Assembly: GCA_964637815.1 (NCBI GenBank)
Contig: CAZWYD010000004.1
Coordinates: forward strand, 1 to 35,096
Direction: 5' to 3'
Source of the DNA: an uncultured Planctomycetia bacterium
GTDB lineage: Bacteria > Omnitrophota > Gorgyraeia > Gorgyraeales > Gorgyraeaceae
Length of the DNA: 35,096 nt
Positions 1 to 35,096 of the stretch are shown one piece after another. How positions within the stretch are numbered: position 1 is the first letter of the stretch; each line of letters opens with the position of its first letter. The translations under genes and the position numbers were made by a program. The notes beneath the pieces were generated by a model that saw nothing but the letters and a program-made list of their open reading frames with translations, was not told the origin of the DNA and ran no database searches.

Positions 1-48
1 GACCTTATCATTAAGAGTGATCTGCTCTACCAGCTGAGCTATGGGGGC
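1..48 (-). tRNA. tRNA-Lys(CTT), 3' part cut off by the window edge
   Basis: Reverse complement GCCCCCA-TA-GCTC-AGCTGGTA-GAGC-A-GATCA-CTCTTAA-TGATA-AGGTC gives acceptor 5' strand, D arm and an anticodon loop with CTT. Confidence 0.9.
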
Positions 49-66
49 GATTAACCAAGTTTCAGT

Positions 67-95
67 AATATATCATAGAACAGATATGTAGTCAA
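67..95 (-). promoter_or_regulatory. sigma70-type promoter for tRNA-Lys
   Basis: TTGACT-N17-TATATT on the minus strand, about 20 nt upstream of the tRNA. Confidence 0.65.
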
Positions 96-262
96 CCAAA
101 TCTGCAAAGCAGATTTGATCCTGAAGCGCCGTCAAGCAATGTGACGAACAGGAACATTGTAGGCGCTGAAGGATCTACTCCAATCTGTTTCAGCAGGAAG
201 GTCCTTCGGATGTTCCTATTCGTCGCATCCTCAGGATCAAATTTTGCATTCGCAAAATTTGG
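96..262. repeat. Fold-back element with imperfect terminal inverted repeats, fused to the 3' end of tRNA-Arg(TCG)
   Basis: CCAAATCTGCAAAGCAGATTTGATCCTGA (from 96) is inverted relative to TCAGGATCAAATTTTGCATTCGCAAAATTTGG (231-262). Inner inverted repeat 139-157/210-228. Related copy at 4390-4469. Confidence 0.75.
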
Positions 263-336
263 CGCGCCTAGGAGGATTTGAACCTCCAACCTACTGGTTC
301 GAAGCCAGCCACTCTATCCGATTGAGCTATAGGCGC
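260..336 (-). tRNA. tRNA-Arg(TCG)
   Basis: Full cloverleaf GCGCCTA...GCTGG-CTTCGAA-CCAGT...GGAGG-TTCAAAT-CCTCC-TAGGCGC-GCCA. Confidence 0.95.
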
Positions 337-340
337 CCCT

Positions 341-379
341 TAACTTTACATTTAAAGCAAGACCTTAAATATAAAGTTA
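341..379. repeat. 39-bp AT-rich palindrome, copy 1
   Basis: TAACTTTACATTTAA-AGCAAGACC-TTAAATATAAAGTTA; 38/39 identical to 17933-17971. Confidence 0.85.
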
Positions 380-1048
380 TTTCTTCTTATCAGTGAAACT
401 ATAGTAGTTATTGTCTCCTATTATAATATGGTCCAGCACATTGATCTGGAGTGCCTCGCCTGCGGCCTGCAGAGTCTCAGTAAACAAATCATCCTCTTCG
501 CTCGGCTCAGGATCTCCAGATGGATGATTGTGTACCGCAATAATACTTGTGGCAAAATTCTGGAGCGCCTTTACCATCACCTCTCTGATCTGAGGCGCTG
601 CCCGATCAACCGAACCTTCCTCTATTTCAAGTATATCTATTATATTATTTTTGCCATCTAGAAGCAATATTTTAAATATCTCCTTTTTTAGGTCTCTTAA
701 CCTTGGCATTAAAAAATCAGCCACCTCTCTTGCTGATCTGACCCTATATCCAGGCTGTTTTTCCTCGCTCAGAAATCTCCTGGCTATCTCAAATGTTGCT
801 CTAAGTCTGGCGATCTTTGCCCTGCCCATGCCTTTGAACCCCTGTAACTGAACAATATCAGTATGGCTCATATTGCGAAATGTCTTAAAATGCGTTATGA
901 GTTCGCTTCCTAATTCTACTGCACTCTTACCTTCTGACCCTTGCCCAAATAATATTGCCAGAAGCTCTGAACTATTCAGCGTATGTTCTCCGTGTTTAAA
1001 AAGCCTCTCCCTTGGCCTTTCATCTTTAGGCCAGCTATCTATAGCCAT
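377..1048 (-). CDS. radC: RadC family (JAB domain) protein, full-length form
   Basis: N-terminal WPKDERPRERL and ELLAIL, helix-hairpin-helix, JAB motif HNHPSGDPEPSEED, LDHIII. Confidence 0.95.
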   Translation of the reverse strand: MAIDSWPKDERPRERLFKHGEHTLNSSELLAILFGQGSEGKSAVELGSELITHFKTFRNMSHTDIVQLQGFKGMGRAKIARLRATFEIARRFLSEEKQPGYRVRSAREVADFLMPRLRDLKKEIFKILLLDGKNNIIDILEIEEGSVDRAAPQIREVMVKALQNFATSIIAVHNHPSGDPEPSEEDDLFTETLQAAGEALQINVLDHIIIGDNNYYSFTDKKK

Positions 1049-1071
1049 AATAAAACCCCCTTTCCTTACTA

Positions 1072-1103
1072 ATAAGACACGAAAAGGGGGTCAAATTCTT
1101 TCA
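1072..1103 (-). promoter_or_regulatory. Bipartite motif TGAAAG-N17-GTGTCTTAT upstream of radC (candidate alternative-sigma promoter)
   Basis: The same two boxes and spacing recur at 13556-13587, 15324-15354 (N16) and 16159-16190; the spacer here is unrelated to the others. Confidence 0.65.
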
Positions 1104-2105
1104 ACTATTTCTCATTGCCAGCTGGCCACACGCAGCAAGGATGTCTTTGCCTTTTGATTCACGCACAGTTACATTCACGCTGTTTTTGATTAATCTCTTC
1201 TGGAATAGCTCAATATCTTTCCCAGTGGGCGCCTTGAATCTCTTCTCAGGCACAGGACTATAAGGAATCAGATTGACCTTGGCCTTTAACTTTTTAGCTA
1301 TGAGAGAAAGTTCATTTGCATCCTTTAGTGAATCATTCTTATCCTTGATCACTATATATTCAAGCGTGATCATTCTTCCTGAAAAATCATTGCATGCTGC
1401 TATTAACTCTTCTAAAGGATATCTCTTATTAATAGGCATCAGGCTATTTCGAAGTTTATTATTCGCGGCATGAAGAGAAATCGAAAGATTTACTTGAAGA
1501 TCTATTTCTTTAAATCTCCTAATCCCGGGTATTATCCCGCACGTTGAAACAGTTAATCTCCTGGCGCCGATACCCAGACCTAACGGAGAATTCATTATCT
1601 CGATCACTCTTTTCAGATTCTCAAAATTATCCAGCGGCTCGCCCATACCCATAAACACAAAATTTGTTATCTCTTCTCCTGCGAGCAGGATCTGGTCAAG
1701 GATCTCTGACACAGAAAGATCTCTCTTGAATCCTTTGAGGCCGCTTGCGCAAAACGCGCATCCAAATTTACACCCGACCTGCGTAGAAAGACAGATCGTC
1801 TTTCTTGAGCTGCTCGGGATAAACACACTCTCTATAAGACCGCCGTCATCTAATTCAAACAAAAACTTTTCAGTACCATCCTTGGATTTAAGTCGTTCCT
1901 TTAGCTTGACACCTCCCAGGCAAAAAACTCTACCAAGCTTATCTCTTAGAGATCTCGGCAGGTTACCCATCTCATCAAAACTGCGCGCGCGCCTCTTGTA
2001 TATCCATTCAAAAAGCTGATTCACCCTGTAAGATGCCTCTGAGAGCCTGCCCAGTTCTTCCTTTAATTCTTCAATTGTAAAATTCTTGATATCTTTCTTC
2101 TGCAT
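1101..2105 (-). CDS. rlmN: 23S rRNA/tRNA m2A methyltransferase RlmN (radical SAM)
   Basis: CLSTQVGCKFGCAFCASG, MGMGEPL, SLHA and AACGQL motifs. Start set at MQKKDIK (2105). Confidence 0.95.
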   Translation of the reverse strand: MQKKDIKNFTIEELKEELGRLSEASYRVNQLFEWIYKRRARSFDEMGNLPRSLRDKLGRVFCLGGVKLKERLKSKDGTEKFLFELDDGGLIESVFIPSSSRKTICLSTQVGCKFGCAFCASGLKGFKRDLSVSEILDQILLAGEEITNFVFMGMGEPLDNFENLKRVIEIMNSPLGLGIGARRLTVSTCGIIPGIRRFKEIDLQVNLSISLHAANNKLRNSLMPINKRYPLEELIAACNDFSGRMITLEYIVIKDKNDSLKDANELSLIAKKLKAKVNLIPYSPVPEKRFKAPTGKDIELFQKRLIKNSVNVTVRESKGKDILAACGQLAMRNS

Positions 2106-2118
2106 TCGGTGGTGGGGA

Positions 2119-2658
2119 TTAACGAGGTTTCTCTTCTTTTCCAAACCGTTCCAATAATCTTCTTATGTCGCTATTGGCTGATTTGGCGATCTGCGTGCAA
2201 ATAAATATCAACACTGAAAACTGCCAGCAGTCCTCAGGTCCGACAACTAGCCCGGAATGTACATCTTCCTTGCGCTGCAATATATCAGAGTGATACGAAA
2301 TTGCCTTTTCTATATGACCGTCATAGATATTAAGAGAAGCTGTTTTATTATTGTACTTCATGGAAGGGAAATTTACACCCCTAACAAGAAGAAAATTCAT
2401 GACCATCTCGTGACCGATCTCGAGTTCCTTCTCAAAATCAAAACCCTCGAACTGCGGCAGATTAGAAGGCAATATGATCGCAGGTTTTTCTACCATAACC
2501 TCGCCTTGCCTTACAATAGTATCACCCTTATTCACTAATGCCTCTGCCAAAAATGTATACGAGATATTCGTGTCAGAAAAAGTCTGTAGTTCCTGCGCGC
2601 GAGGACGTATTATCTTTGTCTTTTTTAACGCCTTTTCCCAGGCATCCTGAATATTCAT
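2119..2658 (-). CDS. Hypothetical protein
   Basis: 179-aa ORF starting MNIQDAWEKAL, with ATGA overlap to the upstream methyltransferase stop. Family not recognised. Confidence 0.8.
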   Translation of the reverse strand: MNIQDAWEKALKKTKIIRPRAQELQTFSDTNISYTFLAEALVNKGDTIVRQGEVMVEKPAIILPSNLPQFEGFDFEKELEIGHEMVMNFLLVRGVNFPSMKYNNKTASLNIYDGHIEKAISYHSDILQRKEDVHSGLVVGPEDCWQFSVLIFICTQIAKSANSDIRRLLERFGKEEKPR

Positions 2659-3377
2659 GATTTTCTCTGCTTGGCTATCTCGTGGCAAAAGATGGCGCAG
2701 GAGATTGCCACATTAAAGGAAAGACTGGCGCCTTCCATGGGTATACGCGCCTTTACATCCAGCTGCTTGTCAATGCCATGACGGATCCCTCCTCCTTCTG
2801 ATCCTAATATGAGTCCTAAAGGAAAAGGAATGGAAATACTGTTAATGTCTTGCGCGTCGTCGCCAACAATGCCTCCCATGATCCAGTACTCCTTTTTCTT
2901 TGCCTTAAGCATAGCGCTTGAGATATTTGAGACCATGCTAACTGCTATGAAATTCTCACCGCCTGAGGCAACATGTAAAACCGCCTCTGTGACCTCGCAC
3001 GCATTAAACTTAGGTATGACAATCGCAAATCCTCCGAAACACGCTGCTGTACGTATAATAACACCTAGATTCTGAGGATCATTAAGCCTATCTAGAAAAA
3101 TAAGCGTGGTCTTTTGATTCAATAAATCATCAAAGTCAGCATAATTAAACTTCTCCACCTTGGCAACCACACCCTGCAGGTCCTTAGTGTGTTTCATCTT
3201 AGACAGCTGCCTCGGACTTACGCGCGCCATCTCTATATGATTCTTGCGTATAAGTTTCTCAATATGCCCAAGTTCAATACCATCCTGCAGAAACACAGTC
3301 CTTATGCTCCTAGGATTAGCCTTCAACCTCTCATACACCGAATTCCTGCCATATAAAAGCATAGTGTCTCTGCTCAA
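2655..3377 (-). CDS. rlmB: TrmH/SpoU family RNA 2'-O-methyltransferase (RlmB-like)
   Basis: YGRNSV, QGVVA, LDRLNDPQNLGVIIRTA, LGSEGGG and IPMEG-SFNVA SPOUT motifs. GGAGG RBS before a TTG start. Confidence 0.85.
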   Translation of the reverse strand: MSRDTMLLYGRNSVYERLKANPRSIRTVFLQDGIELGHIEKLIRKNHIEMARVSPRQLSKMKHTKDLQGVVAKVEKFNYADFDDLLNQKTTLIFLDRLNDPQNLGVIIRTAACFGGFAIVIPKFNACEVTEAVLHVASGGENFIAVSMVSNISSAMLKAKKKEYWIMGGIVGDDAQDINSISIPFPLGLILGSEGGGIRHGIDKQLDVKARIPMEGASLSFNVAISCAIFCHEIAKQRKS

Positions 3378-3427
3378 TACATCCTCCGTACTATAAAAAA
3401 GAGGGCTATCTGCCCCCTTGAAGAGTT

Positions 3428-3502
3428 TGGGGTGGCTAACGGGATTTGAACCCGCTCTAAAAGAACCACAATCTTTCGTGCTGCCATTACACTATAGCCA
3501 CC
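3428..3502 (-). tRNA. tRNA-His(GTG)
   Basis: Cloverleaf with G-1, anticodon arm AAAGA-TTGTGGT-TCTTT, encoded CCA. Confidence 0.95.
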
Positions 3503-3510
3503 ACGTTATA

Positions 3511-4380
3511 TTAATTAAGGATATACTTTAAAAAATTGCCCTGAAGATTCTTTATCTTAATTAGATTATTTTTAAAATTAACCAGCAAAATAAAACTCCC
3601 TGTAGCTGGCATATTCTCTCCTTCGATTAAACACTTAGCTACTAAAGTCTTTTTTGAAATCTCAATATCGCTCTTAAGATCGACACTCAAATTCTTTATC
3701 AAGCGACTCGCCAGTTTTATATCATTCACCTGGAGCCTTGCGTTTATTGTATCATCTGACCCGGCAATGCCAGTCAGGCTCAGAGGCGCCAAGGAGTCTG
3801 AATCCTTATTTTTAAAAAATCCACTTGCGTCAAATTCGAATATGCGCTTCCCTGGACAGCAAAGACTTGGACTATTAACGCGACCTTTGATCTTTACCAG
3901 TTGAAAATCTTGTCCTTCTTTGTGCTCGTATATTAGGGTGCCGTTCTTTATGTATACCTTGGAAAAATGAATGTTTGAATTTGACCCTTTTCCCTTTAAA
4001 GAACCTAAGTCTTCTTCTTTTTTCAAAAAATCAAGGACTTGAAAACCTCTTTTCCCATTCTTCTTTATCTTAACAACAGGATCTATTACCTTGACCTTTG
4101 AAATCATAAAGTCTTTTTTCATCAAAAAAGACTTGGGATTCGGGTAAAGTCGAATATTCCTTATGTTAACTGAATCGTTTATTTTCACATCCCGCAACTC
4201 AAGACAAAGCGGCAATCCAAGTCCTACTGAAGCAACAGAAATATTCTCCTCAAAATTCTCTTCCAGGAATTCAGTAACAAACCACTCTAAGCGTTCAGTT
4301 GCATAGCGATAAGCAATCACCAGTGAAGCAATGGCTAGAAGAACAATAGCTACAACTATGATTTTTCTAAAATAATTCAT
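3511..4380 (-). CDS. Membrane-anchored AsmA/DUF748-like N-terminal domain protein
   Basis: N-terminal transmembrane helix followed by a beta-rich pattern (LELRDVKI, ISKVKVIDPVVKI, IKNGTLIY). Confidence 0.6.
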   Translation of the reverse strand: MNYFRKIIVVAIVLLAIASLVIAYRYATERLEWFVTEFLEENFEENISVASVGLGLPLCLELRDVKINDSVNIRNIRLYPNPKSFLMKKDFMISKVKVIDPVVKIKKNGKRGFQVLDFLKKEEDLGSLKGKGSNSNIHFSKVYIKNGTLIYEHKEGQDFQLVKIKGRVNSPSLCCPGKRIFEFDASGFFKNKDSDSLAPLSLTGIAGSDDTINARLQVNDIKLASRLIKNLSVDLKSDIEISKKTLVAKCLIEGENMPATGSFILLVNFKNNLIKIKNLQGNFLKYILN

Positions 4381-4389
4381 GACGAAGTA

Positions 4390-4469
4390 GGTCCTTCGGC
4401 AGCTAAAATGCTCGCTTTGCTCGCATTTCTTGACGCTGCCTCAGGATCAAATTTGCTTCGCAAATTTGG
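4390..4469. repeat. tRNA 3'-associated repeat, copy 2
   Basis: CATTTCTTGACGCTGCCTCAGGATCAAATTTGCTTCGCAAATTTGG matches both ends of the 96-262 element; also shares GGTCCTTCGG. Confidence 0.75.
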
Positions 4470-4741
4470 CGTCCCTGGGCTGATTCGAACAGCCGACCCT
4501 TTGCTTAGCATCCCAGCATCAGATTACTCTGACGACCTTTCGGCTTGCTGGCTGGACTTTATCTTGGGCATCTCAGCCCCGTCGTGTAAAGTCTCTACAC
4601 TCTCCGCCGCGGCGGATAGCTCGGTATAGCCCCAAATATTCAGGGTGTCCACCGAATTAGCGACGTCCACTTCATAAGTTCAATTCCTTATGAAGGCTCC
4701 TAATTGAAGGCAAATGCTCTATCCATCTGAGCTACAGGGAC
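4467..4741 (-). tRNA. tRNA-Arg(TCT), intron-containing (exons 4707-4741 and 4467-4508)
   Basis: Joined exons give GTCCCTG-TA-GCTC-AGATGGATA-GAGC-A-TTTGC-CTT^CTAA-GCAAA-GGGTC-GGCTG-TTCGAAT-CAGCC-CAGGGAC-GCCA. Confidence 0.92.
4509..4706 (-). ncRNA. Group I self-splicing intron (IC3-like), 198 nt, no ORF
   Basis: Follows an exon U and ends in G. P1 CUU^C/GGAG with U.G pair, P2 4670-4678/4687-4695, P3 CGTCG/CGACG, P4 TTCGGT/ACCGAG, R GTGTAGAGACTTTA, S AAGATAAAGTCCA, P8 GGGC/GCCC, P9 CCAGCA/TGCTGG. Confidence 0.92.
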
Positions 4742-4815
4742 AATTTCTTTCTAAATACAATAATGGTTTACCACCCGTAGCACGCTACGAAGTATCGCTC
4801 TATTTGAGCGAAGGG

Positions 4816-4893
4816 TGGTCGGGGCAGCTGGACTCGAACCAGCGACCCCCTGCTCCCAAAGCAGGTGCTCTAGCCAAACTGAGCCATGCCCCG
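4816..4893 (-). tRNA. tRNA-Pro(TGG)
   Basis: CGGGGCA...CCTGC-TTTGGGA-GCAGG...GCTGG-TTCGAGT-CCAGC-TGCCCCG-ACCA. Confidence 0.95.
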
Positions 4894-4933
4894 TTCCATT
4901 TTTTCAATAAAATTGAAAAAATGGAACGGGGCA
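4887..4933. repeat. Perfect 22-bp hairpin overlapping the 5' acceptor strand of tRNA-Pro
   Basis: TGCCCCGTTCCATTTTTTCAAT-AAA-ATTGAAAAAATGGAACGGGGCA. Confidence 0.85.
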
Positions 4934-4974
4934 CGCCCCTTATTACACGGGCATGCCTATATAAATGTCCTACA

Positions 4975-5003
4975 ATTCTATCAGCACTGTCTCAAAAAGT
5001 CAA
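4975..5003 (-). promoter_or_regulatory. sigma70-type promoter for the tRNA-Pro/tRNA-Arg cluster
   Basis: TTGACT-N17-TAGAAT with TG at the extended -10 position. Confidence 0.7.
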
Positions 5004-5011
5004 CCCTGAGC

Positions 5012-5602
5012 TTAAACGTATCTTTCTATGACCTTCTTTGCCTTTACCAGGGCTTTGCTTCTATGACTTATCTTGTTTTTCTTGCTTATGCCTATTTCCG
5101 CGAATGTCTTTTTGTGACCTTGCGGTATAAAAATAGGGTCATAGCCAAATCCAGCCTTGCCTCTTGGCTCAAATCCTATTTTGCCCCTACATCTACCTTC
5201 TACTGTACCAACCACCTTTCCTTTATCAGCAAGAGCTATCACGCACCTAAAACACGCCTTTCTCTTAGCTAAAGGTACGTCCCTAAGCAACCTCAAGACC
5301 TTTTGATTATTGCTGCTATACGTAGCGCCTTTTCCTGAGAAACGCGCAGAATATACACCTGGCCTGTTTCCAAGCGCCAGAACCTCTAATCCAGAATCAT
5401 CTGCTACTGCTAATTTTTTCAAATAACGTGAAACCTGTACTGCCTTTTTCTTTGCATTGGCTTCAAGGGTCTTGCCATCCTCTATCACCTCTGGAACACC
5501 CTTAAAGTTATTCAGGGATACGGCCTTTATGCGCAGACCTTTCAGAAGCGCCTTTATTTCCTTGAGCTTATCCTGATTCCTCGTAGCTACAACAATCTTC
5601 AT
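5012..5602 (-). CDS. rdgB: dITP/XTP pyrophosphatase
   Basis: ATRNQDKLKE, ADDSGL, PGVYSARF, GFGYDPIF and KNKISHR motifs; follows rph. Confidence 0.95.
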   Translation of the reverse strand: MKIVVATRNQDKLKEIKALLKGLRIKAVSLNNFKGVPEVIEDGKTLEANAKKKAVQVSRYLKKLAVADDSGLEVLALGNRPGVYSARFSGKGATYSSNNQKVLRLLRDVPLAKRKACFRCVIALADKGKVVGTVEGRCRGKIGFEPRGKAGFGYDPIFIPQGHKKTFAEIGISKKNKISHRSKALVKAKKVIERYV

Positions 5603-6294
5603 TATAGATTTATCTTTAAAATCTTTTTCTGAATGCCAATAAGTTCCTTAATACCTTTTTCTGCAAGCAAAATCATCTTGTCCAGCTCTTTTTTGGAAAA
5701 CGGGTTCTTTTCTGCTGTGCCCTGTACTTCAACGAGCTTGCCAGCACCAGTCATAACCACATTCATATCCACTTCTGCCTTTGAATCCTTTTCATAATCC
5801 AAGTCCAGACATAATTTACCGTCAACAACTCCCACGCTCACAGCAGCGATATAGTCATTCACAGGGATTTCATCTATAATATTTTCTTTTTTCAAAAAAA
5901 TCAGCGCCTCTATAAGCGCGATAAAGCTTCCTGTAATACTCGCAGTGCGCGTGCCGCCATCGCCCTGTATTACGTCACAATCAATCCATACAGTCCTCTC
6001 GCCCAGTTTTTTAAAATCTACTACAGAACGAAGGCTTCTTCCTATAAGCCTCTGTATCTCCTGCGTGCGGCCACTGAGCTTACCAGCTGATGCCTCTCTT
6101 CGTATCCTACTATTACACGAGCGCGGAAGCATGCCATACTCTGCTGTTACCCAGCCAGTACCCTTGCCTCTTAAAAAAGGCGGTACCTTATCTTCCACAG
6201 AAGCAGTACAGATAACCTTTGTATTGCCAACCTCTATAGTACATGAACCTTCTGCAAATCTCATGGTGTTCTTCTTTATCTTTATCTTCCTCAT
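5602..6294 (-). CDS. rph: Ribonuclease PH
   Basis: [45 protein letters not shown]. Start set at MRKIKI after GGAGG. Confidence 0.95.
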
Positions 6295-6321
6295 ACATCC
6301 TCCATTATCAAAAGTTATCCA

Positions 6322-6357
6322 CAATCGTAGGGGACGTTTAAACGTCCCCTACGATTG
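6322..6357. repeat. 36-bp perfect GTAG-type REP-like palindrome supplying the fumarase beta stop codon
   Basis: CAATCGTAGGGGACGTTTAAACGTCCCCTACGATTG. Confidence 0.85.
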
Positions 6358-6823
6358 CTGGGAAATCTTTTACTATTAGTCTGCGGATCGCCTCTGTTCC
6401 AAGATCCTTATATGCTATGACTTTACTAGAACATACTTTCTCAGATAAATACGCACCAGCACCGCCAATTGTAATAAAATATACTGCGCCAGATTTTTTT
6501 ATTACCTTGACTATCTCTTTTGATCTCTCGCCTTTTCCAATCATGGCAAGAAGACCGCGCCTCAGTAAAACAGGCGTAAACGGATCCATTCTCGCGCTTG
6601 TAGTCGGGCCGCAAGAACCAATGACCTGGCCTTTTCTTGCAGGCGTAGGCCCTGTATAGTAGATGGTCTCGCCTTTAATTGAAACAGGCAACCTCTTTGC
6701 CTCTGCCAATCTCTTATGCGCTGCGTCACGAGCAGTAAACATAGGTCCGCTTAACAAAACCCACTGCCCTGGCCTGAGTTTCTTTATAATATCTTTTGTT
6801 AAAGGCAGATTTATTCTTTTCAT
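6338..6823 (-). CDS. Fe-S hydro-lyase (class I fumarate hydratase/tartrate dehydratase) beta subunit
   Basis: [23 protein letters not shown] and LGTEAI motifs. Confidence 0.9.
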
Positions 6824-6831
6824 AATTTATA

Positions 6832-6883
6832 CCTGTCTGACCGCGTAGGTCGGATTTAAATCCGACCTACGCGGTCAGACAGG
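6832..6883. repeat. 52-bp perfect GTAG-type REP-like palindrome
   Basis: CCTGTCTGACCGCGTAGGTCGGATTTAAATCCGACCTACGCGGTCAGACAGG. Confidence 0.9.
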
Positions 6884-6888
6884 CCATC

Positions 6889-7716
6889 TTAAATTAGTTT
6901 CCTCGCATCCCTTGTAGCGTGACAGCTGATGTTTACTGCAACAGGTAGTCCTGCAATGTGTGTCGGGTATGCCAAGATGCTTACGCCCAGGGCTGTGGTT
7001 TTTCCAAAGATTCCCAGTTTATTGACTTTCTTTAGTATATCCTTTTCTAACTGTGCAATATGTGCTTTCTTATTATGCTTACCTATTGGTCGCAGTATTG
7101 CCTCTTTGGAAAGACTGACCGCCTTATCAAGTGTACCACCCATGCCAATACCTATATACATAGGAGGACATGCCTTTGAGCCCAGCTCTTTAATAATGCC
7201 AGCTACAAAATTCGCAATAGAAGAACCTGAATCAGTGGGCCTGAACATCCTGGTCCTTGAGGCATTCTCGCAACCAAACCCTTTTACTACAAGAGTTATG
7301 CCCAGCTTATTTCCCGGCACGATCTTTATGTGAATCACTGGCGGCAAGTTTGTATTTGTATTGGTACGCATCAATGGATCTCTTACAATAGATTTTCTGA
7401 AATAACCATCTTTATATGCATGACTCACGCCATCTGCCACAGCTTTATTGATATCGCCTTTTATCCTTGCATCCTGGCCTACTTCTAAGTACACCACCAC
7501 CATGCCTGTGTCCTGACATATTGGAAGATGTTTGCGTTTGGCAATCGCAGCATTATAAATAATGATATCCAGCATGCGCTTCGCCTTATCGCTAGTCTCT
7601 TTCCTCCTTGCGCGTCGCAATGCAAAAAGCACATCCTTGCGAAGCTGGAGGTTTGCCTTTATGCAAAGCTCCTTGACTACCTTAGCTATGAGATTACTAT
7701 TTACAGTGCGCATCAC
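6889..7716 (-). CDS. Fe-S hydro-lyase (class I fumarate hydratase) alpha subunit
   Basis: PICQDTG, KGFGCEN, ACPP and THIAGLPVAVNISCHATR motifs. Confidence 0.9.
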   Translation of the reverse strand: MMRTVNSNLIAKVVKELCIKANLQLRKDVLFALRRARRKETSDKAKRMLDIIIYNAAIAKRKHLPICQDTGMVVVYLEVGQDARIKGDINKAVADGVSHAYKDGYFRKSIVRDPLMRTNTNTNLPPVIHIKIVPGNKLGITLVVKGFGCENASRTRMFRPTDSGSSIANFVAGIIKELGSKACPPMYIGIGMGGTLDKAVSLSKEAILRPIGKHNKKAHIAQLEKDILKKVNKLGIFGKTTALGVSILAYPTHIAGLPVAVNISCHATRDARKLI

Positions 7717-8390
7717 TTTACTCCTAAAAATTTATGTATCTGTGGGATTATCCTGACATTAGGAAGCTTCTCCCTTGCACTTTCAAAGAAAATCGGCAAC
7801 AGATCTATTTTTTCCAATCCGCCATTACGGCTTGCTGGCTGGAGGATAAAAGGTATTTTCTTATTTACTTTTTCAACTATAGACGCAGCTGTATTGATAT
7901 CTGACAGAAGTGTCTGAGACGTAACTACTGCTTTCACAAATGTCTCCTTCTTGGCCGCTTCCTTTAAAAAAATAAAATGCTCATCCCAGTATTGTCTTAG
8001 GCCGGTTGAAGAAGGAAGCTTGAAATCCATACTTATTATATCCACATACTTCAATATCTTTAAAAGCCCGGCTGTCAATATACCGTTTGTCTCAAGGTAT
8101 ATCCTCCGGCCCTCTTTTTTTAAAGTTGGGAGCACTTCCCTTAAGAAATCTGCCTGTAACAGTGGCTCACCACCTGTAAGAGAGATGTTTCTCTTGCCAG
8201 ATATTACGATCTCCTTTATTAGATCAGAAGCCTCGTATTCTGAAAATTCGTCTTTCTTCTTTTTTTTCTCATCACAGAATCTGCAGGAAATATTACATCC
8301 GTAGAACCTGATAAAGAGTTGTCTTTCTCCAACATAAAGCCCTTCGCCCTGAATAGAAGTAAACATCTCTATGATCCTGGCTTTACTCAT
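7713..8390 (-). CDS. queE: 7-carboxy-7-deazaguanine synthase (radical SAM)
   Basis: SIQGEG, RFYGCNISCRFCD, TGGEPLLQ, ETNG, PQIHK; adjacent to queC. Confidence 0.9.
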   Translation of the reverse strand: MSKARIIEMFTSIQGEGLYVGERQLFIRFYGCNISCRFCDEKKKKKDEFSEYEASDLIKEIVISGKRNISLTGGEPLLQADFLREVLPTLKKEGRRIYLETNGILTAGLLKILKYVDIISMDFKLPSSTGLRQYWDEHFIFLKEAAKKETFVKAVVTSQTLLSDINTAASIVEKVNKKIPFILQPASRNGGLEKIDLLPIFFESAREKLPNVRIIPQIHKFLGVK

Positions 8391-8995
8391 GATTTAAACC
8401 CCTTTGCTCTTAGCCTGCAGGCATCGCACCTGAGGCACGGTTTTCTCTCGCCCTTGTAGCATGACCATGTAAGTTCAAAAGGTACGCCAAGTCTCTCCCC
8501 CATAGAGACTATCTCTTTCTTTGTCTTATAAAGAAGTGGCGTTTCTATTTTTATTCCCCTGGACCTTGTTGCCTTTTTTACCAGCTCATTGAATTTCTTA
8601 AAATAGAGCGGCCTACAGTCAGGGTAACCTGAAAAATCCCTTGCATTTGCGCCAATAAAAATAGCCTTTGCGCCTATTGCCTCTGCGAATGAGAGCGCAA
8701 AACTAATAAAGATTGTATTCCTGGCAGCAACATATGTAAGAGGTACGCCTCTCGACTTTCTATTTTCAGGAACGTGAATCTTTCTATCTAAAAGAGCACT
8801 ATTTTTCCACGGCAATTTTATTTTTAATACAAAATAATCTGACTTTGCTAATCTTTTAGCAAAACCTATCTCTTTCTTGTGCCTCTGTCCGTAATCAAAA
8901 ATGAGAGAGTAGACCTTGTATCCCTTTTTCCTTGCAATGTAAAGAGCAACAGCTGAATCCATTCCACCTGAGAGTAATATTACTGCCTTTTTCAT
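8387..8995 (-). CDS. queC: 7-cyano-7-deazaguanine synthase
   Basis: LSGGMDS, YGQRH, YPDCR, TWSCY and CxxCxxC motifs. Confidence 0.95.
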   Translation of the reverse strand: MKKAVILLSGGMDSAVALYIARKKGYKVYSLIFDYGQRHKKEIGFAKRLAKSDYFVLKIKLPWKNSALLDRKIHVPENRKSRGVPLTYVAARNTIFISFALSFAEAIGAKAIFIGANARDFSGYPDCRPLYFKKFNELVKKATRSRGIKIETPLLYKTKKEIVSMGERLGVPFELTWSCYKGERKPCLRCDACRLRAKGFKS

Positions 8996-9867
8996 GCGCG
9001 AGGATGCACCTTTTCATAGATAGACTTTAAACGCTCTGTTGTAACGTGCGTATATATCTGCGTAGAGGATAGATTCGCATGGCCTAAAAGCTCCTGCACA
9101 GACCTTAGATCCGCGCCCCTATCCAAAAGATGCGTTGCAAAAGAATGTCTCAAGGAATGCGGTGATATCTTTTCGCTGAGACTTGTCTTGCGTATGTATT
9201 TATCTATCACGCGTCTCACTGCTCTATCGCTCATGCGGCGTCCGCTCTTATTGACAAAGACTGCTTTTTTATCCTTTATACTAGAACTGCCAAGCTTTTC
9301 CAGATAATTTCGCATTGCCTTTAATGCCCTGTCGCCCACTGGAGCGAGCCGCTCTTTCTTGCCCTTGCCATATACTTTTAAAACGCCGCTTATAAAATCC
9401 ACCCTGTCTCTATTAAGACTTACGAGCTCGCTCACGCGTATTCCGCTGGAGTAAAGTGTCTCAAGTATTGCCCTGTCCCTCACCCCATACACATCAGACA
9501 TATCAGGTGATTCAATTAACTTTACCACCTGGTCTGCGTCTAAAAAAATCGGAAGCCTTTTTTCCAGCTTCGGCGTCTGCAAGCCTGCGGCAGGATTTGC
9601 CTTGATATAACCTTCCCTGCACAGGAATCTAAAAAAACTCCTCAAGCACGCCATCTTCCTGGCAACAGAACGTTTTGAAAAACTCTTCTCCTTCATGCGC
9701 GCCAAAAAAAGCCTCACATCCACATGCGAGATCTTTTCTAACGCCTTTTCCTTGATCGATCCGTCAAACTCCTTGAGGTCTATTTGATAATTCGTAATGG
9801 TATGCTGCGAGGCATTCTTCTCGATCTTTAAATAGGTCATGAACTTCTGGATATACCGCTCTAGCAT
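8992..9867 (-). CDS. xerC: Tyrosine recombinase XerC
   Basis: RDRAILETLYSSGIRVSEL, GKGKKER, HSLRHSFATHLL, LLGHANLSSTQIYTH; in the conserved dprA-topA-xerC context. Confidence 0.9.
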   Translation of the reverse strand: MLERYIQKFMTYLKIEKNASQHTITNYQIDLKEFDGSIKEKALEKISHVDVRLFLARMKEKSFSKRSVARKMACLRSFFRFLCREGYIKANPAAGLQTPKLEKRLPIFLDADQVVKLIESPDMSDVYGVRDRAILETLYSSGIRVSELVSLNRDRVDFISGVLKVYGKGKKERLAPVGDRALKAMRNYLEKLGSSSIKDKKAVFVNKSGRRMSDRAVRRVIDKYIRKTSLSEKISPHSLRHSFATHLLDRGADLRSVQELLGHANLSSTQIYTHVTTERLKSIYEKVHPRA

Positions 9868-9878
9868 ATTTTTTCATT

Positions 9879-11870
9879 CTACTGCGTAGGCAGCTTGCGC
9901 GTCATAAATCTGCACTTTGGATAGTTCGAGCAGCCATAAAAATGCCGGCCACGTTTAGAGCGCCTTTCAATAAGCCTGCCGCCGCAGCCTGATTCCGGGC
10001 AAGTCACGCTTGTAGGGATCGGTCTTGCGAATCTACAGTTTGGAAAATCAGAACAGCTTAGGAACCTGCCGAGCCTGCCCCATTTTATTACCATTGGCTT
10101 TCCGCATTTTTCACAGACTTCAGATGTAGGAACAGATTCACCCTTGACCTTTCTCATATTTACCTTCGCATACGCAAGATCTTTCTCAAAAGGCCCGTAA
10201 AAATCCTTCATGATCTCTAGTTTCTGCTTCTTGCCTTCCTCGACTTCATCCAGCTCTTCTTCCATCTTTGCTGTAAATTTATACTCCAGGACATCTGCAA
10301 AATTCTTCATTAAAAGATCGTTCACCACCATGCCTAATTCAGATGGATGAAAATATCCCTCTTTTCGTTTTATGTAATTCCTGGCAACTATTGTATAGAG
10401 AATAGGCGCGTAAGTGCTTGGTCTTCCTATACCATACTCTTCCAGCGCCTTTACCAGGGACGCGTCTGAAAATCTCGCCGGAGGCTTTGTAAAATGTTGA
10501 CTGGGGTTTAGTTTTATAAGAATAAGTTTTTCGCCTGACTCTAAAGCCGGCAAGATCTTCTCTCCCTTATTATCTTCTTTTTCCTCTGTCACTTCATAGA
10601 CAACGCTAAAACCGGAAAATATCTTCTGCGACCCCTGTGCCTTAAAGATGCAGCGGCCTGCTTTTATCTCCACGCTCATCACTGAAAATATCGCTGGAGA
10701 CATCTGGCTGGATACAAAACGATTCCATATAAGCGTGTAAAGTTTATATTGATCCTGACTCAAGTAACTCTTTACGCTCTCTGGCTCGCGTAATGGCAAT
10801 GTCGGCCTTATGGCCTCGTGCGCCTCTTGCGCGCCCTTCTTTGATTTGAATTTATTAGATACGGCAGGCGCATAGTCCTTACCGTATTTTTTAGTGATAT
10901 AATTTTTTGCAGCTTCTGTGGATTCCTTTGATAATCTTACAGCATCAGTTCGCATATATGTGATAAGACCTTCGTTGTCTTCCTCGCCTACATTAAGGCC
11001 TTCATAAAGCTGCTGCGCGATACTCATAGTCTTTGACGCGGAGAAACGTAATTTATGAAACGCGTCCTGCTGGAGTTTTGAGGTAGTAAAAGGCGCCTGA
11101 GCATATTTTTTCTTCTGCTTTTTCTGTACATCTGAGACGATAAAATCCGCTTTCTTTAACTCAGCGACTATTTTTTCTGCTTCGGGTTGTTTTGTAAGCT
11201 TTATCTTTTTTCCATCTACCTTGTCAAGCTTTGCAGTAAAACGCCTAATATCCTGATCTCCTGATCCCCTAATACCCTTTTCTAATTCCGCCTCAACATC
11301 CCAATACTCTTGTGGTATAAAGGCTCTTATCTCATTTTCCCTTTCAACGATCATCCTTACAGCCACTGACTGCACTCTTCCTGCTGAAAGCCCTCTCCCA
11401 ACTTTTCTCCAGAGAAGAGGGCTGATGCTGTATCCGACAAGCCTGTCTAACATCCTTCTTGCCTGCTGCGCCTCGACTTTATCAATGTCGATCTTCCCAG
11501 GATGTTTGAACGCTTCCTTGATAGCGTCCTTTGTGATCTCGTGAAACGCTATCCTGTATATATTTTTCTTTTTCCCAAAAAGGTTATAAAGATGCCAGCT
11601 TATGGCCTCGCCCTCTCTATCAGGATCAGTTGCGAGAAATATCTTTTCCATGCCTTTTGCTTCCTTTTTCAAGGCAGCCGCCTGCTTTTTCTTCCTGGGT
11701 ATCGTGACATACTGGGCCTTGAAATCATCCTCCACATCTATGCCCATCTTAGAGCCTGGCAGATCCACGATGTGGCCCATTGAAGAACGCACTACATAGT
11801 CCTTGCCCAGTATCTTATTTATGGTATTTGCTTTTGCAGGTGATTCAACTATCACAAGTGATTTAGGCAT
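9879..11870 (-). CDS. topA: DNA topoisomerase I
   Basis: IVESPAK, ATDPDREGE, SAGRVQS, ITYMRTD, AHEAIRPT and two C-terminal Zn ribbons. Confidence 0.97.
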   Translation of the reverse strand: MPKSLVIVESPAKANTINKILGKDYVVRSSMGHIVDLPGSKMGIDVEDDFKAQYVTIPRKKKQAAALKKEAKGMEKIFLATDPDREGEAISWHLYNLFGKKKNIYRIAFHEITKDAIKEAFKHPGKIDIDKVEAQQARRMLDRLVGYSISPLLWRKVGRGLSAGRVQSVAVRMIVERENEIRAFIPQEYWDVEAELEKGIRGSGDQDIRRFTAKLDKVDGKKIKLTKQPEAEKIVAELKKADFIVSDVQKKQKKKYAQAPFTTSKLQQDAFHKLRFSASKTMSIAQQLYEGLNVGEEDNEGLITYMRTDAVRLSKESTEAAKNYITKKYGKDYAPAVSNKFKSKKGAQEAHEAIRPTLPLREPESVKSYLSQDQYKLYTLIWNRFVSSQMSPAIFSVMSVEIKAGRCIFKAQGSQKIFSGFSVVYEVTEEKEDNKGEKILPALESGEKLILIKLNPSQHFTKPPARFSDASLVKALEEYGIGRPSTYAPILYTIVARNYIKRKEGYFHPSELGMVVNDLLMKNFADVLEYKFTAKMEEELDEVEEGKKQKLEIMKDFYGPFEKDLAYAKVNMRKVKGESVPTSEVCEKCGKPMVIKWGRLGRFLSCSDFPNCRFARPIPTSVTCPESGCGGRLIERRSKRGRHFYGCSNYPKCRFMTRKLPTQ
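11243..11278. repeat. Degenerate 8-nt tandem repeat inside topA
   Basis: GCCTAATA-TCCTGATC-TCCTGATC-CCCTAATA-CCCT, encoding GIRGSGDQDIR. Confidence 0.6.
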
Positions 11871-12971
11871 TTAGTTCTCCTTTACAAAATTCTTTCCTGG
11901 CAGCTGTCTTGCGAGCTTCTTCATCTCGAGATTCAACAAAATACTCGAGATCTCGCTCACTTTCAGCTTGAGCGCTCCAGACAGCTCATCTATGTGCTGA
12001 GGTTCGCTAGATAAAAGATTATACACCAAACTCTCCCATTTGTCCAATCTAGGAGATAAATATTCTTTATTATTATATATACCCATCCGACCTACGCGGT
12101 CGGATAGGTTCAATTCCTCGAGGATGTCTTCTACGGTTTCAGCGAGTTTTGCGCCTTGTTTGATCAGCTTATTTGTGCCTTTTGAGGTAGTTGAATCCAC
12201 TTTGCCTGGCACAGCAAAGACCTCTCTTCCTTCTTGCAGCGCGCAATCAGCTGTAATGAGCGCACCGCTACGCTGGGCTGCCTCTACTACAACCACTCCC
12301 TTGGAAAGACCATTTATGATCCTGTTCCTCTTTGGAAAATGCCCCTTGTCAGGTATTGTAAGCATTGGGAATTCTGAGATCACAGCGCCATTTTCTGAGA
12401 TCTCTTCTGCGAGGAGCCTGTGTTCTTCAGGATATATATTTATAAGGCCTGACCCTAAGATCGCGAGTGTACGACCCTTTGCCTTTAAAACACCTTTATG
12501 CGAACTTGAATCAATACCTCTTGCCAGGCCTGAAACTACAGTAATGCCTCTCGCGGCCAACTCGAACCCAAGCCTTTCAGCGGTTTTCATGCCATAAAAA
12601 GATGCTCTACGCGACCCAACTATTGCTACTGCCAGATCATCCTCAGGAATAATCTGGCCCATCACATACAATACCACTGGCGGGTCATAGATATTTTTAA
12701 GGTTTAGAGGATAATCCTTATCTAATATAGTTATGATCTTTACCTTATTCTTCTTGATTAGTTCCAGCTCATTAGATACATCTATCTCCCGTATCCCATG
12801 CCATATCTTAGGCGCGATCTTAGGACCTACACCTTCTGCTTGCTCAAGATCCCTTTGCTTAGCCTTAAAGATCTTCTGTAACGACCCAAAACGCTCCAAA
12901 AGCGCCTGCGTCCTAACACTCCCCAGGTCCTCGATCATGTTAAGGATAAGGAATCTTTCGATATTATTCAT
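11871..12971 (-). CDS. dprA: DNA-processing protein DprA
   Basis: AIVGSR, VSGLARGID, FPKRNRII, SGALITA, GREVFAVPG, LIKQGA and a C-terminal winged helix. Confidence 0.96.
   Translation of the reverse strand: MNNIERFLILNMIEDLGSVRTQALLERFGSLQKIFKAKQRDLEQAEGVGPKIAPKIWHGIREIDVSNELELIKKNKVKIITILDKDYPLNLKNIYDPPVVLYVMGQIIPEDDLAVAIVGSRRASFYGMKTAERLGFELAARGITVVSGLARGIDSSSHKGVLKAKGRTLAILGSGLINIYPEEHRLLAEEISENGAVISEFPMLTIPDKGHFPKRNRIINGLSKGVVVVEAAQRSGALITADCALQEGREVFAVPGKVDSTTSKGTNKLIKQGAKLAETVEDILEELNLSDRVGRMGIYNNKEYLSPRLDKWESLVYNLLSSEPQHIDELSGALKLKVSEISSILLNLEMKKLARQLPGKNFVKEN
12085..12108. repeat. Half copy of the 6832-6883 palindrome, in frame in the dprA linker
   Basis: ATCCGACCTACGCGGTCGGATAGG, 22/24 identical to 6860-6883. 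Confidence 0.8.
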
Positions 12972-13204
12972 ATTTCTGAATACCTTGACGCATACCTATC
13001 TAGTACCTCGCGTATCATCTTCTGGTATTTTAGATGATGATGCTTGGCCTGATACTTGAAGAATTCCACAGTTGATTTGTCTAAAGATATAGTGATTTTT
13101 ACGGTCCTTTTCGGAAACACTAATTCCTCAGGTGGCGGTAAAAAATCTTTTATCCTAGTCAACTTGCCAATCGGTGCATCTGGATCAATTTTTCTCTTCT
13201 TCAT
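12968..13204 (-). CDS. BrnA/CopG-like antitoxin
   Basis: DFLPPPEEL, KITISLD and KYQKMIREVLDRY ribbon-helix-helix pattern; downstream of a BrnT toxin; ATGA overlap with dprA. Confidence 0.85.
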   Translation of the reverse strand: MKKRKIDPDAPIGKLTRIKDFLPPPEELVFPKRTVKITISLDKSTVEFFKYQAKHHHLKYQKMIREVLDRYASRYSEI

Positions 13205-13469
13205 AAAGCCTCACTCCTTTCCTCCAATAACCAGCCCCAATAATTCTGATTTTATCATAACGATATGTAAATCTTACGGTCAATACCTTATCTCCTACTT
13301 TTCCTACACAGAAAAATCTCTCCTCCCCACTGCTATGTTTTGTATCCACATAAATCCTTCTACCAGGATCATTAAACACAAATGTAGCTGTAACAAAATC
13401 AACACCATGCTTAAAAATATTTCCCAATTCTTTCTTCTTATCCCAAATAAAACTAAGTTCTCTCTCCAT
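13185..13469 (-). CDS. BrnT family toxin
   Basis: FIWDKKKELGNIFKHGVDF, HSSGEERF, IRIIGA. Start moved to MERELS (13469) because the annotated TTG is the -35 box. Confidence 0.88.
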   Translation of the reverse strand: MERELSFIWDKKKELGNIFKHGVDFVTATFVFNDPGRRIYVDTKHSSGEERFFCVGKVGDKVLTVRFTYRYDKIRIIGAGYWRKGVRLYEEEKN

Positions 13470-13473
13470 AATA

Positions 13474-13528
13474 ACTATACCATAGATATGGCTATTTGTC
13501 AATATAATTATATGTATAATTATACATA
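13474..13528 (-). promoter_or_regulatory. sigma70 promoter of brnTA with upstream palindromic operator-like sites
   Basis: TTGACA(13502-13497)-N17-TATAGT just before the ATG (leaderless-like); two TATAATTATA palindromes at about 13503-13524. Confidence 0.7.
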
Positions 13529-13550
13529 CTCAGCAAATCTTCTCTCTGTC

Positions 13551-13614
13551 TATATATAAGACACATCAAGTGCCCTATTTTCTTTCAAATATTTTTAGGA
13601 AGGTTTACTACAGA
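13551..13614 (-). repeat. Direct repeat containing TGAAAG-N17-GTGTCTTAT (copy nearest dprA)
   Basis: Nearly identical to 16154-16226, including the distal GTTTACTACAGA. Confidence 0.85.
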
Positions 13615-13651
13615 CAGGTTCCCGATTGGGCCATTAGACGTTGTTCATGTT

Positions 13652-14317
13652 TTATACTAATCTTCGGGACAAGCGGTGTAATTCTAGATTGGCCAGGGCC
13701 ATGACTTTCTTTTTGACTGCCCTAGAAAAATATTCTTTTTCAGTCTTGGTCAGTTTTTCACCTTTGAGCTTCTTTAAAAATAATTCCTTTTGTTTTGGCG
13801 AGAAAACCTGAGACAACGAATATTCAAGTCCTAATTCTTCTTTCAGGGAGAGCAAATCCTTGAGTTCTGAGCGGACATGATTAAAATAATTATTAAATGT
13901 GAGTTTTAATCTCTGGCTGGACATAACCTGCCCTGCGAGCTTAAAATCCTTATCTTTTTTGAGCTTTTTCAGAAAATTGTTAAATTCTTTTTTGCTCTTA
14001 CTGTTCAAATTTTCATAAAATTTACTACTCCAGGAAAACTTTATACTCAATGTGTTGTAAAGAGCAAGAGACATTACTAATAGTGAATCTAAGCGGAGTT
14101 TATCAGGGCTTTTTTTAAGATATCCTTTGGCGACATTGTAATTAAACAATCCTTTTTCTGCGCTATTAGCCAATACAACAGGAAATCCATTCCAGAGACG
14201 AAGGTCTTTACTTTGGACTACGTCAGCTAATACGGCATTAACATCTAGTTCTTCCTCTGTCTCAAGTAGAGAAAAACCAAGTTTGCTTAACTTTTCTAAA
14301 AGACTCTTATTAACCAT
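13652..14317 (-). CDS. Hypothetical basic protein, partner of the nucleotidyltransferase
   Basis: 221-aa ORF overlapping the upstream gene by 8 nt; Lys-rich helical C-terminus (FSPKQKEL...TKTEKEYFSR). Confidence 0.75.
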   Translation of the reverse strand: MVNKSLLEKLSKLGFSLLETEEELDVNAVLADVVQSKDLRLWNGFPVVLANSAEKGLFNYNVAKGYLKKSPDKLRLDSLLVMSLALYNTLSIKFSWSSKFYENLNSKSKKEFNNFLKKLKKDKDFKLAGQVMSSQRLKLTFNNYFNHVRSELKDLLSLKEELGLEYSLSQVFSPKQKELFLKKLKGEKLTKTEKEYFSRAVKKKVMALANLELHRLSRRLV

Positions 14318-14897
14318 TATTCAACCCTTCTTCCTTGACGATTCTCAAAAAATGTCCCAGGTTTTTATTTACCCTGCCCTCTGATACATCAAAAGATGCT
14401 GTTTCTTTAAAGCGTTTCTGCAATATCTTTAGATCTATGTCTTTTTTCTTCGCCTTGATCAAAGAAAGACAATCTTCTATGTCTATCGCGTCCGACCTAA
14501 ATAACTTAGTTATGATAAGGTCGTAGTAATTAAGCACGCCTAGATAAATATGGCTAAACTCCTTTATTAAAATATGGCTATCCTTATCTAATGGCGATTC
14601 TAATAATTCTGTTGTATGAACAAATTTGCCTCTAAACAAATCAAAAACAAAAGCATCTCCCCTTGCCCATCCTGTACCACTCGCAGATTTATATCCAAGC
14701 TGCTGTAGAGTGCTTATAAGATAGTCATATTCATTTAAATTCGGTACAATCAAATCTATATCTTTAGTAGAAGGTTTTATTCCTAAAAGTGTTAGTGCTG
14801 TGCCACCACAGGCAATAAGATACACCTTTCTCTTAAGAAAGCTATCCCATCCGCTAATCCTATCTAATAAGCCCTGTTTATCTATTCTATATATCAT
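14310..14897 (-). CDS. Nucleotidyltransferase-fold protein (DUF6036/AbiEii-like)
   Basis: CGGTAL...STKDIDL NTase signature and C-terminal LIITKLFR...DIED. Confidence 0.75.
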   Translation of the reverse strand: MIYRIDKQGLLDRISGWDSFLKRKVYLIACGGTALTLLGIKPSTKDIDLIVPNLNEYDYLISTLQQLGYKSASGTGWARGDAFVFDLFRGKFVHTTELLESPLDKDSHILIKEFSHIYLGVLNYYDLIITKLFRSDAIDIEDCLSLIKAKKKDIDLKILQKRFKETASFDVSEGRVNKNLGHFLRIVKEEGLNNG

Positions 14898-14936
14898 ACA
14901 ATTATTTGTATATATTTATACAATTCTCTGTATTAA

Positions 14937-14965
14937 AGTATACAGTATTATCCTTAAGATGTCAA
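14937..14965 (-). promoter_or_regulatory. sigma70 promoter of the nucleotidyltransferase operon
   Basis: TTGACA-N17-TATACT. Confidence 0.75.
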
Positions 14966-14994
14966 GCACTAAAAACAATTTTTAAATTTCTATT

Positions 14995-15219
14995 TCATGC
15001 CTTTCTCTTCCTGAGATAGTCATCGAAATCTACTGCAGACTTTTCATCAAGGCGCAGCTTCTTAAGGTCGATCATGTCTTCTATCATCTCTTCACGCTGT
15101 AGCTGCTCCCGCAGGGCCTTTTCTACGAAAAAACCTTGTTTAAGTCCGTGAGAATGACAAAAATCTTTGATCATGTGAATCAGAGACTTCTCGATTTTTA
15201 TTGAAAATACACCTTTCAT
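14995..15219 (-). CDS. Ribbon-helix-helix antitoxin-like protein (orphan)
   Basis: 74 aa, beta-alpha-alpha N-terminus and acidic tail; GGAGG RBS; TTTACA-N17-TATGCT promoter at 15268-15240. Confidence 0.65.
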   Translation of the reverse strand: MKGVFSIKIEKSLIHMIKDFCHSHGLKQGFFVEKALREQLQREEMIEDMIDLKKLRLDEKSAVDFDDYLRKRKA

Positions 15220-15320
15220 GGTTCATCACCTCCAATACAAGCATACCATGAAAAGTATGTTTTGTAAAGTAAAAGTAAGAAAAAGTATACCTTGACCAAT
15301 ATCCATAATCCGTGTCTTCA

Positions 15321-15373
15321 TATATAAGACACATTTCAAGGCGATTTTCTTTCAAATATTTTGGATTTTTTTA
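15321..15373 (-). repeat. Diverged copy of the dprA-upstream repeat (TGAAAG-N16-GTGTCTTAT)
   Basis: TATATAAGACACATTTCAAGGCGATTTTCTTTCAAATATTTT. Confidence 0.8.
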
Positions 15374-15467
15374 ACCAGACCTCATACTCGAACGTAGTGA
15401 GTAGTACGGAGGGTGAGAGGATACGGACAAATTCTCGAACAAATCTAAGGCAGTTCCAATGAAAAGT

Positions 15468-15525
15468 CCGAGATTCGACCTCGGCTTTCTCTAAAAGCTT
15501 GGTGCCAGGTTTAAACCTGGCCTAC
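15468..15525. repeat. Cluster of short REP-like palindromes
   Basis: CCGAG-ATTCGAC-CTCGG at 15468-15484, and GCCAGGTTTAAACCTGGC followed by CTAC at 15504-15525. Confidence 0.6.
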
Positions 15526-15530
15526 TACTA

Positions 15531-15589
15531 CTAACACTCCCCAAGTCCTCGATCATGTTAAGGATAAGGAATCTTCCGATGTCATTCAT
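15531..15589 (-). pseudogene. dprA: Duplicated 5' fragment of dprA
   Basis: 55/59 nt identical to 12913-12971; encodes MNDIGRFLILNMIEDLGSV versus MNNIERFLILNMIEDLGSV, then runs into a palindrome and stops at 15491. Confidence 0.9.
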
Positions 15590-15848
15590 AATGAGTCCAC
15601 ATGCGGATGATCTTCACTATCTTGTATCGCTTTATCACCTGATAAATAATGCGATGGTGAATGTTTATCCTGCGCGAATAAGCGCCTTTTAAATCGCCTA
15701 CTAATTTTTCAAAAGGAGGATGGGCCTGGAATGGATTATGTTTTAGGATCTCGAGTATGGCCTCGGCCTTTGGCCGCAGGCCTGCCTTAGAAAGTTTCTT
15801 GGCGTCTTTCTGGGCCTGTTTTATATAAACAAGTTTCCACTCTACCAT
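15582..15848 (-). CDS. yoeB: Txe/YoeB family toxin
   Basis: PPFEKLVGDLKGAYSRRINIHHRIIY and C-terminal WTHYE. Confidence 0.92.
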   Translation of the reverse strand: MVEWKLVYIKQAQKDAKKLSKAGLRPKAEAILEILKHNPFQAHPPFEKLVGDLKGAYSRRINIHHRIIYQVIKRYKIVKIIRMWTHYE

Positions 15849-16084
15849 TTTAATTTTTTACTGCACTTCTTAATAGGAGTCTTAAGTCCCTTGCGAACAG
15901 ACTCCCTCATGCCCGGTATCGAAAGTAGATACAGGGTCTCCTGGATCGCGCGCCAATCCTCTTCTGATATAAGGATGGCATTATGCCTTTTGCCTGATAT
16001 CTGAATAGGCTCATGCGACTCAGCTGATCTATCCAGCAGCTTATACAAATTAGCCCTGGCTTCACTAGCAGTAAGACTCGTCAT
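15842..16084 (-). CDS. yefM: Phd/YefM family antitoxin
   Basis: ASEARANLYKLLD, ISEEDWRAIQETLYLLSIPGM. Start set at MTSLT after a G-rich RBS. Confidence 0.92.
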   Translation of the reverse strand: MTSLTASEARANLYKLLDRSAESHEPIQISGKRHNAILISEEDWRAIQETLYLLSIPGMRESVRKGLKTPIKKCSKKLKW

Positions 16085-16108
16085 ATCAATCACCCCCCCT
16101 CTACTTAA

Positions 16109-16137
16109 AGCGTACCACATTACGTACGTAATGTCAA
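16109..16137 (-). promoter_or_regulatory. yefM-yoeB promoter with palindromic operator
   Basis: TTGACA-N17-TACGCT with an 18-bp palindrome ACATTACGTACGTAATGT (16117-16134). Confidence 0.8.
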
Positions 16138-16153
16138 GAGGGGCTTTTCTCCT

Positions 16154-16226
16154 TATATATAAGACACATCAAGTGCCCCATTTTCTTTCAAATATTTTAG
16201 ATTTTTTTAGGTGAGTTTACTACAGA
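16154..16226 (-). repeat. Direct repeat containing TGAAAG-N17-GTGTCTTAT (distal copy)
   Basis: Near-identical to 13551-13614. Confidence 0.85.
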
Positions 16227-16228
16227 TT

Positions 16229-17335
16229 TTACATGTTTACTTGAGCAGATCTGCACTGCAAAAGAAAGTCTTTGTAATTATCTAGTCCGACTGGGATATT
16301 TTCTATGGTAGATAAAATAGAAAGGTTGATTTTAAACTCTTGTATTCCTTTATCTATATTTTCAAACTTTTCTTTTATTGATTTTGTTAATCTATTTTTT
16401 TTAAATCCCAATTTATAAGGTAATGTCACTAAACATAAACTTATACCATGAAGTGGAAATGAAATGCTCTCATGTAAGTAATTTTCAGAATTTTTATCTA
16501 TATTAAACTTATGCCTGTTTTGAAAATCTTGTATTTTCTCTCGAACAATCCTATATTGAATTCTAAAATCTTCCTCCTTAGCTTTTACTTCCTCAGTATT
16601 ATTAGAATAATGTTCAAAATATTCTACATACGCCTTCTTGAGCTCTGGGTAATCCTCTTCAAGTAACTTCTTTGCAAATTCTCGAATTGATAAAATTTCC
16701 TGAATAGGGCCTTTTAGTTCCTTAAAATTCTTACTTAGATCCTCGTAGAATACTTTTATATCTGAAACGAAGTTAGTTATAACTTGCTTCATTTCCTCGG
16801 AACCAACGCTATCCAAATCAGCAACGCTTACTCCGGCCGGAAGAAAATCTGTATGTTCACATATATAGGCTACATTCTCTCCCATTTTTGCATCATTTTT
16901 AAGCGAGTTTATTTTATCTTTGTTCTTAATAAAATAACGTATAATTTCAGATACGACATCAAAATTTCTTATTAAGGTATCAATATTTAATTGATAATCT
17001 TTATGCAGTTTATACCACTCTATTTCTGAAGAAATATTGTATAATTTTTTTCTAATACCATCTTGAATATAATCATAAAAAATAGACTCTGCTACCCATA
17101 GGCTTCTTTGTTCTTGATTATACCTTTCAGGATTGTCCAGCTTAGCATCTATTTCTGATAGAACTTTTTGAATATCGCCTATAATTTTAGACTCCTTGAG
17201 TTTAGTAAGACGTTCTCCCGTAGCTTCTGGATCAATTGGCAGGCGTAGGGCAAAACATATGCTATTGAGCAATAAAGTTAGGCCTATTGCTATAAATATG
17301 ATCTTCACATTATACCCTTTTTTAAACATAATCAT
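16229..17335 (-). CDS. AT-rich secreted helical orphan protein
   Basis: 368 aa; basic N-region, hydrophobic core, then CFA-LRLPID; low GC; no recognisable domain. Confidence 0.75.
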   Translation of the reverse strand: MIMFKKGYNVKIIFIAIGLTLLLNSICFALRLPIDPEATGERLTKLKESKIIGDIQKVLSEIDAKLDNPERYNQEQRSLWVAESIFYDYIQDGIRKKLYNISSEIEWYKLHKDYQLNIDTLIRNFDVVSEIIRYFIKNKDKINSLKNDAKMGENVAYICEHTDFLPAGVSVADLDSVGSEEMKQVITNFVSDIKVFYEDLSKNFKELKGPIQEILSIREFAKKLLEEDYPELKKAYVEYFEHYSNNTEEVKAKEEDFRIQYRIVREKIQDFQNRHKFNIDKNSENYLHESISFPLHGISLCLVTLPYKLGFKKNRLTKSIKEKFENIDKGIQEFKINLSILSTIENIPVGLDNYKDFLLQCRSAQVNM

Positions 17336-17416
17336 AATCTAGACAAAAAATAGTCCTTTGTTAAGGCTTGTTAGTAGTCTATTTATTCTTATGTAATTAT
17401 AGCATATAAATAGAAG

Positions 17417-17917
17417 CTATGCAAGGAGTTTTGAGACGTTGTCAACGACCTGGTCTATGGTGAGATTGTCGGTGGAGACGCAGTGGTCTGCTTTCTTGTA
17501 ATAGGGGGCGCGTTGTGCGAGGAGTTCTTGTATTCTTTTCTTTGGATCTGGGACGTTTAGGAGGGGGCGGCAGACATTGCCTTTTGTGCGTTGCATGATG
17601 GTGTCTGGTGATGCCTGGAGACAGATTATGATGCTATTAGGCTTAAGGGTATTGAAATTTTCTTCATCGATTATTGCGCCGCCGCCTGCAGATATGACAA
17701 GGCCTTGTTTCTGGCTCGATGCCTTTACAACTTCTTTCTCGAGCTTCCTGAAGTATGGCTCGCCCTTTTTCTCAAATATTTCCTTTATGGACATGCCCTC
17801 TCTCTTCTCAATGATCGCATCCAGCTCCAGAAACTCACGTCCCAGCTTTTCCGCAAGCCTCCTCGCAACCACAGTCTTCCCTGTGCCCATAAACCCAACC
17901 AAAACAATATTTTTCAT
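17417..17917 (-). CDS. aroK: Shikimate kinase
   Basis: GFMGTGKT P-loop, GEPYFRKLE, GGG, RPLL, RAPYY. Confidence 0.95.
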   Translation of the reverse strand: MKNIVLVGFMGTGKTVVARRLAEKLGREFLELDAIIEKREGMSIKEIFEKKGEPYFRKLEKEVVKASSQKQGLVISAGGGAIIDEENFNTLKPNSIIICLQASPDTIMQRTKGNVCRPLLNVPDPKKRIQELLAQRAPYYKKADHCVSTDNLTIDQVVDNVSKLLA

Positions 17918-17932
17918 AGTCCAAATATAACA

Positions 17933-17971
17933 TAACTTTACATTTAAAGCAAGACCTTAAATGTAAAGTTA
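17933..17971. repeat. 39-bp AT-rich palindrome, copy 2
   Basis: TAACTTTACATTTAA-AGCAAGACC-TTAAATGTAAAGTTA, perfect 15-bp arms. Confidence 0.85.
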
Positions 17972-18019
17972 ACTTAAGAGTTGAATGTCATGATGTTATA
18001 TGGTATGCTTTACGAAAAT

Positions 18020-18604
18020 ATGAAGATAGTTTTGGCATTATTATTAATGTTGGTGCTATTTGTAAATCCTGGATTTACCGTCGAGGTAGAGAACAGGATT
18101 GAATATCTCGTGGATGCGAGAAGCGATGATGGTGACATTGCCCTGGAGCGTTTTTCTATTAGTAAAAAATTTAAAGCAACTGATATAAAGGCCTCTATCT
18201 TTACAGAAGCCCAGTGGAATACAGAAACAGACGATTGGGAAAAGCTACTGGCTGGGGTAGAAGCGAGTAAATCCTTTTGGGAATATTTCTACGTAAGTCA
18301 ATCCATCCAACTCATATCTGGCGAAATGTTAGATTATCTTGTCTTTGATGTAAATGGCCAATCCCTTGACACCACCACTAAAATAGGCGTAAAGCTGCCT
18401 TTTCTGGAAGATTTTAGTCTGAGCATCTTTGAAGAATATTCAGTAAATCTTGAAAAAGGCAGGGATGAATATTGCGAGACCATTGCTGAAGTGCAATACG
18501 CGCCTGTGGACTTATTTTCAGTTGGAATTGGCTGGCGTCACACAGATAGGATTCACGCCCTTGATACTGACTACGTGAGTACGTCTTTTACTTTAAGATT
18601 TTAG
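18020..18604 (+). CDS. Putative outer-membrane beta-barrel protein
   Basis: Signal peptide MKIVLALLLMLVLFVNPG, alternating amphipathic strands, C-terminal SFTLRF. TTGAAT-N17-TATGCT promoter at 17981-18009. Confidence 0.7.
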   Translation: MKIVLALLLMLVLFVNPGFTVEVENRIEYLVDARSDDGDIALERFSISKKFKATDIKASIFTEAQWNTETDDWEKLLAGVEASKSFWEYFYVSQSIQLISGEMLDYLVFDVNGQSLDTTTKIGVKLPFLEDFSLSIFEEYSVNLEKGRDEYCETIAEVQYAPVDLFSVGIGWRHTDRIHALDTDYVSTSFTLRF

Positions 18605-19636
18605 GCTGGATAAATACCCCTCGTAATTCCTTTTTATTTCTAGAACACTATCCCCGCCGAATTTTTCAAGCAAGGCCTGAGCTATGGTGAATGCACACAC
18701 AGCTTCACCAACAAGGGCTGCTGCAGGGACAGCGCACACGTCAGAGCGCTCTGTGGCTGCTTTGGTAGGTTCTTTCGTAGAAATATCTATTGTGTTTAGT
18801 CCCTTCATCAACGTGCTTATGGGTTTCATGTAGCCGCGCACGATTATATCCTCGCCATTTGAGATGCCGCCCTCTATGCCGCCGGCATTGTTTGTCTTTC
18901 TGTAAATGCCTTTTGCCTTGGAGTAAAATATCTCGTCGTGCACCTTTGAGCCGAGTTTTTTCGAAGATTCAATAGCGTTACCGATTTCAACTGCCTTGAT
19001 AGCTGGTATGGACATGATAGCTGAGGCAAGTCTTGCATCTAAGCGCCTGTCACTGTGTACGTAACTACCCAGGCCCACTGGTACGCCTTTTATTGCAACC
19101 TCGAATAGCCCGCCGAGCGTATCCTTTTTTTCCTTTGCGCTGTCTATTTTTTCTTTCATCTTATCTTTTGAACCCGTACCGCCTATCATTGCTACGTGAC
19201 TCGATAAGCGTATCTTAAATCCCTGTAAAAGGAGTTTGCAGACTGCGCCTATTGCAACGCGCATGGCTGTTTCCCGTGCAGAAGCACGCTCAAGCGCAGG
19301 ACGGGCATCCTTGAAGCCGTATTTTAAAATTCCGACGAGGTCTGCATGGCCAGGCCGTACATTTTTTACATCAGGGAGTTTGTCTATTGAAGCGTCATTA
19401 TTTTCTATGAGGATAGATATTGGGCTACCGATAGTGAGGCTGCCTTTTAATCCAGACAGGATCTTTGCGTGATCCTTCTCTATCTTCATTCTAGCACCAC
19501 GACCATGACCTTGCTGACGACGCTTGAGCTCATTATCTATAAAGGTCTTGTCTACCTTTAGCCCGCTAGGCATACCTTCTAAAATACCAACAAGTGCTTC
19601 ACCATGTGATTCACCAGCAGTTAAAAATCTTAACAT
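18593..19636 (-). CDS. aroC: Chorismate synthase
   Basis: MLRFLTAGESHG, RPGHAD, ERASARETA, GGISNG, RSDVCAVP. Confidence 0.97.
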   Translation of the reverse strand: MLRFLTAGESHGEALVGILEGMPSGLKVDKTFIDNELKRRQQGHGRGARMKIEKDHAKILSGLKGSLTIGSPISILIENNDASIDKLPDVKNVRPGHADLVGILKYGFKDARPALERASARETAMRVAIGAVCKLLLQGFKIRLSSHVAMIGGTGSKDKMKEKIDSAKEKKDTLGGLFEVAIKGVPVGLGSYVHSDRRLDARLASAIMSIPAIKAVEIGNAIESSKKLGSKVHDEIFYSKAKGIYRKTNNAGGIEGGISNGEDIIVRGYMKPISTLMKGLNTIDISTKEPTKAATERSDVCAVPAAALVGEAVCAFTIAQALLEKFGGDSVLEIKRNYEGYLSSLKS

Positions 19637-19650
19637 CTTGCACCTCCATA

Positions 19651-20421
19651 TCAATAAAGAAATAATAAACTTAATATTTTGTGACCCCAGATCATTGCGA
19701 CAAAGCTGGCCAACGCTATATAGGGCCCATATGGGATTATATCCTGTTTTTTCCTAAATTTCAAATACAGTCCTGCAGGCGTGCCAAAAAATGGCGCGAG
19801 AAAAAATATGAGTATTGCCATTTTCCAACCCAGAAAAGCACCCAGCATGGCCATGAGCTTTACATCTCCCCCGCCCATGCTCTCTTTATGAAATATGAGC
19901 TGGCCAACGTAACCTGTGAGATATATGAGTCCGCCACCCGCAAACATGCCCAATAGAGATTTTATAAATCCTGCCTCCCATGTAAAAGCATTATGAAGTT
20001 GCGGTATAAAGACGCTTAAGGCGATTCCTAAAACCAGTCCGCCAAGACTAATCCTGTCAGGTATGATCTGAAATTCCAGGTCGACAAAGGTTGTTACAAT
20101 AAGGCTAAATGTCACTAAGCTGTAGATCCAGAACTTCGCAGTCAGTCCAAAATAATAAAATAGTGTTAAAAATGCGAGTGCACTTATGAGTTCAACTACA
20201 AAATACCGAAAGGGTATTCTTTTTTTGCAATGCCTGCACTTGCCCATTAAAATAATATAGCTTAAGAACGGGATATTATCGTACCAAGGTATTGGCTTTT
20301 TGCAGGCGATGCATCTTGAGCCAGGCACAACAACAGACTCCTTGCGCGGCATCCTGTATATACACACGTTCAAGAAACTCCCAATCATTGAACCAAAGAT
20401 AAAGATTAGTAAATATATCAT
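19651..20421 (-). CDS. pilD: Type IV prepilin peptidase (A24)
   Basis: GSFLNVCIYRMP, two CxxC pairs, MGGGDVKL, IPYGPYI. Confidence 0.93.
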   Translation of the reverse strand: MIYLLIFIFGSMIGSFLNVCIYRMPRKESVVVPGSRCIACKKPIPWYDNIPFLSYIILMGKCRHCKKRIPFRYFVVELISALAFLTLFYYFGLTAKFWIYSLVTFSLIVTTFVDLEFQIIPDRISLGGLVLGIALSVFIPQLHNAFTWEAGFIKSLLGMFAGGGLIYLTGYVGQLIFHKESMGGGDVKLMAMLGAFLGWKMAILIFFLAPFFGTPAGLYLKFRKKQDIIPYGPYIALASFVAMIWGHKILSLLFLY

Positions 20422-21209
20422 GTTATGGCCTTTCGCATCACATCTATAGGTGCGGGTTTGCCTGTCCAGAATTCAAAGGCATGCGCGCCTTGATACAAAA
20501 GCATGCCAAGACCGCCTGTTGCACGCGGTTTTGCTGCTTTGACTAAATCTGTTTCTCTATTGTATACAACATCATAAACGAATAGATTCTTATGAAATAA
20601 TTTCTTATCTATAGGAGAACTGTCGCCCTGTTTCATACCTATGGGAGTAGCATTTACTAAGAGCTGGCAGTCCTTGATTATCGTTGGTATTTCCTTAGCG
20701 GAAATGCGCTGCACCTTGCCTGCAGATTTTATTGCATCTGGATTGCTGTCGTATGCGTATATTTTCTGAACATCCTTGGAAAGACCAGCAATAACTGCTC
20801 TGCCAGCGCCACCACAGCCTATCAAAAGCACATTTTTATCTTTATGGTCGAACTTCAGGTCCTCTTTAAGTGAAGTCAGGAATCCAGCTACATCTGTATT
20901 TGCATATTTCAGTTTATTGCCTTCTCGCTTCACTGTATTAATAGCATCTAAACCTCGGCAACCTCGTAGGTTGCCATTCTGGCAACCTACGAGGTTATCT
21001 AGTATCTGCTTTGCCCTTACTTTGTAAGGCACAGTTACATTGAATCCCAGAACATCTTTTCTGTTGAGTAAAAAATCCTCGAGCTCGGTGGGCTTTACTT
21101 CGAATTTGCGGTATTCAGCGTCGATGCCGAGTGCTTTGAACGCAGCGTTGTGCATTGCTGGAGATAAGCTATGTTTTACTGGCCAGCCAATTATACCGTA
21201 AGTGTCCAT
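20418..21209 (-). CDS. aroE: Shikimate dehydrogenase
   Basis: HSLSPAMHN, NVTVPYK, NTD, GCGGAG, NATPIGM, GLGMLLYQG. Confidence 0.95.
   Translation of the reverse strand: MDTYGIIGWPVKHSLSPAMHNAAFKALGIDAEYRKFEVKPTELEDFLLNRKDVLGFNVTVPYKVRAKQILDNLVGCQNGNLRGCRGLDAINTVKREGNKLKYANTDVAGFLTSLKEDLKFDHKDKNVLLIGCGGAGRAVIAGLSKDVQKIYAYDSNPDAIKSAGKVQRISAKEIPTIIKDCQLLVNATPIGMKQGDSSPIDKKLFHKNLFVYDVVYNRETDLVKAAKPRATGGLGMLLYQGAHAFEFWTGKPAPIDVMRKAIT
20960..20996. repeat. GTAG-type palindrome in frame inside aroE
   Basis: AACCTCGTAGGTTGCCA-TTC-TGGCAACCTACGAGGTT; 16-bp arms identical to intergenic 30339-30374. Confidence 0.9.
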
Positions 21210-21227
21210 AATTAAAAGTGGGAATTG

Positions 21228-22760
21228 CTAGAGTTCAGCTGTGGCTTTGCGTGTCTTGGTAAAGAGTACCTTGTTTACTGCGTTTACGTAGGCCTTGGCG
21301 CTTGCCTCGACTATGTCAGTAGATGCGCCGCGACCAGATACTTCGATGCCCTTTGAAGATCTTGCCCTTACAGAAACTTCTCCCAAGGCGTCCTTGCCGC
21401 CTGTTGCAGCTTTTAAGGAATAATCCAGCAATTCTAGCTTCACGCCTGTTATCTTTTCAATGGCCTTGTAGCACGCATCCACAGGCCCGTCTCCTGAAGA
21501 GGATTGTTTCTTTTTGACTCCGGATTTTACGATCTCTATTATGGCATGCGGCTCGATATTCTTGCCACTCCTATATTCAAATCCTGTTATCTTATAGGTC
21601 TCAGGTATGGAAATGATCTCGTCCTCTACTATTGTCAGGAGATCCTCGTCAAATACCTCTTTTTTCTTATCTGCAAGATCCTTAAATCTCTGGAACGCCT
21701 TTACTAGATCATCTTTTTCTAATTCAACGCCTAGCTTCTTCAGCCTTTCGCTAAATGCATGCTTTCCAGAATGTTTTCCCAATACAAGCCTTGTAGCAGC
21801 AAAACCTACGTCCTCGGGCTTCATGATTTCATAAGTAGCGCGCTTTTTCAGGATCCCGTCCTGGTGAATGCCTGCCTCGTGACTGAATGCATTGCGGCCT
21901 ACTATTGCCTTGTTGGGCTGGACTACAATGCCTGTGAGTTTACTTACAAGACGACTTGCCTTGTAAAGCTCGGCTGTATTTATAGATGTAGCGCATTTAA
22001 AAATATCCTGCCTGGTCTTAAGCGTCATTACTATTTCTTCTAGTGATGCATTGCCTGCGCGTTCGCCAAGCCCGTTTATCGTGCATTCGATCTGGCGAGC
22101 TCCATTTTGAATCGCTGCAAGAGAATTGCTAACACCGAGCCCAAGGTCATTATGACAATGTACACTTATTATCGCCTTATCTGAATTCGGGACTTTTGTC
22201 TCTATAGTCTTTATGAGCTTGCCGAATTCAGCTGGTGTTGCATAACCTACTGTGTCAGGTATATTCACTGTCTTTGCACCAGCTTTTATCACTGTCTCGA
22301 CCACGCGGCACAAAAAATCTATTTCTGAGCGCGAGGCGTCTTCTGGAGAGAATTCAACATCATCAGAAAATTTGCGGGCATATCTTACGAATTCTCCTGC
22401 CTGTTTTAATATCTCTGACTCTGCCTTTTTTAATTTATACTGCATGTGTATCTTTGAAGTGGCCAAAAATACGTGGATTCGCGAACGGGCTGCGTTCTTA
22501 AGCGCATCTTTACAGCGGTCTATGTCTTCTTTTTTTGCCCTGGCAAGGCCGCATATGGATGGACCTTTGACTAGGGAGGCGACTTCGCTCACTGCCTGAA
22601 AATCACCAGTTGAAGCAATGGGAAATCCTGCCTCGATTACGTCAACACCAAGGCGCGCAAGCTGTTTGGCAATCTCTATCTTTGCCTTTATGTCCAGGCT
22701 CGCCCCCGGCGACTGCTCTCCATCACGTAAAGTTGTATCGAAGATAATTATTTTCTTCAT
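21228..22760 (-). CDS. leuA: 2-isopropylmalate synthase
   Basis: [39 protein letters not shown]. Confidence 0.96.
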
Positions 22761-23746
22761 TTAATCCAGTCCATCATGCCGCGGAGTTTTCTACCGATTA
22801 CCTCAACAGGATGGGTGTCGTCTGCTTTTCTTAATTTAGTAAATTCAGGTCTGCCGTTTTCATTTTCTTTAATCCACTCTCTGGCAAATCTTCCTGACTG
22901 GACCTGCTTCAAGATCTTTTTCATCTCTTTGCGCGTTCGCTCAGTTATGACCCTTTTGCCGCGTGTAAGATCTCCGTATTCTGCTGTATCTGAAACTCGT
23001 TTGCGCATACCTTGAATACCTGTTCTGTAAATCAAGTCTGTGATCAATTTTAATTCATGTAGACACTCAAAATATGCTATCTCTGGCTGATAACCAGCTT
23101 CTATCAATGTATCAAAGCCTGCCTTGATCAGCTCAGTAGCTCCACCGCACAGCACAACCTGCTCGCCAAAAAGATCTGTCTCTGTCTCTTCCTTAAATGT
23201 AGTCTCAATAACGCCTGCCCTTGTGCCGCCAATACCTTTTGCATATGCAAGGCCCAGCTTAAGCGCATCGCCGCTTGCATCCTGAAATACAGCTACTAGA
23301 CACGGTACGCCTTTTCCCTCTTCATACATCTGTCTTACAAGCGCGCCAGGGCCTTTTGGAGCCACCATAAATACGTCTACTTTTTTTGGCGGCTTGATCT
23401 GCTTAAAATGTATGTTAAAACCATGAGAAAAAACCAAGGCCTTTCCTTTTTTAAGATTCGGTTTTATTGCGTCTTTATAGACCTTTGCCTGCACATGATC
23501 CTGCGTAAGGATCTGTATGATGTCGCCCTGTTTAGCTGCACTGGTCGCGGCAACCGGCGTAAAACCATCAGCCTGCGCAGTCTTGTAATTTTCTGTTCCT
23601 TCTAATTCGCTTACGATCACATCAAGTCCGCTCTCACGCAGATTCAATGCCTGGCCGCGGCCCTGAATACCATAGCCAATGATCGCGATCTTTTTTCCAT
23701 TTAAAACATTTAAATCAGCATCCTTGTCATAATAAATCTTTGCCAT
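22757..23746 (-). CDS. ilvC: Ketol-acid reductoisomerase
   Basis: [31 protein letters not shown]. Confidence 0.97.
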
Positions 23747-23749
23747 TGA

Positions 23750-24223
23750 TTATTTCCTCCCCATTGCGATACGGCCAGTGCGTACTACCTCAGCAATGCC
23801 GAACGGCCTGATCATCTCTATGAAAGACTTTATCTTATTCTCATCACCTGTTACCTCTATAACAGCTGTGTCTTTCTTTGCGTCATCTATCTTTGCCTGA
23901 AATGTATCTGCTATCTGCAAGATCTCAGAGCGATTCTTAGAATCCATCTTGACCTTCACAAGAATCAATTCCCTGTCTATAAAATCCTCTTCTGTAAGAT
24001 CGATAACCTTTATGGTATCTATAAGCCTATTAAGCTGCTTCTTGACCTGCTCTAATGTCTTTTCATCTCCGTCAACAACAATGGTCATCCTCGAGATAGA
24101 CGGGTCCTCTGTCTCTCCTACAGTGAGACTATCGATATTAAAACCTCGCGCGCTAAAAAGTCCTGATACATGTGTTAACACGCCAAAGTGATTCTCGACT
24201 AAAACAGATATAGTTTTTTTCAT
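23750..24223 (-). CDS. ilvN: Acetolactate synthase small subunit
   Basis: VENHFGVL, RGFNIDSL, RELILVKV, VRTG. Confidence 0.95.
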   Translation of the reverse strand: MKKTISVLVENHFGVLTHVSGLFSARGFNIDSLTVGETEDPSISRMTIVVDGDEKTLEQVKKQLNRLIDTIKVIDLTEEDFIDRELILVKVKMDSKNRSEILQIADTFQAKIDDAKKDTAVIEVTGDENKIKSFIEMIRPFGIAEVVRTGRIAMGRK

Positions 24224-24224
24224 G

Positions 24225-25895
24225 TTAGGCGAGCGCTCCTATCATTTTATTAATGGGCTGGCCTGCCGGCACCATTGGAAACACATTCTCCTCTGGCTCA
24301 ACGCGAAAATCCATGAGAACAGGGCCCTTTATACCTAACGCCTTCTTTATTGCCTTTTTAACATCTGATTTCTTGGTAATCCTCATGCCAACTGCGCCAT
24401 ACGCCTCTGCAAGTTTCACAAAATCAGGGCATGACTCCAGCATAGTATGCGAATATCTTTTCTTGTAAAAAAGTTCCTGCCACTGCCTGACCATGCCCAG
24501 ACAACCATTATTCAGAATAGCGATCTTAATAGGCAGTTTATTTGCAACAGCTGTTGTGAGCTCCTGTATATTCATCTGGATACTCCCGTCGCCAGCGATA
24601 TCAAAGACCGTCTTCTTGGGACAGCCCAACTGTACGCCTATTGCTGCTGGAAATCCATAACCCATTGTGCCAAGGCCGCCGCTTGATACGAATTGCCTGG
24701 GCGCGTCGTATTTATAAAATTGCGCGGCCCACATCTGATTCTGTCCGACTTCAGTAGCGATAATGGCCTTGCCTTTTGTAACATTGTAGATCTCTTCCAC
24801 GACATACTGCGGCCTGAGCTTTGAATCATTCTTATAGCTTAGCGGAAATTTCTTCTTCCATGATTCGATCTGTTTGTGCCATTTGGAGATATCTGGTTGC
24901 TTTATATATTTATTGAAATCTGTCAGCACGCTATTCGCGTCACCCACAACAGGTATGTCCACCTTTACATTTTTACTTATTGCGCACGGATCTATATCAA
25001 TGTGTATTATCTTTGCGTGTGGCGCGAACTCATCTATCTTGCCAGTGACCCTGTCGTCGAATCTGGCGCCCACTGCTATTATTAGATCGGAGTCCTGCAC
25101 AGCGTGATTCGCGTATGCAGTGCCATGCATGCCAAGCATGCCAAGAGAAAGTTTATGCGTGCCAGGAAATGCGCCCAGACCCATGAGTGTCATTGTAACA
25201 GGTATGCTTGTTTTTTTGACAAACTCTGCCAGATTATCTGTTGCGCCTGAGATGATCACTCCGCCGCCAACATATAGGAGCGGCTTTTTGCTATTCGCGA
25301 TCAGCTTACAGGCCTTTTTTATCTGCCCGATATGGCCTTTGCACGTCGGCTTATAGCCTCTTATGTCTGCGGTTTCAGGATATTGAAAATCTGTCTCCTG
25401 TATCTGGATATCAACAGGTAGATCCACGACCACTACGCCTGGCCTGCCAGTTGATGCTATGTGAAACGCATTCTTGATGACAGTCGTCAGATTCTTAACA
25501 TCCTTTACAAGGTAGTTGTGTTTTGAGATGGGCCGCGTTATGCCGCTGACATCTACTTCCTGGAATGCGTCGTTTCCTATGAGAGCGGTCTTGACCTGGC
25601 CTGTAAAAGCAACTATTGGCACAGAATCCATGTTAGCTGTTGCAAGGCCTGTGATAAGATTTGTTGCGCCAGGACCAGAGGTGGCAAGGCAGACCCCGAC
25701 TTTTCCAGTGGCGCGTGCATAGCCATCTGCTGCATGCGCTGCGCCCTGCTCGTGCCTTGTTAATATAAATTCGATATCGCTGTCATATAGGGCATCAAAA
25801 ATAGGCAAGACCACCCCACCAGGGTAGCCGAACATAACCTCAACACCTTGCTTCTTAAGCGATTCAATAAATATCTTTGCGCCTGTCATTTTCAT
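24225..25895 (-). CDS. ilvB: Acetolactate synthase large subunit
   Basis: [35 protein letters not shown]. Start at MKMTGA with ATGA overlap to ilvD. Confidence 0.96.
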
Positions 25896-27550
25896 CGTAC
25901 CTCTAATATTGCGCCTTTGGAGGCGGAACTTACTAGCCTTGCGTATCTGGAAAGCCAGCCATGCTGAACCTTTGGCCTGGGCTGGCGCCATTTCTTTAAA
26001 CGCCTTTTTATCTCAGCCTTGGATAGATCCACGTCCAAGCGCCTCTTTTTTATGTCAATCTTGATCCTGTCGCCATTCCTTAATATAGCAATTGGCCCGC
26101 CCTTTGATGCCTCAGGCGCAATATGCCCTATGCACGGCCCGCGAGTACCACCTGAAAACCTGCCGTCAGTGATAAGTGCAACGTCATTGGACAGACCCAT
26201 GCCCACAATAGCTGATGTAGGAGAAAGCATCTCTCTCATGCCAGGGCCACCGTTCGGACCCTCGTAGCGTATGACAATAACATCACCCTTTTTCACTTTG
26301 CTGTTCAGGATAGCGCTCATTGCAGCTTCTTCAGAATCAAAAACCCTTGCCTTGCCTTTAAATAGCATTGCCTCTTCATCCACTGCACCTTGCTTTACGA
26401 CACTACCTTCTGGCGCAATGTTTCCCTTTAATATTGCAATGCCGCCCTCCTCTTTATAAGGATCATTCAGAGGCCTTATGACATCTTCATCATAAATCTT
26501 GCCAGCTTTTGCAATTTTCTTGATCGACGCACCGCAAACCGTTGGATTGTCGCTCAATTTTAGCTGAAGCCTATTCAAGACAGCTGGAATGCCGCCTGCG
26601 ATCTCAAGGTCCTCAAGAAAATATTCTCCGCTTGGCCTGAGATCACATATCTTTGGCGTCTTGCGGCTTATCTTATCAAAAGTAGCCAGTGGTAGATCGA
26701 TTCCTGCTTCTTTTGCGATCGCTGCAAGATGCAAAACCGTATTTGTAGATCCGCCCAGCGCCATATCCACCATAATCGCATTCAAAATGGATTTTCTATT
26801 AATGATCTGGCGCGGCTTCACATTCTTTTTAACAAGTTCAATGATGCGCTCGCCGCTCTCGAATGCAATCCTTGCCTTTTTGCTCGAAACAGCTAAAGAT
26901 GTTGCGCAGCCAGAAAGCGACATGCCCATTGTCTCTGTGAGACAGCTCATTGTATTGGCAGTAAAAAGTCCCTGGCACGAACCTGGGCCAGGACACGCAT
27001 TGGTCTCCAGTTCATCCAGGTCATGCTTTGAGATCTCGCCCTTCTTGTATCTGCCAACTGCCTCAAATGCATCGTGGACAAGGTCTAATCTCTTACCTTC
27101 GTAATGTCCAGTAAGCATCGGGCCTGCTGTCACGATGATGGTAGGCACATTGACTCTTGCACATGCCATGAGCATGCCAGGTGTGATCTTATCGCAATTC
27201 GTAAGAAGTACTAGCCCGTCGAGGCTATACGCGCCTGCCATTGTCTCAATAGAATCTGCTATGAGCTCCCTTGATGCAAGCGAATACCGCATGCCAAAGT
27301 GGCCCATTGCAATGCCATCGCAGATAGCAGGCACACCGAATATAAACGGCCGACCCCCTCCTGCATAAACGCCATTTTCAATCGCACGCTCAAGACCCCT
27401 CATGTGTATGTGTCCAGGCACAAGATCACTAAAGCTCGACGCAATGCCGATGAAAGGCTTTTGCATATCTCTTTTAGAACAGCCTGTTGCATATAAAAGT
27501 GCGCGATTCCCAACCCGCGAGATACCTTTTTTAATAATATCACTCTTCAT
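25892..27550 (-). CDS. ilvD: Dihydroxy-acid dehydratase
   Basis: [36 protein letters not shown]. Confidence 0.97.
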
Positions 27551-27561
27551 ATTTTCCTCTC

Positions 27562-28524
27562 TCAATAAACCTCTATCTTCGCCTTGCTCCTTAATTCAGT
27601 GACAAATTTTTGCAGCACTTCTCCTCTGCGCTGATTTAATAAAAATCTCTCGATATCACCTGCAACCTCTTCGTAACTCAATGTCCTAGGCGTCTGCTTG
27701 TCCGCAATCTTTAGAATATGATAGCCAAACTGTGTCTCGACTATCTGGCTTATCTGTCCTGCTTCCAGACTAAACGCAGCATCTTCAAACGGTTTTACCA
27801 TCGCACCTCTTCCAAAATAACCCAGGTCCCCGCCATTCGGGGCTGAGCCATCCTGCGAATTTGCCTTTGCCAGCTCTGCAAAATCCTCGCCTGATAAAGC
27901 CTTTCTTCTTAAATCCTCTATCTTTGCCTTTGCCGCATTTTTATCCTCGTCACTTGCATCCGGCTTAGCCATAATCAATATATGACTCGCCTTTACCTGC
28001 TCAGGGACACTAAGCTTATCTTTATTTTTCTCATATTCCTGTCGTTTATTTTCCTCACTTACAGTAACACCAACATAGATGTCTCTATCCAGAAATGCCT
28101 TTATGTAGAGCCCCTTCTTTATGTCATTTTTGAGTTCTTTTTCGCTCACGCCTCTTTCTTTTAAAACCTTCTTGAATTCAGCCTTTGAGGCAAATCCATT
28201 TTTGATATTTTCAAGCTGTTCCTTCACCTTATCATCCAGATTATCCAGGCCAGCCTTTTTGCTCTCCTGATATAAAAGCTCCGCAGAGATTAATTCCTCT
28301 AGTATCTGTACGCGCAGCTTATCCTTATCTCCTTCATTGGTCTGCATGCCCATCATCTTTTGATTCGCAATAAAATTATCGACCGCGGCCTCGAGCGTCG
28401 TATTCTTGACCTTTACACCATTCACCTTTGCTGCATATTTTGAAGCAGCACTACTAGATATAGCAAAACCAAGTGCCAATACTAAAACCAGAGATGCAAA
28501 GATACCAATCTTACGCATACGCAT
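27562..28524 (-). CDS. Exported parvulin-type peptidyl-prolyl isomerase (SurA/PrsA-like)
   Basis: Signal peptide, [37 protein letters not shown]. Confidence 0.9.
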
Positions 28525-28574
28525 TGTCTCTCCTTTTGTTATGGCCCTTCCGAGCCTATTATCATTAGCTATAT

Positions 28575-28603
28575 ATTATGCCACCTAGGATAAGAAAATA
28601 CAA
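28575..28603 (-). promoter_or_regulatory. sigma70-type promoter for the PPIase-ilv-aro operon
   Basis: TTGTAT-N17-CATAAT with extended TG. Confidence 0.55.
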
Positions 28604-28623
28604 TAGGTTTTTTATAGTCATAC

Positions 28624-28653
28624 CTGTCATTGCGAGCGAAGCGAAGCAATCTC
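28624..28653. repeat. 30-bp dispersed repeat, intergenic copy
   Basis: CTGTCATTGCGAGCGAAGCGAAGCAATCTC; 29/30 identical to the reverse complement of 34091-34120. Confidence 0.9.
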
Positions 28654-28666
28654 TTTACCCAGTATT

Positions 28667-28745
28667 ATGGGGCGCGGGGTATTCTGTTCGCGGGCCCCTC
28701 CGCCCGGTGTAGATCCTCCCACTCACAGAACACCCCACGCCCCAC
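28667..28745 (-). ncRNA. Candidate structured small RNA (three-way junction)
   Basis: GC-rich island in AT-rich DNA. 21-bp closing stem whose three non-Watson-Crick pairs are G.U only on the minus strand; two inner hairpins. Confidence 0.5.
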
Positions 28746-28821
28746 TTATATATCGAAGGTTAACTTTTAAAATTAGCTTACATATCTCGATTTGAAAGAA
28801 AGGGTTGCTGACGCTGCAGGA

Positions 28822-29676
28822 TTAGATATCGGTTTGTTTCTGAAGTAGGTCGTTAATACTCGTTACACCCATCTGCTTTGCTATATATTCATCAACTGCG
28901 GGTATAGAGAATAACCCGTTATTGTCAATCTGCATAATGCGGTCTTCCTTATAATACTCTTTTATGTAATAGTCATAAAGACCTTTTTTGTCCCTCTCCC
29001 TATTGGTGCTAAGTTCCCCTAACAAGATATGAACCGTATTACCTTTTAAGCCGACCAATGTGAATAAATCTATCATATATAAATCTTGATGTATATGCTC
29101 TGTAGAAATAAAATCTTCCGTATCTTCTGCCTTAATAAAAACATCAAAATGATTTGTAAGAGTATGCTGACCAAACTTCAAATACTTTCCATGCAATCTA
29201 CCCAATTGAAACCCTAAATCTTCTTGTCCTTCCAGCCATTCATGCACAGCTTTCTCTTTCCATTCTCTAAACAGTCTAGCACCCTCTGCATTTTTTGCAA
29301 GACTCCCCCATTCGCCTGATTGTTCCCACGAATCAACAACCTTCGTATTCCACAAATTCAACATCTTGCCTAATTTATTTCTTAGCTTCAAGTATTCTTC
29401 TATATCAACCTTGCTTATTTCTTTGCTATCTTCAAAGCTAGTGTACAATTTACTAAGCAATGTAATATAGTCCTTATAATCTGGATATATTTTTTCAATC
29501 AATTCTGGAATAGACATCTTTAACAGCATGGCTTCGTCAAACTCATCATAATCTCCATCAATATGCACTCGCAAAGTATAATCTTGTGCATAAACAGGTA
29601 ATGCATAGCATAACATAGCTATCGTCAATATAACAAATGTTGATTTTGAATTCTGCGCTTTTCTAATCATCTTCAT
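28822..29676 (-). CDS. AT-rich secreted orphan protein
   Basis: 284 aa; signal peptide ending VYA, then QDYTLRVHID; TGGTATAAT promoter at 29749-29741. Confidence 0.75.
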   Translation of the reverse strand: MKMIRKAQNSKSTFVILTIAMLCYALPVYAQDYTLRVHIDGDYDEFDEAMLLKMSIPELIEKIYPDYKDYITLLSKLYTSFEDSKEISKVDIEEYLKLRNKLGKMLNLWNTKVVDSWEQSGEWGSLAKNAEGARLFREWKEKAVHEWLEGQEDLGFQLGRLHGKYLKFGQHTLTNHFDVFIKAEDTEDFISTEHIHQDLYMIDLFTLVGLKGNTVHILLGELSTNRERDKKGLYDYYIKEYYKEDRIMQIDNNGLFSIPAVDEYIAKQMGVTSINDLLQKQTDI

Positions 29677-29779
29677 AATTTAGCTAAAATATTAGCCTTT
29701 CCTTAGTCCTTAAAAGGAAAAGGCTTATCTCACTTATATAATTATACCACAGAAATATGATATAAACAAGAAAAGCTTT

Positions 29780-30253
29780 CTACCTGGAGATCTCTGTGAC
29801 CTTGTACTTGAGCGTGCCGGCTGGGACTCTTATGTGTACGATCTCACCCTTTTTCTTGCCTAAGAGGGCCTTGCCTACAGGCGAGGAGGTAGAGATCTTG
29901 CCCTGGTCAAAGTTTGCTTCGTCCTCTGACACGAGCGTGTAAGAGATCTCTTCCTTTGAGCTTATGTCTACTAATTTAATAGTAGCTCCTATATAGGCCT
30001 TATCTTTGGGAATATTCTCTTCTTCAATGAGTCTTGCCTTCATGAGCTTTTGCTCGAGCTCTGATATCCTTTTCTCGTTTATTGCCTGATCCTGTTTGGC
30101 TGCATCATACTCTGCGTTCTCGCTCAGGTCTCCCAGGGCCCGCGCCTTTTCAAGCGCGTCTGCTATCTCCCTGCGCTTGGCACTTTTAAGTGACTTGAGC
30201 TGTTTTACTAACTTTGCATGACCTTCTCTTGTTAAAAAAATATTTTCTGACAT
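29780..30253 (-). CDS. greA: Transcription elongation factor GreA
   Basis: LTREG, GDLSENAEY, ISTSSPVGKALLG. Confidence 0.97.
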   Translation of the reverse strand: MSENIFLTREGHAKLVKQLKSLKSAKRREIADALEKARALGDLSENAEYDAAKQDQAINEKRISELEQKLMKARLIEEENIPKDKAYIGATIKLVDISSKEEISYTLVSEDEANFDQGKISTSSPVGKALLGKKKGEIVHIRVPAGTLKYKVTEISR

Positions 30254-30274
30254 GTGTCCTCCCTTTAAAAGATA

Positions 30275-30455
30275 CCACAGAGTACACAGAGGTTTTTTAT
30301 AATAAAATTCTCTGTGTACTCAAATATCTGCCTTGGTCAACCTCGTAGGTTGCCGTACGGCAACCTACGAGGTTTTACAATAAAAGCCTTGCTTTCTTAT
30401 CTATAGACTTGGAGAACTCAGAGAAAATTATTAATTACTCTGTGTTCTCTGTGGT
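30275..30455. repeat. Composite inverted-repeat (MITE-like) element filling the alr-greA spacer
   Basis: Terminal inverted repeat ACCACAGAGTACACAGAG / CTCTGTGTTCTCTGTGGT with internal partial copies, enclosing the perfect palindrome 30339-30374. Confidence 0.75.
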
Positions 30456-30456
30456 T

Positions 30457-31572
30457 TCATTTATAAACCCTTGGTACGCGGCGTCCTATGTTGCACACAA
30501 TTTCATACGGAATAGTATATATTAGATTCGCGAGTTCCTCAGCCCTTATAATATCTTTACCTTGAGCACCGATCAACACTACCTCATCTCCAACCTTCGC
30601 ACCTCTTATGTGTCCCACATAGACCATGGTCATGTCCATGCACACCCTACCTACTACTGGTGCGCGTTTACCTTTTATTAAAACATTGGCTCTATTTGAT
30701 AAATGCCGCGAATAACCATCTCCATACCCTACTGGAATCGTAGCGATCTTCGTATCTTCACCTGCAACATACGTCCTTCCATAACTTATACTTCTTCCTC
30801 GCGCTACTGATTTAAGATGAACTATTTTTGTCTTGAGTTTTAATACTGGCCTTAGATTTAGCCTCTTAAATAGATCGATTCTAGGATGCAGGCCATACAT
30901 GATAAGGCCGGGCCTCACCATATTCATGCGAGACTCTTTAAAATCTATAAGCGCCATGCTGTTGGAGGTATGTTTTATAGGTATATCAATGCCGCATCGC
31001 CAAAGGGATCGCATGAGAAGATTAAAATCCTTTATCTGCTTCTGCGTAAAAGGCGCGTCACTCTCTGCGCTTGGAAAATGCGTAAATATACCGTCTATAA
31101 TTAAATTTTCCAGCAATGCTATTTTTTTGACAAAACCAATTGCCTCTTCATGCCAAAAACCAAGCCTACCCATACCTGTATCAATCTTTATGTGGATCCT
31201 TATCTTTTTCTTCTTTTTCTTGGCAAGTCTTGAGAGTATCCTTGCAATATCTAAATCTGAAACCGTCTGTATTACATTGAATTTCAATACACCTTCAGCT
31301 TCCTGGGGCAAGATCGACCCTAGCACAATGATCTTTGCCTTTATGCGTGCTGCGCGCAGTAACGCAGCCTCGTCTAAAGAAGCAACGCCCAGATATTTTA
31401 CGCCTTGTCTGATGAGCACCCTTGAGACCTCGAGCATACCATGACCATACGCATCTGCCTTTACAACACCAAGTATCTCTGTGTCCTTGCCCACTATATC
31501 TTTTATCTTGCGCAGATTATGGCGCATCGCATTCAGATCTATCTCCGCATATGTTGGTCTATAAAACTTCAT
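30457..31572 (-). CDS. alr: Alanine racemase
   Basis: VVKADAYGHG, KIDTGMGRLG, VRPG, GYGDG, GRVCMD, IPYE. Start at MKFYRPT with ATGA overlap to tsaB. Confidence 0.96.
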   Translation of the reverse strand: MKFYRPTYAEIDLNAMRHNLRKIKDIVGKDTEILGVVKADAYGHGMLEVSRVLIRQGVKYLGVASLDEAALLRAARIKAKIIVLGSILPQEAEGVLKFNVIQTVSDLDIARILSRLAKKKKKKIRIHIKIDTGMGRLGFWHEEAIGFVKKIALLENLIIDGIFTHFPSAESDAPFTQKQIKDFNLLMRSLWRCGIDIPIKHTSNSMALIDFKESRMNMVRPGLIMYGLHPRIDLFKRLNLRPVLKLKTKIVHLKSVARGRSISYGRTYVAGEDTKIATIPVGYGDGYSRHLSNRANVLIKGKRAPVVGRVCMDMTMVYVGHIRGAKVGDEVVLIGAQGKDIIRAEELANLIYTIPYEIVCNIGRRVPRVYK

Positions 31573-32225
31573 TTTTTCACCTGACAGTCTTTTGGATATA
31601 GATAAATAGGCTCGAGTTTGGCTAAATTGCATTTCTTGATTCGCTTTATTTTTGGCAGTGCCAGTTTTATTAGATTGCCTGCCTTTGGATACCAATATTC
31701 CTCTTCTAAAAAAATTCCTCGTCCTATTTTATCTTTATAAATACTAATGCCATCGCCTAAAAAAATAGCATCCTTCTTTACTTTTTTTAAAAGCTTGTCC
31801 ACTTTTATCAATAAATAATCTGTTTTCCTAACAACACGGCCATTCTTTTTCTCATAGATAGCGCTATAGACATTCTCCCTCTTCGCGTCTATGATAGGGA
31901 TGATCATGCCAGAACCTGCATTCATTGCAATCGCATCAATGCTCGCGACTCCGATACATGGTTTTTTCAAGGCAAGGCCAAGACCTTTTATTGCGCTCAC
32001 ACCTATGCGTAGACCTGTAAATGAGCCTGGGCCTAATCCAACAACAAAGGCGTCTATCTTGTTTATTGAAAGGTCTAAGCCCTCCAACATCTCCTTGATC
32101 TTAGGCACTAATAAACTCGAATGCCTTCTATCAAGAAGATAGTTCTCTTCCTTTATTATATCCTTGCCGTTTCCTAGTGCAATGCTTAAAAATTTCGAAC
32201 TTGTATCAATCGCTAAGATCTTCAA
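31569..32225 (-). CDS. tsaB: t6A biosynthesis protein TsaB
   Basis: ILAIDTS, GPGSFTGLRIG, IDAKR, EPIYL. Confidence 0.95.
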   Translation of the reverse strand: MKILAIDTSSKFLSIALGNGKDIIKEENYLLDRRHSSLLVPKIKEMLEGLDLSINKIDAFVVGLGPGSFTGLRIGVSAIKGLGLALKKPCIGVASIDAIAMNAGSGMIIPIIDAKRENVYSAIYEKKNGRVVRKTDYLLIKVDKLLKKVKKDAIFLGDGISIYKDKIGRGIFLEEEYWYPKAGNLIKLALPKIKRIKKCNLAKLEPIYLYPKDCQVKK

Positions 32226-32625
32226 TCTCTATCCCTCTTTCGCTCTCGCCTTTAATGGTAAATTTTACAGCAATGTGTTTTTTTGGAAGAAGTCCTTTCA
32301 TCTTCCCTGCCCACTCTATGATAGTTATGCCGTCACCGTATATATATTCCTCTACTGCAATGTCTTCTATATCCTGTAAATTATCGAGCCTGTATAGATC
32401 CAGGTGATATAGGGGAAGTTTACCTTTATATTCCTTTATAAGAACAAATGTTGGGCTATTTATATGCATGGCGTTCTTTACGCCAAGACCTTTTCCAATG
32501 CCTTTGGTAAACGTAGTCTTACCACTGCCAAGATCCCCAAAAAGCGCCACCACGCTCCCCTTGGACAACCTCTTTGCCAGATCCTCACCCAACCTAATTG
32601 TCTCTTCTGGACTATGCGTCAACAT
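32206..32625 (-). CDS. tsaE: t6A biosynthesis ATPase TsaE
   Basis: GDLGSGKTT, SPTF, HLDLYRL, IEW. Confidence 0.95.
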   Translation of the reverse strand: MLTHSPEETIRLGEDLAKRLSKGSVVALFGDLGSGKTTFTKGIGKGLGVKNAMHINSPTFVLIKEYKGKLPLYHLDLYRLDNLQDIEDIAVEEYIYGDGITIIEWAGKMKGLLPKKHIAVKFTIKGESERGIEIEDLSD

Positions 32626-33440
32626 GCTGATTTAAAATGGTTATAGCCTTTTACTGGTAATTTTTTTTCTTTGCCAGTTATTTCGCCTATTCTTGAAAGC
32701 CTTGTCTTAAAAGGCCATGTCTTGATTATTTTTTTTGCATCTTTTTTAGAGACAGTAAATACCAGTTCAAAGTCTTCACCTAGGTCTATGGGTCCTCTAA
32801 GCGGAATAGCTTTTTCATCGAGCACTGCGCCAACATTACTTCTCTCCAATATATGGCCAAGATCAGCTAAAAGCCCGTCAGATACATCTATCATTGAATG
32901 GATCTTGAAATGATTTACTAAAAAGCGCGCTTCTTTTAGCCTGGGAGTAAATCCCAGGTGATTACCTGTGCCGAGCGTGCCTGTAACAAATATCGCATCA
33001 CCTTTTCTTGCACCACTACGTAAGACCAAATTCTTTTTTTCTACCTCACCTAGGAGCGCGATATTTATGATAATCTTTTTAGAGGCGATTGTGTCTCCGC
33101 CAACTAGATCTACTTTAAATCTCTTGGCAACAGACTCTATACCTTTATATATAGCATCCACGTATTTTACCTTTAAAGAGCCTGGCACGCCTAGGGAAAT
33201 CACTGCAGACTTTGGGACCCCTCCCATTGCTGCAATATCGCTTATATTTACCGATAGGCTTTTCTTGCCGATTAGGTATGGTGAAGCGCTCTTAAAAAAG
33301 TGCCTGTCCTCAAGCAGCATATCAGTTGTAAACAAAAGAAACTTGTCTTTTTTATATTTTAAGACAGCAGTATCATCTAAGTTTATAGACTTAGCGATCC
33401 TTTTTATAAGCTTAAATTCTCCTAAATCTCTTATTCTCAT
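32619..33440 (-). CDS. thiL: Thiamine-monophosphate kinase
   Basis: GEFKLI, DDTA, NISDIAAMGG, GGDT, DVSDGL, GEDFEL. Confidence 0.93.
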   Translation of the reverse strand: MRIRDLGEFKLIKRIAKSINLDDTAVLKYKKDKFLLFTTDMLLEDRHFFKSASPYLIGKKSLSVNISDIAAMGGVPKSAVISLGVPGSLKVKYVDAIYKGIESVAKRFKVDLVGGDTIASKKIIINIALLGEVEKKNLVLRSGARKGDAIFVTGTLGTGNHLGFTPRLKEARFLVNHFKIHSMIDVSDGLLADLGHILERSNVGAVLDEKAIPLRGPIDLGEDFELVFTVSKKDAKKIIKTWPFKTRLSRIGEITGKEKKLPVKGYNHFKSAC

Positions 33441-34440
33441 ATACGCCTGATTCAGTTATTATTGCTGTTATGAGCTCATTTGGAGTTACATCAAATGCTG
33501 GATTAAAGACCTTGGATTTATTCGGTGCTGTTTGCTTTGACCCCACATAGATAAGTTCCTCAGGTTTTCTTTCTTCTATAGGGATGTCTTTTCCTGTGGC
33601 TGCATTTCTATCTATGGTAGAACTTGGCGCTGCCACGTAAAAAGGGATCTTGTGATGTTTGGCAAGCACTGCAAGGCCATATGTACCGATCTTATTTGCC
33701 GCATCTCCATTTCGTGCGATCCTGTCAGCACCGACGATAATCTTTGTAACACCCTTGTTTTTTATAGTTGATGCTGCCATGTCGTCACATATGAGCGTTG
33801 CATCGATCTTATTTTTCATCAGCTCCCACATGGTAAGCCGCGAACCCTGCATGAGCGGCCGCGTCTCATCTGCATATACCTTAAACTTCTTACCCTGTTT
33901 CTTTGCCTCGTAAAGAGGTGAGAGTGCTGTACCATAGCCTGCTGTTGCGAGCATACCTGCATTGCAATGCGTGAGTACAATGTCTCTATTCTTTATCAAT
34001 CTGGCACCGTTTTTTCCTATTGCGCGGCACATCTCTTGATCCTCGTTCATTATGGAAAGGGCTTCTTTTAAGAGGGATTTTTTGATCTTTGAGATTGCTT
34101 CGCTTTGCTCGCAATGACAGTAGAAACAATTCTCCATCCTCTTCAGCGCCCAGAAAAGATTCACTGCAGTTGGCCGAGTCTTTTTAAGTTTCAAGTAAGC
34201 ACTCTTCAAATCCTTCTTAAGTCCAGTCAATGTCTTTGCCTTTGAATTTATAGCTGCGAGCGCGTAACCCAGGGCAACAGAGACACCTATTAAAGGTGCG
34301 CCACGAACCCTTAGCTTCTTCACAGCCTCACACAGCGTGTCTACATCAGTACATCTCACATACTTTAGCCGTGCTGGCAATTCTGTCTGATCAATAAAAA
34401 TGATCTTATTCTTCTCCCATTTGATAGGTTCAAGTAGCAT
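33412..34440 (-). CDS. mtnA: Methylthioribose-1-phosphate isomerase
   Basis: VRGAPLIG, RPTAVNL, THCNAG, ETRP, GADRI, NKIGT, NPAFDVTP. Confidence 0.95.
   Translation of the reverse strand: MLLEPIKWEKNKIIFIDQTELPARLKYVRCTDVDTLCEAVKKLRVRGAPLIGVSVALGYALAAINSKAKTLTGLKKDLKSAYLKLKKTRPTAVNLFWALKRMENCFYCHCEQSEAISKIKKSLLKEALSIMNEDQEMCRAIGKNGARLIKNRDIVLTHCNAGMLATAGYGTALSPLYEAKKQGKKFKVYADETRPLMQGSRLTMWELMKNKIDATLICDDMAASTIKNKGVTKIIVGADRIARNGDAANKIGTYGLAVLAKHHKIPFYVAAPSSTIDRNAATGKDIPIEERKPEELIYVGSKQTAPNKSKVFNPAFDVTPNELITAIITESGVYENKRFRRI
34091..34120. repeat. 30-bp dispersed repeat in frame inside mtnA
   Basis: Encodes CHCEQSEAIS; 29/30 identical to 28624-28653. Confidence 0.9.
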
Positions 34441-34455
34441 AACACCTTCCTCCAT

Positions 34456-35096
34456 TTATAGACCGCAGATGCGGGCCAGGATGTTGCGTCTCAACTTCAC
34501 TGCATTATGCGGACACACCTCATGGCAGCACATGCACATGATGCACTTATGACAATCTATGGTGAATCCTTTAATTGCAGATACAGGGCAACTCTTAGTA
34601 CATATATCGCATTTTTTACAAATATCTTTATTTATATACGGTCCGAATCTGACAAAACTTGCCAGCATCTTAAGGGTGCGCTCCGGCAGCATGAATAGCT
34701 TCTTAGAATGTGGCAGCTTAAACTCTTCTATGAAATTCTCTGAAACACTCTCGCCTACAACCTCGATATTTTCTAAAGACATCTCTCCGAGACCTCTTTT
34801 ACTGGCCTCTTTGGTCATCAGGATATCCGAAGGCCTGACCTTGATCAAATGCGAAAATATACTATCTATAGCCACACCATCACTACCTGCCATCAAAATC
34901 CCGGTATCTCTCAGCCTGCCTGCGCTGGGCCCATCTCCATCCATTGAAATAATTCCATCCATTAAAACAAGATGCGGTTTAACTATTTTGTAGACATCGA
35001 CCAAGATACTAACAAACTCCCTGGGGTTTGGAAATTTTTTATGATACTCGGCCTTTATAAGACCCGAAACCGCACCATACATATTTTTTATAGCGC
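34456..35096 (-). CDS. DUF362 domain protein with C-terminal 4Fe-4S dicluster (5' end outside the window)
   Basis: DGIISMDGDGPSAG, DGVAID, CKKCDICTKSCP and CIMCMCCHEVCP; the frame appears to stay open to the window edge. Confidence 0.8.
   Translation of the reverse strand, partial: AIKNMYGAVSGLIKAEYHKKFPNPREFVSILVDVYKIVKPHLVLMDGIISMDGDGPSAGRLRDTGILMAGSDGVAIDSIFSHLIKVRPSDILMTKEASKRGLGEMSLENIEVVGESVSENFIEEFKLPHSKKLFMLPERTLKMLASFVRFGPYINKDICKKCDICTKSCPVSAIKGFTIDCHKCIMCMCCHEVCPHNAVKLRRNILARICGL

Follow-up and report, generated by a model that had tools for sequence, protein, structure and literature searches.

A putative ECF sigma factor promoter shared by recombination genes, toxin-antitoxin modules, and transposase genes in Omnitrophota

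The competence regulons of ComX/SigX and SigH include the DNA-uptake machinery encoded by comEA, comEC, comG, and comF. LexA/SOS regulons contain recA, and those of some lineages also cover comM, toxin-antitoxin modules, and transposases. The regulon of RpoE in Rhodobacter sphaeroides is a singlet-oxygen response, and ChrR is a zinc anti-sigma factor. Canonical ECF promoters have an AAC-like -35 element and a CGT-like -10 core (CGTC). Omnitrophota are widespread, uncultivated, and very small bacteria, and to our knowledge almost nothing has been learned about their gene regulation. In the SigH-RshA system of Corynebacterium glutamicum, the anti-sigma gene alone is transcribed from a SigH-dependent promoter (PMC3489674).

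Our analysis concerns a window of 35,096 nucleotides (contig CAZWYD010000004.1) in a draft genome from the family Gorgyraeaceae of Omnitrophota (G000; 1.33 Mb, 74% complete). A search with its recA gave mainly hits in distant phyla, owing to the strong conservation of RecA, but helped in placing the genome, as the best hit was an Omnitrophica MAG at 76%. The pattern TGAAAG-N16/17-GTGTCTTAT matches exactly at positions 1072-1103, 13556-13587, 15324-15354, and 16159-16190, in each case on the minus strand, where radC and dprA are also encoded. An earlier note on this DNA had reported these four sites, and all are exact; 100 dinucleotide-preserving shuffles gave no match. The full element, AAAAAWWTTGAAAGAAWWT-N8/9-NATGTGTCTnATATA, is longer than first described; conservation extends over an A/T-rich tract and TTGAAAGAAWWT on the upstream side and over ATGTGTCTnATATA on the downstream side. 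All 16 sites of the draft genome contain TTGAAA-N17/18-GTGTCT, which places GTGTCT 17-18 bp downstream of TTGAAA, at the position of a -10 box. The sites therefore present two conserved blocks at -35/-10 spacing, oriented toward the downstream gene. A literature search found no published account of such a promoter or regulon.

The motif is probably the promoter of one ECF-type sigma factor that would switch on recombination genes together with toxin-antitoxin and transposase genes. The data behind this reading are the sequence itself, site positions, conservation, the linkage of genes, and protein family assignments; binding, start sites, the signal, and any transformation or repair phenotype are inferred.

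The putative promoter copy before radC (1067..1111, minus strand) has a -35-like TTGAAAG at 1098-1104 and a -10-like GTGTCT at 1075-1080. With a position weight matrix (PWM) score of 29.5, it is the weakest of the 16. As the earlier note had observed, 23 nt separate its end from the radC ATG (position 1048), the ribosome-binding site AAAGGGGG falls within this gap, and the spacer of this copy bears no relation to those of the other three window copies. The radC gene (377..1048, minus strand) encodes a RadC JAB domain (PF04002, 139.7 bits) and UPF0758_N, and this copy would act on it directly. On the same strand, an rlmN-like radical SAM gene (1101..2144; Pfam Radical_SAM and RlmN_N) ends inside the -35 box, such that its stop codon is the TGA of that box.

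The other three copies lie in the dprA region, also on the minus strand, and none is called as a sigma-70 promoter. The putative copy 1 (13551..13595) has the top score of the genome (55.6). Downstream of it are a predicted sigma-70-like promoter of the brnTA module (13474..13502; TTGACA-17-TATAGT with TG) and the toxin-antitoxin pair itself (12968..13502), an insertion separating this promoter copy from dprA and composed of brnT (13185-13502; BrnT_toxin, 75.5 bits) and brnA (12968-13204; BrnA_antitoxin, 27.6 bits). According to the open reading frame coordinates, dprA (11871..12971; DNA_processg_A, 262.4 bits) starts with a 4-nt overlap of the brnA stop, and therefore its start is ~580 nt downstream of the copy at 13556. 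Of the three, this copy is most likely the one that reaches dprA, by read-through of brnTA.

The putative copy 2 (15324..15363; score 53.0) precedes a 74-aa open reading frame (14995-15219) and, farther downstream, a pair (13652..14897) assigned from Pfam and reading frames: a DUF6036 nucleotidyltransferase gene (14310-14897) and a 221-aa frame (13652-14317). The putative copy 3 (16154..16198; score 54.4) precedes a second toxin-antitoxin module (15582..16120), consisting of a phd/yefM antitoxin gene (15842-16120; PhdYeFM_antitox, 66 bits) and a yoeB/parE-type toxin gene (15582-15848; YoeB_toxin, 35 bits). After phd-yoeB comes a 60-nt duplicate of the dprA 5' end (15531..15590), 93% identical to 12913-12972, and a terminator-like hairpin (15468..15484) is predicted between this fragment and copy 2. 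The earlier description of the three copies as upstream of dprA or its fragment needs correction, as each directly precedes other genes: brnT-brnA, the 74-aa frame with the DUF6036 pair, or phd-yoeB. The toxin-antitoxin modules carry sigma-70-like promoters of their own, a point that weighs against the ECF reading, as the motif may add little or much to their expression.

The draft genome contains exactly 16 sharp copies. Fifteen are located 10-124 nt before a co-directional open reading frame; the remaining one is truncated where a contig ends and, by homology with genome G001 (97% complete), precedes the anti-sigma gene. The 16 sites score 29.5-55.6 with a two-block PWM built from these same sites, and hence partly circularly, and the first separate locus below them reaches 26.4, with box 1 alone. 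Genome-wide, the pattern TGAAAG-N16/17-GTGTCTTAT has seven matches versus none for a reversed control, seven of the ten occurrences of GTGTCTTAT are paired with a TGAAAG box, and a relaxed pattern gives 14 matches versus none reversed. Recombination genes behind the sites are comM, recA, radC, and brnTA followed by dprA. A genome-wide scan proposed earlier for comM and recA thus finds the motif before both. About half of the sites stand before toxin-antitoxin, Y1 transposase, or other accessory genes, including phd-yoeB and four Y1 transposase genes. One site precedes a zf-HC2 anti-sigma gene situated directly after an ECF sigma gene.

Conservation of the motif extends through the family. Of 18 other family genomes, 16 contain the relaxed pattern, compared with none of 12 genomes from outside the family. 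A site scoring at least 18 occurs within 130 nt of comM in 11 of the 12 family genomes that carry the gene, and also in the single genome sampled from a sister family. For recA, 12 of 19 loci have a site by PWM and five more have a degenerate one by eye, whereas the proportions are lower for radC (7/17 usable loci) and dprA (6/17, two of them direct). The conserved core consists of comM and recA together with the anti-sigma gene and spoVG of the sigma locus, and radC, dprA, and the type IV pilin operon are variable. Retention before comM, recA, and part of the radC and dprA loci bears out the suggestion of the earlier note that the motif should recur in orthologous upstream regions. Its view of the element as promoter-like rather than duplication-like is also supported.

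The same data bear on whether the copies could be ends or attachment sites of mobile cassettes, integron-like or targeted by a Y1 transposase, in which case they would be insertion junctions without a regulatory role. Three copies do cluster in 2.7 kb, next to exchanged toxin-antitoxin modules and the duplicated dprA 5' end, Y1 transposase genes follow 4 of the 16 sites, and genome G008 has seven exact-pattern sites within 21 kb (six scored at least 24 in the stretch examined). We nevertheless regard this explanation as very improbable, because the element occupies orthologous positions before single-copy core genes, as at comM, recA, and 14 of 15 sigma loci; moreover, conservation is limited to the two boxes and orientation is always that of the downstream gene. 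It is more plausible that the cassettes inserted downstream of an active promoter or brought one with them.

Linkage between comM and the sigma gene was also observed independently of the motif. In 20 of 41 genomes from outside the family, representing nine families, a co-directional comM follows the sigma homologue at a distance of 1.1-2.7 kb downstream. For G028 and G030 we confirmed the gene order sigma-antisigma-SpoVG-YraN-ComM.

The candidate sigma factor is a 183-aa protein encoded outside the window (contig C20:17022-17570). It matches the sigma70-ECF model TIGR02937 with 58.3 bits (cut-off 42.9) and Sigma70_r2 with 32 bits. The neighboring gene encodes a zf-HC2 anti-sigma factor (35.7 bits) with an HxxxCxxC motif and, as read by eye from the sequence, two predicted membrane segments. 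Three sigma-70-family genes were found in G001. The other two have open frames of 536 aa, which we take to be RpoD, and 299 aa, and thus the candidate is the only ECF-sized one in that genome. At least one site is present at 14 of the 15 sigma loci of the family: directly before the anti-sigma gene at nine, before spoVG at nine, and 66-75 nt before the sigma gene at two. A candidate ECF sigma/anti-sigma pair with the motif in its own locus is consistent with the earlier proposal of a dedicated sigma factor.

The Gorgyraeaceae boxes are GAAAG and GTGTCT, the latter departing from the canonical CGTC. In sister families, the sigma/anti-sigma junction carries TGAAAG, TGTAAT, or TGCAAG with (A)CGTCT, for example TTGAAAGAAAAC-N12-CGTCTATTATAG. 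A strict regular expression for ECF variants at this junction in other families matches 8 of 24 loci versus 0 of 24 in the reversed control, although one of the eight (L152) resembles, by eye, a false alignment. Additional variants beyond these eight are visible by eye in the sister families.

Five of the 21 family genomes yielded no sigma orthologue: G004 (81% complete), G013 (92%), G017 (90%), G018 (96%), and G032 (91%). Among these incomplete assemblies, G018 lacks both sigma gene and motif, and G013 and G004 have sites only, with good ones before recA in both and before radC in G013. Either the assemblies of these two genomes have a gap at the sigma gene, or the motif is recognized by a different factor.

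Recognition by a different kind of protein must also be considered. The motif might be the operator of a repressor or activator, such as a LexA substitute or a competence regulator like ComK or Sxy-CRP, that acts on ordinary sigma-70 promoters. The LexA DNA-binding domain (PF01726) was found in none of five genomes and Peptidase_S24 in none of G000, G001, and G008, and therefore another regulator of recA is to be expected. Sigma-70-like promoters lie just downstream of the motif at recA and at toxin-antitoxin modules; the one at recA (TTTACT-N17-TGTATAAT) is conserved and persists in G017 and G018, both of which lack the motif. In addition, spoVG, which encodes a nucleic-acid-binding regulator, is itself among the targets. 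However, the motif shows neither dyad nor direct-repeat symmetry, and its two blocks keep -35/-10 spacing in strict orientation to the downstream gene. Many copies have a ribosome-binding site and ATG within 10-30 nt, which leaves no room for a separate sigma-70 promoter, and the sister-family variants fit an ECF pattern, AAG/AAT...CGTCT, at the sigma/anti-sigma junction. An operator is therefore an unlikely explanation. A conventional SOS regulon was rejected for the lack of LexA in the five genomes and of symmetry in the motif.

An RNA-level function would require the element to be transcribed as part of a 5' leader, wherein base pairing between a C-rich spacer and the ribosome-binding site that follows it controls translation and the boxes serve as tail and loop. 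Spacers are often CCTCC-like, and in the radC copy ACCCCCTTT and AAAGGGGGT, as read from the sequence, can fold around box 2. Across 77 unique sites, however, there is no site-specific covariation, and the spacers pair with their own downstream regions about as well as with those of other sites (duplex energies of -9.33 versus -8.59 kcal/mol; Wilcoxon p = 0.11; own better in 51%). No Rfam family is matched at the gathering threshold in the window and 11 loci, where the only hits are three tRNAs. Some copies directly follow a terminator-like hairpin and T-run (by eye, for example at C20:16241), and the comM copy sits in a divergent intergenic region. A leader of this kind is accordingly the most improbable of the explanations considered, and the hairpin itself was rejected on the basis of the permutation over the 77 sites, which revealed no site-specific pairing, together with the Rfam result.

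With the motif taken as an ECF promoter, a membrane-anchored zinc-finger (HxxxCxxC) anti-sigma factor would keep the sigma factor inactive until some signal releases it. The sigma factor would then recruit RNA polymerase through TTGAAAG as -35 and GTGTCT as -10 element, 17-18 bp downstream, perhaps assisted by the A/T-rich upstream tract. Transcription is predicted to start in the ATATA just downstream, yielding a short leader with a ribosome-binding site. Among the sequencing runs listed for positions 1-10000 of the window, none contains this region in the form of RNA. The core targets would be comM, recA, the anti-sigma gene, and spoVG, with radC, dprA, and the type IV pilin operon as variable members, and the sigma-dependent promoter before the anti-sigma gene would provide negative feedback. 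The promoter also appears to have been captured by many toxin-antitoxin modules, by REP-type Y1 transposases, and by phage-like accessory genes.

The gene content points to recombination rather than to DNA uptake. Site-bearing genes include the DNA-processing genes dprA, recA, radC, and comM, as in a competence regulon, but genes of the uptake machinery largely lack sites. None of five comEC and four comEA loci has a site of its own, the sole match being the promoter of a divergent transposase gene, and the type IV pilin-pilM operon has a site at 2 of 15 loci (2/8 among those for which 1190 nt or more of sequence is available upstream). The label of competence or DNA-uptake regulon given in the earlier note is not supported, because comEA and comEC lack sites, and the gene set supports a putative recombination/DNA-processing regulon instead. 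The interpretation in that note is, overall, partly supported.

If correct, this would be an ECF regulon of unusual content, and it would account for the clustering of toxin-antitoxin and transposase genes behind a single recurrent sequence. Because sigma factors are few (three in G001) and the search for LexA was negative, one ECF sigma factor for comM, recA, radC, and dprA would be the main handle on the control of recombination, repair, or transformation. More tentatively, and with somewhat more doubt than belief on our part, one ECF sigma/ZAS anti-sigma switch, in place of LexA or a known competence regulator, could act as master regulator of both homologous recombination and the processing of transforming DNA throughout a whole class within Omnitrophota. 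Such a switch would have originated in a sigma-antisigma-spoVG-yraN-comM operon, and repeated capture of its promoter by toxin-antitoxin modules and REP-type transposases would tie their expression to a recombination-active state.

Compared with LexA/SOS regulons, the gene content overlaps, but no LexA was found, the motif is not palindromic, and a sigma factor would exert positive control. By sequence, the closest solved relative of the candidate is RpoE in the RpoE-ChrR complex of Rhodobacter sphaeroides (PDB 2q1z; E = 2.1e-7), at low similarity; both are ECF sigma factors, but the Omnitrophota targets are unrelated to the RpoE regulon. Streptococcal ComX/SigX and SigH of Staphylococcus aureus and Lactobacillus sakei reportedly provide another case of a dedicated alternative sigma factor for DNA-processing genes of the dprA, recA, and radC type. 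In contrast to those systems, comEA and comEC are without a site in Omnitrophota, the sigma factor would be controlled by an anti-sigma factor, and it matches only the general ECF superfamily model.

The comparison with SigH-RshA of C. glutamicum is one of circuit design; the Omnitrophota boxes are TTGAAAG and GTGTCT. The C. glutamicum regulon serves mainly the thiol-oxidative and heat response in the presence of LexA (PMC3489674), whereas the conserved Omnitrophota targets are comM, recA, spoVG, radC, and dprA, no LexA was found, and the anti-sigma factor has two predicted membrane segments. In both systems, an ECF sigma gene is followed by a gene for a zinc-finger (ZAS) anti-sigma factor, a sigma-dependent promoter between the two serves the anti-sigma gene only and would thereby create negative feedback, and the regulon touches DNA repair, represented in C. 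glutamicum by uvrA and uvrD3 (PMC3489674).

The two-box sequence TGAAAG-N16/17-GTGTCTTAT occurs in the window as an exact match at four sites (1072-1103, 13556, 15324 and 16159), as the earlier note had reported. All four are on the minus strand, as are the genes of the region that bears them, and 100 shuffles yielded no match. The first copy does end 23 nt upstream of the ATG of radC (377-1048, minus strand), and its TGAAAG box includes the TGA stop of an rlmN-like gene located 5' of radC. The other three copies had been described as preceding dprA (11871-12971, minus strand), which is followed by topA, an xerC/D-like gene, queC and queE. None is placed directly before dprA in the manner of the radC copy: copy 13556 precedes the toxin-antitoxin pair brnT-brnA, copy 15324 a 74-aa ORF followed by a gene pair that includes a DUF6036 nucleotidyltransferase, and copy 16159 phd-yoeB. 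The brnA stop and the dprA start share 4 nt.

Downstream of phd-yoeB, 60 nt of the dprA 5' end are present in duplicate (15531-15590; 93% identity to 12913-12972). In addition to the motif, every toxin-antitoxin unit carries a sigma-70-like promoter of its own. Between phd-yoeB and copy 15324 is a terminator-like hairpin (15468-15484). In G001, a genome of the same genus, an intact dprA resides directly behind phd-yoeB. Relative to G001, the window carries an inserted 2.6-kb block with two extra promoter copies and a duplicated dprA 5' end. This arrangement shows cassette turnover behind the putative promoter. Two minus-strand ORFs in the window, of 368 aa (16229-17335) and 221 aa (13652-14317), match no Pfam or NCBIfam family.

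The genome searched (G000) is a draft assembly (1.33 Mb over 141 contigs; 41% G+C; 73.8% complete), and the window is its contig C4. Its best RecA relative places it in Omnitrophota. When genomic copies are aligned, the full element consists of an A/T-rich tract, TTGAAAGAAWWT, 8-9 variable bases, and (A/G)ATGTGTCT(T/A/G)ATATA. Sixteen sites are present genome-wide at no more than one mismatch; 15 are located 10-124 nt 5' of a co-directional ORF, and the sixteenth is at a contig end. Looser matching gives 186 matches versus 139 in a reversed control, and this surplus is noise. A two-block weight matrix scores the 16 sites at 29.5-55.6 and the next distinct locus, which has the first box only, at 26.4; the scores of the 16 are partly circular because the matrix was derived from those very sites.

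Within the element, GTGTCT is found 17-18 bp 3' of TTGAAA, which is the expected position of a -10 box. The TATA-like run that follows is about 25 bp from TTGAAA, too far to be fit as a sigma-70 -10 box, and a sigma-70 promoter scan called none of the three dprA-region copies. The motif might instead be an operator bound by a repressor or activator. We disfavor this explanation because the motif lacks symmetry, has -35/-10 geometry, and in some cases is followed immediately by a ribosome-binding site. Also disfavored is an RNA hairpin that would mask the ribosome-binding site, since pairing is not site-specific (own, -9.33 kcal/mol; cross, -8.59 kcal/mol; p = 0.11, n = 77) and Rfam gave no match.

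We read the element as the promoter of one ECF-type sigma factor, and a candidate is encoded on contig C20. The order there is motif, Y1 transposase gene, sigma gene, a motif overlapping the end of the sigma gene, and anti-sigma gene. The 183-aa sigma protein matches Sigma70_r2 (32 bits) and TIGR02937, sigma70-ECF (58.3 bits; cut-off 42.9). In G001 the corresponding arrangement runs sigma, motif, anti-sigma, motif, spoVG, and in G008 it runs motif, sigma, anti-sigma, motif, spoVG. The G001 anti-sigma protein has a zf-HC2 domain with HxxxCxxC and, as read from its sequence, two membrane segments. At least one motif site accompanies 14 of the 15 sigma loci in the family (Gorgyraeaceae): nine loci have a site directly 5' of the anti-sigma gene, nine have one 5' of spoVG, and two have one 66-75 nt 5' of the sigma gene itself. 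Only three sigma-70-family genes are present in G001 (97% complete), and the family sigma is the sole ECF-sized one among them, because the other two occupy open frames of 536 aa (which we take to be RpoD) and 299 aa. No sigma orthologue was found in five of 21 family genomes. Good sites are kept in G013 and G004 though the orthologue was not found there, which would require that the gene fell into an assembly gap or that a different factor reads the motif.

The 16 sites precede genes for recombination proteins (ComM/YifB [TIGR00368, 663 bits], RecA, RadC, and BrnT/BrnA followed by DprA), toxin-antitoxin proteins and small ORFs (Phd/YoeB, a second BrnA-like gene, the 74-aa ORF, and a 119-aa ORF without a family), and four Y1 (IS200-like) transposases. 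The remainder are genes for an ORF6N protein, a PD-(D/E)XK protein, a secreted beta-propeller protein and, at the contig end, the zinc-finger anti-sigma. Exact-pattern sites in G001 and G008, taken regardless of gene content, add genes for MazE/AbrB-like antitoxins, AbiEii, RhuM-Fic, Bro-N and ORF6N. A Pfam tally of 75 proteins is biased, and is not an enrichment test, because it includes loci selected via recA, comM, radC and dprA. Separately, 17.8-38.7 kb of G008 contig C11 (L131, L132) holds seven exact-pattern copies on one strand within 21 kb; six score at least 24, each 5' of a different small accessory gene. This stretch is a putative cassette island under one sigma.

A relaxed pattern, TTGAAAGAA-N12-16-TGTGTC, is found in 16 of 18 other family genomes and in none of 12 genomes of other families, and its reversed control is absent from all 31 genomes. 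The motif's proposed placement before further named competence and recombination genes is borne out for comM and recA and not for comEC or comEA. A site scoring at least 18 lies within 130 nt of the comM start in 11 of the 12 family genomes having comM; G012 has one weak site plus one locus without upstream sequence. The single sister-family genome sampled has a CGTCT variant before comM, and nine other non-family comM loci have no site. For recA, 12 of 19 loci reach a matrix score of at least 12, with 11 sites 134-293 nt 5' of the Pfam start and one at 961 nt. Five of the remaining seven have degenerate versions as judged by eye; those of G017 and G018 have none. All recA loci keep a sigma-70-like TTTACT-N17-TGTATAAT promoter further downstream of the motif. 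This promoter and an SD-like/TATAAT-like stretch upstream of it are held in a block, GGAGGTGATGYTATAATTTGCTTTACTTTAAGG…TTGTATAAT, that is kept across genera between the motif and recA (L012-L031).

Sites occur at seven of 17 usable radC loci in the family, and the second radC paralogue of G000 has none. They occur at six of 17 dprA loci, directly in G008 and G017 and with a toxin-antitoxin module inserted in between in G000, G001, G002 and G015. Conservation at orthologous core genes (comM, recA and the sigma locus) argues against the motif being the end of a mobile cassette, which we likewise disfavor. The pilin-pilin-pilM-pilN operon has a site at two of 15 loci, or two of the eight whose upstream sequence extends to 1190 nt or more. 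Neither comEC (five loci) nor comEA (four loci) has its own site, and the sole match belongs to a divergent transposase promoter in G000. The ComEC (Competence domain) matches in G000 C35, G001 C2, G003 C26, G014 C79 and G008 C57 are each reported with one or two in-frame stop codons, which may be genuine or may stem from the alignment.

Several repeats were also noted. A 39-41-nt palindromic repeat (TAACTTTACATTTAA...TTAAATGTAAAGTTA) occurs at 340-380 and 17932-17972 (97% identical), just 3' of the motif in L004 (G000 C16), and upstream of recA, in the leaders of G000, G001 and G012; it is repeatedly present in intergenic leaders and may represent a REP-like or terminator-like element family. 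A second, REP-like family (…CCGACCTACGCGGTCGG…) is present at 6832-6883, as a perfect 26+26-nt palindrome, and at 12085-12109, within the interdomain linker of dprA, where the frame is unbroken. In L011, it separates the motif from a Y1 (RAYT-like) transposase gene and lies directly 5' of that gene. A third, short palindrome (GCCCAGGTTTAAACCTGGGC-like) at about 15500-15530 recurs 3' of the comM promoter (G000, G001) and the radC promoter (G001), in the interval between promoter and ribosome-binding site at several targets. The window also has an 84-nt inverted repeat (96-179/4386-4469; 77% complementary) and a 27-mer (4465-4491) that resembles a tRNA 3' end and is called as tRNA by neither ARAGORN nor Rfam.

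Homologues of the sigma with 30-42% identity exist in many families of the class. Their sigma/anti-sigma junctions carry ECF variants such as TTGAAAGAAAAC-N12-CGTCTATTATAG or ATGTAATAAAAT-N11-ACGTCTAC; a strict regular expression matches eight of 24 loci, including a seemingly misaligned match in L152, versus none of 24 in the reversed control. Among 41 non-family genomes with a homologue at E ≤1e-13, 20, spanning nine families, have a co-directional comM 1.1-2.7 kb 3' of the sigma gene. Gene order was examined in three genomes. It is sigma, zf-HC2 anti-sigma, SpoVG, YraN (UPF0102), ComM in G028 and G030; in G030, the ORF that takes the anti-sigma position lacks a Pfam match. It is sigma, an ORF in the anti-sigma position (no Pfam match), YraN, ComM in G022. 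This linkage and gene order outside the family suggest that the sigma operon originally carried comM, and that in the family studied here comM has relocated while retaining its promoter.

A LexA DNA-binding domain was not found in any of five genomes, of which four are 90% complete or better, and Peptidase_S24 gives weak matches only, in two genomes. For this reason, the regulon resembles both a competence late regulon minus uptake genes and an SOS-like set (recA, toxin-antitoxin modules, transposases and phage-like genes) that would be under positive sigma control. If the sigma reading is right, its main role may be the processing of incoming DNA, or recombination, in a competence-like state. 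A stress- or damage-induced recombination response is almost as likely, and some other role is less likely. Because the extracytoplasmic portion of the anti-sigma is minimal, an inducing signal within the cytoplasm, either redox or proteolytic, is a reasonable guess.

The portions of the literature available to us yielded no paper on an ECF sigma that drives recA, comM and dprA together, or on Omnitrophota sigma regulons. In M. tuberculosis, according to the available portion of the source, SigG is damage-induced, yet repair genes are outside its control. The design seen here is the same as that of SigH-RshA in C. glutamicum, where a sigma-dependent promoter drives only the anti-sigma gene, as the accessible part of the report (PMC3489674) describes from experiment.

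What the first reader, a model, noticed from the sequence alone, without database searches (positions are those of the whole stretch)
4467..4741. Minimal 198-nt group I intron in tRNA-Arg(UCU) at position 34/35
Seen: removing 4509-4706 restores a perfect tRNA with the 7-nt loop CU-U^CU-AA. The insert starts after U, ends in G, and has P1-P9 plus R/S core sequences. Known: classic bacterial tRNA group I introns sit in Leu(UAA) after U34, in fMet(CAU), in Azoarcus Ile(CAU) (about 205 nt, a model minimal ribozyme) and in Agrobacterium Arg(CCU). I do not recall an Arg(UCU) 34/35 example. Inference: the 5' exon ends CUU and the guide is GAG, as in Leu(UAA) introns, so it may have moved to a new tRNA host by reverse splicing. 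Decoding of AGA codons, common in this AT-rich DNA, could depend on splicing, and standard tRNA finders may miss the gene.
Basis: partly seen in the sequence, partly recalled or inferred. Interest (0 to 1): 0.85.

Follow-up and report, generated by a model that had tools for sequence, protein, structure and literature searches.

The report
Self-splicing intron splitting an arginine tRNA
A 198-base group I intron interrupts the anticodon of the only arginine tRNA found here for the bacterium's commonest arginine codons; it is real and standard gene finders miss it, but it is an ordinary member of a widespread intron family.

Summary
Observation confirmed. On the minus strand, 4741-4467 is a tRNA-Arg(UCU) gene split between U34 and C35 by a 198-nt insert (4706-4509). 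Taking it out gives a perfect 77-nt tRNA with encoded CCA. A same-genus genome (G001) carries the uninterrupted gene at the syntenic Pro-Arg-His site, which fixes the junction.

The insert is a group I intron: P1 with the U.G wobble, P2-P9, the P3/P7 pseudoknot, R/S elements and omega-G. On 24 ORF-less homologues, 94.9% of cells pair (34-46% when slid) and 41 of 60 pairs show compensatory changes. Rfam Intron_gpI does not detect it. Default ARAGORN and the Rfam tRNA model miss the gene.

It is not rare. I collected 43 distinct Arg(UCU) 34/35 introns (191-667 nt) under seven phylum-level labels. Long forms carry a PD-(D/E)XK endonuclease ORF in P6, and the window copy is an ORF-less derivative. 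The host is an Omnitrophota genome. AGA+AGG make up 64% of its Arg codons, and no second decoder was found in the 74%-complete assembly.

Splicing is inferred; no RNA data exist. The nearest other-host relatives are Lys(UUU) 34/35 introns, not the single Leu(UAA) intron sampled. A 2020 preprint lists 21 tRNA-intron classes in a table I could not see, so novelty is modest.

The parts
4707..4741 (-). 5' exon: tRNA-Arg(UCU) positions 1-34 (acceptor, D arm with A20, 5' anticodon stem, C32 U33 U34)
   Evidence: ARAGORN on the joined exons. 100% identical to the 5' half of the intronless gene in G001.
4509..4706 (-). Group I intron, 198 nt, no ORF
   Evidence: Family covariance model R1 scores 215.8 bits (the window is in its training set). 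Structure counts. Fold z-score -3.95.
4467..4508 (-). 3' exon: C35 U36 A37 A38, 3' anticodon stem, variable loop, T arm, acceptor, discriminator G, encoded CCA (4469-4467)
4697..4709 (-). P1: exon C-U-U (4709-4707) plus intron C (4706) pair with the guide G-G-A-G (4700-4697); U34 (4707) makes the U.G wobble with 4699. The bases just 5' of the guide (4703-4701, with G4700 shared) can pair with the first 3'-exon bases CUAA as P10.
   Evidence: U.G wobble in 24 of 24 sequences; the two pairs outside it are invariant. RNAalifold finds P1 on its own. P10 is read from the sequence and was not counted.
4670..4695 (-). P2: 9-bp hairpin with an 8-nt loop
   Evidence: 9 of 9 pairs have changes on both sides; 98.6% of cells paired.
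4661..4665 (-). P3, 5' strand (pairs with 4584-4580)
   Evidence: 4 of 5 pairs compensatory; 100% paired.
4620..4656 (-). P4 (4656-4651 with 4625-4620) enclosing P5 (4645-4641 with 4634-4630). J4/5 and J5/4 hold invariant A residues.
   Evidence: P4 has 4 of 6 and P5 has 3 of 5 pairs compensatory. Invariant A67 and A88 of the alignment.
4600..4619 (-). P6 hairpin; in long relatives the endonuclease ORF sits in this loop
   Evidence: 7 of 7 pairs compensatory. ORF position read.
4588..4595 (-). P7, 5' strand inside the R element (G, bulged A, GACUUU); pairs with 4560-4554
   Evidence: 99.4% paired; 5 pairs invariant and 1 compensatory (U-A to A-U in 5 sequences).
4580..4584 (-). P3, 3' strand
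4566..4579 (-). P8 hairpin (4 bp, 6-nt loop)
   Evidence: 3 of 4 pairs compensatory; 100% paired.
4554..4565 (-). S element: J8/7 (AAGAU) plus the P7 3' strand (AAAGUCC)
   Evidence: Nearly invariant columns. It is part of the pattern that retrieved group I introns.
4512..4551 (-). P9 (4551-4546 with 4518-4512) carrying two hairpins: P9a (4544-4535, GAAA loop) and P9b (4532-4519)
   Evidence: P9 has 3 of 6, P9a 3 of 3 and P9b 4 of 4 pairs compensatory. P9a is only 71.8% paired.
4509..4509 (-). Omega-G, the last intron base
   Evidence: Invariant column G206.

Best explanation
Minus strand 4741-4467 is the gene for tRNA-Arg(UCU) of an Omnitrophota bacterium. It is interrupted between U34 and C35 by a 198-nt ORF-less group I intron (4706-4509).

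Inferred mechanism:
- The precursor, probably co-transcribed with the upstream tRNA-Pro, folds into the P1-P9 core.
- A free guanosine bound in P7 attacks the bond after U34, which sits in the U.G wobble of P1.
- Omega-G (4509) then takes the G site. The 3' exon start CUAA pairs with the 5' part of the guide (P10), helped by the anticodon stem.
- The exons are ligated to a 77-nt tRNA that reads AGA and AGG.

The intron belongs to a widespread lineage at this exact site. Its long members carry a PD-(D/E)XK homing endonuclease in P6 that spreads the intron to intronless alleles. The window copy has lost, or never had, that ORF, so it persists only because it splices.

Shown here: the anatomy, the junction, the covariation, the presence/absence polymorphism and the endonuclease family.
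Inferred: catalysis, self-sufficiency of splicing, and essentiality.
For: - Junction: a perfect tRNA-Arg(tct) results after removing exactly 4509-4706. The intronless syntenic orthologue in same-genus G001 equals the predicted ligated exons.
- Structure: all 60 proposed pairs are standard in the window copy.
- Independent prediction: RNAalifold predicts P1, P2, P3, P4, P5, P6, P8, P9 and P9b on its own, with 40 of 57 pairs compensatory.
- Covariation, with P7 added as a pseudoknot: 94.9% of 1435 cells pair against 34.2-46.1% when partners are slid by 1-3 columns. 41 of 60 pairs have double changes. 0 of 500 shuffles reach any of the five measures.
- Splice-site signatures: the U.G wobble occurs in 24 of 24 sequences and omega-G is invariant.
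- Link to Rfam: sub-threshold but full-length Intron_gpI matches to family members L078 (31.4 bits, E 3e-4) and L096 (27.3 bits).
- Endonuclease: 12 of 12 tested ORFs from long family members hit PF11645, with E from 9e-40 to 4e-11. A profile of 10 of them hits only PDB 2OST_A, at E 9.9e-8.
- Polymorphism: among 401 phylum genomes, 40 carry the intron and 28 carry abutting exons (hand tally).
- Demand for the tRNA: AGA and AGG are 32.9% and 30.7% of Arg codons. No other Arg(UCU) or Arg(CCU) gene occurs among the 23 tRNAs found.
Against: - Rfam Intron_gpI gives no match at this site at the gathering score, at E<=10 on 501 nt, at E<=10 on 226 nt, or in the genome-wide scan that found two other introns.
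- None of 12 other family loci reaches the 50-bit cut-off.
- No RNA run holds the locus, so no spliced junction or excised intron has been seen.
- The assembly is 73.8% complete with only 23 tRNAs, so a second intronless copy cannot be excluded.
- P1 has only 4 bp.
- P9a pairs in only 71.8% of cells.
- The minimum-free-energy fold uses an alternative pairing of the conserved J2/3 bases with the P7 3' strand.
- The sequences are related to one another, so the shuffle control overstates significance.
Confidence: 0.9

Rival explanations
1. The intron is a decayed relic and the tRNA gene is a pseudogene. AGA/AGG would then be read by another tRNA gene lying in the unassembled quarter of the genome.
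For: The assembly is 73.8% complete and holds only 23 tRNA genes. There is no endonuclease ORF. There is no Rfam hit. There is no RNA evidence.
Against: All 60 core pairs are standard in this copy. The exons are intact, and differ from the intronless orthologue only by a compensated T-stem pair. Twenty-four ORF-less copies keep the fold through compensatory changes, which indicates selection for splicing. Relatives checked that carry the intron show a single Arg(UCU) locus at the syntenic site.
Confidence: 0.05
2. The intron is genuine but not self-sufficient. With a 4-bp P1 and few peripheral elements, it would need a host protein or chaperone to splice in the cell.
For: The core is very compact (191-205 nt in ORF-less members). 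P9a is poorly conserved. A competing J2/3-P7 pairing appears in the minimum-free-energy fold. Hausner et al. 2014 (PMC3984707, passages seen) describe protein-assisted splicing for some group I introns.
Against: No maturase-like ORF lies in or beside the intron. From recall, the known small bacterial tRNA introns such as those of Azoarcus and Anabaena self-splice in vitro. The anticodon stem holds the exons together, which compensates for a short P1/P10.
Confidence: 0.15
3. The insert is another kind of mobile element (IStron, MITE, group II fragment) or an assembly chimera, not an intron.
For: No curated RNA family matches it.
Against: The group I fold is supported by covariation. Contigs of three runs cover it with 0 differences. 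Homologues lie at the identical site in 40 of 401 phylum genomes and under six other phylum-level labels. No transposase ORF is present. There is no match in the phage collection.
Confidence: 0.01

Closest known systems
[quoted passage not shown]
   Same: Same position in the anticodon loop (after loop nucleotide 3, that is U34/35). Same 5' exon end CUU with a U.G wobble. The guide contains GAG. Omega-G is present, and the architecture is compact and ORF-less.
   Different: Different host tRNA (Arg UCU; 3' exon CUAA instead of AAAA). The one Leu(UAA) intron in my sample (L138, Melioribacteraceae, 191 nt) scores 102.7 bits on the family model, against 125-230 bits for Arg(UCU) members, and lies on the other side of the tree. 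No cyanobacterial Leu intron was available for comparison.
tRNA-Arg(CCU) group I intron of Agrobacterium and other alphaproteobacteria ('Arg.5Ug')
   Same: A bacterial arginine tRNA interrupted in the anticodon loop by a small group I intron. It is sporadically distributed; only the title of Paquin et al. 1999 was seen, in a reference list.
   Different: Different isoacceptor (CCU, not UCU). Different site: after loop nucleotide 5, by the class name in Williams 2020, not after nucleotide 3. Its 5' exon end therefore differs, and so should its guide (not checked here). No sequence was available to compare.
Azoarcus tRNA-Ile(CAU) intron ('Ile2.5Ug'), the model small ribozyme
   Same: A bacterial tRNA anticodon-loop intron of about 200 nt with P2 and P9 as the only peripheral elements. 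Its size of about 205 nt is recalled, not checked here.
   Different: Different host and site. The family here reaches 191 nt (L158, L162). No sequence comparison was possible with these tools.
Synechocystis tRNA-fMet intron with the homing endonuclease I-Ssp6803I (PDB 2OST; the link between name and entry is recalled)
   Same: Long members of the Arg(UCU) family carry an ORF of the same Pfam family (PF11645; 12 of 12 tested). Their profile hits only 2OST_A (E 9.9e-8).
   Different: The window copy has no ORF. The host tRNA and site differ ('fMet.2Ug').
tRNA-Lys(UUU) 34/35 introns of Microbacteriaceae and a Planctomycetaceae genome
   Same: Same CUU^ site. They are the best non-Arg scores on the family model (90.9-108.6 bits). 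They nest beside the Arg(UCU) introns L183 and L186 with 99/97 and 100/99 support.
   Different: Different host tRNA. For the Microbacteriaceae copies an Asn(GUU) 33/34 junction also fits U-1/omega-G. I could not find whether this class is in print.

Membership tests
Group I intron | P1 helix in which the last 5'-exon base is a U in a U.G wobble with the internal guide | tested here: met
   U34 (4707) pairs with G4699. U.G occurs in 24 of 24 aligned sequences and the flanking pairs are conserved.
Group I intron | Terminal omega-G | tested here: met
   The base at 4509 is G. The column is invariant in 24 of 24 sequences. All 41 introns end in G, although the search pattern itself required a G there.
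Group I intron | Conserved core P3-P8 with the P3/P7 pseudoknot, in the canonical order | tested here: met
   94.9% of cells pair against 34-46% when slid. P3 has 4 of 5, P4 4 of 6, P6 7 of 7, P8 3 of 4 and P7 1 of 7 pairs compensatory; the other P7 pairs are invariant.
Group I intron | R and S conserved elements (J6/7-P7 and J8/7-P7), with a bulged base and G-C pairs in P7 for guanosine binding | tested here: met
   The AGAGACU...AAGAUAAAGUCC motifs are invariant or nearly so. The same pattern retrieves Rfam-positive and tRNA- or rRNA-borne introns elsewhere. The role of P7 in G binding is inferred from the family, not tested.
Group I intron | Match to Rfam RF00028 Intron_gpI at the gathering score (50 bits) | tested here: not met
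   No match at all at this site. 0 of 12 relatives reach 50 bits and 5 of 12 give 20.9-31.4 bits. Williams 2020 notes that none of the 12 Rfam seeds is bacterial. This is a failure of the model's reach, not of a structural feature.
Group I intron | Guanosine- and Mg-dependent two-step splicing | not testable with these tools
   No RNA run holds the locus.
Classical bacterial tRNA introns (subgroup IC3: Leu.3Ug, Arg.5Ug, fMet.2Ug, Ile2.5Ug) | The host tRNA and insertion site are one of the four catalogued classes | tested here: not met
   The site is Arg(UCU) after loop nucleotide 3. Williams 2020 names the four classes, and this is none of them.
Extended catalogue of 21 tRNA-intron classes (Williams 2020) | The class is listed in Table 1 / Fig. 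3 of the preprint | not testable with these tools
   The table and figure are held as images only, and supplements are closed. The string 'Arg.3Ug' occurs in no held text.
Subgroup IC3 | Peripheral architecture of IC3 (P2 present, simple P5, no P5abc, no P7.1/7.2); these criteria are recalled | tested here: inconclusive
   The fold has P2, a simple P5 hairpin and a branched P9, with no extra domains. No reference IC3 alignment was available for a formal test.
Mobile (homing) group I intron | Intron-encoded homing endonuclease | tested here: not met
   The longest ORFs overlapping the window copy are 44-105 aa, none inside P6, and they were not compared with any protein family. Relatives meet the feature: 12 of 12 tested ORFs are PF11645.

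The most novel reading that the evidence does not exclude
The Arg(UCU) 34/35 introns may be a lineage of 191-205-nt ribozymes that is absent from Rfam's reach and uncatalogued in print. They would be among the smallest natural group I introns. The lineage would have changed host more than once between tRNAs whose anticodon loops begin CUU (Arg UCU, Lys UUU), using one guide sequence. In reduced Omnitrophota genomes, reading of the two commonest arginine codons would hang on an RNA-catalysed step.
Probability: 0.3. Interest if true: 0.6.

Novelty: new member of a known kind. Interest (0 to 1): 0.4.

Why it matters
- Annotation. Default ARAGORN and the Rfam tRNA and Intron_gpI models all miss this gene. 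By its authors' own statement, tRNAscan-SE is not designed to detect group I introns (PMC8450103, passage seen). Genomes like this one will therefore be scored as lacking the decoder of AGA/AGG, which make up 64% of Arg codons here, and that can be misread as a tRNA loss or a code change. At least 40 of 401 sampled Omnitrophota genomes are affected.
- Ribozyme biology. The family offers dozens of natural 191-205-nt variants of a complete group I core with rich covariation. That is useful for structure and folding work now done on a few model introns.
- Evolution. Lys(UUU) introns nest among Arg(UCU) introns, which is direct sequence evidence for a change of host tRNA at a shared CUU site.

None of this changes the known picture of bacterial tRNA introns; it extends it.

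Tried and rejected
- Rfam scans gave no Intron_gpI hit at the site, at the gathering score or at E<=10 on 35 kb, 501 nt and 226 nt. The weak hits listed there (YrlA, AS-pc01 and others) are chance or are parts of tRNA/P2.
- ARAGORN's Ser(gct) call in intron mode was rejected. The tRNA has a 5-nt variable loop and A20 (the identity rules are recalled), the junction needs U-1 and omega-G, and the intronless orthologue reads UCU.
- ARAGORN's tRNA-Gly with a 1059-nt intron on contig C17 looks spurious and was not followed.
- I considered a J2/3 (UGGAC) pairing with the P7 3' strand as an alternative helix. In alignment A1 the middle G changes in 4 of 24 sequences while its would-be partner never varies, so I treat it as unpaired or as a folding alternative only.
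- Protein-coding readings were rejected. Only 44-105-aa ORFs overlap the region, and none was tested against a protein family.
- There is no match in the phage collection.
- Sequencing runs: six RNA runs share only 4-6% of the sampled words. The DNA contigs show presence only.
- The two pattern searches meant to count intron-bearing against intronless alleles returned 0 of 401, even in G000. My pattern was out of register by one base in the T arm. They are void and cost 800 of the 2000-genome budget. I replaced them by a hand tally.
- Mohanta et al. 2017 (PMC5733544, passages seen) report 'group I introns' of 22-49 nt in cyanobacterial tRNA-Arg(ACG), Gly and Lys. These are far too short for a group I core and concern another isoacceptor, so they are not prior art.
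- Ten literature searches (one search was a syntax error) found no text naming an Arg(UCU) group I intron.
- Paquin et al. 1997 and 1999 are not held.

Full report
**What is in the window.** On the minus strand, the window carries a tRNA cluster: Pro(UGG) 4893-4816, His(GUG) 3501-3428 and Arg(UCG) 336-260. Between Pro and His, default ARAGORN and the Rfam tRNA model report nothing. Even so, 4741-4707 reads as the first 34 positions of a tRNA, and 4508-4467 reads as the rest, with an encoded CCA. I joined the two pieces inside a script. ARAGORN then returned a perfect 77-nt tRNA-Arg(tct) with the loop CU-UCU-AA. The 198 nt between them (4706-4509) follow a U and end in G. ARAGORN in intron mode finds the split gene, but it places the junction one base early and calls it Ser(gct). 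The short variable loop, A20/C35 and the orthologue described next all argue against that call.

**The junction is fixed by an intronless orthologue.** The window is contig C4 of a 1.33-Mb assembly of 141 contigs, 73.8% complete. G001 is a same-genus genome, 97% complete, whose flanks are 87.6% identical. It has Pro-Arg(UCU)-His in the same order, and its Arg gene is uninterrupted. That gene equals the predicted ligated exons except for one compensated pair in the T stem. G003 and G008, of the same family, show the same. Contigs from three public DNA runs of two studies cover the exon-intron-exon stretch with no differences. One of these runs may be the source sample.

**It is a group I intron.**
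- BLAST against relatives found homologues at the same CCUU^...G^CUAAGC site in the same tRNA cluster.
- A wider search, described below, raised the set to 41 distinct introns of 191-667 nt, plus two with a different anticodon stem (L092 and L105).
- I aligned the 24 introns of at most 260 nt, each with 8 exon bases on either side (A1).
- RNAalifold, which knew nothing of my model, returned P1, P2, P3, P4, P5, P6, P8, P9 and P9b plus the anticodon stem. 40 of its 57 pairs were compensatory.
- My hand-drawn structure adds P7 as a pseudoknot. All 60 of its pairs are standard in the window copy.
- Across the alignment, 94.9% of 1435 cells pair, against 34.2-46.1% when the 3' partners are slid by 1-3 columns. 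41 pairs carry changes on both sides. None of 500 shuffles reaches the observed values.
- The sequences are related to each other, so the shuffle figure is generous. The slide control and the per-helix counts are the stronger evidence: P2 9 of 9, P3 4 of 5, P4 4 of 6, P6 7 of 7, P8 3 of 4, P9b 4 of 4.
- The splice-site U.G wobble is present in 24 of 24 sequences. Omega-G and the R/S motifs are invariant.
- The single-sequence fold has a z-score of -3.95.

**Rfam does not see it.** Intron_gpI gives no match at this site at any setting tried. The genome-wide scan with that model found two other introns at 87.8 and 93.6 bits and three weaker matches, but not this one. Of 12 other family loci, none reaches the 50-bit cut-off. 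Five give 20.9-31.4 bits: L078, L096, L011, L018 and L012. These weak full-length matches link the family to the curated model. Williams 2020 remarks that none of the Rfam seeds is bacterial.

**Who carries it.** Locus L011 (G057, same class as G000) is identical to a named record of a Candidatus Omnitrophica bacterium (L152). The host phylum is therefore Omnitrophota.
- I tallied by hand the 401 phylum genomes searched with the 277-nt precursor. In 40 genomes, counting G000, a match runs into the intron. In 28 the two exon matches abut on one contig, which marks an intronless allele. In 43 only one exon half matches, and 290 have no match at E<=1e-6.
- Within G000's own family, G018 and G023 and G024 have the intron. 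G001, G003, G008, G012, G022, G028 and G029 do not. The intron is therefore optional even within a genus.
Eighteen of these are Arg(UCU) 34/35 introns, under labels of Omnitrophota, Acidobacteriota, Bacteroidota, Elusimicrobiota, Chloroflexota, Planctomycetia and 'Patescibacteria group'.

**Mobility.**
- Fourteen family members exceed 320 nt.
- Twelve of their ORFs, all lying in the P6 loop, were tested, and all twelve match Pfam PF11645 (PD-(D/E)XK endonuclease). E-values run from 9e-40 to 4e-11. Two (L090, L136) are C-terminal fragments.
- L054 has no ORF, and L182 (99 aa) was not tested.
- A profile of ten of these ORFs hits one PDB sequence only, 2OST_A, at E 9.9e-8. From recall, that entry is I-Ssp6803I, the endonuclease of the Synechocystis tRNA-fMet intron.
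- The window copy has no such ORF. It is a minimal derivative that can no longer home by itself.

**Relation to introns in other tRNAs.**
- A covariance model of A1 (R1) scores Arg(UCU) members that were not used to build it at 124.7-197.4 bits: L054, L105, L092 and the truncated L082.
- The next best scores go to introns in other hosts:
  - Lys(UUU) 34/35 in Agromyces and Microbacterium (102.5-108.6 bits) and in a Planctomycetaceae genome (90.9 bits);
  - Leu(UAA) 34/35 in a Melioribacteraceae genome (102.7 bits, 191 nt);
  - a Clostridia group in Asn(GUU) at 35/36 (93.8-106.6 bits).
- For the Microbacteriaceae copies, an Asn(GUU) 33/34 junction fits equally well.
- On a maximum-likelihood tree of the model-fitted alignment, the Lys introns nest beside Arg(UCU) introns L183 and L186. 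The AU test rejects a single Arg(UCU) clade (p 0.007).
- I repeated this with an independent MAFFT alignment and with nine long-branch rows left out: L076, L130, L092, L119, L138, L105, L134, L103 and L113. The nesting holds (99/97 and 100/99) and the AU test gives p 0.009.
- The alignments have only about 199 columns, the trees are unrooted, and the second test was run after I had seen the first tree.
- I conclude that the host tRNA changed at least once between Arg(UCU) and Lys(UUU), two loops that share the CUU target of the guide. I do not conclude a direction.

**Does decoding depend on it?** In 625 long ORFs of G000 (279,178 codons), AGA is 16.0 and AGG 15.0 per thousand codons. Together they are 63.6% of Arg codons. 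Genome G+C is 41.4%. ARAGORN finds 23 tRNAs in the assembly. The Arg tRNAs among them are ACG and UCG only. The split gene is thus the only AGA/AGG decoder seen, but a quarter of the genome is missing. No RNA run holds the locus, so splicing itself is inferred.

**What is in print.**
- Williams 2020 (bioRxiv 10.1101/2020.01.27.920355; whole main text read) states that databases list four bacterial tRNA classes: Leu.3Ug, Arg.5Ug, fMet.2Ug and Ile2.5Ug. It extends these to 21 with a new model. The table and figure that name the 17 new classes are held as images only, and supplements are closed.
- By that paper's naming, our case would be 'Arg.3Ug'. The string occurs in no held text.
- The intron is common, and some members reach the paper's 18-20-bit screening threshold. 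I therefore think it more likely than not that the class is in that table.
- The tRNAscan-SE 2.0 paper (passage seen) says the program was not designed to detect group I introns.
- The other papers checked were seen as passages only: Hausner 2014; tRNADB-CE 2008; Mohanta 2017; and the Bartonella sRNA paper (PMC7717549), which concerns Arg(CCU). None mentions Arg(UCU).

**Verdict.** The observation and its main interpretation are right. This is a genuine, compact, ORF-less group I intron at 34/35 of tRNA-Arg(UCU), one of many at that site. It is a new member of a known kind and is of moderate interest, mainly for annotation and as a source of small natural ribozymes.

Noticed in passing
G000 contig C69:5901-6231 (minus strand; locus L003): The same genome has a tRNA-Lys(UUU) gene split after U33 by a 254-nt group I intron. 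Rfam detects this one well (87.8 bits), but it scores only 17 bits on the Arg(UCU) family model, so it belongs to a different lineage.
   Followed up: partly
G000 contig C118:348-657 (minus strand; locus L002): A tRNA-Asn(GUU) gene is split between positions 35 and 36 by a 234-nt group I intron (Rfam 92.6-93.6 bits). ARAGORN mislabels it Thr(tgt). With the Arg and Lys genes, at least 3 tRNA genes in this 74%-complete genome carry group I introns (23 tRNA genes were found by default ARAGORN, which missed all three).
   Followed up: partly
G000 contig C14, about 19400-20900 (locus L005 1460-2937): The 23S rRNA gene has an insertion of about 1.5 kb between Rfam LSU model positions 2636 and 2652. 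It gives two weak Intron_gpI matches (25.6 and 17 bits) and is probably one or two rRNA introns.
   Followed up: no
L149 (record titled 'Patescibacteria group bacterium', contig of 3536 bases): Its 201-nt Arg(UCU) intron is the nearest relative of the intron of G024, which is in the family of G000 (support 100/98), and of the window's intron. Either the small contig is mis-binned or the intron moved between phyla.
   Followed up: no
window 4666-4669 with 4553-4556 (minus strand): The conserved J2/3 bases UGGA are complementary to the P7 3' strand, and the minimum-free-energy fold uses that pairing instead of P7. Four of 24 sequences break it without compensation. It may be a folding trap or a switch.
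   Followed up: partly
L090 (6316-6588) and L136 (6929-7186): Two long Arg(UCU) introns hold only the C-terminal 70-80 residues of the PF11645 endonuclease as an open frame. These appear to be decaying homing endonuclease genes, as expected on the way to ORF-less forms like the window's.
   Followed up: partly
L046, L060, L079, L106, L137 (Microbacterium and Agromyces, including cultured strains): A tRNA gene is split by a 247-262-nt group I intron. Its junction fits both Lys(UUU) 34/35 and Asn(GUU) 33/34. The Planctomycetaceae relative L119 fits only Lys(UUU). Cultured hosts would allow a direct splicing test.
   Followed up: partly
run X3, loose end at window 4706: A contig of another organism in the same marine sample carries an uninterrupted tRNA-Arg(UCU) whose 5' half has 4 differences in 41 bases from the window's. 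It is a potential intronless target in the same community.
   Followed up: no
window 4975-5003 (minus strand) and 4440-4466: A promoter-like site (TTGACT, 17-nt spacer, TAGAAT, with TG) lies upstream of tRNA-Pro. A short A/T-rich hairpin follows the CCA of tRNA-Arg. Pro and Arg may form one transcript, but the number of promoter-like sites does not exceed that in shuffled sequence (4 against 3.2).
   Followed up: no
L085, L103, L138: tRNA introns of about 184-191 nt in other hosts (Met CAU; an Omnitrophota tRNA whose anticodon call depends on the junction chosen, Thr(cgt) or Leu(caa); and Leu UAA) show that sizes below 200 nt are common among bacterial tRNA introns in current genome collections.
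   Followed up: no

Follow-up and report, generated by a model that had tools for sequence, protein, structure and literature searches.

A shared expression and signal module on unrelated genes of one Omnitrophota family looks like an address label for exported proteins

Specialised Sec signal peptides that bear a conserved motif include the YSIRK-G/S type, KxYKxGKxW (accessory Sec) and ESPR (autotransporters, TpsA), and PEXEL (Plasmodium) and RxLR (oomycetes) are host-targeting motifs of the eukaryotic secretory pathway. N-terminal segments may also serve for targeting after Sec, as N22 of CsgA does for CsgG and the TPS domain for TpsB, and signals located at the C-terminal end comprise the OMP beta-signal, PDZ ligands and KDEL/PTS1. 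Polymorphic toxins combine a trafficking domain that is conserved at the N-terminus with a toxin domain that varies at the C-terminus, next to an immunity gene, and the members of the Mycoplasma vlp/vsp and Borrelia upstream homology box families are lipoproteins for which the mechanisms of switching are known. Omnitrophota are abundant, uncultured and very small bacteria that are thought to live on other microbes and have strange multi-enzyme and giant proteins. According to the available parts of two preprints (10.1101/2023.11.21.568195; 10.64898/2026.06.07.730766), the giant multi-enzyme proteins of this phylum carry N-terminal signal peptides or membrane helices and have genes for type II/IV secretion and for a Rotamase_2 PPIase in their vicinity.

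In the window analysed here (the whole stretch of 35,096 nt), the original prediction had singled out two genes, A and B, with matching 5' ends and dissimilar mature parts. All the elements listed for the 5' ends were found where they had been placed: the 17-mer TG(C/G)TATAATTA(C/T)ATAAG starts on the minus strand at 17404 and 29749 and has four matches genome-wide, AAGCCTT..AAGGACTA occurs exactly twice in the genome, in the upstream regions of A and B, and the T-run, the CTA(G/A)ATT spacer, the ATG, the gap-free N-termini and FALRLPID / YTLRVHID can be read directly in the sequence. The features of both loci are as follows.

16229..17335, minus strand: gene A, ORF of 368 aa; header followed by an orphan, mostly helical payload; C-terminus ...QVNM
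17231..17335, minus strand: header coding part of gene A, aa 1-35; MIMFKKGYNVK, hydrophobic core, CFA, LRLPID
17336..17389, minus strand: 5' leader of gene A; A/T-rich stretch, hairpin (17352-17368), T6 (17345-17350), 9-nt spacer (17336-17344); no Shine-Dalgarno sequence
17396..17424, minus strand: promoter of gene A; TTGCAT, 17 nt, TG-C-TATAAT; extended -10 at 17396-17404
28822..29676, minus strand: gene B, ORF of 284 aa; header followed by an orphan payload; C-terminus ...QTDI
29557..29676, minus strand: header coding part of gene B, aa 1-40; MKMIRKAQNSK, hydrophobic core, VYA, QDYT, LRVHID
29677..29735, minus strand: 5' leader of gene B; hairpin (29694-29725), interrupted T-run to 29686, 9-nt spacer (29677-29685)
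29741..29749, minus strand: extended -10 of gene B; TG-G-TATAAT

The upstream likeness of the two genes lies above chance, with 75 nt of A vs. B outscoring 1999 of 2000 shuffles and also 1999 of 2000 GC-matched genomic windows. The two proteins show no homology over their length (BLASTP E = 1.8). The header HMM matched gene A at E = 1.3e-14 and gene B at E = 1.1e-13. The promoter-leader-signal module was found at 21 places (leader copies at E < 1e-4) in the 1.33 Mb genome (74% complete), and header matches were obtained in 36 reading frames of this genome (G000) and in 49, 35 and 41 of the relatives G001, G002 and G018. At least 15-36 such genes thus exist here, and a near-complete relative has as many as 49. 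The proposal that a family scattered over the genome combines one constant header for expression and export with variable payloads is borne out by these many further members, which are not ordinary paralogs, as mature parts were similar in 1 of 528 pairs and the differences run over the whole payload length. The header is present in 17 of the 18 genomes of the same family and in none of 147 genomes that were sampled outside this family in the phylum (E ≤ 1e-6), and the leader model R1 (see below) has matches in 17/18 genomes within the family and 0/12 outside it; in the genomes sampled, the header is confined to one Omnitrophota family. An exhaustive profile search at E ≤ 1e-3, needed since a word-indexed search with the header profile gave 8 proteins only, returned 826 cluster representatives of 1.84 billion, and among the matches listed all 150 (52-3963 aa) begin within the first 29 residues of the protein. 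The label is carried by one family of tiny uncultured marine bacteria, on dozens of otherwise unrelated genes.

At the protein level, the header measures about 45 residues. An n-region with the consensus M-x-K-F-x-K-x-Y-N-L-K and 3-4 Lys/Arg is followed by a hydrophobic core of about 13 residues (uncharged run: median 13, range 10-20), a polar end N-(S/T)-T-x-Y-(G/S/A) with small residues at -3/-1, and an approximately neutral flank; the basic n-region, the core and the -3/-1 residues are those expected by sequence of a Sec/signal peptidase I substrate. The putative cleavage-site triplets are SYS, AYS, AYA, GYA, VYG and the like in most of 28 proteins, and a few headers have atypical ones, e.g., AYP or DYT. 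Conservation reaches 99% at K6, 82% at N9, 86% at I12 and 81% at F21. Located 0-10 residues past the cleavage-type site is an invariant L-R followed by (V/I)-P-(L/I/V): the LR column is the same in 31 of 31 aligned headers, LR occurs in 154 of the 155 proteins of a wider set, six different Leu and five different Arg codons are in use, and in all 18 genes chosen by upstream DNA alone LR was found at residues 30-39. The LR part of the LRxxID motif suggested originally therefore holds, and its xxID part has to be replaced by the conserved form given here.

Other signal classes were considered and discarded. A prepilin (class III) signal, which has Gly at -1 before the core and Glu at +5, does not agree with the residues after K6 (D 26%, G 23%, A 20%) or with I/V instead of E at +5, a lipoprotein signal would need a conserved Cys column that is missing in the 31 as well as the 155 headers, the n-region consensus lacks the RR of Tat signals, and no Pfam or NCBIfam model, including those of accessory-Sec, ESPR and YSIRK signals, matched the header in 33 + 90 proteins. 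Elsewhere in the window, a SurA-like PPIase and a 207-aa protein (17981-18604) have plain signal peptides without a header match. As in YSIRK, KxYKxGKxW and ESPR signals, a subset of presumably exported, often very large proteins is marked and the n-/h-region is conserved beyond the needs of export; unlike them, the header is accompanied by an invariant motif past the putative cleavage site, by a tail at the C-terminus and by an RNA leader common to the set. The near-invariant Leu/Arg motif, a few to a few tens of residues past the signal peptide and carried by numerous unrelated proteins that evolve fast in a host-dependent organism, recalls PEXEL and RxLR, from which it differs in being LRxP-hydrophobic and in belonging to a diderm bacterium, where delivery to another cell is hypothetical.

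The C-terminal tail, (N/S/D)-(L/I/V/M)-COOH, was absent from the original prediction. The last residue is L/I/V/M in 24 of 32 header proteins, compared with 26% among 518 other long reading frames (p = 1e-8). N/S/D stands at position -2 in 22 of 32, compared with 13% (p = 9e-13), and both features coincide in 18 of 32 where 1.5 are expected. Of 132 proteins in the wider set, 103 terminate in L/I/V/M. LR motif and tail resemble N22 of CsgA, the TPS domain and the C-terminal end signals as short terminal peptides that would serve a second sorting step, and the hydrophobic last residue is shared with PDZ ligands. There is no sequence likeness to any of these signals, and the tail is non-aromatic and only about 2-5 residues long.

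Upstream of the header, the module comprises an extended -10 promoter of the sigma-70 type and a leader of about 55 nt with a hairpin, a U6-8 tract directly 3' of it and a fixed 9-nt spacer to the AUG, which has no Shine-Dalgarno sequence (GGAG/GAGG upstream in only 1 of 19 leader-type genes). Hairpin and U6-8 occur in most of 40 leader copies, with a mean dG of only -7.3 kcal/mol and a mean z of -1.3; the gene A leader folds at -3.4 kcal/mol and that of gene B at -12.6 kcal/mol (z -3.3). Covariance model R1 scored the leader of gene A, which was not among its seeds, at 44.9 bits (E = 2.1e-6) and that of gene B, itself a seed, at 66.7 bits, and an nhmmer model of upstream sequence only, for which 17 copies other than A and B were used, recognised A at E = 2.8e-12 and B weakly at E = 0.085. 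In the covariation analysis, 79.5% of the hairpin cells were paired vs. 71.5% in shuffles, none of which (0/500) was as high, and 26 double-change cells were counted vs. 10.9 expected, the alignment being fitted to the model and a control slid by +1 still pairing in 64% of the cells. Variant leaders keep the hairpin and the U-tract and have the AUG about 45 nt farther downstream, which favours a role at the level of the transcript over one at the start codon. At the gathering score of Rfam, three tRNAs were the sole matches in the window, with no family for the leader, which makes it a candidate RNA regulatory element absent from this database. The gene A leader was not called by a simple terminator scan, nor that of gene B by a consensus scan, and the consensus promoter/terminator scan called neither of the two modules; the promoter of gene A, whose -35 overlaps the aroK stop codon, was unlisted because this -35 fits the consensus at 3/6 positions only. 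The TGnTATAAT element noted earlier is indeed shared by A and B, but it is not specific to the module: it also lies upstream of ordinary Shine-Dalgarno genes on contigs C2 and C87 and is close to the general strong promoter of the organism.

Both genes had been described as AT-rich insertions between housekeeping genes, and their GC contents (30.3% for A, 34.7% for B vs. 41.4% for the genome) agree with this. Synteny backs the insertion of gene B, since greA directly adjoins the PPIase gene in three other genera; at this greA site, three species of the genus hold three payloads, all different, and the three other genera hold none. Only the C-terminal half of gene A has a relative (74% identity), in same-genus G001, where the locus is a mosaic of a header remnant and this common half, and no Pfam or NCBIfam family matched gene A. 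Gene B matched no Pfam family, and a search of 30 related genomes brought up no relative. For the mature parts of both, the ESM Atlas contained no usable match, and AlphaFold2 models made without alignments were unusable (mean pLDDT 34.8 for A and 41.3 for B).

Payload types across the family include AckA, ManA-HAD-PRTase, acyl-CoA dehydrogenase, radical SAM, GT4, REC, HTH_8, protein kinase and MutS_V. Many are enzymes of ATP, NAD, SAM or FAD type, Fe-S cluster and DNA-binding types occur as well, and several payloads, such as AckA, ManA and acyl-CoA dehydrogenase, are additional, divergent versions of enzymes that normally work in the cytoplasm. The header-bearing AckA is an additional paralog, 45% identical to the AckA of relatives, which has no header, and the canonical AckA at the end of contig C3 is 81% identical to the copy in G002. 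Most members have 120-1300 aa, although the header also stands on open frames of up to 4266 aa in relatives. The phylum, the N-terminal signal peptides or membrane helices, the neighbouring secretion and PPIase genes and the payload domains HEAT, HATPase_c, radical SAM, HAD, GT1, REC and PPDK_N are common to the header proteins and the Omnitrophota giants as far as these are covered by the available text, and the size of most members sets the two apart. That text of the preprints mentions no conserved header, LR motif, tail or leader; the words "motif" and "sorting" are absent from the accessible text of the 2026 one (10.64898/2026.06.07.730766). A description of the header was not found in the Omnitrophota literature on signal peptides and effectors either. 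No toxin domains were detected among the payloads, and a polymorphic toxin system was rejected on this ground, on the header length (about 45 residues vs. some hundred) and on the variation of the payload throughout. A 39-nt palindrome, considered as the 3' boundary of a cassette, was dropped as it lies within 300 nt downstream of only 2 of 33 header genes.

The reading we favour, with a probability of roughly 0.55, is that A and B are members of a lineage-specific, co-regulated gene set with a common "expression plus address" export label, which would be an undescribed kind of address for proteins that leave the cell. The header would act as a Sec-type signal peptide with a putative signal peptidase I cut after Y-(G/S/A), and cleavage would leave the LRxP-hydrophobic stretch, alternating in hydrophobicity and probably strand-like, near the mature N-terminus, where it could be read together with the hydrophobic tail by a post-Sec step (outer-membrane passage, surface retention, or processing). 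The genome encodes five secretins and several PDZ proteins, which may provide the machinery for such a step, and a prepilin peptidase gene lies within the window. Neither a consistent second SecA (extra SecA_DEAD matches were inconsistent and lay inside giant frames) nor a NusG paralog beside the single NusG nor CsrA was found in this 74% complete genome, and all three were dropped as partners. That this search brought up no partner of the LRxP motif or the tail counts against the export reading. The lack of a consistent second SecA or of a model match on the header and the restriction to one family set the header apart from YSIRK, KxYKxGKxW and ESPR signals. The hairpin and U-tract would be a shared cis-regulatory element, most likely a partial terminator of the attenuator type that lets the whole set switch together, and new members may arise by recombination of the header module onto other genes. 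From the original prediction, the constant header and variable payload stood, secretion and second-step sorting by the LR motif are putative, an effector role is hypothetical, and the suggested host-associated or predatory lifestyle fits the organism, as Omnitrophota have a proposed predatory/parasitic habit.

Proteins that depend on ATP, NAD, FAD, SAM, Fe-S clusters or DNA are not expected to function in the periplasm, and Sec exports chains in the unfolded state, so that payloads of a cytoplasmic, cofactor-dependent type count against the export reading. A farther-reaching and doubtful version has a two-ended tag marking the full cargo of an undescribed route, by which cofactor enzymes, kinases and regulators would cross both membranes of a nanosized, host-dependent bacterium to reach a prey or host prokaryote or a compartment, with the signal peptide and LRxP-hydrophobic in front, (N/S/D)-(L/I)-COOH at the back, and the leader as a common switch that fires the whole arsenal together. 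The same cytoplasmic-type enzymes and regulators would suit an uncleaved signal-anchor that tethers them to the cell's own inner membrane, so that the label organises membrane-bound metabolism, not secretion, and the 2026 preprint (10.64898/2026.06.07.730766), in the part available, calls many long proteins with the same domains membrane-anchored. We hold this to be unlikely, as a hydrophobic run of 13 residues in the median is on the short side for a transmembrane segment and leads into a cleavage-type site, the C-terminal tail is left unexplained, and the enzymes concerned are extra paralogs, not housekeeping copies. By the positive-inside rule, a positively charged flank stays on the cytoplasmic side, and the charges around the core would place the payload outside.

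The replacement of payloads at a fixed site within one genus, the mosaic at the gene A locus in G001, the header copies at which the assembly breaks (ends of contigs C84/C48 and C8) and the homopolymeric T-run of the leader could also point to cassettes of an antigenic-variation or recombination system, in which the 5' module would mainly help the genes of a variable surface coat to recombine and to be expressed. The header genes indeed resemble the vlp/vsp and Borrelia families in their constant promoter-5'UTR-signal cassette, divergent mature parts and cassette turnover. However, they have no lipobox or shared repeats, their mature regions are not repeat-rich, the payloads are enzymes, every copy has a complete promoter of its own, and LR and tail would be unaccounted for. 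Contigs from four metagenome runs that cover both loci show no sign of switching, with 0 differences and a constant T-run length at a depth of only about 5, with rare variants dropped from such contigs, and this reading appears improbable. Still less credible is an ordinary lineage-typical signal peptide, kept alike through recent duplication or gene conversion, with LRxP and tail holding no sorting information. Long promoter stretches are near-identical in some copies (e.g., gene A and C76:1194) and the TGnTATAAT part precedes unrelated genes, as this would predict, but the header is conserved between genera in which AckA is merely about 45-50% identical, LR is invariant despite free synonymous codon choice, the tail enrichment goes far beyond the expectation from composition, and the other exported proteins of the same genome have no header.

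Under the favoured reading of a common export label, legible in DNA, RNA and protein, a list of 15-50 proteins that are probably treated alike could be derived from a genome, and the label would offer a handle for reporter fusions and for N-/C-terminal peptide searches in metaproteomes as well as a new candidate RNA regulatory element. It shows housekeeping-type enzymes that were apparently copied and re-addressed, and a cargo that turns over between species of one genus, as is typical for genes in interactions with other organisms. Should the two-ended address tag prove true, bacteria would have an equivalent of the host targeting by PEXEL/RxLR, and the full effector set of any family member could be read from its genome.

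As a side observation, an odd joint from 17350 to 17927, with 35 other letters between, was seen in X1 and X3; it is unexplained, with repeats as a possible source. Eight public runs contain this DNA, all of them DNA runs labelled as marine or seawater metagenome.

A set of genes dispersed over the 1.33 Mb Omnitrophota genome that contains the window (G000, 74% complete) has a common label, namely a conserved protein N-terminus (header), an RNA hairpin with a U-tract before the AUG (leader) and a C-terminal (N/S/D)-(L/I/V/M) (tail). The label is under selection and its spread is family-specific, while the mature parts behind it (payload, or cargo) are unrelated and changing. The two members in the window are orphan genes:

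16229-17335, minus strand: gene A, 368 aa
28822-29676, minus strand: gene B, 284 aa

Their upstream regions and N-termini, read directly in the sequence, agreed with the original prediction of matching 5' ends, and the dissimilarity claimed for their mature regions was confirmed by the lack of overall homology (BLASTP E = 1.8). The similarity of the 75 nt upstream of A and B exceeded 1999 of 2000 shuffles as well as 1999 of 2000 genomic windows of equal GC, so the claimed upstream match held up against both controls. In pattern searches of the whole 1.33 Mb, the 17-mer around the TGnTATAAT box had only four matches, and AAGCCTT..AAGGACTA only two, those upstream of A and B. With a model built from upstream DNA only and without A and B, A was found at E = 2.8e-12 and B at E = 0.085, hence the leader of B is a divergent copy; it scored 66.7 bits against the covariance model of the leader (R1), although B is one of the seeds of R1. 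At their C-terminal ends, A has NM and B has DI.

A loose search with the promoter word retrieved additional copies sharing both the leader and the protein start. The predicted dispersed family was indeed present, as nhmmer with six seeds gave 21 places in the genome at E < 1e-4, and a profile of the first 60 residues of the header gave 33 reading frames at E < 0.01 (36 in G000 with A1, the refined header profile). All 33 header genes had a GC content below the 41.4% of the genome (30–41%, mean 35.2%).

Header statistics were based on 155 proteins from database profile searches, with residue positions taken from the 132 of them that could be anchored. The header begins with the consensus M-(I/M/L)-K-(F/I)-(K/N/R)-K-x-Y-N-L-K-I-I-S (K6 conserved in 99%, N9 in 82% and the core F in 81% of the anchored proteins), followed by an uncharged run with a median of 13 residues and the end N-(S/T)-T-x-Y-(G/S/A). 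L-R was found 0–10 residues after this end in 154 of the 155 proteins, and the next residues were V/I (65%), P (83%) and L/I/V (82%). Since six different codons were used for Leu and five for Arg, the constraint on the LR motif acts on the protein. The motif was also located at residues 30–39 in all 18 genes picked by upstream DNA alone. By established signal-peptide rules, the header is predicted to be a cleavable Sec-type signal; its interpretation as a prepilin, lipoprotein or Tat signal was rejected on the header sequence alignment. Ordinary exported proteins in the window had plain signal peptides without the header. The header codons 8–9 (Tyr-Asn; e.g., window 17309-17314) mostly read TA(T/C)AA(T/C), a -10-like hexamer within the coding region.

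The tail was tested in the 32 header proteins whose 3' end was complete, against 518 other long ORFs. The last residue was L/I/V/M in 24 of the 32 vs. 26% of the other ORFs (p = 1e-8), an excess that persisted (p = 2e-8) against the proteins' own composition (27% L/I/V/M). N/S/D occupied position -2 in 22 of the 32 vs. 13% (p = 9e-13), and both features occurred together in 18, with 1.5 expected. Each tail feature was present in 15 of 19 genes chosen by leader DNA, and L/I/V/M was the last residue of 103 of 132 proteins from the wider set.

The promoter of the module combines an extended -10 (TGnTATA[A/C]T) with a -35 that is TTGAAA-like or weak, and it is not family-specific because ordinary Shine-Dalgarno genes on contigs C2 and C87 are preceded by a similar one. 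The family-specific part consists, in order, of an A/T-rich stretch, a hairpin (typically UAGCCUU..AAGGCUA), an immediate U6-8 tract, a spacer (9 nt by reading in A and B) and the AUG; the spacer aligned without gaps in 38 of 40 copies, its 3' end being GAUU directly before the AUG. Only one of 19 leader-type genes had GGAG/GAGG at the usual position, compared with 354 of 725 long genome ORFs that had a possible start with such a site. The hairpin shows covariation: in an alignment fitted to the model, and therefore biased in favour of structure, 79.5% of the hairpin cells were paired vs. 71.5% in shuffles (0 of 500 reached the observed value; 29–64% in slid controls), and 26 cells showed double changes vs. 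10.9 expected. Stem stability is low (mean -7.3 kcal/mol, mean z -1.3), a simple terminator scan of the window called neither the A nor the B leader, and the leader matched no Rfam family.

In two variant leaders, promoter, hairpin and U-tract are retained and the start codon lies ~45 nt further downstream; in one of them, it is preceded by a short upstream reading frame with a Shine-Dalgarno site. Because of these variants, a role tied to the start codon is less favoured, and the leader would rather act at the transcript level, e.g., in attenuation or stability. A search for its regulator in the 74% complete G000 found one NusG without a paralog and no CsrA. At two loci with a variant leader (L023 and L018; C15:1-135 and C13:12074-12190 of G000), a frame of ~11 codons comes after the usual start position downstream of the hairpin and U-tract, with an AGGAG site at its end and a stop overlapping the real start; the headers at these loci are devoid of the M-x-K-F-x-K-x-Y-N-L part.

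Among 528 pairs of mature regions, a single one, the tandem pair on C5, was similar at E < 1e-3. Most G000 payloads contained no Pfam family, and the remaining ones carried M23 peptidase, HEAT, beta-propeller, HATPase_c, ManA+HAD+PRTase, acyl-CoA dehydrogenase, GT4, radical SAM, REC, HTH_8 and transaldolase-like domains. A census of 90 of the 155 wider proteins, chosen by length (250–1300 aa) and under a residue cap, added TPR, protein kinase, MutS_V, carbamoyltransferase, epimerase, PPDK_N and pentapeptide domains. The payloads also include an acetate kinase (370 bits to ackA), and judging by sequence comparison this header-bearing AckA is an extra, divergent copy: the AckA of the same-genus genome G002 shares 81% identity with a canonical AckA fragment located at the C3 end (~45% for the header copy), and the match of relatives' AckA begins near query residue 45, without the header. 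A second acyl-CoA dehydrogenase copy is also present in the genome. At C6:18518-24781, three consecutive header genes (HTH_8 protein, transaldolase-like protein and the extra AckA) form an apparent operon, the downstream two having Shine-Dalgarno sites in place of the leader.

In three genomes of other genera (G005, G018, G008), greA directly adjoins a SurA-like PPIase gene downstream, and in the three species of the window genus the two are separated by a header gene. Its payload differs from species to species (284 aa, 347 aa and 141+301 aa) without any mutual similarity, GreA itself being 88–90% identical. No relative of B was found among the 30 genomes searched. The same-genus genome G001 has a 76%-identical remnant of the A header right after aroK, and another of its header genes shares 74% identity with A over the C-terminal half. 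These comparisons indicate that the sites persist and the cargo is exchanged. At the remnant locus (G001:C2, 2736-4876), the header lies in an 84-aa frame, and a headerless ORF of 637 aa comes next, overlapping and out of frame; this is putatively a header gene with a frameshift, or else an error of assembly.

Within the family, 17 of 18 genomes contained the header, as did the one sister-family genome. Of 11 other families of the class, two gave a single weak match each, and 147 genomes representing other families of the phylum gave none at E ≤ 1e-6. With R1, the leader was found in 17 of the 18 family genomes (15 copies in G000, 31 in G001, 23 in G002 and 23 in G018) and in none of 12 others. 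An exhaustive header-profile search of 1.84 billion cluster representatives gave 826 matches at E ≤ 1e-3; among the 150 matches listed (proteins of 52–3963 aa), all begin within the first 29 residues. One named match in the protein search came from 'Candidatus Omnitrophica'.

In the mechanism that we propose, the header protein would be exported by Sec and cleaved after Y-(G/S/A), and a later step would read the exposed LRxP-hydrophobic stretch together with the hydrophobic C-terminus, possibly by strand docking through beta-augmentation, which the L, V/I, L/I/V alternation of the motif resembles. G000 encodes three PDZ-domain proteins, a prepilin peptidase and, in its 1.33 Mb (74% complete), five secretin-domain genes (C3, C58, C70, C115, C130), i.e., many outer-membrane channels for a genome so small. 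According to the available parts of two preprints (bioRxiv 10.1101/2023.11.21.568195; 10.64898/2026.06.07.730766), type II/IV secretion genes and a Rotamase_2 PPIase adjoin the genes of Omnitrophota giant multi-enzyme proteins. The main difficulty for export is that much of the cargo needs cofactors confined to the cytoplasm, and for this reason the cargo may act in another cell, or the header may do something other than export. As a reader of the LRxP motif and tail, no consistent second SecA was found in G000 (74% complete) and related genomes. In the related genomes, SecA_DEAD-like domains occur within giant open frames of 8,190–15,222 aa (G001:C30, G004:C13, G027:C4, G022:C17).

The nearest known systems are motif-bearing signal peptides, PEXEL/RxLR-type host-targeting motifs, effector regulons with common promoter boxes and the Omnitrophota giant proteins; of their tested defining features, the label has none beyond general signal-peptide features. 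The giant proteins, as far as the available parts of the preprints describe them, have a domain repertoire in common with the cargo. No published description of the label was found in the accessible passages of the Omnitrophota literature.

Upstream of aroK, the window contains a perfect 39-nt palindrome with an 18-bp stem (17933-17971), of which the 1.33 Mb genome has ~81 copies, many with 100% identity; its bin had a word depth of 93–177 in metagenome contigs vs. ~5 elsewhere. The palindrome resembles a REP-like intergenic element or else a bidirectional terminator, and a tie to header genes was rejected, with only 2 of 33 having it in the 300 nt downstream. The metagenome runs X1 and X3 contain a low-depth contig in which 17350 (A leader) and 17927 (beside the palindrome) are connected through 35 other letters, so that aroK and the promoter are skipped; this joint may stem from a related strain or a repeat artefact. 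A GC-rich repeat of ~54 nt between gene B and the PPIase gene (28701-28754) recurs upstream of the C49 header gene and on C106 and C7, and the metagenome contigs covered its bin at a raised depth. A low-GC island (13200-17400; 29–43% per 600-nt bin, mostly 29–35%), at whose edge gene A is located, contains the following genes:

13652-14317: unassigned partner gene of the DUF6036 nucleotidyltransferase
14310-14897: DUF6036 nucleotidyltransferase
15582-15848: YoeB/ParE-like toxin
15842-16120: Phd/YefM antitoxin, paired with the toxin

The same toxin-antitoxin and DUF6036 modules follow header genes in G001.
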